DNA of 32,000 nucleotides from assembly GCA_964507075.1 (NCBI GenBank), contig CAZDOL010000006.1, positions 6,511 through 38,510 on the forward strand, written 5' to 3'. Below are positions 1 to 32,000 of the stretch, piece by piece. The DNA comes from an uncultured Gammaproteobacteria bacterium (GTDB lineage Bacteria > Patescibacteriota > Patescibacteriia > UBA2591 > UBA6264). A program made the position numbers and the translations under genes. The notes below the pieces were generated by a model. It did no database searches, had not been told where the DNA came from, and saw only the letters and a list, made by a program, of their open reading frames with translations. Within the stretch, counting starts at the first letter, position 1. The number at the start of each line of letters is the position of its first letter.

Positions 1-8
1 GCTGTTTT

Positions 9-614
9 ATGGTAGAAGAAGAACTGTTAGAAAGAGGTATTTTGATATTCTCTCCTTTAGAATTTAGACAAATTTTTAATGTATCACGTGATAGTGCTAC
101 TTTTTTTATAAACTATAATCTGAAGAAAGGATTTTTTATTAAATTAAAAAATGGCTTTTATGCCCTTAAACATCACTTCCCTTCCGAATTTGAAATTGCT
201 AATAGAATTTATTCGCCGTCTTATGTTTCGTTGGAATACGCAATGATGTATCATCATATTATCGCAGAAACAGTTTATTCTGTGACCTCGGTTACGACAA
301 AAACAACTCGCAAATTTATTGTTAATAATGTATCTTATTCATATAATAAAATCAAAAAAATAGCTTTTACTGGTTATACAAAACAAACGCTAGACAAGAA
401 TATCGTCCTGATAGCTGAACCAGAAAAAGCTTTTATTGACTATCTTTATTTTGTTTCTCTCGGGAAAAAAGCTATCTATGATCGCATAGATGTTAGTGGT
501 TTAAAAAAGAAAAAGTTGCTTCATTATGCTAAATTGTTTGAAAAAATTTCGTTGATAAAATTATTAAACGATGTTTATGATAAAAGAAGAAGAGATAAAG
601 AGATTATCTATTAG
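9..614 (+). CDS. AbiEi-like antitoxin (type IV toxin-antitoxin system); N-terminus possibly cut by the window edge
   Basis: ORF 9..614. The segments SYVSLEYAMMYHHII and EPEKAFIDYLY resemble AbiEi-family antitoxins. It overlaps the downstream AbiEii-like gene by 44 nt, as expected for a TA pair. No in-frame stop lies between position 1 and the ATG at 9, so the true start may be upstream. Confidence 0.55.
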   Translation: MVEEELLERGILIFSPLEFRQIFNVSRDSATFFINYNLKKGFFIKLKNGFYALKHHFPSEFEIANRIYSPSYVSLEYAMMYHHIIAETVYSVTSVTTKTTRKFIVNNVSYSYNKIKKIAFTGYTKQTLDKNIVLIAEPEKAFIDYLYFVSLGKKAIYDRIDVSGLKKKKLLHYAKLFEKISLIKLLNDVYDKRRRDKEIIY

Positions 615-1305
615 GGCCCAAACGAACCCTCAAATCATTGCCAGAGAATATGCACAACATAATTGCTTGTCCGAATTATATAGATTAAAAGGATCTGAAA
701 ATCTTTTATTTAAGGGAGGAACTGCTTTAAGAATCATATATCAAAGCCCGAGATTTTCCGAAGATTTAGATTTTACTGGCATAAATGGCATCAGTTATCT
801 TGAAATTGAAAATATTCTAACCAATACACTAAAAAATCTATCTGATTGGGGATTTAATATTGAGATTGATGAAGCCAAAAAAACAACTGGTGGATATTTA
901 GCTAAAACAGTATTATCATTTTTAACATTTAAGATATTACTTAAAATGGAAATATCTTTCCGCCAAAATAGACAAAAGGTTGTAAAAGAAATTTCAAGCA
1001 TTGCGAATGAATATATTCCTAATTATGATATTATCCATCTTCCTCAAGAAGAAATAATAAATGGAAAAATAAGCGCTCTACTTGATAGGTCTAAGCCACG
1101 TGATTGGTATGACCTCTATTTCTTCCTTCGTCAGGGAATGCTCACCCCTAAACAAAAAAAGATATTGCCAAAAATTCTATCTGAACTTGAAAAGATAAAA
1201 ATGGATTTTAAAAAAGAATTAAAAGAATTTCTCCCCTATAGCCATCAAATAATTATCAAAGATTTTAGGAATACTTTATCAAAAGAAATTAAAAAAAATT
1301 ACTAA
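571..1305 (+). CDS. AbiEii/AbiGii-family nucleotidyltransferase toxin (DUF1814)
   Basis: LFKGGTALRIIYQSPRFSEDLDF matches the hallmark GGTAL...R.S.DLDF nucleotidyltransferase motif of AbiEii toxins. The size (244 aa) and the position after an AbiEi-like gene also fit. An alternative start (M3) lies at 577. Confidence 0.75.
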   Translation: MFMIKEEEIKRLSIRAQTNPQIIAREYAQHNCLSELYRLKGSENLLFKGGTALRIIYQSPRFSEDLDFTGINGISYLEIENILTNTLKNLSDWGFNIEIDEAKKTTGGYLAKTVLSFLTFKILLKMEISFRQNRQKVVKEISSIANEYIPNYDIIHLPQEEIINGKISALLDRSKPRDWYDLYFFLRQGMLTPKQKKILPKILSELEKIKMDFKKELKEFLPYSHQIIIKDFRNTLSKEIKKNY

Positions 1306-1315
1306 TCTGATAACA

Positions 1316-1750
1316 ATGAAGGTCAAAAGATTACCGTTTAAAGAATATAAAAAAATCTATTCCACTGTGCCTCGACTATGTGTCGAGGTAGTTTTATTAA
1401 CAAATAAAGGAATAGCTTTAACCAAAAGAGATATTCCCCCAGCTATCGGCAAGTGGCATATCCCTGGAGGCACAGTATTAAAAGGAGAAAATCTGGAGAA
1501 AGCAGTAAAAAGGTTAGCTAAAGAAGAACTTGAAGAAAATATGGAAGTTCAAAAAATGCTTGGCGTAATTGAATATAACTTTACTAAATATTTTGACCAA
1601 CCAGTTGGTATCGCCTTTTTAGTAAAATTAAAGAATAAAAATTTACCGAGCAGTAAAGATAAAAAATATAAATTGTTTAAAGATATGCCCCAGAATATGA
1701 TAAAAGCGCAGAGAGATTTTATAATAAAGCATAAAGATGAATTAATATAA
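1316..1750 (+). CDS. Nudix hydrolase (GDP-mannose mannosyl hydrolase-like)
   Basis: Nudix-box-like GGTVLKGENLEKAVKRLAKEELEE (G-x5-E-x7-R-x3-EE), preceded by PRLCVEVVLL...KRDIPPAIGKWHIPGG. The box departs from consensus (RE becomes RL, and the final G becomes E). The gene starts 10 nt after the AbiEii stop. Confidence 0.75.
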   Translation: MKVKRLPFKEYKKIYSTVPRLCVEVVLLTNKGIALTKRDIPPAIGKWHIPGGTVLKGENLEKAVKRLAKEELEENMEVQKMLGVIEYNFTKYFDQPVGIAFLVKLKNKNLPSSKDKKYKLFKDMPQNMIKAQRDFIIKHKDELI

Positions 1751-1776
1751 AATACTAGTTATCCACAATTAATTTA

Positions 1777-1805
1777 TTGACTTTTATCCTCTTTTGTAGT
1801 AAGTT
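1777..1805 (+). promoter_or_regulatory. Candidate sigma70-type promoter, TTGACT-17 nt-TAAGTT
   Basis: TTGACT at 1777-1782, a 17-nt spacer, then TAAGTT at 1800-1805, about 65 nt upstream of the ATG at 1870. The -10 overlaps the first 28-bp repeat. In AT-rich DNA such matches can arise by chance. Confidence 0.3.
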
Positions 1806-1856
1806 AGTACCAGTTTACGACAAAACCTGTAGTAAATTAGTACCAGTTTACGACAA
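1796..1856 (+). repeat. Two tandem 28-bp direct repeats, GTAGTAA(G/A)TTAGTACCAGTTTACGACAA, separated by 5 bp
   Basis: Copy 1 is 1796-1823 and copy 2 is 1829-1856, identical at 27 of 28 positions, with a 33-bp period. They lie 14-74 nt upstream of the DUF4143 ATPase start. I did not see this sequence elsewhere in the window. Confidence 0.9.
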
Positions 1857-1869
1857 TTAACTAAAATTT

Positions 1870-3207
1870 ATGTTTTTAAATAGAAAAATAAATAAACATC
1901 TTCTATCCTGGAAAAATGCAAAAAATAGAAAACCACTAGTTATTAAGGGTGCTAGACAGGTTGGCAAGACTTCTATTGTTTTAAATTTTGCAAAAAAAGA
2001 ATTCAATAATACTATTTATATTAATCTAGAAAAATCTGAACATTTGAAATATCTCCAAAATCCAATTTCGTTAGAAGAGTTCAAAAAAATTATTAAAATT
2101 AATTTTCAACAAAATATAATTCCTGGCAAAACATTAATATTTCTTGATGAAATACAAAATTGCCCTTCTCTAATAAAACTTTTAAGATTCTTTAAAGAAG
2201 AATGGCCAAAAATTCATGTTATCGCCACAGGCTCTTTATTAGAGGTTATGCTTAAAAAACAAGGACTTTCGATATCCGTAGGTAGAGTAGAATATATTTA
2301 TTTATATCCTTTGGATTTTTTTGAATACTTAGATGCTAAAAAAGAAAAAGAGCTTTTAAAATTCCTAAAAAATATTCAATTAGGGGAAAAAATTCCTTTA
2401 GCAATCCATCAAAGAACCATGAATATATTTCATGAATATACTATGATTGGAGGAATGCCTGAAATTGTAAAATTATTTTTAGAAGGAGTTACAGCTGAAA
2501 AGTTAGAATCTATATATTCTTCACTTCTCGCAGGATACAAAGAAGATGTATACAAATATTCATCTGTTGCGAATGCTAAATATCTCAAATATGCTATTGA
2601 AAATGCACCATATTTTGCTGGGAATATTATTTCATATAAAAAATTTGGACAATTAGACATTAAAAGTAGAGAAATAAAAACAGCTTTTGAGCTCTTAAAA
2701 GATGCAATGATGCTTTCCCCTATTCCAGCGACACAATCGGTAGAGATACCATTGATTCCTAAAGAAAAAAAATCTAAAAAAATAATTTTTTTAGATGTGG
2801 GTTTAGTTAACCATCAAATGGGGATATTAAAAGAATATTTAAATATTAAGAATCTTAACTCTTTCTATAAAGGAAGGATAGCAGAACAAATAGTTGGGCA
2901 AAATATTTTATCTCAATTTACACACTCTCCAGCCAAACTTTTTTACTGGGGGAAAGACAAGGAAAAGAGTAAAGCAGAGGTTGACTTTTGCCTAAATAAG
3001 AATGGGACGTTAATGGGAATAGAAGTAAAATCTGGGAAAACAGGAAGATTGAGGTCTCTGCATCAATTCGCTCAAGAAGTAAAAAATAAACAAATTGTAA
3101 GAATATATAGTGGAGAATTTAAAAAAGAAAAAATTAAAATTAAAAATATAGAAAACGAACTAATTTCTATCCCCTTCTATCTAATTCCTCGTATTAAGGA
3201 ATTATAA
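1870..3207 (+). CDS. AAA ATPase with a C-terminal DUF4143 (restriction-endonuclease-like fold) domain
   Basis: Walker A GARQVGKTS and Walker B LIFLDEIQ. The C-terminal segment AEVDFCLNKNGTLMGIEVKSGKT resembles the E.D...IEVK nuclease-fold core typical of the AAA_14/DUF4143 family. Confidence 0.75.
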   Translation: MFLNRKINKHLLSWKNAKNRKPLVIKGARQVGKTSIVLNFAKKEFNNTIYINLEKSEHLKYLQNPISLEEFKKIIKINFQQNIIPGKTLIFLDEIQNCPSLIKLLRFFKEEWPKIHVIATGSLLEVMLKKQGLSISVGRVEYIYLYPLDFFEYLDAKKEKELLKFLKNIQLGEKIPLAIHQRTMNIFHEYTMIGGMPEIVKLFLEGVTAEKLESIYSSLLAGYKEDVYKYSSVANAKYLKYAIENAPYFAGNIISYKKFGQLDIKSREIKTAFELLKDAMMLSPIPATQSVEIPLIPKEKKSKKIIFLDVGLVNHQMGILKEYLNIKNLNSFYKGRIAEQIVGQNILSQFTHSPAKLFYWGKDKEKSKAEVDFCLNKNGTLMGIEVKSGKTGRLRSLHQFAQEVKNKQIVRIYSGEFKKEKIKIKNIENELISIPFYLIPRIKEL

Positions 3208-3213
3208 ATATAT

Positions 3214-3954
3214 ATGATATTGTTTAAAATAATTCAACAATTTTTATTACCAAGTGTTTTTTTATTTGTGATTATTCTTATTGGTTTTCTTTTTCTGTTA
3301 AAAAGGAAAAAAATCGGCACAGTGTTTATTGTCCTTGGCCTCATATTATATTACCTCTTCTCTATCTCCCCTATCTCAGACTTAATTATTGCTCCTTTAG
3401 AGAATAAGTATCAACAAATAGAAGATGAGCAAGCATTGAGAGCTAATAAAGCTATTCTACTCTTGGGCGGGCCAGAAAGCGATATTCTAAGAGGAACAGA
3501 AGCAATAAGATTATCTATATTAAACCCAGAATTACAAATTATTATCACTGGTCAAAATTTTCTCAGCCAGGAAAAAAATCAAGCTTTAAAATTAAAAAAT
3601 CACTTAATTTCCCAGGGAATAAAAGCTGAAAATATACTATTAGAAAAGGAGTCAAGAACTACCGGAGAAAGCGCTAAAAACATCAAAATAATGATAGAAA
3701 CAGAAGAATTTTTCCTAATAACATCTGGATATCATATGCCTCGTTCTATATATTTATTCCAAAAAGAAAAAACCAATCCCCTCCCTGCTCCAACCGATTT
3801 CAAGGTCTATAAAAGCTTTAATAAAGAAAAATGGGGATTAAGATACAATAACTATAATCTATTAGATTTCTTCCCTTGCGCTCAGAATTTAAGAAATGTT
3901 AGCCTGGCTTTTCATGAATACTTTGGACTTTTATATAGCCAGTTTGTAGATTGA
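3214..3954 (+). CDS. DUF218 / YdcF (ElyC/SanA-like) family membrane-anchored protein
   Basis: An N-terminal hydrophobic segment is followed by AILLLGG and ITSGYHMPRS, both characteristic of DUF218 proteins. Confidence 0.7.
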   Translation: MILFKIIQQFLLPSVFLFVIILIGFLFLLKRKKIGTVFIVLGLILYYLFSISPISDLIIAPLENKYQQIEDEQALRANKAILLLGGPESDILRGTEAIRLSILNPELQIIITGQNFLSQEKNQALKLKNHLISQGIKAENILLEKESRTTGESAKNIKIMIETEEFFLITSGYHMPRSIYLFQKEKTNPLPAPTDFKVYKSFNKEKWGLRYNNYNLLDFFPCAQNLRNVSLAFHEYFGLLYSQFVD

Positions 3955-4005
3955 CAATAGGGTCTGTTGTGATAAAATAATTGATGTGTTTTAATTGACG
4001 AAAAA

Positions 4006-4344
4006 ATGAAAATTATTAAAGACAAAATTTCAATCCAAGAATTGAAAGAAATGGCCAAAAATATGTTTGGCGATTTAGTAAAAGCAGTAGTTGATGTGGA
4101 AAAAAGGATTATCGCCATTGATGCTGAATTACACTCTGACGAAGAAGCGGCATTAATTGAGGACGGTTCCCAACAAGAAAATCTTTGGGGAATCAATATT
4201 TATCCTGAAAATCAAGAAAAGCTAATTGAATTTGATTCAATGATCAACTTGCGTCCATCTCAAGGAAATCGCAGTAGAGGGGTAGATAATCCAGAAATTC
4301 AAAAATTAATTATTGAAATAGTTAATGAGATAATTATAAAATGA
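4006..4344 (+). CDS. Small conserved hypothetical protein (resembles DUF5674)
   Basis: 112-aa ORF. From memory, the segment FGDLVKAVVDVEKRIIAIDAELHSDEEAALIEDGSQQENLWGINIYPE resembles DUF5674 proteins. Its stop overlaps the next start (ATGA at 4341-4344). Confidence 0.6.
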   Translation: MKIIKDKISIQELKEMAKNMFGDLVKAVVDVEKRIIAIDAELHSDEEAALIEDGSQQENLWGINIYPENQEKLIEFDSMINLRPSQGNRSRGVDNPEIQKLIIEIVNEIIIK

Positions 4345-4673
4345 AATATCAACACCAAGAATTAGCTTCTGGTAAGTGGAGTAAATTAACATTTATAGAG
4401 CAAATGGCTAATATAGGAAGTGAGGTCGGAAGAACGATTACCTGGAAGAATCAAGACAAACCAAATTACAGCGAAAGAGCCTTTGAGCGCGCTTTAGAGC
4501 TTTTGCATCTCACTATAGCAGATATTAAGAATAAACATCATTTAAGGGGTCTGACGCGTCTCCGCGAAGCATTAATAGATTACTTCAGCTTTGATAATGA
4601 ATTTAAATCATCTGACAAATTATGGCAAAATTACTTCTACGCCTTTAATTTTGCAGCCAGGCGTAATTGTTAA
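4341..4673 (+). CDS. Small hypothetical protein, predicted all-alpha
   Basis: 110-aa ORF translationally coupled to the preceding gene. EQMANIGSEVGR and ERALELLHLTIAD loosely recall the acidic helices of MazG-like four-helix bundles. I could not make a confident family assignment. Confidence 0.55.
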   Translation: MKYQHQELASGKWSKLTFIEQMANIGSEVGRTITWKNQDKPNYSERAFERALELLHLTIADIKNKHHLRGLTRLREALIDYFSFDNEFKSSDKLWQNYFYAFNFAARRNC

Positions 4674-4700
4674 ATAAAATAATAAATATAATAAAAAAAT

Positions 4701-5738
4701 ATGGATAATAACGAAAATAAAAACTATGACAATATTCATTTAAACCAAAACCGACCTCAATATTCAGGTCTTCCTAAAGAAGAAAAACCAAAAAACGAAG
4801 AAAAAAAACATCAAGAACATCATACAGACGAGGATGAAATTGATTTAAGGGACTATATCAATGTGCTTTTAAAAAGAAAATGGCAAATCGCCATAATCTT
4901 TGGAATTGCTGTAGTTATAGCTGGCATAATCAGTTTCTCAATGCCACTAACATTTGAAGCTAGTAATTTAGTGAAGGTTGGAAGCATTAAAAAAATACAA
5001 TTACAGAACATAGATGATATTAAATCAGTTTTTAGAAGAGAAACTGTTTTGCAACAAATAAGAACAAAATTACAAGAACCGTTAGGACTAACTGAAACAA
5101 CAACTGGAACCATCTCCGAAATGTTTAGTATTAAAGAGGGAGAGAATGACGGTGATCAATCTGTTTTTATTGAAATTGACGGTAGAGCTCAAACTCCAGA
5201 AGAAGCTGTGGAGGTTGTTAATGCAGTTACAGACATATTATTAACCTATCATGGGAATATTTTTGCTGGAGCAGAAAAAACTTTTGATGTTGAAATGGAA
5301 ACAATCACTAAGAGTAAAGAAAAATGTCAAAAAGATATTGTGAAAATCACCACTGATATTGCCAGAGTGAATTCTGATATATTAAAATACGAAACAGAAA
5401 TAAATCAAAGATCTAGCGCTTCTACTGAAGGACAGGGAAGAATAGCTGAAAGCTACATCAATCTTTTAGCTGAAACCAAAGATCAGAAAGAAAATAAGGA
5501 AGCTCAACTATTAAATTTAGAACAAAGATTAGTTATGTTAGATCAAGAGATACAAGTAAAAGAAAATGAAAGAATATATGAAACTAGATCTACTGAAGTT
5601 GAGGTTCCAGCGATTCCACCTGAAACCAGGATTGCCCCTAATAGAAAGCAAAATGTAATAATTGCTGGTATTCTGGGAATATTCATTGGCGTTCTTTACG
5701 CCTTTGCAGCTGAATATTTCAGTAAAGAAAAAGCATAA
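4701..5738 (+). CDS. Wzz/polysaccharide co-polymerase (chain-length determinant)-like membrane protein
   Basis: EIDLRDYINVLLKRKWQIAIIFGIAVVIAGIISF is a Wzz-type N-terminal motif plus TM1. It is followed by a long coiled-coil-like periplasmic region and a C-terminal TM (VIIAGILGIFIGVLYAFAAEYF). A charged, low-complexity leader of about 45 aa precedes it. Confidence 0.65.
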   Translation: MDNNENKNYDNIHLNQNRPQYSGLPKEEKPKNEEKKHQEHHTDEDEIDLRDYINVLLKRKWQIAIIFGIAVVIAGIISFSMPLTFEASNLVKVGSIKKIQLQNIDDIKSVFRRETVLQQIRTKLQEPLGLTETTTGTISEMFSIKEGENDGDQSVFIEIDGRAQTPEEAVEVVNAVTDILLTYHGNIFAGAEKTFDVEMETITKSKEKCQKDIVKITTDIARVNSDILKYETEINQRSSASTEGQGRIAESYINLLAETKDQKENKEAQLLNLEQRLVMLDQEIQVKENERIYETRSTEVEVPAIPPETRIAPNRKQNVIIAGILGIFIGVLYAFAAEYFSKEKA

Positions 5739-5753
5739 AACATAATGACTAAC

Positions 5754-5793
5754 AAAAAGGGACAGTCCCCGTTCGGGGACAGTCCCTTTTTTT
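5754..5793. terminator. Bidirectional intrinsic terminator between the convergent Wzz-like gene and recA
   Basis: AAAAA, then GGGACAGTCCCC (5759-5770), a GTTC loop, GGGGACAGTCCC (5775-5786), then TTTTTTT. This gives a 12-bp stem with one central A-A mismatch, flanked by an A-run and a T-run. Confidence 0.7.
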
Positions 5794-5814
5794 ATTAATG
5801 GGGACAGTCCCCTA

Positions 5815-6831
5815 TTATTGTTCTTTAATGGCTTGTAATATTTTTCCCTTCAATTCTTTGGCTAATTTGGGGTCATCTCTTAATGCTTTTTTTGAATTTT
5901 CCCAACCCACTCCTAATTTAATCTTTTCATAACTCAAAGTATTACCTAACTTTTTAACTAAACCATATTTAGCTCCTAAATTAAGCAAATCCCCTTCCCA
6001 AGAAATGCCCTGGTCATACATAATTTCAAACTCACAGGTCTTAAACGGAGGGGCAACTTTATTCTTGGCAATTTTAGCTTTAACCTTATTCCCAATTACT
6101 TCATCACCCTTTTTAATTTGAGCTAAACGTTTAAGTTCAATTCTAACTGAAGAATAAAATTTTAAAGCCAAGCCACCAGTTGTTGTTTCTGGGTTTCCAA
6201 AAAATACACCTATCTTCATTCTGATTTGATTTATAAAAATAACTGATGTATGAGTCTTGCTCACAATGCTGGTTAATTTCCTTAAGGCCTGACTCATCAA
6301 GCGTGCTTGTAAACCCATATGTGAGTCGCCCATTTCTCCTTCAATCTCTTTTCTGGGGGTTAAAGCGGCTACTGAATCAATAACAATAACATCAACTCCA
6401 TTAGAACGCACCAAAGTTTCTACTATTTCTAGGGCCTGTTCGCCCGTATCTGGTTGAGAAATTAATAAATCATTAATATTCACGCCAATTTTTTTAGCAT
6501 ATTCTGGGTCTAAAGCATGCTCGGCGTCAACAAAAGCAGCTACTCCACCTTTTTTTTGTGATTGAGCTATGATATGAAGAGCTAAGGTGCTTTTGCCACT
6601 CATTTCCTTGCCGAATATTTCAATAACCCTTCCTTTGGGCACGCCCCCTATTCCTAAAGCTACATCCAAAGAAAGACATCCTGTAGAAATACACTCAACT
6701 TCCATTTTCTTGGCTTCTTTTAATCTCATTATAGAACCCTCTCCGAATCTTTCTTTAATTTGATTGATAGCCACTTCTGTCGCCTTTTGACGGTCAGTAA
6801 GTGGTTTTTCTTTTTTTGTTTTTGAAACCAT
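5815..6831 (-). CDS. recA: Recombinase RecA
   Basis: Full-length RecA-like sequence: Walker [43 protein letters not shown]. Confidence 0.97.
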
Positions 6832-6843
6832 ATTTTTAATGTA

Positions 6844-7491
6844 TTATTCTTGTAAAATTATTTGACGAAAAATTATTTTCTCTTGAGAGTGTTTTTTCTT
6901 AGCTGAAACTTTAATGGTGTTCAAGCCAGGCAATAATTTTATTTCCTGTTCAAAATTTCCATCATTAATTTGTTCAATTGGTTGATCATTTATAAAAACA
7001 TCCGCTCCCAAATCAGCACGACCAGCAATTATTAGATACGACTCAGTGGTCACTAAATCCTGAGAAGGACTTAAAACCTCTAAATCAGACGTGAAAAGAA
7101 CTCTTTTAATGCTAAATCCAACATATAAAAAAATCAATAATGTAACGATTCCAATAAAATAAGTTTTAATATTAAAAATGCCCTGAGATCGATTTTTAAT
7201 TCCTAATATGCTTGGAATTTCCGTATTTGAACTTTGACTAAACTCTTTTCGCCACTTCTCAATTATCTTAGAAGGATTTAATTTTAAAAATTCAGCATAT
7301 CGTTCTAAAAAACCCTTAGTATAAGTAGACCCTGGCAATTTATAAAAATCATCTGCCTCTAGATATTCTAAATATTTCTTGGCAATGCCAGTCTTTTTTT
7401 CGGCATCTTTCAGGGTCCATTTATGACTTTGACGCGCTTCTTTCAAAATACCACCAATAGTGCTTTGAGGAATTGACTTGGATAAAAACAT
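6844..7491 (-). CDS. rodZ: RodZ-like cytoskeleton protein (HTH, TM and C-terminal domains)
   Basis: The N-terminal HTH plus YLEYLEADDFYKLPGSTYTKGFLERYAEFLKLNP is the RodZ signature. A single TM (FIGIVTLLIFLYVGF) and a beta-rich C-terminal domain follow. Confidence 0.6.
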   Translation of the reverse strand: MFLSKSIPQSTIGGILKEARQSHKWTLKDAEKKTGIAKKYLEYLEADDFYKLPGSTYTKGFLERYAEFLKLNPSKIIEKWRKEFSQSSNTEIPSILGIKNRSQGIFNIKTYFIGIVTLLIFLYVGFSIKRVLFTSDLEVLSPSQDLVTTESYLIIAGRADLGADVFINDQPIEQINDGNFEQEIKLLPGLNTIKVSAKKKHSQEKIIFRQIILQE

Positions 7492-7492
7492 A

Positions 7493-7540
7493 AAACATTA
7501 GAACATTAGAACATTAGAACATTAGAACATTAGAACATTT
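7493..7540. repeat. 8-nt tandem array (GAACATTA/AACATTAG), about 5.75 units
   Basis: aacattag is repeated at 7494-7533, with a partial unit running into the ftsK stop codon (7539-7541). The array ends 2 nt from the rodZ-like start codon (7491), so it occupies essentially the whole 47-nt spacer. Confidence 0.95.
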
Positions 7541-9701
7541 ATAAGTCATTATTATTTGTTCGCTCTTCTGGCTCTCCTTCTTCTTCATATGGTTTTTTAT
7601 AAACATCGCGAGGCTTTGCTCCATCTGCTGGACCAATAGTGCCCTCTTCTTCCAATAAATCTAAAAGGCGCGCTGCTCGGGCGTAACCAACCCTTAACCT
7701 TCTCTGTAAAAAAGAAGCTGAAGCTTTGCCAGCTCTAATAATTATTTCTCTGGCCTGAGGTAATAATTCATCTTCCTGTAAATCCCCAAATTTACCACTG
7801 CCACCCAAAGAAGAATGCGATTCAATAATGCCATCTTCATAATTAGGTTCAGCAATATTTTTTAAATAATCAACTATTCCTTTAATCTCTTCGTCGGAAA
7901 CATAAGCTCCTTGTATTCTCTTAGGTTTAGATAATTCAGCGTAAGTGAAAAGCATATCTCCCCTGCCCAATAACTTTTCCGCTCCAGAGAAATCTAAAAT
8001 TGTACGAGAATCAGCACCAGAAACAACTGAAAAAGCTACCCGAGCTGTAATGTTGGCTTTTATCAAACCAGTGATAACATCAACTGATGGCCTTTGGGTA
8101 GCCATAATTAAATGAATGCCAATAGCTCGCGCCATTTGAGCTAACCTAATAATGCAGGCCTCCATATCTTGAGCAGCCACAGACATTAAGTCAGCTAATT
8201 CATCAACAATGATTACAATATATGGCAATTTATTATCAGGATGAGCATCATTATAACTAGAAATGTCTCTCTTCTTGGCCTCAGACAAAACATCAAACCT
8301 TCGGTCCATCTCACCAATAGCCCATTTAAGGGCATTAATAGTCTTTGTAATGTCTGTAATAACTGGAGTTAATAAATGAGGCAATCCATTATAAAGAGTC
8401 AATTCCACTCGTTTGGGGTCAATAAAGATAAATTTTAAGTCATCAATGGAATTCTGATAAAGCAAGCTAATGATAATCGTATTTAAAAATATAGTTTTAC
8501 CAGAACCAGTTGCACCTGCAACCAATAAATGAGGCATGCGAGATAAATCAGCCAAGCAAATATCTCCCGCTACATTTCTTCCTAAAGCCAAAGTCAAATT
8601 ATTCTTTCTTTGTTTGAAACCACTGCTACCTAAAATCTCTCTTAAGCGGATAATGGCTGTTTTTTGGTTAGGAACTTCAATTCCAACCAATGATTTGCCT
8701 GGAATAGGAGCTTCAATACGAATAGGATGGGCAGCTAACGCTAAAGCCAAATCATTGCTCAGGCTGGTAATTTGGGAAAGCTTTACTCCTTCTGCTGGCT
8801 TAAGAGTATATTGAGTAACAGTAGGTCCGACTTTTATTTCTCTCATTTCCACTGGAATTGAAAAATTTTCCAAAGTTCTTCTAATAATAGAAGCATTTAA
8901 TTTTGTATCGCCTCCTTGAGCTTTAGTGGAATCACTTTCTAATAAATTAAGGGGAAGGTCAACCTTGTGAAAACTTTTAGGAGAAGGAACTGTTATTTCT
9001 AAATTCTCTTTTTCAACGTGATATGATTTTTCAGACAATTTAGAATCAGCAGCTGCTATTTCTTCAGATATTCTTTTTATGGGAGAGAAAAGCTTTCCAC
9101 AAAATTTCCTTTTAGGCCTTTCCTCAACCTCTATTATTTCTTCCTGTTCTTCCTCTGCTTCTTCTTGAACTCCTTTAGGAAGAGGATTCTTTAAAAATTT
9201 AATTTTTATCAAACCCTCAAAAATAATGATTAAAGTTACTAAAAAAATACAGATAAAAATCAATGTCGTGGCCAAAATTCCAAAAGTATTTACCAAAAAA
9301 TAGCTAAAAGCATAACCAATATAGCCACCTCCCTTGTTCGCGCTTAAAGCAGTTGAGTCAGAAACAAAATTAAGATGCATAAAACTCGCACAAATCAAAA
9401 GTAATAAAAACAAACTAAGAACTCGGGTGCTAAACTTTCGCTGTTTCTCTTGAATTTTAAAATAATTTAAAAATAAATAAGCAAGTATTAACAAAAATAC
9501 TGGAACTATCCAGCCCACCCAACCAAACAGAAAAAGAAGTCCTTGAGCTAAAAAATTTCCCACTAAACCAGCTGCATTCAATAATCCCAGAAATAAAATA
9601 ACCGCTAAAGTAATTAAAACAATAGCGATAATCAAATTCTGAGATTTGGATTTATTCTTTTTGACTTTAACTGACTTTTTTCTTACTTTAGGGCGAGACA
9701 T
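7539..9701 (-). CDS. ftsK: DNA translocase FtsK
   Basis: N-terminal TM helices, a linker, a motor domain with Walker A GATGSGKT and Walker B IVIIVDELADL, and a C-terminal gamma winged helix (FLQRRLRVGYARAARLLDLLEEEG). Confidence 0.95.
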   Translation of the reverse strand: MSRPKVRKKSVKVKKNKSKSQNLIIAIVLITLAVILFLGLLNAAGLVGNFLAQGLLFLFGWVGWIVPVFLLILAYLFLNYFKIQEKQRKFSTRVLSLFLLLLICASFMHLNFVSDSTALSANKGGGYIGYAFSYFLVNTFGILATTLIFICIFLVTLIIIFEGLIKIKFLKNPLPKGVQEEAEEEQEEIIEVEERPKRKFCGKLFSPIKRISEEIAAADSKLSEKSYHVEKENLEITVPSPKSFHKVDLPLNLLESDSTKAQGGDTKLNASIIRRTLENFSIPVEMREIKVGPTVTQYTLKPAEGVKLSQITSLSNDLALALAAHPIRIEAPIPGKSLVGIEVPNQKTAIIRLREILGSSGFKQRKNNLTLALGRNVAGDICLADLSRMPHLLVAGATGSGKTIFLNTIIISLLYQNSIDDLKFIFIDPKRVELTLYNGLPHLLTPVITDITKTINALKWAIGEMDRRFDVLSEAKKRDISSYNDAHPDNKLPYIVIIVDELADLMSVAAQDMEACIIRLAQMARAIGIHLIMATQRPSVDVITGLIKANITARVAFSVVSGADSRTILDFSGAEKLLGRGDMLFTYAELSKPKRIQGAYVSDEEIKGIVDYLKNIAEPNYEDGIIESHSSLGGSGKFGDLQEDELLPQAREIIIRAGKASASFLQRRLRVGYARAARLLDLLEEEGTIGPADGAKPRDVYKKPYEEEGEPEERTNNNDL

Positions 9702-9714
9702 AATGCAAAATTAT

Positions 9715-9740
9715 AATTCCTAATTTCTAATTCCTAATTA
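9715..9740. repeat. 7-nt tandem array AATTYCT, about 3.7 units
   Basis: aattcct aatttct aattcct aatta, starting 13 nt upstream of the ftsK start codon (9701). The same unit and orientation appear at 25173-25193. Confidence 0.85.
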
Positions 9741-9807
9741 AAACGAGGTTTCAAGGGGTTAACAAAAACGGACAATCCCCTTTTTGCAATTATAATGATA
9801 ACATTTT

Positions 9808-12800
9808 TTAGTCTCTTAATCCAGTGCCCGCGGGGATAAGACGACCAACAATAACATTTTCTTTTAGACCTCGCAAATAATCAGAATGCCCATTAATCGC
9901 TGCATTAACCAAAACTCGAGATGTCTCTTGGAAAGATGCAGCTGAAAGCCAACTGTCTGTAGAAAGAGAAATTTTAGTAATACCTAATAATAATTCCCTT
10001 GCTATGGCTTTTTTACAAGAAGAATCTTTTAAACTTTTATTAGCATCTAATAAATAACCCTTTGGAACAATTTCTCCGGGCAAAAGATCTGTGTCTCCCC
10101 CATCTTCAACAAAACAACGAGAAAACATTTGGCGAATAATCATTTCCACGTGCTTGTCATTTAAATGCTGACCCTGAGAAGAATAAATATGTTGAACCTC
10201 GCGCAAAATATATTTTTCCACTTCTCTTTTTCCACGAAGTCGATGAAGCTCATGTAAATCCAAACTACCATCTGTAAGCTGTTCTCCGGCTTTAACTTTG
10301 GCATTGTTTTCCACCCAAATACTACGATTGGTGGCATCAAATTCCACTTCTTCGTCAACACTATAAATAACAGTAATATTTCCTTTGTTGTCTATTTTGA
10401 CTTGTCCTGCATTCTTTGCTAATATTTTCTTTTTGTCTTGAATAGCCAAAATTTCTTTCTTTTTTATTTTTTGGCCATCTTTAACCTTAATTTCCCACTT
10501 TTTTTCCTTATCGTTGCGATGAATTTCTTTTTTATCAACCTCACATTTAATAATAATTTTCCTCTCTTGATCGTTATCAACCACTAGAGCTTTCCCGTCT
10601 GCGGGCGATAAAAGTGCTTGACCTTTACCAGAACGGACCTCAAAAAGCTCTTCCACTCGAGGCAAACCCTGAGTAATGTCAGTTTCAGCCACACCTCCAG
10701 TATGAAAAGTACGGAGAGTGAGCTGCGTTCCTGGTTCTCCTATGCTTTGAGCGGCAACAATGCCTACTGGAGTCCCAATCTTAACGGGCTTATTATAGGC
10801 CAAATCATATCCATAACACTTAGCGCAAGTTCCCCTATGACTTTTACAGGTTAAAACTGAATGAATTGAAAATTCAGAAGGATTAATTTTATTGATAATC
10901 CGAGCTTTTTCCCGAGTTATAATTTCATCTGATTTAATAATAATTTTTTTGGTTTGAGGATCTTTTAAGGTTTGGGCTGAGGTTCGTCCAAATAAACGGT
11001 TTTCCCATGTTTCCACCATCTCCTCATTATCTTCTTTTGTTAAACGTAAACCTTGGCTTTCTCCACAATCCTTTTCCACCACCAGTAAATCTTGACAAAC
11101 ATCTACCATACGACGAGTTAAATATCCTGCTTTAGCTGTTCGCAAAGCCGTGTCTGAAGAACCTTTGCGAGAACCGTGTGAAGAAATAAAATACTCTAAA
11201 GTATTATACCCCTCTTTTAAAGAAGACTTAATGGGTAGTTCAATTAATTTTCCACTTGGAGAACGAACAATACCCCTCATTCCCACCATTTGTACAAACT
11301 GCGACCATGAGCCACGCGCCCCTGATTCAACCATAGAAAATACTGAACTAAAAATAGGCTTATTTTCTTTAACTGACTCTGTAACTCTATCCTTGGCATC
11401 AATCCAGGCTTCTATTGTTTTTAAATAACGTTCGTCTTCAGCCAAAAGTCCCATTTCATATTGAGAACTTATCTCTTTGACTCGTTTCTCTGTTTCCTGA
11501 ATAATTTCATCTTTAGCTTTAATAGTAGGTAAATCATTCATTCCAAAAGAAAGCCCTGATTTTGTTAAATAACTAAATCCGTATTCTTTTACTTTGTCTA
11601 AAATTTTTACTACTTCCTTTGAATTACCTTGATCTATGGCTTCGGTTATAATTTTTCCCAATTCTTTGCCATCAACTGTCTTATCCATATCATAAAGTCC
11701 AGGAAGAAGAATAGAATTAAAAATCATTCTACCAACGCTAACTTCTCTAATTTTTTCGCCAACCCTAACTTTTATTTTTTCCTGTAAATCAATTTTACCT
11801 AATTCATAAGCCAACACAGCTTCTTGTTCAGAGGAAAAAACATGCATTTTTTCTTTTTTACCCTCTTTTAAAAAGGTCATATAATATATTCCCCAAACCA
11901 TATCTTTTGTGGGGGTAACTACCGAACTGCCAGTAGCAGGTTTTAATAAATTATTGGTGGATAAAATAATATCTTTTACCTCCTTTTTGGCCATATCAGT
12001 AATAGGAACATGGACCGACATTGTGTCTCCATCAAAATCAGCATTAAAAGCAGTACAAACTAAAGGATGAATTTGAATAGCTTTTCCTTCCACCAAAACT
12101 GGCCTAAATCCTTGAATTCCCAGACGATGTAAGGTTGGCGCACGATTTAATAAAACATAAGATTTTTCGATAATTTCTTCTAAAATCGCCCAAACATCTT
12201 CTGTTTTCTGCTCAATAATTCTATTAGCGCTACGCACATTATGTACCAATCCTCTTTCAATTAGTTTAGAGGCAATAAAGGGCTTAAATAATTCAATTGC
12301 CATTATTTTGGGAAGTCCGCATTGGTCAAGTTTCAACTTTGGTCCAACCACAATTACTGACCGACCAGAATAATCTACTCTTTTTCCTAATAAATTCTGA
12401 CGAAATCTGCCTTGTTTGCCTTTAAGGATATCAGCCAATGATTTCAAGGAACGACGCTGACCAGTAGAAGAAAGAACTGTTTTCCCAGACCGCATATTAT
12501 TGTCAAATAAAGCATCTACTGCCTCCTGAAGCATTCTTTTTTCGTTGCGTAAAATAACTTCTGGAGCTTTTAACTCATAAAGCCTTTTCAAACGATTATT
12601 ACGATTGATAATCCGACGATATAAATCATTTAAATCTGAAGAAGCAAACCGACCACCATCAAGGGGAACTAAGGGTCGCAATTCGGGTGGAACAACCGGA
12701 ATCACACTTAATACCATATCTTCGGGCTTGATTTTGTTGGAAATAAAACTACGAATATATTTTATTCTCTGAACCGCCTTTTTTCTTTTAACTAAATCAG

Positions 12801-13578
12801 TAATAGTATTTTTCTTTTTTTCTAAATCTTTAATCATTTTTCCTATGTCAGCCTGAGCTAATAATTTAAAAATTGCCTCCGCGCCAATATCAGCACTGAA
12901 TATATGACCATATTTCAAAGAAAGCTCCCGATATTCAAATTCCGTTAACAACCTTTTTTCTTCTAAATCCATTATTTCTTTTTTTGTTTCTTTGTATTTG
13001 GTTCCTAATGCCAAGATATCATCATCTTCTGTTTTATTGCTCATTAATTCTTTTCTCTTTGTTTTATATTCTTTTTCCAGATTCTCAAGAAGTTCCTTTT
13101 TCAAATTCTGATGGACTTCAGTAATAATAAAATTAGCAAAATAAATTACTTTTTCCAAAGACTGAATGGATACTTGTAAAATCAGCCCTATTTTAGAGGG
13201 CAAACTGCGTAAAAACCAAATATGAGTTACTGGCGCTGCTAAATCAATATGGCCGAATCTTTCTCTCCTGACTAAACTACGAGTCACTTCTACTCCGCAA
13301 CGATCACAGACAATTCCTTTGTAACGCAATTTTTTATATTTTCCGCAAGCGCATTGCCAATCTTTAACTGGACCAAAAATTTTCTGACAAAACAAACCAT
13401 CTCGCTCTGGCTTACGACTGCGATAATTAATAGTTTCTGGTTTAGTAACCTCACCATGCGACCAAGATTTAATCTGTTCAGTTGACGCTAAACTCATGCG
13501 AATCTCGTCAAAATCATGAGGTTTCCTTTGTTTAGTGTCATGTAACACTAAAGTTGAAATTGTAGATGGATTAGCCAT
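9808..13578 (-). CDS. rpoC: DNA-directed RNA polymerase subunit beta'
   Basis: N-terminal zinc motif CACGKYKKLRYKGIVCDRCGVEV, catalytic NADFDGD, and full-length collinearity with RpoC. Confidence 0.98.
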   Translation of the reverse strand: MANPSTISTLVLHDTKQRKPHDFDEIRMSLASTEQIKSWSHGEVTKPETINYRSRKPERDGLFCQKIFGPVKDWQCACGKYKKLRYKGIVCDRCGVEVTRSLVRRERFGHIDLAAPVTHIWFLRSLPSKIGLILQVSIQSLEKVIYFANFIITEVHQNLKKELLENLEKEYKTKRKELMSNKTEDDDILALGTKYKETKKEIMDLEEKRLLTEFEYRELSLKYGHIFSADIGAEAIFKLLAQADIGKMIKDLEKKKNTITDLVKRKKAVQRIKYIRSFISNKIKPEDMVLSVIPVVPPELRPLVPLDGGRFASSDLNDLYRRIINRNNRLKRLYELKAPEVILRNEKRMLQEAVDALFDNNMRSGKTVLSSTGQRRSLKSLADILKGKQGRFRQNLLGKRVDYSGRSVIVVGPKLKLDQCGLPKIMAIELFKPFIASKLIERGLVHNVRSANRIIEQKTEDVWAILEEIIEKSYVLLNRAPTLHRLGIQGFRPVLVEGKAIQIHPLVCTAFNADFDGDTMSVHVPITDMAKKEVKDIILSTNNLLKPATGSSVVTPTKDMVWGIYYMTFLKEGKKEKMHVFSSEQEAVLAYELGKIDLQEKIKVRVGEKIREVSVGRMIFNSILLPGLYDMDKTVDGKELGKIITEAIDQGNSKEVVKILDKVKEYGFSYLTKSGLSFGMNDLPTIKAKDEIIQETEKRVKEISSQYEMGLLAEDERYLKTIEAWIDAKDRVTESVKENKPIFSSVFSMVESGARGSWSQFVQMVGMRGIVRSPSGKLIELPIKSSLKEGYNTLEYFISSHGSRKGSSDTALRTAKAGYLTRRMVDVCQDLLVVEKDCGESQGLRLTKEDNEEMVETWENRLFGRTSAQTLKDPQTKKIIIKSDEIITREKARIINKINPSEFSIHSVLTCKSHRGTCAKCYGYDLAYNKPVKIGTPVGIVAAQSIGEPGTQLTLRTFHTGGVAETDITQGLPRVEELFEVRSGKGQALLSPADGKALVVDNDQERKIIIKCEVDKKEIHRNDKEKKWEIKVKDGQKIKKKEILAIQDKKKILAKNAGQVKIDNKGNITVIYSVDEEVEFDATNRSIWVENNAKVKAGEQLTDGSLDLHELHRLRGKREVEKYILREVQHIYSSQGQHLNDKHVEMIIRQMFSRCFVEDGGDTDLLPGEIVPKGYLLDANKSLKDSSCKKAIARELLLGITKISLSTDSWLSAASFQETSRVLVNAAINGHSDYLRGLKENVIVGRLIPAGTGLRD

Positions 13579-13580
13579 AT

Positions 13581-13615
13581 ATTTAATTATTAATCATCGA
13601 TCATTAATCATTTTA
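13581..13615. repeat. Degenerate 7-nt array YATTAAT, about 5 units
   Basis: atttaat tattaat catcgat cattaat catttta spans the 29-nt rpoB-rpoC spacer and runs into the rpoB stop codon. The same unit family is seen at 30294-30328. Confidence 0.5.
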
Positions 13616-16600
13616 TTTTTCTTCCGTTTTTAATCATTTCAATATTCAAACAAAGACCTTTTAACTCTCGGATCAAAACATTAAACGACTCAGGAACATT
13701 AATTTCTTTTACCATATCACCCTTAATAATGGATTCGTAAGCTTTTGTGCGCCCAATCACATCGTCAGATTTAATGGTTAACATCTCCTGTAAAGTATAA
13801 GCAGCGCCATATCCTTCCAGAGCCCAAACCTCCATTTCCCCAAATCTTTGTCCGCCAAATTGTGCTTTCCCGCCTAAAGGCTGTTGGGTGATAAGAGAAT
13901 AAGGGCCAATAGAACGCTGATGAATTTTATCTTCCACTAAATGATTCAATTTTAAAGCATAAATATAGCCGACTGTAGTTTTATTTTTAAATTTTTCTCC
14001 AGTTTTCCCGTCATAAAGATACATTTTGCCATCAGCTGAATAGCCTGCTTTAACTAACTCTTTACTAATCTCTTCTTCTGTGACTCCATTTAAAACTGGA
14101 GTAGCTGCCCTATAATTTAATTTTTTGGCAGCTAATCCTAAATGAGTTTCTAAAATCTGCCCAATATTCATACGAGAGACAACGCCCAAAGGGTTAAGAA
14201 TAATATCAATCACTTGACCATCATCCAAATAAGGCATATCTTCTTGTGGAACAATTTTAGATACCACTCCTTTATTGCCATGGCGACCAGACATTTTGTC
14301 TCCAACCTGAATCTTCCTTAAATCAGCAACTAGGATTTGAATAGATCTAATTACGCCTGGTTGTAATTTGTCACCATTTTCTCTAGAAAATATTTTAATT
14401 CCTATGACTTTACCATGTTCGCCGTGTTCAAGGTAAAGAGAAGAATCGCGAATATCTTGAGCTTTCTCGCCAAAAATCGCCTTTAAAAGTTTTTCTTCTG
14501 CTGTTAACTCTGCTTCGCCACGAGGAGTAATTTTGCCAACCAAAATGTCTCCTGATTTTACTTCTGCACCAATTCTAATAATTCCCTCTTCATCTAGATC
14601 TTTTAATTTTACTTCACTGACGTTGGGAATGTCACGGGTAGTCATTTCCAGACCAAACTTTGTTTCGCGAATATCAATCGTATGCTCATCAATGTGCAAA
14701 GAGCTAAATTTATCATTTTGCACCAAACGAGAAGACAGCAAAATAGCATCTTCAAAATTTCCCCCCTCCCAAGACATAAAGGCGCAAAGAACATTATGAC
14801 CCAAAGCTAACTCACCATTTTCCATTGAGGCCCCTTCAACTAAAATATCTCCTGCTTTAAATTTCTCTCCCATAGCAACCACCGGTTGTTGATTAAAACA
14901 AGTATTAAAATTAGAACGATCGTATTTTTTTAAACTGTAATTCTGACTAAGACCTGATTTATAGCGCAAAACAATATGAGCAGAATCAACTTCCATGACC
15001 TTTCCGTCTTCAGGAGCTTCAAGTAAATGACCAGAATCCCGAGCCGCCCTACCCTCAACGCCAGTACCAACCAAAGGAGTATCTGGTTTAATTAATGGAA
15101 CAGCTTGACGTTGCATATTACTGCCCATTAAAGCTCGAACCCCATCATCATGTTCTAAGAAAGGAATAAGTGCAGTAGCCACGCTCACAATCTGATTAGC
15201 AGCTATGTCAGTAAATTCAACTTCACTTGTTTTACAAAAACCAGGATGACCATAAATCCGAGCCTCTACAGTGTTATTAATAATCTTATTGTTTTTATCA
15301 ATAGCCGACGTAAAAGGCATTAAAATATGTTCTTCTTCTTCAAATGCATTTAAAAAAGTAATTTCCTTGGTTATTTTTCCTTTAATTACTTTATAGTAGG
15401 GGGTTTCAATAAACCCATATTCATTTAAACGCGAATAGCAAGCTAAATAATTAACCAAACCAACGTTTGGTCCTTCTGGGGTAGCAATAGGACAAATCTT
15501 GCCATAATAAGTTCTGTGCACATCACGCACTTCAAATCCAGCCCTCTCCCTAGATAAACCACCAGGACCAACAACAGTTAATCTTCTTTTATGCTCTAAT
15601 TCAGAAAGTATGTTGGTTTGATCCATGAATTGAGAGAGCTGAGAAGACATAAAAAATTCTCTAATTACTCCCACAATTGGCTTAATATTTATCAATTGTG
15701 CTGGTCCGTATTTTTTAGACTCAATAAGACCCATTCTGTCGCGAACAATCCTTTGTACCCTTAACATCCCCACTCTCATCCTATTTTGTACTAATTCCCC
15801 AATAGCCCTCACCCTACGATTAGATAAATGGTCAATATCATCCGCAGGAGTTTGTCTAACATTGAGTCTAATCAATTCACTTATAATGGCTTTAAGATCT
15901 TCTGGCCTGATAGTGCGCTTGGTTATCTTGGGATCTAAATGAAGGCGCTGACTCAATTTATATCTTCCCACTTTACTGAGATCATAACGGCTATAATTGA
16001 AAAACATAGCATATATTAAAGACCTAGCATTATCAGCAGTTGCCAAATCTCCTGGTCTAATTTTACGATAAACCTCAATTAAACCTCCGTCTTCTGAGGC
16101 CGAAGGATCTTTATCTAAGGTATTCTGGACATATTTGCTATTTATAATTTCTTTGTCTCTTTTGAATAAATCCAAAATTTCCTTATCTGAGCCAAAACCA
16201 AAAACTCGCAAGAGCGCAGTAGCGGGAATTTTCCTTTGGCGATCAATTCTTACCCAAATTATTCCCTTGGTGTCGGTTTCAAACTCCAGCCAAGCTCCTC
16301 TATCAGGAATAACCTTGGCACTATAATAAAATCGACCCTTAAGACGAGTACGAGCAAAAATAATACCAGGCGATCTAATTAATTGCTGAATAATAACCCT
16401 TTCAATCCCATTAATAATTAAAGTCCCCTTGTCAGTCATCAAGGGGATGTCTCCAAAATAAACATCTTGTTCTATTTTCTTGCCTGTTTTTTTGTTAATT
16501 AAACGCACCTTTACTGTTAAAGGTGCTTCATATGTTAAATTTCTATTTTTACTAATAATTTGATCAAATTTTGGATTCCCCAAAGAACAATTTAAAAAAT

Positions 16601-16778
16601 GTAATTCAAAATTTTTGCCAATCAGGTCTTCAATCGGCGAAAATTCTTTTATTAATTCTCCTATTCCTTGATTTAAAAACCAATCATATGATAATTTCTG
16701 GTTTTTGGTCAAATCTGGCAAAGTGGCATTAGAATTAATGGTAGCTTTTGAAAAAAATTTACGTTTTTGAGAAAACAT
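13608..16778 (-). CDS. rpoB: DNA-directed RNA polymerase subunit beta
   Basis: Full-length RpoB-like sequence, including GRHGNKGVVS, NPLGVVSRMNIGQILE and GGQRFGEMEVWALEGYGAAYTLQE. Confidence 0.98.
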   Translation of the reverse strand: MFSQKRKFFSKATINSNATLPDLTKNQKLSYDWFLNQGIGELIKEFSPIEDLIGKNFELHFLNCSLGNPKFDQIISKNRNLTYEAPLTVKVRLINKKTGKKIEQDVYFGDIPLMTDKGTLIINGIERVIIQQLIRSPGIIFARTRLKGRFYYSAKVIPDRGAWLEFETDTKGIIWVRIDRQRKIPATALLRVFGFGSDKEILDLFKRDKEIINSKYVQNTLDKDPSASEDGGLIEVYRKIRPGDLATADNARSLIYAMFFNYSRYDLSKVGRYKLSQRLHLDPKITKRTIRPEDLKAIISELIRLNVRQTPADDIDHLSNRRVRAIGELVQNRMRVGMLRVQRIVRDRMGLIESKKYGPAQLINIKPIVGVIREFFMSSQLSQFMDQTNILSELEHKRRLTVVGPGGLSRERAGFEVRDVHRTYYGKICPIATPEGPNVGLVNYLACYSRLNEYGFIETPYYKVIKGKITKEITFLNAFEEEEHILMPFTSAIDKNNKIINNTVEARIYGHPGFCKTSEVEFTDIAANQIVSVATALIPFLEHDDGVRALMGSNMQRQAVPLIKPDTPLVGTGVEGRAARDSGHLLEAPEDGKVMEVDSAHIVLRYKSGLSQNYSLKKYDRSNFNTCFNQQPVVAMGEKFKAGDILVEGASMENGELALGHNVLCAFMSWEGGNFEDAILLSSRLVQNDKFSSLHIDEHTIDIRETKFGLEMTTRDIPNVSEVKLKDLDEEGIIRIGAEVKSGDILVGKITPRGEAELTAEEKLLKAIFGEKAQDIRDSSLYLEHGEHGKVIGIKIFSRENGDKLQPGVIRSIQILVADLRKIQVGDKMSGRHGNKGVVSKIVPQEDMPYLDDGQVIDIILNPLGVVSRMNIGQILETHLGLAAKKLNYRAATPVLNGVTEEEISKELVKAGYSADGKMYLYDGKTGEKFKNKTTVGYIYALKLNHLVEDKIHQRSIGPYSLITQQPLGGKAQFGGQRFGEMEVWALEGYGAAYTLQEMLTIKSDDVIGRTKAYESIIKGDMVKEINVPESFNVLIRELKGLCLNIEMIKNGRKIK

Positions 16779-16802
16779 ATAGCAAAAGGCACTAAAAATT
16801 CC

Positions 16803-16820
16803 CTCAGAAAAAAATCTGAG
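16803..16820 (-). promoter_or_regulatory. Small hairpin in the rpoB leader (CTCAGA-A6-TCTGAG)
   Basis: A 6-bp stem with a 6-nt loop, 25-42 nt upstream of the rpoB start, within a 190-nt AT-rich spacer. Its function is unknown. Confidence 0.2.
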
Positions 16821-16883
16821 AGCTTATTATTTTAAAATTGAATCAAATTTATAAACAAAATGAAAAAATTAAATAGCTCTAAT

Positions 16884-16914
16884 AAAAAAAACAATTATAA
16901 ACGAAATTGTTTTT
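16884..16914 (-). terminator. Weak AT-only hairpin with a T-run downstream of the Mur ligase gene
   Basis: On the - strand: AACAATT, an 8-nt loop, AATTGTT, then TTTTTTT. The stem halves are 16890-16896 and 16905-16911. The stem contains a single G/C pair, so it is weak. Confidence 0.3.
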
Positions 16915-16968
16915 GTTATTGTGAATAATAACTGAAAAATACGAATTTGTCAAACATTTTCCTTTAAA

Positions 16969-18303
16969 TTATCCACAAGTTATCCCCATATCCATTAAAA
17001 ATTCCTTAACTATTTTTCTGTCATCCCAAGCTATTTTTTGTCCATTTGGACCCATAATCCAGGGTTCAGACCCCTTGCCTGTAATAACCACAACATCCCC
17101 TTTTCGAGCCATAGCTAAAGCTTTTTTAATTGCTTCTCCTCTGTTAATAATTTTTTGAAATTTTTTGCTCTTAACGCCAGAAACTATTTGATTGATAATT
17201 TCATTTGGGTCTTCATTGTAAGGGTCTTCATTGGTGACAATAATCTTATCACAATATTTTTCAGCAATAGCTCCCAAGAGAGGTCTCTTTTGTTTGTCCC
17301 TTCCTCCCCCAGCTGAACCAAGGACACAGATTAATTGTTGATTATTGGTTGTTAATTCTTGATTTCTAAGGGTTTGATATACTTTTTCTAAAGAATCTGG
17401 GGTATGAGCATAATCAACAATAACTTGGAAAGGATAGTTAACCATAACTTCCATTCTGCCAGGAATTGTTTTAATTTTAGATAAAGCCTGCTTGCAAATG
17501 TTTAAATTTATTCCCTGTGACAAGACAAAACAAATTGCGCTTAAGCTGTTATAGATATTAAATTTGCTCAATAAATTTAATGTAAACCCTAAACCCTGAA
17601 CTGTAAACTTTGACCCCTTTGAATTTAATCTTATATCCTCTGCTTTAATAACTTTCAAATTTTGTCCAAGGTTTAATGTTTCTCGTTTAAAGTTTATTCC
17701 GTATCCATATTCTTTGTCAAATTCAAAATCTAAAAAATAAGAACTGTTCTTGTCATCTAAATTAACGATATTAACTTTTGGGATAATTCGGTCCTTGATT
17801 GTTTTACGACATCTTTGGCTTATGTGTTGAAAAAGTTTTTGTTTTGCTTGGCGATATTTTTCAAAACTTCCATGCGATTCAATGTGCTCTGGCGATAAAT
17901 TAGTAAAAATACCAATATCATAATTGATACCCAAATGTCTACATTGACTAACGCCCTGAGAAGTTGTTTCTATTATGGCATATTCACACCTATTCTGAAG
18001 CATTTTTCTTAAAAATTTTTGCAAAGAGAAACGACCTAACATAGTCATTTTTCTTTTATTGATAAACTCTTTCCCGGCAATCTTAAAATTAAATGTAGTG
18101 GTTAACCCTACTCTATGTCCTGCTTCTTCTAAAATTTGACAAATTAAATTAGCAACCGTAGATTTGCCAGCCGTACCTGTAATGCCAATCACAATCATGT
18201 GACGACTTGGATAGCCGTAAACAAAAGCTGCTAAATGAGCCAAAAACCAGTGATAAAATTGCCAGAAAGGCCTAGGAATTATTTTTTTTAATATTCTCTT
18301 CAT
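16969..18303 (-). CDS. Mur ligase family protein, MurE-like (UDP-MurNAc-tripeptide synthetase-like)
   Basis: P-loop GITGTAGKST, DYAHTPDSLEKV, and C-terminal VVVITGKGSEPW. The usual N-terminal UDP-binding domain of about 90 aa is replaced by a hydrophobic segment of about 35 aa. Confidence 0.75.
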   Translation of the reverse strand: MKRILKKIIPRPFWQFYHWFLAHLAAFVYGYPSRHMIVIGITGTAGKSTVANLICQILEEAGHRVGLTTTFNFKIAGKEFINKRKMTMLGRFSLQKFLRKMLQNRCEYAIIETTSQGVSQCRHLGINYDIGIFTNLSPEHIESHGSFEKYRQAKQKLFQHISQRCRKTIKDRIIPKVNIVNLDDKNSSYFLDFEFDKEYGYGINFKRETLNLGQNLKVIKAEDIRLNSKGSKFTVQGLGFTLNLLSKFNIYNSLSAICFVLSQGINLNICKQALSKIKTIPGRMEVMVNYPFQVIVDYAHTPDSLEKVYQTLRNQELTTNNQQLICVLGSAGGGRDKQKRPLLGAIAEKYCDKIIVTNEDPYNEDPNEIINQIVSGVKSKKFQKIINRGEAIKKALAMARKGDVVVITGKGSEPWIMGPNGQKIAWDDRKIVKEFLMDMGITCG

Positions 18304-18326
18304 TTATGTCTCGCTAAATTTTCAAT

Positions 18327-18602
18327 TTATTTCTTATTTAACTTCCCCTTCCTAAATATTTCTAATCTTTCATTAATTACCCGTTGGATGTTCTCTGGCC
18401 TAAGCTCATATATGGAAACACCCATAGTCGTATCTTCCAATCTTATGTCGGGTGAAGTAAACAACACGTAAGGAGGAGTTTTCTTATAGCCCTCTTGAAT
18501 GCCAAGGTAATTTAACCCCAATCCTTCTATAATTTCTCTGCATTCTTTCTCAGACAATACTTTCTCCATATTAAAAATTTTTTTATTTTCATCAAATTCC
18601 AT
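18327..18602 (-). CDS. Hypothetical protein (91 aa)
   Basis: The ORF sits co-directionally in a gap between the Mur ligase gene and scpB. I recognised no motif. Confidence 0.45.
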   Translation of the reverse strand: MEFDENKKIFNMEKVLSEKECREIIEGLGLNYLGIQEGYKKTPPYVLFTSPDIRLEDTTMGVSIYELRPENIQRVINERLEIFRKGKLNKK

Positions 18603-18628
18603 ATATTTTACCTATATTATTGATTTAT

Positions 18629-18647
18629 TTGGAAGCTGAGCTTCCAA
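18629..18647 (-). terminator. Hairpin immediately after the scpB stop (TTGGAAGC-TCA-GCTTCCAA on the - strand)
   Basis: A perfect 8-bp stem with a 3-nt loop, 3 nt after the scpB stop. It is followed by A/U-rich sequence but no clean U-run, so it may be a stabiliser or attenuator rather than a terminator. Confidence 0.3.
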
Positions 18648-18650
18648 ACT

Positions 18651-19232
18651 TTACTCCTCTTCGTTTAAGTTTCTATTATTTAATCTTTCGTAATCTGGGA
18701 GTTCCTGAACATCATTGATTCCAAGGTGTTTGATAAAATCTACACTAACAGAATAAATATTGTTATCATAGTCTATTTGTTCTTCGTTGGCTTGAAGTTT
18801 ATCATCCTTTGCGACCACCTTATTCACAACCTTCTCTATTATCAAACCCTTTATAAGAAGATGGCGGAGAATAATACTACAATTTATCCCTCTAATCTTT
18901 TCTAAGTCCAATTTAGTTAATGGTCCCCGATAAGCAATGATTGACAGTGTCTCTAAGGAAGCTGGGGTAAGTTCTTGGCAAACTTCTGTTTTTAAAAATT
19001 TCTGCACATATTCACTATTCTGAGGATTAGTCACCATTTGTAATGATTTGTCATTGTTAATAATATTTATGCCTCTATCAGGTTCTTTATATTCTTCAAC
19101 AAGTTCATTAAAAATTTCTTCCAAATCATTAACATTTTGACCAATGTTTTTAGCTATTTCTTTCTTGTCTATTGGCCTGTTTGCTATAAAAAGCAAGCTC
19201 TCAATATTGGATTTTAATTCTTGATTATTCAT
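18651..19232 (-). CDS. scpB: Segregation and condensation protein B
   Basis: IESLLFIANRPIDKKEIAK and LSIIAYRGPLTKLDLEKIRGINC match the ScpB winged-helix repeats. It lies downstream of scpA. Confidence 0.85.
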   Translation of the reverse strand: MNNQELKSNIESLLFIANRPIDKKEIAKNIGQNVNDLEEIFNELVEEYKEPDRGINIINNDKSLQMVTNPQNSEYVQKFLKTEVCQELTPASLETLSIIAYRGPLTKLDLEKIRGINCSIILRHLLIKGLIIEKVVNKVVAKDDKLQANEEQIDYDNNIYSVSVDFIKHLGINDVQELPDYERLNNRNLNEEE

Positions 19233-19244
19233 ATTTTAATTAAA

Positions 19245-19964
19245 TTATATTTTTTTATTTAAACTATTCTTAGAGGTTATATTAATATCTTCAAAAAGTC
19301 CCTTTTGATCAATCTCAATCTTGTGACATTTCATCAATTCTAAAATAGCTAAAAACATTACTGATTTCTCGGCTTTTGATTTATTTTCAATTACTTTATT
19401 AAATATAAACTGCCCTTTCTCATGCAACAAAGACAACATTTCATTTATCTTACTTTTTAAAGAGAAAACTCTACGCTTAACGGTTTTTAAAGACAATCTG
19501 GCTTGCTCTTTAATAATAAAAATAAAACTCCCAAAATTTTTTCTCAAAACATGAGAGTTAAGATTATGTGGAAAATTAAAGGCAAAAACAATCTTTCCAG
19601 ATAATTTATCTTTACTAAAACAACAACGTGGATTGGAAAAAAGTTCTCCTACTTTTTTGGTAGCAGAAACATATTCTTGATAAAGCCTTAATTGATTTAC
19701 CAAACCACGAGAATCTTCTTCGTCTTCGTCTAAAATCTGTTCTGGAAGCAACAATTTGGATTTAATGAGAATGAGTTTAGCAGCTATATTCAAAAAATCA
19801 GCTAATTCTCCCGTCCTAATTTTTTCAATCTCTTTTATGTAACCTAAAAACTGATTAGTCACCTGAACTAAAGCAATTTCCGTAATATCTAATTTTTCCT
19901 TTTCAATTAAATGCAACAACAAGTCAAATGGTCCTTGAAATTGAGGAAGATTAATATTGTACAT
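19245..19964 (-). CDS. scpA: Segregation and condensation protein A (kleisin)
   Basis: The N-terminus FQGPFDLLLHLIEKEKLDITEIALVQVTNQFLGYI is the ScpA signature. Confidence 0.85.
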   Translation of the reverse strand: MYNINLPQFQGPFDLLLHLIEKEKLDITEIALVQVTNQFLGYIKEIEKIRTGELADFLNIAAKLILIKSKLLLPEQILDEDEEDSRGLVNQLRLYQEYVSATKKVGELFSNPRCCFSKDKLSGKIVFAFNFPHNLNSHVLRKNFGSFIFIIKEQARLSLKTVKRRVFSLKSKINEMLSLLHEKGQFIFNKVIENKSKAEKSVMFLAILELMKCHKIEIDQKGLFEDINITSKNSLNKKI

Positions 19965-20010
19965 AAAAATATTAAAACAAATGTTAAATCTTATGTAAAA
20001 TAACGTTGAG

Positions 20011-20139
20011 ATGCGATATAACGCGTGATAATAAAATATTTAAATACAGGGTTAAAATTTTAGAAAAACATACCATTTAATGGCACGAGAAGGGTCCTTA
20101 GAGCAATGTTGCAAAAGACCAACCCGACGGGTTTGTATT
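20011..20139. repeat. Copy A of a conserved intergenic element of about 129 bp
   Basis: Collinear with 23550-23678. Both share ATGCGATATAA, then a 33-nt variable stretch, then an 85-nt core with about 75 of 85 positions identical by hand count. The core includes a 37-nt identical block (20097-20133). The right end abuts the alaS stop codon. Confidence 0.9.
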
Positions 20140-21958
20140 AATTAAGGATGGCTTTTATTCGGCGGATGCCGGCGCTACTGGATTTTTCTTTAATGATTTT
20201 GAATTGTCCTAATTCCTTAGTGTTTTTGACATGAGGTCCGGCACAAATTTCCATACTAAAAGGAAATTCTGAGCTTGTAGAAGAACTATCACCGATTGTG
20301 TAGACTTTGACTATTTCTGGATATTTTTCTCTGAAAAAAGCTAAAGCCCCCCCTTCAATTGCTTGCTTATATGGCATTTCTTTCATTGTGACAAGAAGCG
20401 CTTCTTGTATTTTCTTGTTTACAATTTCTTCTATTTTAATTTTTTCTTCTTCTGTTAATTTCTGAGAATAAGTAAAATCAAATCTAAGGCGTTCGGGGTT
20501 GATGTCTGAGCCAGCCTGATGGACACTATCTCCTAAAACTTCTCTTAATGCCTGATGTAAAAGATGAGTGGCAGTATGTAGCTTGGTAACCTTTATTTTA
20601 GATTCTTCGCTTTCAACACTATCAATGCCAACTCCCCCAAATTTATTCTGCACTCCCGCTTTAGAAATCTCTTGATGTTTTTTAGATTCTCTTTCAACAG
20701 CATTTTCATCTATTTTCAAATTTTCTTTTCTAGCTATTTCTCCCGTTACCCCAGGATGAAGACCATAAGTATCGTATAAATGAAAAACTGTCTTAGGGTC
20801 AAGAAAATTTTGTTTCTTGGAATGTGCTTCTTTAACTATATCTTTAAGTCTTTTCAATCCTATGGAAGTAGTTTGATTAAATTTATTTTCTTCGTTTTCT
20901 ATTGTCCTTAAAATGTCATCTTTATTTTCAACTAATTCTGGATAAAAATTAGAATATAAATCAATGGCTGTTTGGGCTATTGGGAGTAAAAATTCTTCTT
21001 GGTCGTTAATCAACTTTGAGCAACGCATTGCTCTTCTAATAAGACGCCTTAAGATATATCCCCTGTCTTCTTTGCTGGGCAGAATGCCATCTGAAATTAA
21101 AAAACAAGCTGCCCGAACATGGTCAGCAATAATTCTTTGATATTTTTTGTTAATTTCATCGACATTAGCAATTTCTTCAATCTTATGCATTAAAGGTAAA
21201 AATAAATCTGTTTCATAGTCAGAGGGCTTGTTTTGTAAAACGCAAGCTAATCTTTCCAAACCCGCGCCAGTGTCAATATTTTTAACTGTTAATTTTTCAT
21301 AACTTCCATCTGCTGTTTTATTATATTCCATAAAAACCAAGTTCCAAATTTCTACAAATCTTCCACAACTACAATTTGGTCCACAATTAGGCTGGTCGCA
21401 TTCTTTAATTTTAAAATTTAATCCTCTGTCATAATATATTTCCGAACAAGGGCCACAAGGACCGTTGCTACCAATTGGCCCCCAAAAATTATCTTTTATT
21501 CCAAAATAACTTATTCGTTCTTTGGGAATCCCGTTTTCTAACCAAATTTTTTCAGCTTCTTTGTCTACCTCTATTCCTTTAGTTCCATCAAAAAGAGTAA
21601 CCCAAATATGGGCAATATCTAAATAATAATAATTGGTTAATAGGTCCATTGCCATTTGAATTGCTTCTTTTTTAAAATAACCATCAAAAGACCAATTACC
21701 TAACATCTGAAAAAAGGTATGGTGAAATTCGTCTCCGACTTCCTCAATGTCTGAGGTGCGAAAACATTTTTGAATAGAACAAATTTCACTATCAATTGGA
21801 TTAATTTTTCCACTCAAAAAAGGAATAAATTGTTGCATGCCAGCAGAAGTAAAAAGCACGCTCTGATCAGCGGGAATCAAAGAAGACGAGGGCATAATTT
21901 TATGCCCCTTTTTTTGGAAATAATCTAAAAAAATTTCTCTAATTTCACTAACTTTCAT
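20138..21958 (-). CDS. alaS: Alanine--tRNA ligase, short form lacking the C-Ala domain
   Basis: FTSAGMQQF, NGPCGPCSEIYYD, and the editing-domain zinc motifs HTATHLLH and CAGPHV. The protein ends about 35 aa after CAGPHV, at 606 aa. Confidence 0.95.
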   Translation of the reverse strand: MKVSEIREIFLDYFQKKGHKIMPSSSLIPADQSVLFTSAGMQQFIPFLSGKINPIDSEICSIQKCFRTSDIEEVGDEFHHTFFQMLGNWSFDGYFKKEAIQMAMDLLTNYYYLDIAHIWVTLFDGTKGIEVDKEAEKIWLENGIPKERISYFGIKDNFWGPIGSNGPCGPCSEIYYDRGLNFKIKECDQPNCGPNCSCGRFVEIWNLVFMEYNKTADGSYEKLTVKNIDTGAGLERLACVLQNKPSDYETDLFLPLMHKIEEIANVDEINKKYQRIIADHVRAACFLISDGILPSKEDRGYILRRLIRRAMRCSKLINDQEEFLLPIAQTAIDLYSNFYPELVENKDDILRTIENEENKFNQTTSIGLKRLKDIVKEAHSKKQNFLDPKTVFHLYDTYGLHPGVTGEIARKENLKIDENAVERESKKHQEISKAGVQNKFGGVGIDSVESEESKIKVTKLHTATHLLHQALREVLGDSVHQAGSDINPERLRFDFTYSQKLTEEEKIKIEEIVNKKIQEALLVTMKEMPYKQAIEGGALAFFREKYPEIVKVYTIGDSSSTSSEFPFSMEICAGPHVKNTKELGQFKIIKEKSSSAGIRRIKAILN

Positions 21959-21962
21959 TCTT

Positions 21963-23432
21963 TTATTTGTTATTCTTCTCTTTTTCCGTGCGATTTTTCT
22001 TTAAACATGTTTTACAATAAACAGGCCGAACGCCGTCTGGAACAAAAGGAACTTGAACTGTAACTCCACAACCCGAACACTTGGCTTCATATTTTACTAT
22101 TTTCTCAGCTGGCAAAAATTCGCCAGGCTTTATTACGCCGCTCCAACGAGCTATTTTTTCTTCTACTAATTTTCGCGGTTCTGCATATCGTTCTCTAGAA
22201 ACTTTAATTATCTTTTGTGCATTACCCTCTGGTTTAGATAAAGGAGGTAAGGTTAAAGCGGAAAATGGTTCTGAGGTGAGCCCATCTATCATTAATTTAA
22301 CATATATATTATATTGATCTAAATCTACTAAATCCTCTTCTTCAAAACGTGGTACAAATTCTTTTGCCAAAAAATCAGCATCTTTAGCTCCCACCCTAAA
22401 AACAACCATAGTTCCTACGTTGCCAAATATAGCATCTCTAACCCGAGAAGTGTCCTTAACTGTTAACTGGTCAATATATTGATGAGCTAAAATTAAATTT
22501 AAATGATATTTTCGAGCTTCAGACAAAATGTCAGCAAAGGATTCAGTGGCAAAATTTTGAAATTCATCAACATAAAGATAAAAATCTTGTCTTTCCTCTT
22601 CTGGAATATTAATTCTACTCATAACGGCCATCTGAATTTTGGTAATCATCATTGCTCCCAACAAAGCTGAAGCATCCTCTCCGATTCTCCCCTTAGAAAG
22701 ATTCATAATTAGAATCTTTTTGTTATCCATTATCTCTCGCAAATTTATTTTTGACTTTACTTGACCTACAATGTCTCTAATTAAAGAAGTAGATAAAAAT
22801 TGCCCCACCTTATTCTGAATTGGAGCAATTGCCTCAGCGCGCAAACGGTCTGGATATTTGGGATATTCATTGGTCCAAAAAGATTTCACTACTGGGTCTG
22901 TTAAGCGATCAACAACCTTTTTTCTAAATTCCTTATCAACCAATATTCTCATAATTCCCAAAAGCGTGCTTCCGGGATATTCCAATAAGGCTAAAATTGT
23001 ATTTCTTAATACATACTCTAAGCGAGGACCCCAAGAATCAGCCCAAATTTTCTTAAAAACACCGACCAAACCAGAGGCCACCAAGTGACGTTGGCTGGCA
23101 TCCACCTGCTCTAAAACATTAAGAGCAAAGGGGTTTTCTGTATCTGCTGGATTAAAATATATAACATCATTGATTCTATTTGCCGGAATAAAATCTAAAG
23201 CCCTTTCAGCCAAATCACCATGAGGATCTACAATAGCAACTCCATGACCCATCTGAATATCTTGATAAATCATATTTTCTAATGTCGTTGATTTGCCAGT
23301 CCCAGTTTTACCAATTAAATACATATGGCGCCGACGATCTTGGCGCTTAATTCCAAATTTTTTACGAATATTTCGATAATTTGTTTCTGCAAAGAGGACT
23401 ATTTCATTATCGTTTTGCGAAAAATCAGCCAT
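21963..23432 (-). CDS. TraD/VirD4-like (TraG-D_C type) P-loop ATPase with a C-terminal CxxC-x17-CxxC zinc ribbon
   Basis: Walker A GKTGTGKST, Walker B-like FYLYVDEFQNF, then SEARKYHLNLILAHQYIDQL (typical of coupling-protein ATPases). The C-terminus is CSGCGVTVQVPFVPDGVRPVYCKTC. I chose the start at MADFSQ (23432) rather than the ORF-track ATG at 23468. No N-terminal TM segment is present. Confidence 0.75.
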   Translation of the reverse strand: MADFSQNDNEIVLFAETNYRNIRKKFGIKRQDRRRHMYLIGKTGTGKSTTLENMIYQDIQMGHGVAIVDPHGDLAERALDFIPANRINDVIYFNPADTENPFALNVLEQVDASQRHLVASGLVGVFKKIWADSWGPRLEYVLRNTILALLEYPGSTLLGIMRILVDKEFRKKVVDRLTDPVVKSFWTNEYPKYPDRLRAEAIAPIQNKVGQFLSTSLIRDIVGQVKSKINLREIMDNKKILIMNLSKGRIGEDASALLGAMMITKIQMAVMSRINIPEEERQDFYLYVDEFQNFATESFADILSEARKYHLNLILAHQYIDQLTVKDTSRVRDAIFGNVGTMVVFRVGAKDADFLAKEFVPRFEEEDLVDLDQYNIYVKLMIDGLTSEPFSALTLPPLSKPEGNAQKIIKVSRERYAEPRKLVEEKIARWSGVIKPGEFLPAEKIVKYEAKCSGCGVTVQVPFVPDGVRPVYCKTCLKKNRTEKEKNNK

Positions 23433-23439
23433 AGTCTTT

Positions 23440-23468
23440 ATTATATTAAGATTAGAGAAAAAAAACAA
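23440..23468 (-). promoter_or_regulatory. Candidate promoter TTGTTT-17 nt-TATAAT for the ATPase-alaS pair
   Basis: On the - strand, TTGTTT lies at 23468-23463 and TATAAT at 23445-23440, with a 17-nt spacer. The -10 ends 7 nt before the ATG at 23432, which would give a near-leaderless mRNA. The AT-rich background makes chance matches likely. Confidence 0.3.
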
Positions 23469-23549
23469 GATGGAACTTGGGGATTAAAAATATATACTAA
23501 TGATGATTTTTGATAATTAATTAATAAAACATGTCTGATATCAGCAGAA

Positions 23550-23678
23550 ATGCGATATAAGACGTTATGAAGAAATGAAAATGCATGTCCCCACAATTTT
23601 GAAAAAACATACCCTTTAATGACACAAGAAGTGGTCTTAGAGCAATGTTGCAAAAGACCAACCCGACGGGTTAGTATT
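23550..23678. repeat. Copy B of the conserved intergenic element of about 129 bp
   Basis: See copy A. The 37-nt identical block is at 23636-23672. The right end overlaps the stop codon and last codons of the MraY/WecA-family gene. Confidence 0.9.
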
Positions 23679-24747
23679 TTTTCTTTTTGGGGAGGAAATA
23701 TATTAGGAAGCTGCCGAGAATCACTAATGCTAACAGGGCTATAGCTTTGCCTTGAGTTTGTAAAAAAAGAGCAATAAAACCAAAAATCAAAGCAATGGAC
23801 CAATAAAAAATAACTGCCATGCGATGTGAAAGACCAGATTCAAGTAAACGAAAATGAAGATGCTTTTTGTCTGCACTAAAAACAGAATGACGTTTTTCAA
23901 AGAATCTCTGGAAGACAACACTAATTAAATCTAAAACAGCTAAACCTAAAATTAAAAAGGTTGTAGCAAATTTACTACCCGAGATTATAGCCAAAACACC
24001 CAAAAAAAACCCTGCCAAGAGGCTACCACCTTCTCCTAAAAAAATTTTAGCTGGATGAAAATTAAAAATTAAAAATCCCAAAAAAGCGCCTGCCAAAATT
24101 AAAGCCATAGTTGCTATATCTGGCTGATAAAATTGCGTGAATAAACAAAGAGCAGTAATGCTTAAAGCACCAATAACTGTAACACCTGAAACCAAACCAT
24201 CTAAACCATCAAGTAATTTAGTAGAATACATTAATAATAATAACCAAAAAAAAGTTAAAACATCGGATAAAGGAGTAAAATAATAAGGAACTCCATTTAA
24301 TCTAAGTATTTCAATCTTGATTGTATCAAAATATAAATAACCAGAACCAAAAGGATTATTCATAAATGTAATGCCTATTCCACTAATAATTATAGCTAAA
24401 CATGCTAAGACAGGCCAAATAAATTGTTGAACAGGAGATAAATGATATTTGTCATCTAAAAAACCGCCGAGCATTAAAAATGAGGCGGCAATTATTATAC
24501 CGATTAAGTGCTTATTCAATGGAACCAATCCTGGCAACAAAGAAAAATGTTTAGCAATTAATAAAACAATAAAGAATGAAAGAAAAATAGCAACTCCGCC
24601 CATAAGTGGAATTGCCTTAGTATGAATTTTTCTTTTGTTGGTTTCTGGCCTATCTAATATATTAAATTTAATTGCGAGCCATCGTATAAATGGTGTTAAA
24701 ATCAACGACAGAATAAAACTAACAAGAAAAAAAATTAAGAATAACAT
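23671..24747 (-). CDS. MraY/WecA-family polyprenyl-phosphate sugar-phosphate transferase (glycosyltransferase family 4)
   Basis: A polytopic membrane protein of about 10 TM segments, with MGGVAIF, GGFLDDKYHLSP and LLDGLDGLVSG, all motifs of the MraY/WecA superfamily. Confidence 0.8.
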   Translation of the reverse strand: MLFLIFFLVSFILSLILTPFIRWLAIKFNILDRPETNKRKIHTKAIPLMGGVAIFLSFFIVLLIAKHFSLLPGLVPLNKHLIGIIIAASFLMLGGFLDDKYHLSPVQQFIWPVLACLAIIISGIGITFMNNPFGSGYLYFDTIKIEILRLNGVPYYFTPLSDVLTFFWLLLLMYSTKLLDGLDGLVSGVTVIGALSITALCLFTQFYQPDIATMALILAGAFLGFLIFNFHPAKIFLGEGGSLLAGFFLGVLAIISGSKFATTFLILGLAVLDLISVVFQRFFEKRHSVFSADKKHLHFRLLESGLSHRMAVIFYWSIALIFGFIALFLQTQGKAIALLALVILGSFLIYFLPKKKKY

Positions 24748-24751
24748 AATA

Positions 24752-24796
24752 ATGCTCTAATGTTCAAATGTTCTCATGTTCAAATGTCTGATGGTC
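24752..24796. repeat. 8-nt-period array of ATGYTC hexamers, about 5-6 units
   Basis: atgctc(ta) atgttc(aa) atgttc(tc) atgttc(aa) atgtct(g) atggtc. This is the reverse orientation of the GAACAT arrays at 7493-7540 and 30224-30262. It covers the spacer before the transferase start (24747) and the last 10 codons of ruvX. Confidence 0.85.
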
Positions 24797-25162
24797 AATA
24801 TAATCTTGCAAAATAATGCTTGCTGCAATAGCGTGATTTTCTTTATTTGATGAGAAATTGTTGGCCATCTTACTCGTAAATCTTTCGTCAAAAATAACAA
24901 TTGGTAAATCAAATTCTTTTTTGCATTGTTTAATAAATTTCTCTGTTCTCTTTGTTTGTTCGCTACTATTGCCAGATAGACTAATTGGATGTCCAATTAT
25001 TACCTTTGTTATTTTTTGTTTTAAAATAATTTCTTGCAAATCTTTGAATAATAAAGAAATATTCTCTCCTTGTATTGTTTTATATGGTGTAGCTATCCTT
25101 GTTTGCAAAGGAGCAATGGCTAATCCAATATATTTGGCGCCATGGTCAATGGATAATAACAT
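24764..25162 (-). CDS. ruvX: YqgF/RuvX putative pre-16S rRNA nuclease / Holliday junction resolvase-like protein
   Basis: MLLSIDHGAKYIGLAIAP (N-terminal catalytic Asp region), GHPISLSGNSSEQT and VIFDERFTS are YqgF motifs. Confidence 0.85.
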   Translation of the reverse strand: MLLSIDHGAKYIGLAIAPLQTRIATPYKTIQGENISLLFKDLQEIILKQKITKVIIGHPISLSGNSSEQTKRTEKFIKQCKKEFDLPIVIFDERFTSKMANNFSSNKENHAIAASIILQDYIDHQTFEHENI

Positions 25163-25172
25163 AAGTTAAAAT

Positions 25173-25193
25173 AATTTCTAATTTCTAATTCCT
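25173..25193. repeat. 7-nt tandem array AATTYCT, 3 units
   Basis: aatttct aatttct aattcct, starting 10 nt upstream of the ruvX start codon (25162). Same unit and orientation as 9715-9740. Confidence 0.85.
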
Positions 25194-25208
25194 AAAGATG
25201 TCCAAAAT

Positions 25209-25249
25209 GGGGACAGGCACCTTCGGAGCCAGTCCCCGGGACAGTCCCC
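25209..25249 (-). terminator. GC-rich hairpin plus an adjacent GGGACAGTCCCC motif downstream of map
   Basis: 25209-25237, GGGGACAGGCACCTTCGGAGCCAGTCCCC, folds into a stem of about 11 bp with two A-A mismatches. On the - strand it is followed by ATTTTGG. A further GGGACAGTCCCC copy lies at 25238-25249. Confidence 0.5.
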
Positions 25250-25274
25250 TCCAGCTCCTCTTTAACGACTGACG

Positions 25275-26045
25275 TTACATTTTTGTTAAAACTTCGGCGC
25301 CAGATTTGGTAACTAAAATTGTATGCTCAAAGTGAGCAGATAGACTGCCATCATTAGTAACAATTGTCCAGCCATCCTTGAGTGTTTTGACTTTCCAATC
25401 TCCAACATTAATCATTGGTTCAAAGCATAGAGTCATTCCTTTCTCTAAAATTATTCCAGTATGGGGACGACCATAATTCAGAATTACAGGAGCTTCGTGT
25501 AATTCTTTTCCAATGCCATGGCCAGTTAATGTTCGTACCACAGAAAAATTATTTTTTTCAGCACAAGATTGAATAGCTGACGAAATATTACCCAAACGAA
25601 TTCCTGATTTAATCATTTGAATTGCTATATTAAGCGACTTTTTTGTTATCCTAAGTAATTCCTCTGCTTTAGGAGAGATTTTGCCAACAGGGACAGTTGT
25701 TGCCATATCAGAGAAATAACCATTATATATTAAACCGCAATCTAATCCTATAATATCCCCTTCTTTCAATATCTTGTCCCTACTGGGAATAGCATGAACA
25801 ACTTCTTCGTTAACTGAAGTGCAAAGAGTTGCTGGGTATCTATTCTTCCCTTGTCCATAATCTTTAAATCCTGGTTTTGCCTTAGAATCTATAATAAGTT
25901 TTTCGGCTAAATCATCTAAGCTTAAAGTAGATATTCCAGGGCAAACGGCAGAAGCCACTTGCGACATTACTTTACTCAACAATCGTCCAGCTTGACGCAT
26001 AATTTCAATTTCCTCGTCTGTTTTAATGATAACATTCGTATTCAT
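25275..26045 (-). CDS. map: Type I methionine aminopeptidase
   Basis: Metal-ligand context DIIGLDCG, TGHGIG, FEPMI and HFEHTILVT. The length (256 aa) also fits. Confidence 0.95.
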   Translation of the reverse strand: MNTNVIIKTDEEIEIMRQAGRLLSKVMSQVASAVCPGISTLSLDDLAEKLIIDSKAKPGFKDYGQGKNRYPATLCTSVNEEVVHAIPSRDKILKEGDIIGLDCGLIYNGYFSDMATTVPVGKISPKAEELLRITKKSLNIAIQMIKSGIRLGNISSAIQSCAEKNNFSVVRTLTGHGIGKELHEAPVILNYGRPHTGIILEKGMTLCFEPMINVGDWKVKTLKDGWTIVTNDGSLSAHFEHTILVTKSGAEVLTKM

Positions 26046-26062
26046 AAATAAAAATTTGTTAA

Positions 26063-26083
26063 TTTACCCATATATTGGGTAAA
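26063..26083. promoter_or_regulatory. Perfect inverted repeat TTTACCCA-TATAT-TGGGTAAA upstream of map
   Basis: 8-bp arms with a 5-bp centre, 18 nt upstream of the map start codon. It could be an operator or a leader hairpin. Confidence 0.3.
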
Positions 26084-26132
26084 TATGAATTTTGGCTTTA
26101 AAAAATAGGATAGGAACGGATTTAAAGAGGCT

Positions 26133-26163
26133 CCTCTTCGGTGCCAGGCACCGAAATGAGAGG
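26133..26163 (-). terminator. GC-rich interrupted hairpin downstream of adk
   Basis: CCTCT-TCGGTG-CCAGG-CACCGA-AATG-AGAGG gives 11 bp in total with a 4-nt bulge. The core is the 19-nt palindrome TTCGGTGCC-A-GGCACCGAA at 26137-26155. On the - strand it is followed by AGCCTCTTTAAAT. Confidence 0.4.
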
Positions 26164-26189
26164 CACCGTTTTAATAACAACACTTGTAT

Positions 26190-26834
26190 TCATAGAGCTA
26201 ATTTGATATCATTAAAAACTTTTTCTGCTGGTTGTTCACCATTAATTTCAATTAATCTCTGTTTTTGGCGATAATATTCAACCACAGGAAATGTTCTCTC
26301 TTGATAGAGGGCTAATCTTTGTTTAATGCCTTCTGGCGTATCATCTTTACGACGAATAATATTTCCTTTGCATTTGGGACATTTTTTTAATTTATCAACA
26401 GAATTATTTTCAAAAATAAAAATTTTGCCACATTTACTGCAAATATGACGTTTACTTAATCTATTAATTGTTTCTCTTTCTGAAATTTGGACAAAAAAAA
26501 CATGGGTAATATGTCTCCCATTTTTTCTTAAAATATTCTCCAATGGTTTAATCTCGACAGGACGTCTTGGGGTCCCGTCAAAAATAATACCTTTGTTTGC
26601 AGAAAGAATCGCTACCCTTTCATCAACAATCTCAACAACTAATTGAAACGGAACCATTTTTCCTTTATCAATAATTTGAGCAACTTCTTTTCCTAATGTT
26701 GTATTTTTATTTTTTATTTCTCTCAATGCATCACCTATTTCTATATGCTCTAGTTTAAACTCATTTGCCAAAAGTTTAGCTTGTGTTCCTTTGCCGGACC
26801 CCTGGGGTCCCAATAAAATAATATTTTTAATCAT
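26190..26834 (-). CDS. adk: Adenylate kinase (zinc-lid type)
   Basis: I chose the start at MIKNIILLGPQGSGKGTQA (ATG at 26834), because the ORF-track extension to 26897 adds 21 non-homologous residues. The lid is CSKCGKIF...CPKCKG. Confidence 0.93.
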   Translation of the reverse strand: MIKNIILLGPQGSGKGTQAKLLANEFKLEHIEIGDALREIKNKNTTLGKEVAQIIDKGKMVPFQLVVEIVDERVAILSANKGIIFDGTPRRPVEIKPLENILRKNGRHITHVFFVQISERETINRLSKRHICSKCGKIFIFENNSVDKLKKCPKCKGNIIRRKDDTPEGIKQRLALYQERTFPVVEYYRQKQRLIEINGEQPAEKVFNDIKLAL

Positions 26835-26903
26835 AAAAATGCTTCGCTTAAAATTCCAAATACAGATTTCATAGAGGATCATTGATGGCTTCGCCATCGG
26901 GAC

Positions 26904-26968
26904 AAACTCTAAATTCTAAACTCTAAATTCTAAACAAATTCTAAACTCTAAATTCAAAATTCTAAACA
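26904..26968. repeat. 7-nt tandem array AAAYTCT, about 9 units, with 14-nt higher-order structure
   Basis: aaactct aaattct aaactct aaattct aaac aaattct aaactct aaattca aaattct aaaca, in the secY-adk spacer. Confidence 0.9.
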
Positions 26969-26985
26969 TATTTATTTTAATCATT

Positions 26986-27031
26986 TGGATTTTGATATTG
27001 TTTCGGATTTCGGATTTCGGATTTCGGATTT
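26986..27031. repeat. 7-nt tandem array CGGATTT: 4 perfect units plus degenerate leading units
   Basis: tggattt tgatatt gttt, then cggattt x4 (27004-27031). Confidence 0.85.
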
Positions 27032-27048
27032 CCGTTGCAAGGCAACGG
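27032..27048 (-). other. Perfect hairpin CCGTTGC-AAG-GCAACGG abutting the secY stop codon
   Basis: A 7-bp stem with a 3-nt loop, directly adjacent to the secY stop (27049-27051). On the - strand it is followed by the (AAATCCG)n array rather than a U-run, so it is not a canonical terminator. Confidence 0.5.
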
Positions 27049-28329
27049 CTATAGACCTTCATATTCATGCATAGAAATTTGAGCTTGAACCTGCTTCACA
27101 ACCTCTAAAACTACGCTAACTACAATTAAAATCGCGGCTCCACCAATTACAAAAGTAGAAATCTTAAAAACATTTTGAGTAATAATTGGCAAAATAGCTA
27201 TTAATCCAAGGGAAAGCGCTCCTGCCAACATAATTCTACCGCTAACATTAGATAAATATTGAGAGGTGGGGGCTCCAGGCCTAATACCAGGAACAAACCC
27301 TCCTTGTTTTTGTAGTTGTTCTGCGATTTGTTTTGGATGAAAAATGATACTGGTATAAAAATAAGTGAAAGCCACTACTAAAACAAAATATATTAAACCA
27401 TAAAACAGCTGATTTTGCATTAAAGTAATCAAAAATTGACCAAATTTCGCAAGGAAAGATGAAGCGGATCTTATTAAAAACTGTCCAATTAAAGAAGGAA
27501 ACAAAACGATAGAAATTGCAAAAATAATAGGAATCATGCCCGCTTGATTAACGCGCATTGGCAAATAAGTATCAGTTCCCCCATACATACGATGCCCACG
27601 AATACGACGCGCATAAGTAACAGGAATGTTTCTTTGTCCCTCTGTTAACCAAACCACTCCTGCTATTGTAACTAATGCGAGAATAGCTAAGATTATCCAA
27701 TTTGTGAGCTGAGAAACATCAAAAATAGCAATGGATTGCTGTAAAGAAGCTGGCAACCTCTCTACAATACCAGCAAAAATTAAAAGAGAAATGCCGTTTC
27801 CTATCTTTTTTTCAGTAATTAATTCTCCTAACCACATTAAAAACATTGTTCCCCCTAACATTACAATTAAAATATTAGCAATGTTAAAGAAAGAAAGGTT
27901 CTCAACAATAGTTGAGCTTGACTGCCTTAAAAGCATTAGCATTCCATAGGACTGAATAAGTGCTAAAGGAACAGTTAAAAAACGAGAGTATTGATTTATT
28001 TTTTGCCGACCAGCTGAGCCTTCTTTGCTTAATTCTTCCAGTTTAGGAACTATCATGGTTAATAATTGCATAATAATAGAAGCAGTAATATAAGGGGCAA
28101 TGCCCATAGCCACAATAGAAAAATTAGCCATAGCTCCTCCCGAAAGAATGTTCAACATACCCAACATTTCATTGCGAGCAAAAAAATCTTTCAAATTAGC
28201 TATATTTACTCCTGGCAAAGGAATATGAGCGGCAATTCTGAAAATTACTAGCATAGCAAAAACAAACAAAATCTTATTTCTTAAATCTTTGATTTGCCAA
28301 ACCTGTCTAATTTTATTTAAAAATTGCAT
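27049..28329 (-). CDS. secY: Preprotein translocase subunit SecY
   Basis: A 10-TM protein with MLGMLNILSGGAMANFSIVAMGIAPYITASII and GGFVPGIRPG, both SecY signatures. Confidence 0.97.
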   Translation of the reverse strand: MQFLNKIRQVWQIKDLRNKILFVFAMLVIFRIAAHIPLPGVNIANLKDFFARNEMLGMLNILSGGAMANFSIVAMGIAPYITASIIMQLLTMIVPKLEELSKEGSAGRQKINQYSRFLTVPLALIQSYGMLMLLRQSSSTIVENLSFFNIANILIVMLGGTMFLMWLGELITEKKIGNGISLLIFAGIVERLPASLQQSIAIFDVSQLTNWIILAILALVTIAGVVWLTEGQRNIPVTYARRIRGHRMYGGTDTYLPMRVNQAGMIPIIFAISIVLFPSLIGQFLIRSASSFLAKFGQFLITLMQNQLFYGLIYFVLVVAFTYFYTSIIFHPKQIAEQLQKQGGFVPGIRPGAPTSQYLSNVSGRIMLAGALSLGLIAILPIITQNVFKISTFVIGGAAILIVVSVVLEVVKQVQAQISMHEYEGL

Positions 28330-28340
28330 ACCTGAAAAAA

Positions 28341-28805
28341 TTAAAGTATTATTGTTTCTCCCTTAGCTTTTTTAATCTCTTCTGTAGCTGTTCTAGAAAA
28401 AGCATGGGCTTTAATGGTTAATTTTTTATTGAGACCCTTATTTTTAGCTGAACCAGGAGAAGCTAAAACTTTCACACCCTTTTTGCAATCTTTCAACAAA
28501 CCAACTTTAATCATATTTTGTGGGCTGATTATATCATCTTCTTTAAATTTATCTCCTATGTCCTTCAAATTAACGATAGCCATCTTAGAAACTGAACTTT
28601 TGAGTTTAGAAAATTTTGGAAAAGCTTTAACGGCTTTCTTTAATCCCCTTAACTTAAGCCCTGATTTTCCGCCAGACCTTGATCTCTGCCCTTTCTTGCC
28701 ACGACAAGAATATGTTCCATGACCAGAAGAATTCCCCCTGCCTACTCGTTTCTTGGAGGTTCTAGACTTTAGTTTAGGAGAAATATTATTTAATGCAAGA
28801 GTCAT
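28341..28805 (-). CDS. rplO: 50S ribosomal protein L15
   Basis: KKRVGRGNSSGHGTYSCRGKKGQRSRSGG. Its start codon overlaps the rpsE stop (ATGA at 28802-28805). Confidence 0.93.
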   Translation of the reverse strand: MTLALNNISPKLKSRTSKKRVGRGNSSGHGTYSCRGKKGQRSRSGGKSGLKLRGLKKAVKAFPKFSKLKSSVSKMAIVNLKDIGDKFKEDDIISPQNMIKVGLLKDCKKGVKVLASPGSAKNKGLNKKLTIKAHAFSRTATEEIKKAKGETIIL

Positions 28806-29305
28806 ATTTTTTCTTTTTTATCAACAGTAGATATTAATATACTTAAAGCTTTCATGGTTGCTTTTACATTGTTAATCTTATTATTAGATCCTAAAATCTT
28901 AGTAGTTAAATTTTTAAACCCAACCAACGAAAGAACAACGCGCACTACTCCACCTGATACTAAGCCATGTCCTTTTCTGGCTGGTCGCAAAAGAATATAA
29001 GCCGCTTTATATTTAGCTCTAACTTCGTGAGGAATCGTTCCTTCGGTTACGTTAATTTTTAATAAATTTTTCTTAGCTTGACGTACAGATTTATTAATAG
29101 CAGTTGAAACATCAGCACCTTTGGCTACGCCAAAACCGACCCGCCCTTTATAATCCCCAATTACCATACAGGCGCGGAACCTTAAACGCTTCCCACCCTT
29201 TACTACTCGAGTCACCCGAGCTAAATCAACGAGTTTTTGTTCAAATTCGGGCTTAATTTTCATATTTCTCATACCACCTTGATTTGTTCTTTTTGGTTTA
29301 GGCAT
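28802..29305 (-). CDS. rpsE: 30S ribosomal protein S5
   Basis: RVTRVVKGGKRLRFRACMVIGDYKGRVGFGVAKG. Confidence 0.95.
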   Translation of the reverse strand: MPKPKRTNQGGMRNMKIKPEFEQKLVDLARVTRVVKGGKRLRFRACMVIGDYKGRVGFGVAKGADVSTAINKSVRQAKKNLLKINVTEGTIPHEVRAKYKAAYILLRPARKGHGLVSGGVVRVVLSLVGFKNLTTKILGSNNKINNVKATMKALSILISTVDKKEKI

Positions 29306-29323
29306 AGATAAAATTAAATTATT

Positions 29324-29656
29324 TTAAAATTGAAGGCCTCCTTTTCTGGCTCCATCTGCAACTGCCTTTACTTGACCGTGATATTTATATCCACTACGGT
29401 CAAAAAGTATGCTTTTAATATTCTGGGCTAATGCCTTTTTGGCCATTTCTTCCCCAATTTTATAAGCATCTTCAATATTGGATTTCCCAAAACAAGAAGC
29501 TAACGTTTGACCTGCTTTATCATCAATTAATTGAGCGTATAAATATTTATTACTTCTAAAAACACAAAGGCGCGGACAGATTGAACTTCCTTTTATCTTA
29601 GCGCGGATTCGGCGACAACGCGCTTTTCTAAGTATATATTTTGACTTAGTGTCCAT
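29324..29656 (-). CDS. rplR: 50S ribosomal protein L18
   Basis: PRLCVFRSNKYLYAQLIDD...FDRSGYKYHGQVKAVADGARKGGLQF. Confidence 0.95.
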   Translation of the reverse strand: MDTKSKYILRKARCRRIRAKIKGSSICPRLCVFRSNKYLYAQLIDDKAGQTLASCFGKSNIEDAYKIGEEMAKKALAQNIKSILFDRSGYKYHGQVKAVADGARKGGLQF

Positions 29657-29667
29657 ATATTTTTCTG

Positions 29668-30216
29668 TTAAGTTCCAGTACTTACTGCCTTTTTGCCTGC
29701 CTTACGCCTAATAAACTCGTCAACATATTTCACCCCCTTGCCTTTGTATGGCTCTGGCTTTCGAAAGCGTCTAATCTTAGCTGCAGCATCTCCAACTTTT
29801 TGTTTATTGATGCCAGTGATAATAATTAAATTCTTTTCAGTTGTTATTTCTATGTCTGGGGAAATAATATATTCTATAGGATGAGAAAAGCCCAAACGCA
29901 AAATCAGCTTGTTATTATTTACTTCTGCTTTATACCCAACGCCAACAAGTTCTAATCTTTTTTCAAACCCATCTGTCACTCCTTTAATCATATTAAATAT
30001 TAATCTATTTATGGTTCCCCATAACGATTTTTGCTTTTTGTCTTCAGGGTTTTTTATGCTCACAGTTAATTTATCATCTTTAATTACAACTCGCAAAAAA
30101 TCTGGCAAAACTTGCTTAAGTTCACCTTTCCTTCCTTTAACTAAAATTTCTTCCTTTTCAATTTTTATTTCTACTGCTTCTGGAACAAAAATAATTTGTT
30201 TTCCAATTCTACTCAT
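29668..30216 (-). CDS. rplF: 50S ribosomal protein L6
   Basis: MSRIGKQIIFVPEAVEIKIE...LVGVGYKA...GFSHPIEY. Confidence 0.95.
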   Translation of the reverse strand: MSRIGKQIIFVPEAVEIKIEKEEILVKGRKGELKQVLPDFLRVVIKDDKLTVSIKNPEDKKQKSLWGTINRLIFNMIKGVTDGFEKRLELVGVGYKAEVNNNKLILRLGFSHPIEYIISPDIEITTEKNLIIITGINKQKVGDAAAKIRRFRKPEPYKGKGVKYVDEFIRRKAGKKAVSTGT

Positions 30217-30223
30217 AAGTTAA

Positions 30224-30262
30224 GTCATTTGAACATTAGAACATTTGAACATTAGAACATTA
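30224..30262. repeat. 8-nt tandem array GAACATTW: 4 full units plus a degenerate leading unit
   Basis: gtcattt gaacatta gaacattt gaacatta gaacatta. It ends 8-9 nt upstream of the rplF start codon (30216). Same family and orientation as 7493-7540. Confidence 0.9.
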
Positions 30263-30293
30263 ATGCTAAAAATCAAATGTCTGTGGTCAAACG

Positions 30294-30328
30294 GATTAAT
30301 TATTAATTATTAACTATTGATTGTTAAA
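30294..30328. repeat. Degenerate 7-nt array TATTRAY, about 5 units
   Basis: gattaat tattaat tattaac tattgat tgttaaa. Related to 13581-13615. Confidence 0.55.
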
Positions 30329-30330
30329 TT

Positions 30331-30358
30331 GTTCCCATGTTCCCATGTTCCCATGTTA
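30331..30358. repeat. 8-nt tandem array GTTCCCAT (ATGTTC + CC), 3.5 units
   Basis: gttcccat x3 plus gtta, ending at the base before the rpsH stop codon (30359-30361). The ATGTTC core is in the opposite orientation to 30224-30262. Confidence 0.9.
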
Positions 30359-30784
30359 TTACCATATTTGACAAATGACCTCACCACCAATATTATGCTC
30401 CCTTGCTTCCTGGTCAGTCATTAAACCGTTGGAGGTAGACAAAATAGCCAATCCAAAACCTTTCAAAACCCTAGGTATACGGTTTCCCCTAACATAAACT
30501 CTGCGACCAGGCTTACTAATCTTTTGCAAAGAATTAATAACTGATTTCTGTTGGGTATCATACCTGAAAGTAATTTTTATTCGTTTAAAATTAGCGGCCT
30601 TATTGAAATTTTTATTCTTTTCTTTACATAAATCAATAACCTCCACTTTTTTTATCAAGTTTTCTTTTTCTAAAATTTTGCCAATATTAAATTTAATTTT
30701 GGAATGCGGAAAAACTATCGCTTGTTTCTTCACTAACAAAGCGTTCCTTATTCTCGTCAACATATCCGCAATTGGGTCTGTCAT
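30359..30784 (-). CDS. rpsH: 30S ribosomal protein S8
   Basis: MTDPIADMLTRIRNA is the canonical S8 N-terminus, so the start is at 30784. The ORF-track ATG at 30793 adds only MRN. Confidence 0.95.
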   Translation of the reverse strand: MTDPIADMLTRIRNALLVKKQAIVFPHSKIKFNIGKILEKENLIKKVEVIDLCKEKNKNFNKAANFKRIKITFRYDTQQKSVINSLQKISKPGRRVYVRGNRIPRVLKGFGLAILSTSNGLMTDQEAREHNIGGEVICQIW

Positions 30785-30826
30785 ATTTCTCAATTATTTT
30801 AATTAATATAATTATTTTAATAAAAT

Positions 30827-30865
30827 CCCGATTACCTAAGTACCCGATTACCTAAGTACCCATTA
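30827..30865. repeat. 16-nt tandem repeat CCCGATTACCTAAGTA, 2.4 units
   Basis: Units at 30827-30842 and 30843-30858, both perfect, plus partial cccatta at 30859-30865. It ends 2 nt before the rpsN stop codon (30868-30870). Confidence 0.95.
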
Positions 30866-30867
30866 TA

Positions 30868-31053
30868 TTACCATGATGATTTTCGAATTCCTGGGATAGC
30901 GCCCTTGGTTGCTAATTCTCTAAAACAAATACGACAAAGGCCGAATTCTCTCATGTATCCATGCCTTCTCCCACAACGCCAACATCGTCTCACAATACGT
31001 GTGCTATACTTAGGTGGTTTTTTCGATTTGACTATTTGCGAAATCTTGGCCAT
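30868..31053 (-). CDS. rpsN: 30S ribosomal protein S14, type Z (zinc-binding, 61 aa)
   Basis: [23 protein letters not shown] is the C4 zinc form of short S14. Confidence 0.93.
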
Positions 31054-31061
31054 AAAAAATA

Positions 31062-31643
31062 TTAACTTTTATCTAATGATATAATAGGGAATCCCATTAA
31101 TCTCAACAATTCTACCCCCTGTTCATGGTTAGGGGCATCAGTGGTAATCACTATTTGAAGACTATGTAATCTTTCCGCTTTTTCTGGAAAAATTTCCGGA
31201 AAAACTATTTGTTCCTTAATGCCTATTGATAAATTTCCTCTTTGGTCAATGCTTTTTTCGGGAATTCCTCTAAAATCTCTGATGCGTGGCAAAGAGACAT
31301 TAATTAATTTGGTTAAAAAATCATACATTTTATGAGAATGTAAAACCGTACTTATGCCAACCACAAAACCTTCTCTAATTTTAAAACCAGCAATTGATTT
31401 TTTGGCTAAATTTTTGACTGGTCTTTGTCCAGTGATTTCAGAAATAGTCCTTTCCACGATTTCAACATATTGAGAATTTTTTTCAGATTTAGCTCTATTG
31501 ATGCCAACATTAACAGTTATTTTAGTTATCTTAGGAATAGCTAAAATATTCTGGTAACCAAATTTTTCTTTCATGGCTGGAATTATTTCTTTAATATATT
31601 TTTTCTTCAAAGAAAACATAAGCTCTTTATTTAAAAACATCAT
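31062..31643 (-). CDS. rplE: 50S ribosomal protein L5
   Basis: [37 protein letters not shown]. The start is ambiguous. The ATG at 31643 is preceded by AGGAAA; the ATG at 31619 (MFSLKKKY) fits the family N-terminus better. Confidence 0.93.
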
Positions 31644-31938
31644 TGCATTTCCTGCAAAATCTTTCTTTGCGTCCGTCTGTCAATATCTTGTAACTTACTC
31701 TGATTTTTTTCTTGCAACGTGGACAAATCAACATAGCGTTAGAAACATCAAAGGGCATGGCCATCTTGACTCTTTGACCTTTCTCCCCTTCGCGTTTAGG
31801 ACGAACATGTTTAATGGCCAAATTTAGACCCTCAACAACGATTTTATTAATTTTTGGCATAGCTCTTAAGACTTTTCCCTTTTTTCCAGCGTCTTTGCCT
31901 TGAACTATTTGAACAATATCATTTTTCTTAATTTTCAT
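31627..31938 (-). CDS. rplX: 50S ribosomal protein L24
   Basis: KOW motif IKKNDIVQIVQGKDAGKKGKVL. The C-terminal part carries CPRC-x19-CRKC. Confidence 0.9.
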   Translation of the reverse strand: MKIKKNDIVQIVQGKDAGKKGKVLRAMPKINKIVVEGLNLAIKHVRPKREGEKGQRVKMAMPFDVSNAMLICPRCKKKIRVSYKILTDGRKERFCRKCNDVFK

Positions 31939-31945
31939 AAAATTT

Positions 31946-32000
31946 CTATAAAACTTCAGGAGCTAAAGATATAATTTTCATAAAACCTTTTTGCCGTAAT
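31946..32000 (-). CDS. rplN: 50S ribosomal protein L14, 3' end only (cut by the window edge)
   Basis: Not in the ORF track because it is too short. The - strand translation of 31999..31946 is LRQKGFMKIISLAPEVL plus a stop, which is the conserved L14 C-terminus. It sits in the expected position upstream of rplX. Confidence 0.8.
   Translation of the reverse strand, partial: LRQKGFMKIISLAPEVL

Follow-up and report, generated by a model that had tools for sequence, protein, structure and literature searches.

Tandem direct repeats of 5–11-nt units that exceed chance length, known as long simple sequence repeats, were described in bacteria by Mrazek, Guo and Shah (2007) and, as summarised in two later papers (PMC4679880, PMC4692102), are dominated by heptamers, lie mostly between genes, have a patchy, lineage-specific distribution and have been ascribed to polymerase slippage. 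The heptamer TAACTGA forms such direct repeats in marine Beggiatoaceae, some Cyanobacteria and Bacteroidetes (MacGregor 2015, PMC4679880), with two to six or more copies placed mostly a few nucleotides 5′ of start codons, in spacers without ribosome-binding sites and within ribosomal-protein operons; the reverse orientation follows stop codons, copies occasionally occupy tolerant positions in ORFs, and close relatives lack the repeats. GGGAATC in Xanthomonas and GGGGAYT in Nostoc (Rehm 2015, PMC4692102) are likewise intergenic, include inverted pairs able to make stem-loops, have an orientation tied to the distance from the neighbouring ORF, and vary in length and sequence among close relatives at conserved loci. 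The short tandemly repeated repetitive heptamers (STRRs) of cyanobacteria are 7-bp, hairpin-capable units found between genes within operons and suggested to affect the stability of transcripts or to couple translation (PMC2670836); according to a cited title, they also occur inside a structural RNA gene.

The arrays that we analysed here, in a 32,000-nt stretch of DNA (the window) from a Patescibacteria (CPR) bacterium, share these features and match this described class, which was already known from other phyla, where the same hypotheses have been put forward. What is new is the host, a small-genome CPR bacterium; the literature searched does not mention CPR bacteria as hosts of long simple sequence repeats. 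The arrays also differ in detail from each precedent. Compared with the class as summarised, octamers are here as common as heptamers and several complementary families occur together; whereas one heptamer dominates a Beggiatoaceae-type genome, at least six families are present here, frequently as paired inverted arms, and no TAACTGA array is found in the window. The Xanthomonas and Nostoc units are G-rich and quadruplex-capable but those of the window are AT-rich and incapable of forming quadruplexes, and the STRRs belong to another phylum and probably have other unit sequences.

Tandem Repeats Finder (TRF) recovered, within a few bases, all eleven arrays that an initial annotation of the window had listed in eight spacers, and Pfam confirmed the gene names (Table 1). 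Arrays make up 365 of the 749 nt of these spacers (49%) and 96% of ftsK/rodZ, in line with the claim that they fill much of several spacers. Under a strict gapless criterion, period-7/8 arrays cover 217 of the window's 1780 spacer nucleotides (12.2%), compared with 0.6 ± 3.5 nt (0.03%) in dinucleotide-shuffled spacers (n = 1000), none of which reached the observed value, and with 0.06% of coding DNA; periods 5, 6 and 9–12 gave no arrays in the window under the same criterion. The arrays are real, enriched and limited to periods 7 and 8. Window positions 27274–23647 have a gap-free counterpart of 99.95% identity in an independent ENA contig, L001, which reproduces four arrays, and other samples carry orthologous arrays, so that the arrays are genuine and not an artefact of assembly.

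Table 1 Repeat arrays and associated elements of the window (coordinates are window positions)
Coordinates	Strand	Element	Position	Relatives	Detection
7494..7539	-	ATGTTCTA (mRNA sense), period 8, ×5.8, 100% matches	Spans ftsK/rodZ spacer from ftsK stop codon to 2 nt short of rodZ ATG; unit similar to 5′ end of rodZ itself, ATGTT(T)CTA	5 units in window, 3 in L089; unrelated sequence in L090 and L091	TRF
9714..9739	-	AATTAGG/AATTAGA heptamers, period 7, ×3.7	12 nt 5′ of ftsK start; GC-rich hairpin after rpoC stop precedes the heptamers	None in corresponding spacer of L089, L090, L091, L093	TRF
13583..13612	-	ATGATTA-like AT-rich heptamers, period 7, ×4.3, 78% matches, weak	Covers rpoB stop and rpoB/rpoC spacer		TRF
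17332..17367	-	Degenerate remnant of four-unit heptamer array (AATCAAG AATTAAC ...)	In-frame Mur ligase loop 2 (RNQELTTNNQQL)		
24751..24798 (TRF 24750-24798)	-	GAACATNN octamers, period 8/16, 16-nt unit ×3.1; complement orientation of ATGTTC	Codes last ~11 ruvX codons, includes ruvX stop, fills ruvX/GT4 spacer	Orthologous in L082 (11841-11878); reproduced in independent contig L001	TRF
25172..25195	-	AATTAGG/AATTAGA heptamers, period 7, ×3.4	9 nt 5′ of ruvX start	ATGTTCTA ×4.6 in its place in L082 map/ruvX spacer	TRF
26904..26966	-	TTTAGAA/TTTAGAG heptamers, period 7/14, ×9.4	Right arm of secY/adk spacer, ~69 nt 5′ of corrected adk start	Orthologous arrays in L082 and L237	TRF
27001..27032	-	AAATCCG heptamers, period 7, ×4.6, 100% matches; imperfect complement of TTTAGRR family	Left arm of secY/adk spacer, 16 nt 3′ of secY stop, directly behind small hairpin; whole-spacer fold z = -3.0		TRF
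30226..30262	-	ATGTTCTA/ATGTTCAA octamers, period 8, ×4.6	Right arm of S8/L6 composite, 9 nt 5′ of rplF start; predicted fold pairs it with 30330-30357		TRF
30263..30294	-	S8/L6 composite core, sigma-70-like TTGACC-N16-TAGCAT, 9/12 matches			
30295..30327	-	TTAATAA/AACAATC-type AT-rich heptamers, period 7, ×4.7, 80% matches, weak	Inside S8/L6 composite	Related AACAATY arrays in L089 mur, L090 ftsK/rodZ, L239 L29/S17	TRF
30330..30357	-	AACATGGG octamers, period 8, ×3.5, 100% matches	Left arm of S8/L6 composite, begins 1 nt 3′ of rpsH stop; S8/L6 spacer fold z = -3.7 to -4.2		TRF
30827..30865	-	GGGTACTTAGGTAATC, period 16 (two 8-nt sub-units), ×2.5	2 nt 3′ of rpsN stop	Degenerate ortholog in L239; GGGTAMTY family paired with complement CCCAATTA in L238 secY/adk, L238 map/ruvX, L237 map/ruvX	TRF

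Some placements in the initial annotation required adjustment. Its statement that arrays end 2–13 nt from a start codon or abut a stop holds for six arrays 2–12 nt from starts but not for the AAAYTCT array, which lies ~69 nt from adk because the true adk start is at ~26834 and not 26897 (homologs have ~216 aa). The array given as intergenic at 24752–24796 does fill the ruvX/GT4 spacer but is mostly coding, ruvX ending inside it, and the CGGATTT array at 26986–27031 is present but begins only at 27001. Arrays are indeed absent from the plus-strand accessory block; this absence carries little weight since the block offers just ~220 nt of spacer, and the accessory blocks of relatives contain arrays.

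The arrays fall into about six complementary unit families (for example ATGTTCWA/AACATGGG and TTTAGRR/AAATCCK) that recur across many spacers, and the same cores do occur at unlinked loci in both orientations, as had been proposed. Where two arrays of one family share a spacer they are inverted in all eight independent cases counted, and such pairs are predicted to fold into long hairpins, with z scores against shuffles of -4.7 for rpoC/ftsK of L089 (a stem followed by a T-run), -4.5 for ftsK/rodZ of L090 and -6.2 for map/ruvX of L238, the last hairpin (-34.8 kcal/mol) extending to the start codon. Arrays that stand alone close to a start codon have no predicted structure (z from -0.8 to +0.7). 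Arrays tend to lie at the ends of the flanking genes, one orientation prevailing by stop codons and its complement by start codons; within the window the tendency towards spacer edges is not significant (P = 0.08).

Among the closest relatives (81–89% protein identity) the same unit families are found, with different copy numbers and often in different spacers. Sister lineages (70–78% protein identity) have almost no arrays. Period-7/8 arrays reach a density of 25 per 100 kb in the window and 13.9 across the clade, against 0 for sister CPR lineages, 2.2 for more distant CPR and 0.7 for other bacteria (1.36 Mb); the trait is limited to one clade. The arrays are extra DNA, since array-free relatives have minimal spacers: rpoB/rpoC measures 3–8 nt in these and 29–31 nt with an array, and the map/ruvX spacer, just 3 nt long in L086, consists of 30 nt of array alone in L082. 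Arrays turn over quickly by comparison with neutral divergence: several are 100% identical internally although the window and L082 or L089 agree at 65% of four-fold degenerate sites, and relatives differ by copy-number change and family swapping. Cassettes also relocate between spacers. Specifically, the S8/L6 core and right arm correspond to L082 5948–6031 (84 nt, 88% identity), a module that sits 5′ of S8 and reads TTGACA-N16-TAGTAT, and the composite of AACATGGG, a TTGAC core and ATGTTCWA lies 5′ of L6 in the window and 5′ of S8 in L237. Between near-identical genomes the arrays are stable, with no indels in 20.6 kb of L082 versus L083, 13.8 kb of L091 versus L092 or 3.6 kb of the window versus L001 (99.8–99.95% identity).

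Arrays of the same families also lie in frame at two variable surface loops of the Mur ligase ORF. At loop 2, four heptamers occupy the same codons in all four clade members, with a homogenised unit that differs per genome (AATCAAC in L089, AATCCTA/AATTCYA in L090, AATCCCC in L091), and the outgroup L093 has no array there. The Mur ligase arrays therefore evolve in concert, at a site that cannot be a spacer signal.

On balance we favour the view that the arrays are lineage-specific, minisatellite-like long simple sequence repeats of 7 or 8 nt, most likely slippage products that the genome tolerates and not a dedicated signal, which agrees with the initial annotation in so far as it raised slippage among its alternatives. 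Replication slippage would first duplicate a short segment, near start codons often the ATGTT... with which the adjoining gene itself begins; further slippage, together with gene conversion of short patches between arrays, would expand, contract and homogenise them; template switching between the arms of inverted pairs would keep complementary arrays matched; and occasional recombination would carry whole cassettes to neighbouring spacers. Selection would merely filter where arrays can persist: with unit lengths of 7 and 8, neither divisible by 3, they would do so just in spacers, or in protein loops that tolerate them at lengths that keep the frame. In a Shine-Dalgarno (SD)-poor, AT-rich genome they may be tolerated as intercistronic or leader sequence, and any influence that their hairpins or unstructured leaders have on expression would be a by-product on which no locus depends. 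We infer these molecular steps, and the near-neutrality, from the comparisons above: the extra DNA at array sites, the fast turnover, the restriction to one clade, and the in-frame Mur arrays with their concerted evolution. Further support comes from the unit ATGTTCTA, which mirrors the 5′ ends of rodZ, ruvX and L23 (ATGTTTCTA, ATGTTAYTA and ATGTCTTTA, respectively), ends that are conserved unchanged in outgroups without arrays, and from the proposal of polymerase slippage in summaries of the same class, where heptamers are commonest. Sporadic 7/8-nt arrays, one inverted pair among them, were observed in unrelated bacteria, and others in a Bacteroidota contig, which is also consistent with slippage.

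Several observations sit less comfortably with slippage. Simple slippage does not predict strict periods of 7 and 8, nor a limited repertoire recurring across many spacers, so that an extra assumption is needed, be it a polymerase footprint, inter-array conversion or selection. The 84-nt module, better conserved than neutral sites yet in a different spacer, implies constraint or recent movement, and the orientation rule at stop and start codons, seen also in other phyla, could reflect function. Moreover, no slippage event was seen directly, the three near-identical assembly pairs being free of indels.

Start-proximal arrays might instead work as leader elements of SD-less genes, to which they would bring ribosomes or a regulator (for instance ribosomal protein S1, a cold-shock protein or one like CsrA), and so form a lineage-wide translational network like that proposed for the Beggiatoaceae TAACTGA repeats; we regard this as possible but unlikely. 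The placement of six arrays just 5′ of start codons, the preferred orientation there and the lack of structure in lone arrays are consistent with it, as are leaders of 82% A+T, the scarcity of SD sites that had been suspected (even the 4-mer SD core precedes just 3 of 31 genes) and the same placement, ribosomal-protein operons included, in Beggiatoaceae and Bacteroidetes. However, orthologous genes in relatives of 70–89% identity have no array or one of a different family; the same families follow stops, lie well upstream of adk and occur inside the mur ORF; the L238 hairpin buries the region right to the ruvX start; at least six unrelated units would require several binders, or one without specificity; and the edge tendency falls short of significance. 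The AU-rich standby platform raised by the initial annotation may therefore serve lone start-proximal arrays but is ruled out as a general role, because paired arrays form stable hairpins reaching the start and the same families are in frame in a gene. The idea of a shared ligand, by analogy with Bacillus TRAP, whose sites are likewise short motifs repeated at intervals along an mRNA leader, is not supported. TRAP requires 9–11 (G/U)AG triplets with 2–3-nt gaps, whereas triplets here, where present, are 4 nt apart, three families have none, and no array contains a run of six or more with 2–3-nt gaps.

It seems rather improbable that complementary arrays are kept by selection for long intercistronic RNA stems, in the manner of REP/BIME or STRR hairpins, that would protect upstream mRNA from 3′ exonucleases, cause partial termination or guide RNase III processing and so set expression ratios within operons. 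In favour of such selection are the exclusive inversion of same-family pairs, predicted folds far more stable than shuffles (z from -3.7 to -6.2 at S8/L6, rpoC/ftsK, ftsK/rodZ and map/ruvX), the L089 stem with its T-run and the transcript stabilisation suggested for STRR hairpins between hupS and hupL. Yet the sense strand is more stable in four paired-array spacers and the antisense strand in six, with no G-U asymmetry; this equal folding, in keeping with slippage, offers no hint of selection specific to the RNA strand. Roughly half of the arrays in the window have no partner to pair with, and hairpins come and go at the same spacer among close relatives. Template switching in quasi-palindromes is an established mechanism by which inverted pairs may form without selection. 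REPs, which are also dispersed intercistronic hairpin-forming repeats in operons and to which the composite spacers are similar in fold, are single palindromic units of ~20–40 nt mobilised by RAYT transposases; stems here are made of tandem 7–8-nt units and no RAYT was seen. The arrays are distinct from REP/MITE units and from CRISPR, as had been stated.

A quite improbable reading takes an array, a core and a complementary array as a non-autonomous miniature element moved between spacers by a putative enzyme. The relocated composites (core and right arm only in L082), the 88% module identity against 65% at neutral sites, the sharing of families by different spacers of different genomes, and other small palindromic elements that clearly invade the same spacers, even the arrays themselves, all fit mobility. 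Against it, neither defined ends nor target-site duplications were seen, at rpoB/rpoC, rodZ and ruvX the filled and empty sites resemble in situ expansion of local sequence, the orthologous site in L239 has a short, array-free S8/L6 core, and ~200 kb of clade sequence shows no transposase.

Omega protein on 7-bp heptads and MetJ on 8-bp metboxes tolerate direct and inverted units, and by analogy the contiguous 7–8-bp units in both orientations could suit a ribbon-helix-helix repressor on double-stranded DNA, with a promoter-like core flanked by some arrays; such operators are highly improbable, however, given that many arrays separate tightly linked cistrons where there is no promoter, or are inside an ORF, that promoter-like sites are not in excess over shuffles, that the window and syntenic relatives contain no candidate regulator gene, and that several unrelated units would each require their own regulator. 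Contingency loci switching expression at high frequency, suggested by the classical phase-variation arrangement of repeats next to starts, are close to refuted, as near-identical assemblies lack indels and the genes are those of ribosomal proteins, RNA polymerase, secY and ftsK, essential housekeeping functions.

The arrays are real, statistically robust and clade-specific. Tandem Repeats Finder (TRF) recovered every array listed in the initial annotation, with essentially unchanged coordinates, although both YATTAAT arrays proved weak. When each array was read on the mRNA strand, the arrays covered 365 of the 749 nt (49%) of the eight spacers. Under a strict criterion, gapless self-alignment at periods 7 and 8, arrays occupied 217 of the 1780 spacer nt of the window (12.2%) and 0.06% of its coding bases, and the same test returned zero arrays at periods 5, 6 and 9-12. 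The proposed enrichment in spacers held against dinucleotide-preserving shuffles, which gave 0.6 +/- 3.5 nt; none of 1000 shuffles was as high as the 217 nt observed. Units of a length not divisible by 3 were concentrated in non-coding DNA, the exceptions being frame-preserving arrays in loops of the Mur ligase. An independently assembled ENA contig (L001) matches part of the window at 99.95% identity and with no gaps, and thus reproduces four arrays with identical copy numbers.

The contig, with a GC content of ~33%, is from the Patescibacteria (Candidate Phyla Radiation, CPR): named homologs are labelled Patescibacteria or Parcubacteria, and SecY is only 59-60% identical to that of the closest species representatives. 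Pfam confirmed the gene names that had been assigned by eye on the - strand (recA, an HTH_25 RodZ-like gene, ftsK, rpoC, rpoB, the Mur ligase gene, scpB, scpA, alaS, a TrwB-like ATPase gene, a family-4 glycosyltransferase gene, ruvX, map, adk, secY and the spc ribosomal genes). The array on the ruvX side is largely the 3' end of ruvX, whose stop codon falls inside it. Predicted starts for two genes, adk and rpsH, most likely differ from those first called (see table); Adk homologs are ~216 aa long, and their N-terminal alignment begins at residue 22 of the long ORF. Repeat-rich spacers thus mislead the start calls of gene callers, and arrays of this kind are able to break assemblies.

Syntenic contigs at graded distances were fetched via Adk and FtsK homologs. 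The same unit families occur in a tight clade (contigs L082/L083, L089, L090, L091, L237 and L238; 81-89% protein identity); arrays are absent from L084, L086, L088 and L093 (70-78%), and L239 (74%) is nearly array-free, with a single AACAATY array. Period-7/8 arrays number 25 per 100 kb in the window, 13.9 in the clade, 0 in sister CPR lineages, 2.2 in more distant CPR and 0.7 in other bacterial spc-region loci (1.36 Mb). Four of these background loci, from the unrelated hosts Chelatococcus, a Neomarinimicrobiota MAG, Kumtagia and a gammaproteobacterial MAG, each contain between one and three arrays of 7- or 8-nt units close to the spc operon, including one inverted pair (CGGCAGT / ACTGCCT).

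At orthologous spacers of the clade the arrays differ. The ftsK/rodZ spacer holds five ATGTTCTA units in the window, three in L089, unrelated sequence in L091 and, in L090, a 271-nt spacer with other heptamers. Between map and ruvX lie AATTAGR units in the window, a pure ATGTTCTA array (4.6 units) in L082, a GGGTAMTY/CCCAATTA hairpin in L238 and only 3 nt in L086. The rpoB/rpoC spacer is 29-31 nt long with an array and 3-8 nt without one, and at secY/adk arrays are kept among relatives with changed units. Since four-fold degenerate sites of the window and L082/L089 are only 65% identical (saturation being 33%), any array whose units are 100% identical must either have arisen recently or undergo continuous homogenisation. 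Over shorter times no change was seen: there were zero indels between L082 and L083 (99.89% identity), L091 and L092 (99.84%), or the window and L001.

A metagenome scan for 2.75 units of ATGTTCWA returned at least 119 contigs of 26-67% GC, many of them unrelated and none an ortholog of the window; the 8-mer array therefore cannot be used to mark the lineage. Several low-GC contigs from the scan carry compound spacer arrays, with TTTAGAA-type heptamers beside TAGAACAT-type octamers; one was judged to be from Bacteroidota on the basis of the neighbours of its RelA/SpoT protein, and NCBIfam typing of other array-rich contigs was uninformative. The octamer array was also present in 24 viral contigs (L213-L236), of which several belong to giant-virus bins; in some the runs are long.

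The units form a few complementary families: ATGTTCWA with AACATGGG/GAACATNN, TTTAGRR with AAATCYN, AATTAGR with CCTAATT, GGGTAMTY with CCCAATTA (which includes the '16-mer' of the window), CAAGAWA with TATCTTG, and AACAATY/TTAATAA. Arrays of the same families lie in frame within the Mur ligase gene, in two variable surface loops. In loop 2 all four clade members carry, at the same codons, four heptamers followed by AATTAAT, and the unit is genome-specific: AATCAAC in L089, AATCCTA/AATTCYA in L090, AATCCCC in L091 and a degenerate version in the window. No array is present in loop 2 of the outgroup L093. The array here has evolved in concert under a frame constraint, and its site cannot be a spacer signal. 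The unit ATGTTCTA, for its part, is very like the conserved 5' ends of the genes downstream, rodZ (ATGTTTCTA), ruvX (ATGTTAYTA) and rplW (ATGTCTTTA), which are unchanged in outgroups without arrays; the likeness suggests that a tandemly duplicated start region seeded the arrays.

The best-supported reading is that slippage and conversion make the arrays and that selection acts as a filter only. The arrays would be long simple sequence repeats that arose in one CPR clade, and selection would only decide where they persist: in spacers, or in protein loops that tolerate them if their length preserves the frame. For quasi-palindromes, template switching is well established as a mechanism; here we infer that it would operate between the two arms of an inverted pair and so maintain their complementarity.

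The class has already been described in other bacteria, and Patescibacteria are a new host; we found no paper on such arrays in this group. Long simple sequence repeats, as outlined from the work of Mrazek and colleagues, have 5-11 nt units and a patchy distribution, with heptamers commonest, and ~7 nt was proposed to be the polymerase-contacted segment, favouring slippage (PMC4679880, PMC4692102). The window arrays share with this class head-to-tail units beyond chance, non-coding bias, sporadic phylogeny and variation in unit number and sequence. TAACTGA heptamer repeats in Beggiatoaceae, Cyanobacteria and five Bacteroidetes lie mostly a few nt upstream of starts in spacers without ribosome-binding sites, ribosomal-protein operons included, with reverse copies after stops (MacGregor 2015, PMC4679880). 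A few copies lie in ORFs at tolerant positions, the repeats are missing in close relatives, and possible binding proteins suggested for them are S1, Csp and CsrA (MacGregor 2015, PMC4679880). Placement immediately upstream of starts in spacers poor in ribosome-binding sites is like that found here, whereas the unit differs: identity with TAACTGA was rejected, the heptamer being absent from the window, where there is one two-mismatch match, inside a gene and no more than expected by chance. GGGAATC repeats in Xanthomonas and GGGGAYT repeats in Nostoc form inverted pairs, follow an orientation-distance rule and differ in length among close relatives (Rehm et al. 2015, PMC4692102), and cyanobacterial STRRs are 7-bp, hairpin-capable spacer repeats with no function assigned (PMC2670836). 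The window arrays share with STRRs 7-bp tandem units in operon spacers and hairpin potential, and differ in host. The window units are AT-rich, presumably unlike STRR units.

Slippage alone does not account for three points: the strict periods of 7 and 8, the orientation rule with respect to stop and start codons, and the conservation, above the neutral level, of a relocated module that is 88% identical between spacers. We therefore retain three rivals. The first is that the arrays serve as a translational platform for genes that lack Shine-Dalgarno sites. A Shine-Dalgarno core precedes 3 of the 31 window genes, six window arrays end 2-12 nt from a start codon, and in the housekeeping block one orientation tends to adjoin the downstream start codon while the complement directly follows the upstream stop. 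Lone start-adjacent arrays are unstructured (z -0.8 to +0.7). Placement at the edges of spacers in the window is not significant (P = 0.08).

The second rival is that the arrays act as REP-like RNA hairpins. Pairs of same-family arrays within one spacer are inverted in 8 of 8 independent cases and direct in 0, and spacers with such pairs fold as long imperfect hairpins with stabilities well above those of shuffles (z = -3.7 to -4.2 for the S8/L6 composite, the paired arrays and core between rpsH and rplF; -4.7 for L089 rpoC/ftsK, where a T-run follows; -4.5 for L090 ftsK/rodZ; and -6.2 for L238 map/ruvX). The two strands fold about equally well, the sense strand being more stable in 4 spacers and the antisense strand in 6, so that the palindromy is symmetric at the DNA level with no sign of transcript-specific selection; RNA-strand-specific selection was rejected on this lack of asymmetry. 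Rfam gave no match anywhere in the window at the gathering threshold.

The third rival is that the arrays are parts of miniature mobile cassettes. The S8/L6 composite consists of 3.5 units of AACATGGG, AT-rich heptamers, a TTGACC-N16-TAGCAT core and 4.6 units of ATGTTCWA. Over 84 nt, its core and right arm share 88% identity with L082 sequence upstream of rpsH, a whole composite of this type lies upstream of rpsH in L237, and the orthologous site in L239 has a short, array-free version; such cassettes thus both expand in place and relocate. REP, REPIN and MITE elements have a discrete palindromic unit with defined ends and many near-identical dispersed copies, often with an associated transposase. 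In ~200 kb of clade sequence we found hairpin-forming composite spacers and one relocated module, and no defined ends, target duplications or transposase for the composites. In a bolder version, which strikes us as improbable, the arrays are not passive: the few complementary 7-8 nt families, as relocatable 'array - core - inverted array' cassettes, would either be miniature mobile elements of a kind not recognised before or provide, clade-wide, a post-transcriptional code in place of Shine-Dalgarno control, with parallels in Bacteroidota and Beggiatoaceae.

RHH-type operators (omega heptads, MetJ metboxes) set contiguous 7-8 bp units over a promoter and have a cognate small repressor; the period and the mixed orientation agree, many arrays have no promoter context or lie within an ORF, and no cognate regulator gene was found in the window or its syntenic relatives. 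A conserved -35/-10-like pair is present in the S8/L6 core only, and a promoter role for the arrays was rejected, with 38 sigma-70-like sites found against 40.8 expected from shuffles. A relay of mini-ORFs (ATG TTC TAA overlapping the next ATG) was dropped because the ORF opened by the last unit before rodZ is out of frame and ATG is missing from the other families. A TRAP-like ligand, a LexA box and phase variation are rejected or very unlikely. A TRAP site has 9-11 (G/U)AG triplets 2-3 nt apart; the window has no run of six or more such triplets on either strand, the triplets stand 4 nt apart in AATTAGR and at irregular intervals in TTTAGAR, and ATGTTCTA, AAATCCG and AACATGGG have no triplets, which removes the TRAP-like ligand suggested in the initial annotation. 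The LexA/Cheo box reading of GAACAT/ATGTTC was rejected, GAAC-N4-GTTC being absent from the whole window. Against the suggestion of contingency tracts stand the 0 gaps between near-identical assemblies and the essential nature of the genes. CRISPR arrays, with ~23-50 nt repeats and unique spacers of similar length between them, had been set aside from the start, rightly, as the units here are contiguous, 7-16 nt long and without spacers.

The arrays extend to the Candidate Phyla Radiation a kind of heptamer repeat that has long been known yet unexplained. As CPR genomes are small and compact, extra spacer DNA in ribosomal-protein and RNA-polymerase operons is unexpected. The clade is a clean comparative system, with syntenic genomes at 70-100% identity with or without arrays, one orthologous coding site with genome-specific homogenised units, and arrays that are paired or unpaired. 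It could help to explain why 7-8 nt units are favoured, and any role they have in translation without Shine-Dalgarno sites.

Positions of arrays and neighbouring elements in the window and in other contigs (L-numbers)
Feature	Contig	Position	Remark
S8/L6 composite	window	30226-30357	
Mur ligase loop 2	window	17332-17367	
Match to L001	window	27274-23647	
adk start, most likely	window	~26834	instead of 26897
rpsH start, most likely	window	30784	ATG; instead of TTG at 30793
Background arrays	L022	12428-12495	
Background arrays	L028	19811-19875	
Background arrays	L047		
Background arrays	L051	14466-14540	
84-nt repeat	window	20056-20139; 23595-23678	- strand
GGGGACTGTCCCC-type palindromes	window	5739-5814; 25200-25260	copies at 5759, 5776, 5801, 25238
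GC-rich mini-insertions	L082	9822-9860	
GC-rich mini-insertions	L237	~1830-1950	
GC-rich mini-insertions	L090, L091		Mur ligase loop 1
MITE-like element	L088	6517-6658; 9820-10000	
MITE-like element	L082	3296-3396	
MITE-like element	L237	484-727; 2494-2677	
MITE-like element	L238	563-748	
rpoB upstream spacer	window	16779-16968	190 nt
~30-nt direct repeat	window	1751-1869	upstream of ORF 1870-3207 (445 aa)
Type I CRISPR-Cas	L084	13033-20645	

Other small elements lie near the arrays and in relatives. GC-rich palindromic mini-insertions (CCTGCCTGCCGG...CCGGCAGGCAGG, GCCTACTCCGCCGAAGTAGC...) were found within or directly adjoining heptamer arrays, in two genomes in the coding sequence of a Mur ligase loop, and another small element seems to favour the arrays as landing sites; small dispersed repeats in Nostoc reportedly nest in heptamer repeats. 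Several relatives, array-free lineages included, have a MITE-like palindromic element (CCCTGTTAAATAATTTCGC ... TTTAACAGGG) in spacers of the ribosomal operon, and the same few spacers (S8/L6, secY/adk) have been expanded repeatedly. Against a genomic GC content of 33%, four GC-rich GGGGACTGTCCCC-type palindromes are conspicuous. Their hairpins are very stable (downstream of recA, z = -5.5), and they resemble terminators or a family of small palindromic elements.

Two 84-nt copies of a repeat, 89% identical, lie directly 3' of alaS and of the glycosyltransferase gene; each opens with a CCCGTCGGG hairpin, and a T-rich run comes next. The element, which has no Rfam match, is also conserved in the equivalent spacers of L082, L086 and L238; it is possibly a terminator joined to a small conserved RNA or to a promoter module. 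The spacer upstream of rpoB, with a TTGACA-type promoter, a long leader and no Rfam match, is highly conserved in the clade and can still be recognised in L093, an outgroup at 72%, and may be an uncharacterised rpoB leader element. After a TTGACT hexamer, two copies of a direct repeat (GTAGTAARTTAGTACCAGTTTACGACAA) form an arrangement that looks like an operator. In L084, a CPR relative at 78% identity, a CRISPR-Cas set (Cas6, Cas8b-like, Cas7, Cas5, Cas3 and Cas4) lies with RadC and a ParE/Phd pair directly downstream of map, in place of the ruvX-GT4 block.

Follow-up and report, generated by a model that had tools for sequence, protein, structure and literature searches.

This locus raises the question of why the same non-coding sequence should stand in front of both scpA and a VirD4/TraD-like ATPase gene, and what it does there. 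Within the window, the whole stretch of 32,000 nucleotides that was analysed, all genes of this region lie on the minus strand, and the two copies of the sequence, here called the module, are placed among them as follows.

19245-19964, minus strand: scpA, downstream of copy A.
20011-20139, minus strand: module copy A, lying between the stop codon of alaS and the scpA gene (covariance model match at 20056-20139, 101.6 bits).
20138-21958, minus strand: alaS, upstream of copy A.
21963-23432, minus strand: VirD4/TraD-like ATPase gene, downstream of copy B.
23550-23678, minus strand: module copy B, lying between the stop codon of the glycosyltransferase gene and the ATPase gene (covariance model match at 23595-23678, 104.7 bits).
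23671-24747, minus strand: family-4 glycosyltransferase gene (MraY/WecA type), upstream of copy B.

An earlier note, made from the letters alone, had described these copies as a collinear direct repeat with an identical 37-nt block, and the repeat search of the 32-kb window confirmed this. We identified an 84-nt direct repeat (20056-20139 and 23595-23678, 89% identity) and a second shared stretch (20008-20037 and 23547-23576) containing ATGCGATATAA, both at an offset of 3539 nt. The 37-nt block, CTTAGAGCAATGTTGCAAAAGACCAACCCGACGGGTT, shows no differences between the copies, and by our own arithmetic an exact repeat of this length is expected by chance in 32 kb at a frequency of about 1e-14. 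Searches of the window for sub-motifs, with mismatches allowed, matched the copy A and copy B sites only. Each copy begins at or overlaps the upstream stop codon, the glycosyltransferase stop TAA (23671-23673) falling within the 5' arm of the copy B hairpin P1, and the copies end 46 nt (A) and 117 nt (B) before the next start, positions that agree with those first proposed. The ATPase start is taken as the ATG at 23432, which is conserved among relatives, and not the TTG at 23468 of the open reading frame list. The evidence supports the view that the module is a conserved functional unit of roughly 130 non-coding bases, and not a chance repeat.

We investigated the distribution of the module in 32 kb of this genome and 238 kb of its relatives, and with pattern scans that covered 596 Gb of genome sequence and 241 million records from metagenomes. 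It occupies the same two positions in related uncultivated Parcubacteria whose ScpA proteins are 72-84% identical, contrary to the note's fallback of a recent local duplication of a terminator region. Copy A alone, between alaS and scpA, was found in L007/L008/L009, L010/L011 and L130. A 70% relative and a 55% relative lack both copies. L135, an outgroup, has neither, and in L012/L013 the alaS-scpA gap is 7 nt long and holds no element. In the sequences searched, no genome contains more than two copies, always in the alaS-scpA and glycosyltransferase-ATPase contexts, and no third context was found with an HMM, a covariance model or two pattern scans of large public collections. The search of relatives proposed in the note revealed the element at the orthologous positions and in no further contexts, and the suggested miniature dispersed element is not supported by a pattern of two sites per genome.

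The history of the copies can be read in part from close relatives. Over 20714 positions, L001 and L002 show 26 differences. Six of the 26 are found within 22 nt of copy B, and in five cases the change gives copy B the sequence of copy A. In the tree, the A and B copies of the lineage of the window and L001 group together. These comparisons show that copies A and B exchange sequence by gene conversion, keeping them alike. It had also been proposed that the repeats might mediate excision or duplication of the ATPase-alaS segment; nothing suggests this, the repeats showing gene conversion instead. Copy A would be the older, splitting an ancestral ATPase-alaS-scpA-scpB operon, and copy B would be a later duplicate, set upstream of the ATPase's own promoter.

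The module can be divided into the following parts, all on the minus strand.

20011-20021: copy A, TTATATCGCAT motif (ATGCGATATAA on the plus strand), from the repeat search and alignments.
20022-20055: copy A, poorly conserved spacer of fixed length, from spacing comparison.
20056-20112: copy A, conserved core (GCAACATTGCTCTAAG ... CTTCTCGTG ... ATTAAATGGTATGTTTTTCTAAAATT), defined by primary-sequence conservation only.
20067-20072: copy A, TATGTT hexamer in the alignment of 18 copies, a candidate -10 element with a putative promoter role.
20113-20117: copy A, T-run (CTTTT) directly 3' of P1, (near-)invariant in all 18 aligned copies.
20118-20136: copy A, hairpin P1 (ACAAACCC-GTC-GGGTTGGT), core stem 20121-20133, from covariation and a terminator scan.
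23550-23560: copy B, TTATATCGCAT motif, from the repeat search.
23595-23656: copy B, T-run and conserved core, with TATGTT at 23606-23611, from the alignment.
23657-23675: copy B, hairpin P1, core stem 23660-23672, from covariation.

The hairpin AACCC-GAC-GGGTT picked out at the start is real and covaries. In the P1 helix (alignment columns 4-12/16-23), 92% of cells are paired and four of eight pairs are altered on both sides, a covariation score reached by none of 500 shuffles. Its stem takes the forms AACCC/GGGTT, GGACCCC/GGGGTCC and CTGACCC/GGGTCAG, and a wholly different hairpin occupies the site in L130. The hairpin lies 0-10 nt from the upstream stop codon, at a site that the terminator scanner also flags. 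Columns 24-28 are T-rich in the 18 copies, where T24 and T25 do not vary and conservation at T26 and T27 is 90% or higher. Because this invariant T-run follows a covarying hairpin, we read P1 and the T-run as a predicted intrinsic terminator, which would end upstream transcription of alaS at copy A and of the glycosyltransferase gene at copy B. The terminator is probably bidirectional, with a G+C-rich hairpin of 8 bp, a 3-nt loop and then four to six U, and a plus-strand T-run beyond P1 is present in both window copies and in all B copies. Like known intrinsic terminators, the module has an 8-bp stem, rich in G+C and with a small loop, near a stop codon, a U-run and an A-rich tract upstream, and its stem covaries freely, one lineage having an unrelated hairpin instead. 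An ordinary intrinsic terminator, however, is not followed by some 60 nt conserved at the level of coding sequence, nor does it form a two-copy family with such a sequence. Leakage at P1 is possible, in which case scpA of L007 might be expressed via read-through.

Outside P1, we found sequence conservation and no structure. The covariation check supported the first hairpin and no other helix, the proposed GGTCTT...AAGACC stem did no better than shuffles, and RNAalifold predicted P1 as the only helix of the alignment on either strand. An all-pairs covariation scan of the alignment gave no helix-like runs, and single-sequence folds disagree. A multi-helix cis-regulatory RNA or riboswitch, as the structured RNA of the earlier note might have been, is not supported, the candidate helices P2, P3 and P5 being without significant covariation. 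Among 4227 Rfam covariance models, none matched anywhere in the window at the gathering threshold, the only matches being at chance level (E at least 0.23, bits far below).

In the roughly 60 nt after the T-run and in the TTATATCGCAT motif, neither strand has a supported helix, Rfam gives no match and there is no sign of coding. Core conservation is nearly continuous for about 58 nt, with an identity among A copies of 79%, against 83% for the first 150 nt of the scpA coding sequence. The hexamer (alignment columns 70-75) is TATGTT in 16 of 18 copies and TATATT in the remaining two. The distance from TATGTT to the end of TTATATCGCAT is 59-60 nt in all 13 copies measured, and the spacer between the conserved blocks diverges freely; fixed spacings beside free sequence are typical of DNA sites read by proteins. 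In L007A, L015A and L001A the TTATATCGCAT motif is lost and the core retained. For the element as a whole, the distance to the stop codon upstream is constant and that to the start downstream variable, the gap between the end of the core and the start ranging from 0 to about 160 nt.

The best explanation, which we hold tentatively, is that the module is a lineage-specific, duplicated cassette of a terminator and a promoter or operator, in two paralogous intergenic copies. This reading is preferred because the core fills the gap between terminator and scpA in three relatives and contains the invariant TATGTT/TATATT. In those relatives (L007/L008/L009) a 58-nt core is the sole non-coding DNA between a strong alaS terminator (CTGACCC-GTC-GGGTCAG-TTTTT) and the scpA ATG, with TATGTT, including T-12, A-11 and T-7, standing 11 nt before that ATG. 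The conserved sequence behind the terminator most likely controls the next operon. The core of about 60 bp would restart transcription, of scpA-scpB at copy A and of ATPase-alaS at copy B, with TATGTT/TATATT acting as its -10 hexamer; a regulator or RNA polymerase would bind the blocks AACATTGCTCTAAG and CTTCT ahead of this hexamer, and in the long forms the variable spacer of fixed length together with TTATATCGCAT may be a second promoter element or operator. A terminator-promoter cassette and a protein-binding module had both been listed among the initial options, and these are the ones favoured by the evidence.

Tests of the promoter gave mixed results. As expected of a sigma-70 -10 element, A at position 2 and T at position 6 are kept in 18 of 18 copies. 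No TTGACA-like -35 element was found 16-18 nt upstream of TATGTT in the 18-copy alignment, where the sequence reads NNCMTT, and a consensus promoter scanner run on both window copies did not call the hexamer. We additionally identified candidate promoters closer to both downstream genes, on the minus strand.

19965-19999: candidate promoter close to scpA, with TTTACA-17-TTTAAT placed 6 nt ahead of the ATG in a leaderless-type layout, predicted from sequence.
23440-23468: candidate promoter close to the ATPase gene, with TTGTTT-17-TATAAT placed 7 nt ahead of its ATG (23432), predicted from a consensus match.

The counterpart of the latter in relatives without copy B is TTGACA-17-TATAAT. Since both downstream genes have plausible proximal promoters, a second promoter upstream is not needed in the window. 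The conserved length of about 58 nt is a further counterpoint, exceeding what a promoter usually needs and also fitting an RNA seed or a large protein-binding site. The module resembles the terminator-promoter junctions of operons with sigma-70, leaderless or short-leader promoters in lying between two transcription units and carrying an invariant TATGTT/TATATT, and other genes of this lineage have TATAAT 7 nt before their ATG. It differs from them in having no recognisable -35 element, in a conservation far wider and more continuous than two hexamers, and in that the whole junction has been copied to a second locus, its copies homogenised by gene conversion.

A serious rival, if a doubtful one, is that the two copies are paralogous small-RNA genes. 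An antisense RNA, on the plus strand, might start near the ATGCGATATAA motif or near the AAT just outside the core and end at the bidirectional P1, and its core would carry CCCUU/CCUU motifs resembling anti-Shine-Dalgarno sequences; a sense RNA would be derived from the 3'-UTR or from read-through, comprising P1 and the core and ending at the conserved GUUUUU. The plus-strand order of end motif, variable stretch, conserved body and hairpin with T-run is the classic layout of such genes, and near-continuous conservation over some 58 nt without covariation resembles an unstructured seed or a protein-binding RNA. The hints as to strand contradict one another: both window copies fold better than shuffles on the minus strand (z about -2.9) and not on the plus strand (z about 0), and a 10-bp helix, AACAUUGCUCU/AGGGUAUGUU, is 93% pairable on the sense strand only, but the antisense strand gives the better pairing of a small hairpin, AUGCG-AUAUAA-CGCGU. 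Compensatory changes are zero in every helix besides P1, minimum-energy folds vary among copies, and Rfam offers no match. A predicted terminator is present on both strands, and promoter candidates are inconsistent between copies: A-11 is absent from the candidate antisense -10 hexamers of roughly half the copies, and TATAAC/TATAAG lacks T-7, the ATGCGATATAA motif is missing from three A copies that retain the core, and the B copies have no conserved promoter upstream of P1 for a sense RNA.

Qrr, PrrF1/2 and CsrB/C are examples of multi-copy sibling small RNAs. The module is like them in comprising two paralogous, lineage-restricted intergenic units of about 100-130 non-coding nt, in which an unstructured but conserved segment leads up to a final terminator hairpin; it is unlike them in having neither a consistent promoter on either strand nor covarying internal stem-loops. 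It is conceivable, if rather unlikely, that the core is the body of a new sibling sRNA pair, or of a 3'-UTR-derived RNA, of a Parcubacteria clade, or else that the module is a self-contained copy-and-paste insulator of terminator and regulated promoter that is able to split operons. As siblings, the two genes would flank ATPase-alaS, use bidirectional terminators in common with the genes upstream of them, and owe their continued identity to gene conversion.

Improbable, in our estimation, is a DNA site for a protein with no role in transcription, made up of the core, the fixed spacer and TTATATCGCAT, and serving chromosome organisation (SMC-ScpAB), site-specific recombination (res- or att-like) or replication. 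Spacings that stay fixed while the sequence between blocks is free would suit such a site, as would a size of about 130 bp, resembling composite recombination or partition sites, the direct orientation of the repeats and the adjoining scpA-scpB. However, the window and the relatives' gene tables contain no recombinase or partition gene nearby, several genomes have a single copy, and on reading the sequence we saw no palindrome like parS, dif or a DnaA box. The bracketed segment includes alaS, which is expected to be essential, and keeps the same gene order in relatives that lack the repeats; cumulative GC skew is monotonic across the region, speaking against an origin or terminus.

We consider it very unlikely that a miniature mobile element (a MITE, or a REP/IS200-605-type hairpin) was inserted twice, or that a terminator region was recently and neutrally duplicated. 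The two similar copies, each with a hairpin straight after a stop codon, and the clearly secondary acquisition of copy B would agree with this, but two copies in two constant contexts, across all of the collections searched, do not, and neither terminal inverted repeats, target-site duplications nor a second-end hairpin appear in the sequence or alignments, nor a transposase nearby. Recent neutral duplication is excluded by purifying selection on both copies across the lineages of 72-84% ScpA identity, the adjacent spacer diverging. As with REP/BIME elements, a hairpin directly 3' of a stop in a former operon could stabilise the upstream mRNA; those elements, in contrast, number tens to hundreds of copies and are essentially palindromes, against two copies conserved mostly outside the palindrome.

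The remaining proposal, a small protein or C-terminal read-through extension encoded by the core (frame ...PVGLVFCNIALRPLLVSLKGMFF...), is largely refuted and barely credible. The frame, which is in register with the stop codon of the upstream gene, is uninterrupted in 15 of 18 copies, shows some conservative or synonymous-looking changes (AAG to CGG; CTA to TTA or CTG; CTC/CTG/CTT/CTA) and has the highest synonymous fraction of the six, but that fraction is 0.32, against 0.65 for scpA of the same genomes, and 0.24-0.27 for the element's other frames, and in the B-type extension it is 0.21. No start codon is conserved, an in-frame TGA precedes the frame in several A copies, 1-nt deletions or an in-frame stop break it in L007A, L008A and L128A with the nucleotides still conserved, not one of 5.8 billion proteins has as many as three 5-residue words in common with the translation of 49 residues, and an open 24-codon frame in one of six is expected by chance in an estimated two thirds of cases.

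Almost nothing is known of transcription signals and non-coding regulation in bacteria of the Candidate Phyla Radiation, which cannot be grown alone. Whichever reading holds, the lineage affected is narrow and no general principle is altered. The module provides a concrete case in which insertion of a terminator with its conserved sequence split an ancestral ATPase-alaS-scpA-scpB operon and the unit was then copied to a second junction, its copies kept alike by recombination. If the core is a promoter or operator, it would define a promoter type and a small regulon joining chromosome-segregation genes with a VirD4-like ATPase; if the copies are instead a pair of small RNAs, they would constitute a new RNA family and one of the earliest candidates for trans-acting regulation by RNA in this radiation.

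We identified two copies of a non-coding element of about 130 nt in the window, confirming the duplication described in the earlier note. Positions 20056-20139 and 23595-23678 form a direct repeat of 84 nt with 89% identity, including an identical block of 37 nt, and a second common piece containing ATGCGATATAA is also offset by exactly 3539 nt between the copies. Sub-motif searches of the window, with mismatches allowed, returned these two places only. The surrounding genes all lie on the minus strand. In the gene direction, both copies start at the stop codon of the upstream gene, and they end 46 nt (copy A) and 117 nt (copy B) before the next start.

Genes and element copies in this part of the window
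19245-19964, minus strand: scpA
20011-20139, minus strand: copy A, at the alaS-scpA junction
20138-21958, minus strand: alaS, short 606-aa form
21963-23432, minus strand: VirD4/TraD-like ATPase with a C-terminal zinc finger
23550-23678, minus strand: copy B, at the junction of the glycosyltransferase and ATPase genes
23671-24747, minus strand: family-4 glycosyltransferase, MraY/WecA type

The ScpA homologues identify the source organism as a Parcubacterium of the Candidate Phyla Radiation, with 'Parcubacteria bacterium 4484_255' as the closest named relative by this protein. We compared the contigs around ScpA homologues of 55-84% identity (numbered L001 onwards), and gene order is conserved. 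Among the samples containing these contigs are JGI 3300005936, 3300025669 and 3300031601 and ENA ERZ24794679.

Distribution of the element in the contigs of relatives
Both copies, at the same two junctions: L001/L002, L004-6, L015, L128
Copy A only (alaS-scpA): L007-9, L010/11, L130
Copy A present, contig ending before the other junction: L133, L126/L136
Neither copy: L012/13 (ScpA 70%), outgroup L135 (55%)

The element is kept at the same, orthologous junctions in several lineages, and this distribution across relatives at two junctions rules out a recent neutral duplication. The older copy is A; B arose later as a duplicate. We found no gene that is present only alongside the element among the compared contigs; a 91-aa ORF after scpB is absent from several element-carrying genomes. 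In L012/13, only 7 nt separate alaS and scpA, and the ATPase gene has TTGACA-17-TATAAT, 7 nt before its ATG, as its only promoter. The outgroup locus is without alaS, and its scpA lies directly after the ATPase gene (L135 8470-10714, corresponding to window 19245-23432), indicating that alaS was inserted between the two in the lineage of the window, before the element arose.

Further copies were sought with an nhmmer profile, with a covariance model run with filters off, and with a degenerate pattern that was scanned against 596 Gb of genomes plus 241 million metagenome records. The covariance model scored the window copies at 104.7 and 101.6 bits, and the next match, at 23.8 bits, was to the palindrome on the other strand only. 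The degenerate pattern gave 41 matches in the genome collection, all by chance and in unrelated phyla, and 70 in the metagenomes, about a dozen of them real and all in the same two contexts. Exact 24-mers had no match in the genome, metagenome and viral collections scanned, from which the source contig is absent, and blastn gave none in phage and plasmid collections. Every real match by profile, covariance model or pattern followed alaS or the glycosyltransferase gene. Thus, the element is a two-copy family of a narrow clade, and not the dispersed element considered in the earlier note. We additionally noted weak covariance-model matches (17.8 and 19.2 bits, E 0.2-0.7) at window 16763-16831 (minus strand) and L007 15363-15426 (plus strand), an orthologous spot just upstream of rpoB in the two genomes, which are probably merely a hairpin and T-run.

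Each copy opens with a hairpin, P1, which occupies the first 23 columns of an alignment of 18 distinct copies. Its stem occurs in compensatory variants (AACCC/GGGTT, GGACCCC/GGGGTCC and CTGACCC/GGGTCAG), with both sides changed in four of the eight pairs, 92% of cells able to pair, and a covariation score that no shuffle reached; the AACCC/GGGTT hairpin first seen in the window is thereby borne out. An A-rich tract always precedes P1, and four to six T always follow it. From its sequence, P1 is built like an intrinsic terminator that is probably bidirectional, and as the predicted terminator of alaS (copy A) or of the glycosyltransferase gene (copy B) it is the only part of the element with a clear role. 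In L130, a quite different hairpin, TTAACCTCGCGAGGTCAAC (7350-7372), stands in place of P1, and the same hairpin is also found downstream of the copy A core in L001 (9935-9975), an indication of small hairpin modules moving among these junctions. In L004, the called glycosyltransferase ORF (5214-6278) runs through P1 and stops at the TAA within the conserved CTCTAAG of copy B, so that part of the element also serves as coding sequence in that genome.

Beyond P1, some 58 columns form a core that is conserved about as coding DNA is, in primary sequence only: it is 79% identical among A copies, compared with 83% for the first 150 nt of scpA. RNAalifold, on either strand, returned P1 alone. The GGTCTT/AAGACC stem (P2) proposed in the earlier note did not exceed shuffles; P3 (CGTGYC/GGTATG) consists mostly of G-U pairs and shows zero compensatory change; and P5 (AACAUUGCUCU/AGGGUAUGUU), 93% pairable, shows zero compensatory changes and six mismatches at the only pair with variation on both sides. 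Scanning every pair of alignment columns gave no helix-like runs, and the minimum-energy folds differ between copies. Covariation thus favours P1 and no other candidate helix, and the structured RNA that had been suggested finds no support beyond this hairpin. Rfam gave no match, whether with the gathering threshold or with a permissive E-value, and no tRNA or tmRNA was found. After the core come a poorly conserved stretch of fixed length and the motif TTATATCGCAT, whose end lies 59-60 nt from the TATGTT hexamer of the core in all 13 copies measured. The variable spacer between them has no predicted structure (hairpin z-scores -2 to +1.5, both strands). The part downstream of the core has been lost from copy A of L007, L015 and L001, and P1 and the core have been lost from none.

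Since alaS and scpA are contiguous in an element-less relative, ATPase-alaS-scpA-scpB form one unit there, and a terminator placed before scpA-scpB calls for a new promoter downstream of it, except where termination is leaky. The 58-nt core is, in L007/8/9, the sole non-coding DNA between the textbook terminator CTGACCC-GTC-GGGTCAG-TTTTT and the scpA ATG. The core hexamer is TATGTT in 16 copies and TATATT in 2, varying only at one G/A position; it matches a -10 element at the three positions that matter most, and in these three contigs it is 11 nt upstream of the scpA ATG. Spacings that stay fixed next to freely varying sequence are a further sign of DNA read by proteins. On the basis of the split operon, the core standing alone in L007/8/9, the -10-like hexamer and the fixed spacings, we infer that the module is most likely a terminator plus promoter/operator cassette, which would have split the operon and later have been copied upstream of the ATPase gene. 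Against a promoter, however, there is no -35 match, the conservation of the core is more continuous than a promoter needs, and the module keeps its position relative to the upstream stop codon rather than to the next start. In the window, moreover, each downstream gene has a plausible proximal promoter as well: TTGTTT-17-TATAAT for the ATPase gene, 7 nt upstream of its ATG, and TTTACA-17-TTTAAT for scpA, 6 nt upstream of its ATG.

The main rival to the cassette is a pair of sibling small RNAs. Read on the plus strand, the element runs from conserved end motif through variable stretch and conserved body to hairpin and T-run, the usual layout of a small-RNA gene, in which CCCUU-type motifs would lie in the body. 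The strand hints conflict: the window copies fold better than shuffles on the minus strand (z about -2.9) and not on the plus strand (about 0), and one long helix is possible on the sense strand only, whereas the antisense strand gives the better pairing for a small hairpin around the ATGCGATATAA motif. The candidate antisense -10 hexamers are inconsistent from copy to copy.

The element is not coding. A sense frame containing PVGLVFCNIALRPLLVSLKGMFF is open in most copies, with some conservative changes, yet it is broken by frameshifts or a stop in three copies despite conserved nucleotides, and no conserved start codon was found among the copies. Its synonymous fraction is 0.32, compared with 0.65 for the scpA control from the same genomes and 0.24-0.27 for the other frames of the element, and a search of 5.8 billion proteins gave no candidate. 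The sense ORF PVGLVFCNIALR... was rejected by these synonymous-fraction, frame and protein-search tests, and a longer B-type sense frame, MFFQN...ITSYIAFL, shows no excess of synonymous change. The antisense ORF MAREGSLEQCCKRPTRRV, open in the window, has ATA for ATG in L004A and a stop in L007A.

Compared by eye, none of the parS, dif, DnaA-box, sigma-54, ECF-sigma and IHF consensus sequences fits, and a replication origin or terminus is unlikely, because the skew is unchanged. Nothing was found that indicates excision or duplication of the 3.5-kb ATPase-alaS segment, as the earlier note had envisaged, and losing this segment would mean losing alaS, an expected essential gene.

In the window, L001 and L004, copies A and B carry the same P1 variant, which differs between genomes, and neighbour-joining groups the A and B copies of the window/L001 lineage with each other, apart from their positional orthologues. 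The strains L001 and L002 are near-identical, with 26 differences in 20714 positions. Of these, six are found within 22 nt of copy B, where five turn copy B into the copy A sequence of the same genome; this cluster is a gene-conversion tract.

We additionally identified other repeats in the window. The 8-nt unit TAATGTTC (gene strand) occurs in tandem, in 4-6 copies, directly before start codons in several intergenic regions; its last unit is often TAATGTTTTT-ATG and resembles GTATGTTTTT of the core, and one array, in opposite orientation, overlaps the end of ruvX. Further short tandem repeats, (AGGAATTAGAAATT)n, (TTTAGAATTTAGAG)n, (AATCCGA)4 and (ACATGGGA)3, occupy intergenic regions directly ahead of start codons, an unusual feature in so compact a genome. 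The palindrome GGGGACTGTCCCC and close variants, found downstream of genes with up to three per intergenic region, look like a second, different family of terminators or repeats in the same genome.

Other repeats, window positions
7475-7556, 30213-30278 and 24750-24789 (last inverted): TAATGTTC arrays, also upstream of scpA in L130, L128 and L004
9713-9737 and 25171-25195; 26902-26965; 26898-27048; 30217-30358: other short tandem repeats
5739-5814, 25163-25274, 9702-9807: GGGGACTGTCCCC palindromes
1795-1856: 29-nt unit TGTAGTAAGTTAGTACCAGTTTACGACAA, two tandem copies, 97% identical, 33-nt period, between a TTGACT -35-like hexamer and the gene start at 1870

The 268-nt 'intergenic' gap at 30794-31061 holds an unlisted small ORF, which looks like zinc-type ribosomal protein S14.

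The interpretation in the earlier note is thus supported in part: a real, selected, lineage-specific module stands, whereas RNA structure is not demonstrable beyond the terminator hairpin and the module is not dispersed. The kind of element is ordinary, a terminator with a regulatory junction or possibly a pair of small RNAs, and its sequence family is new.
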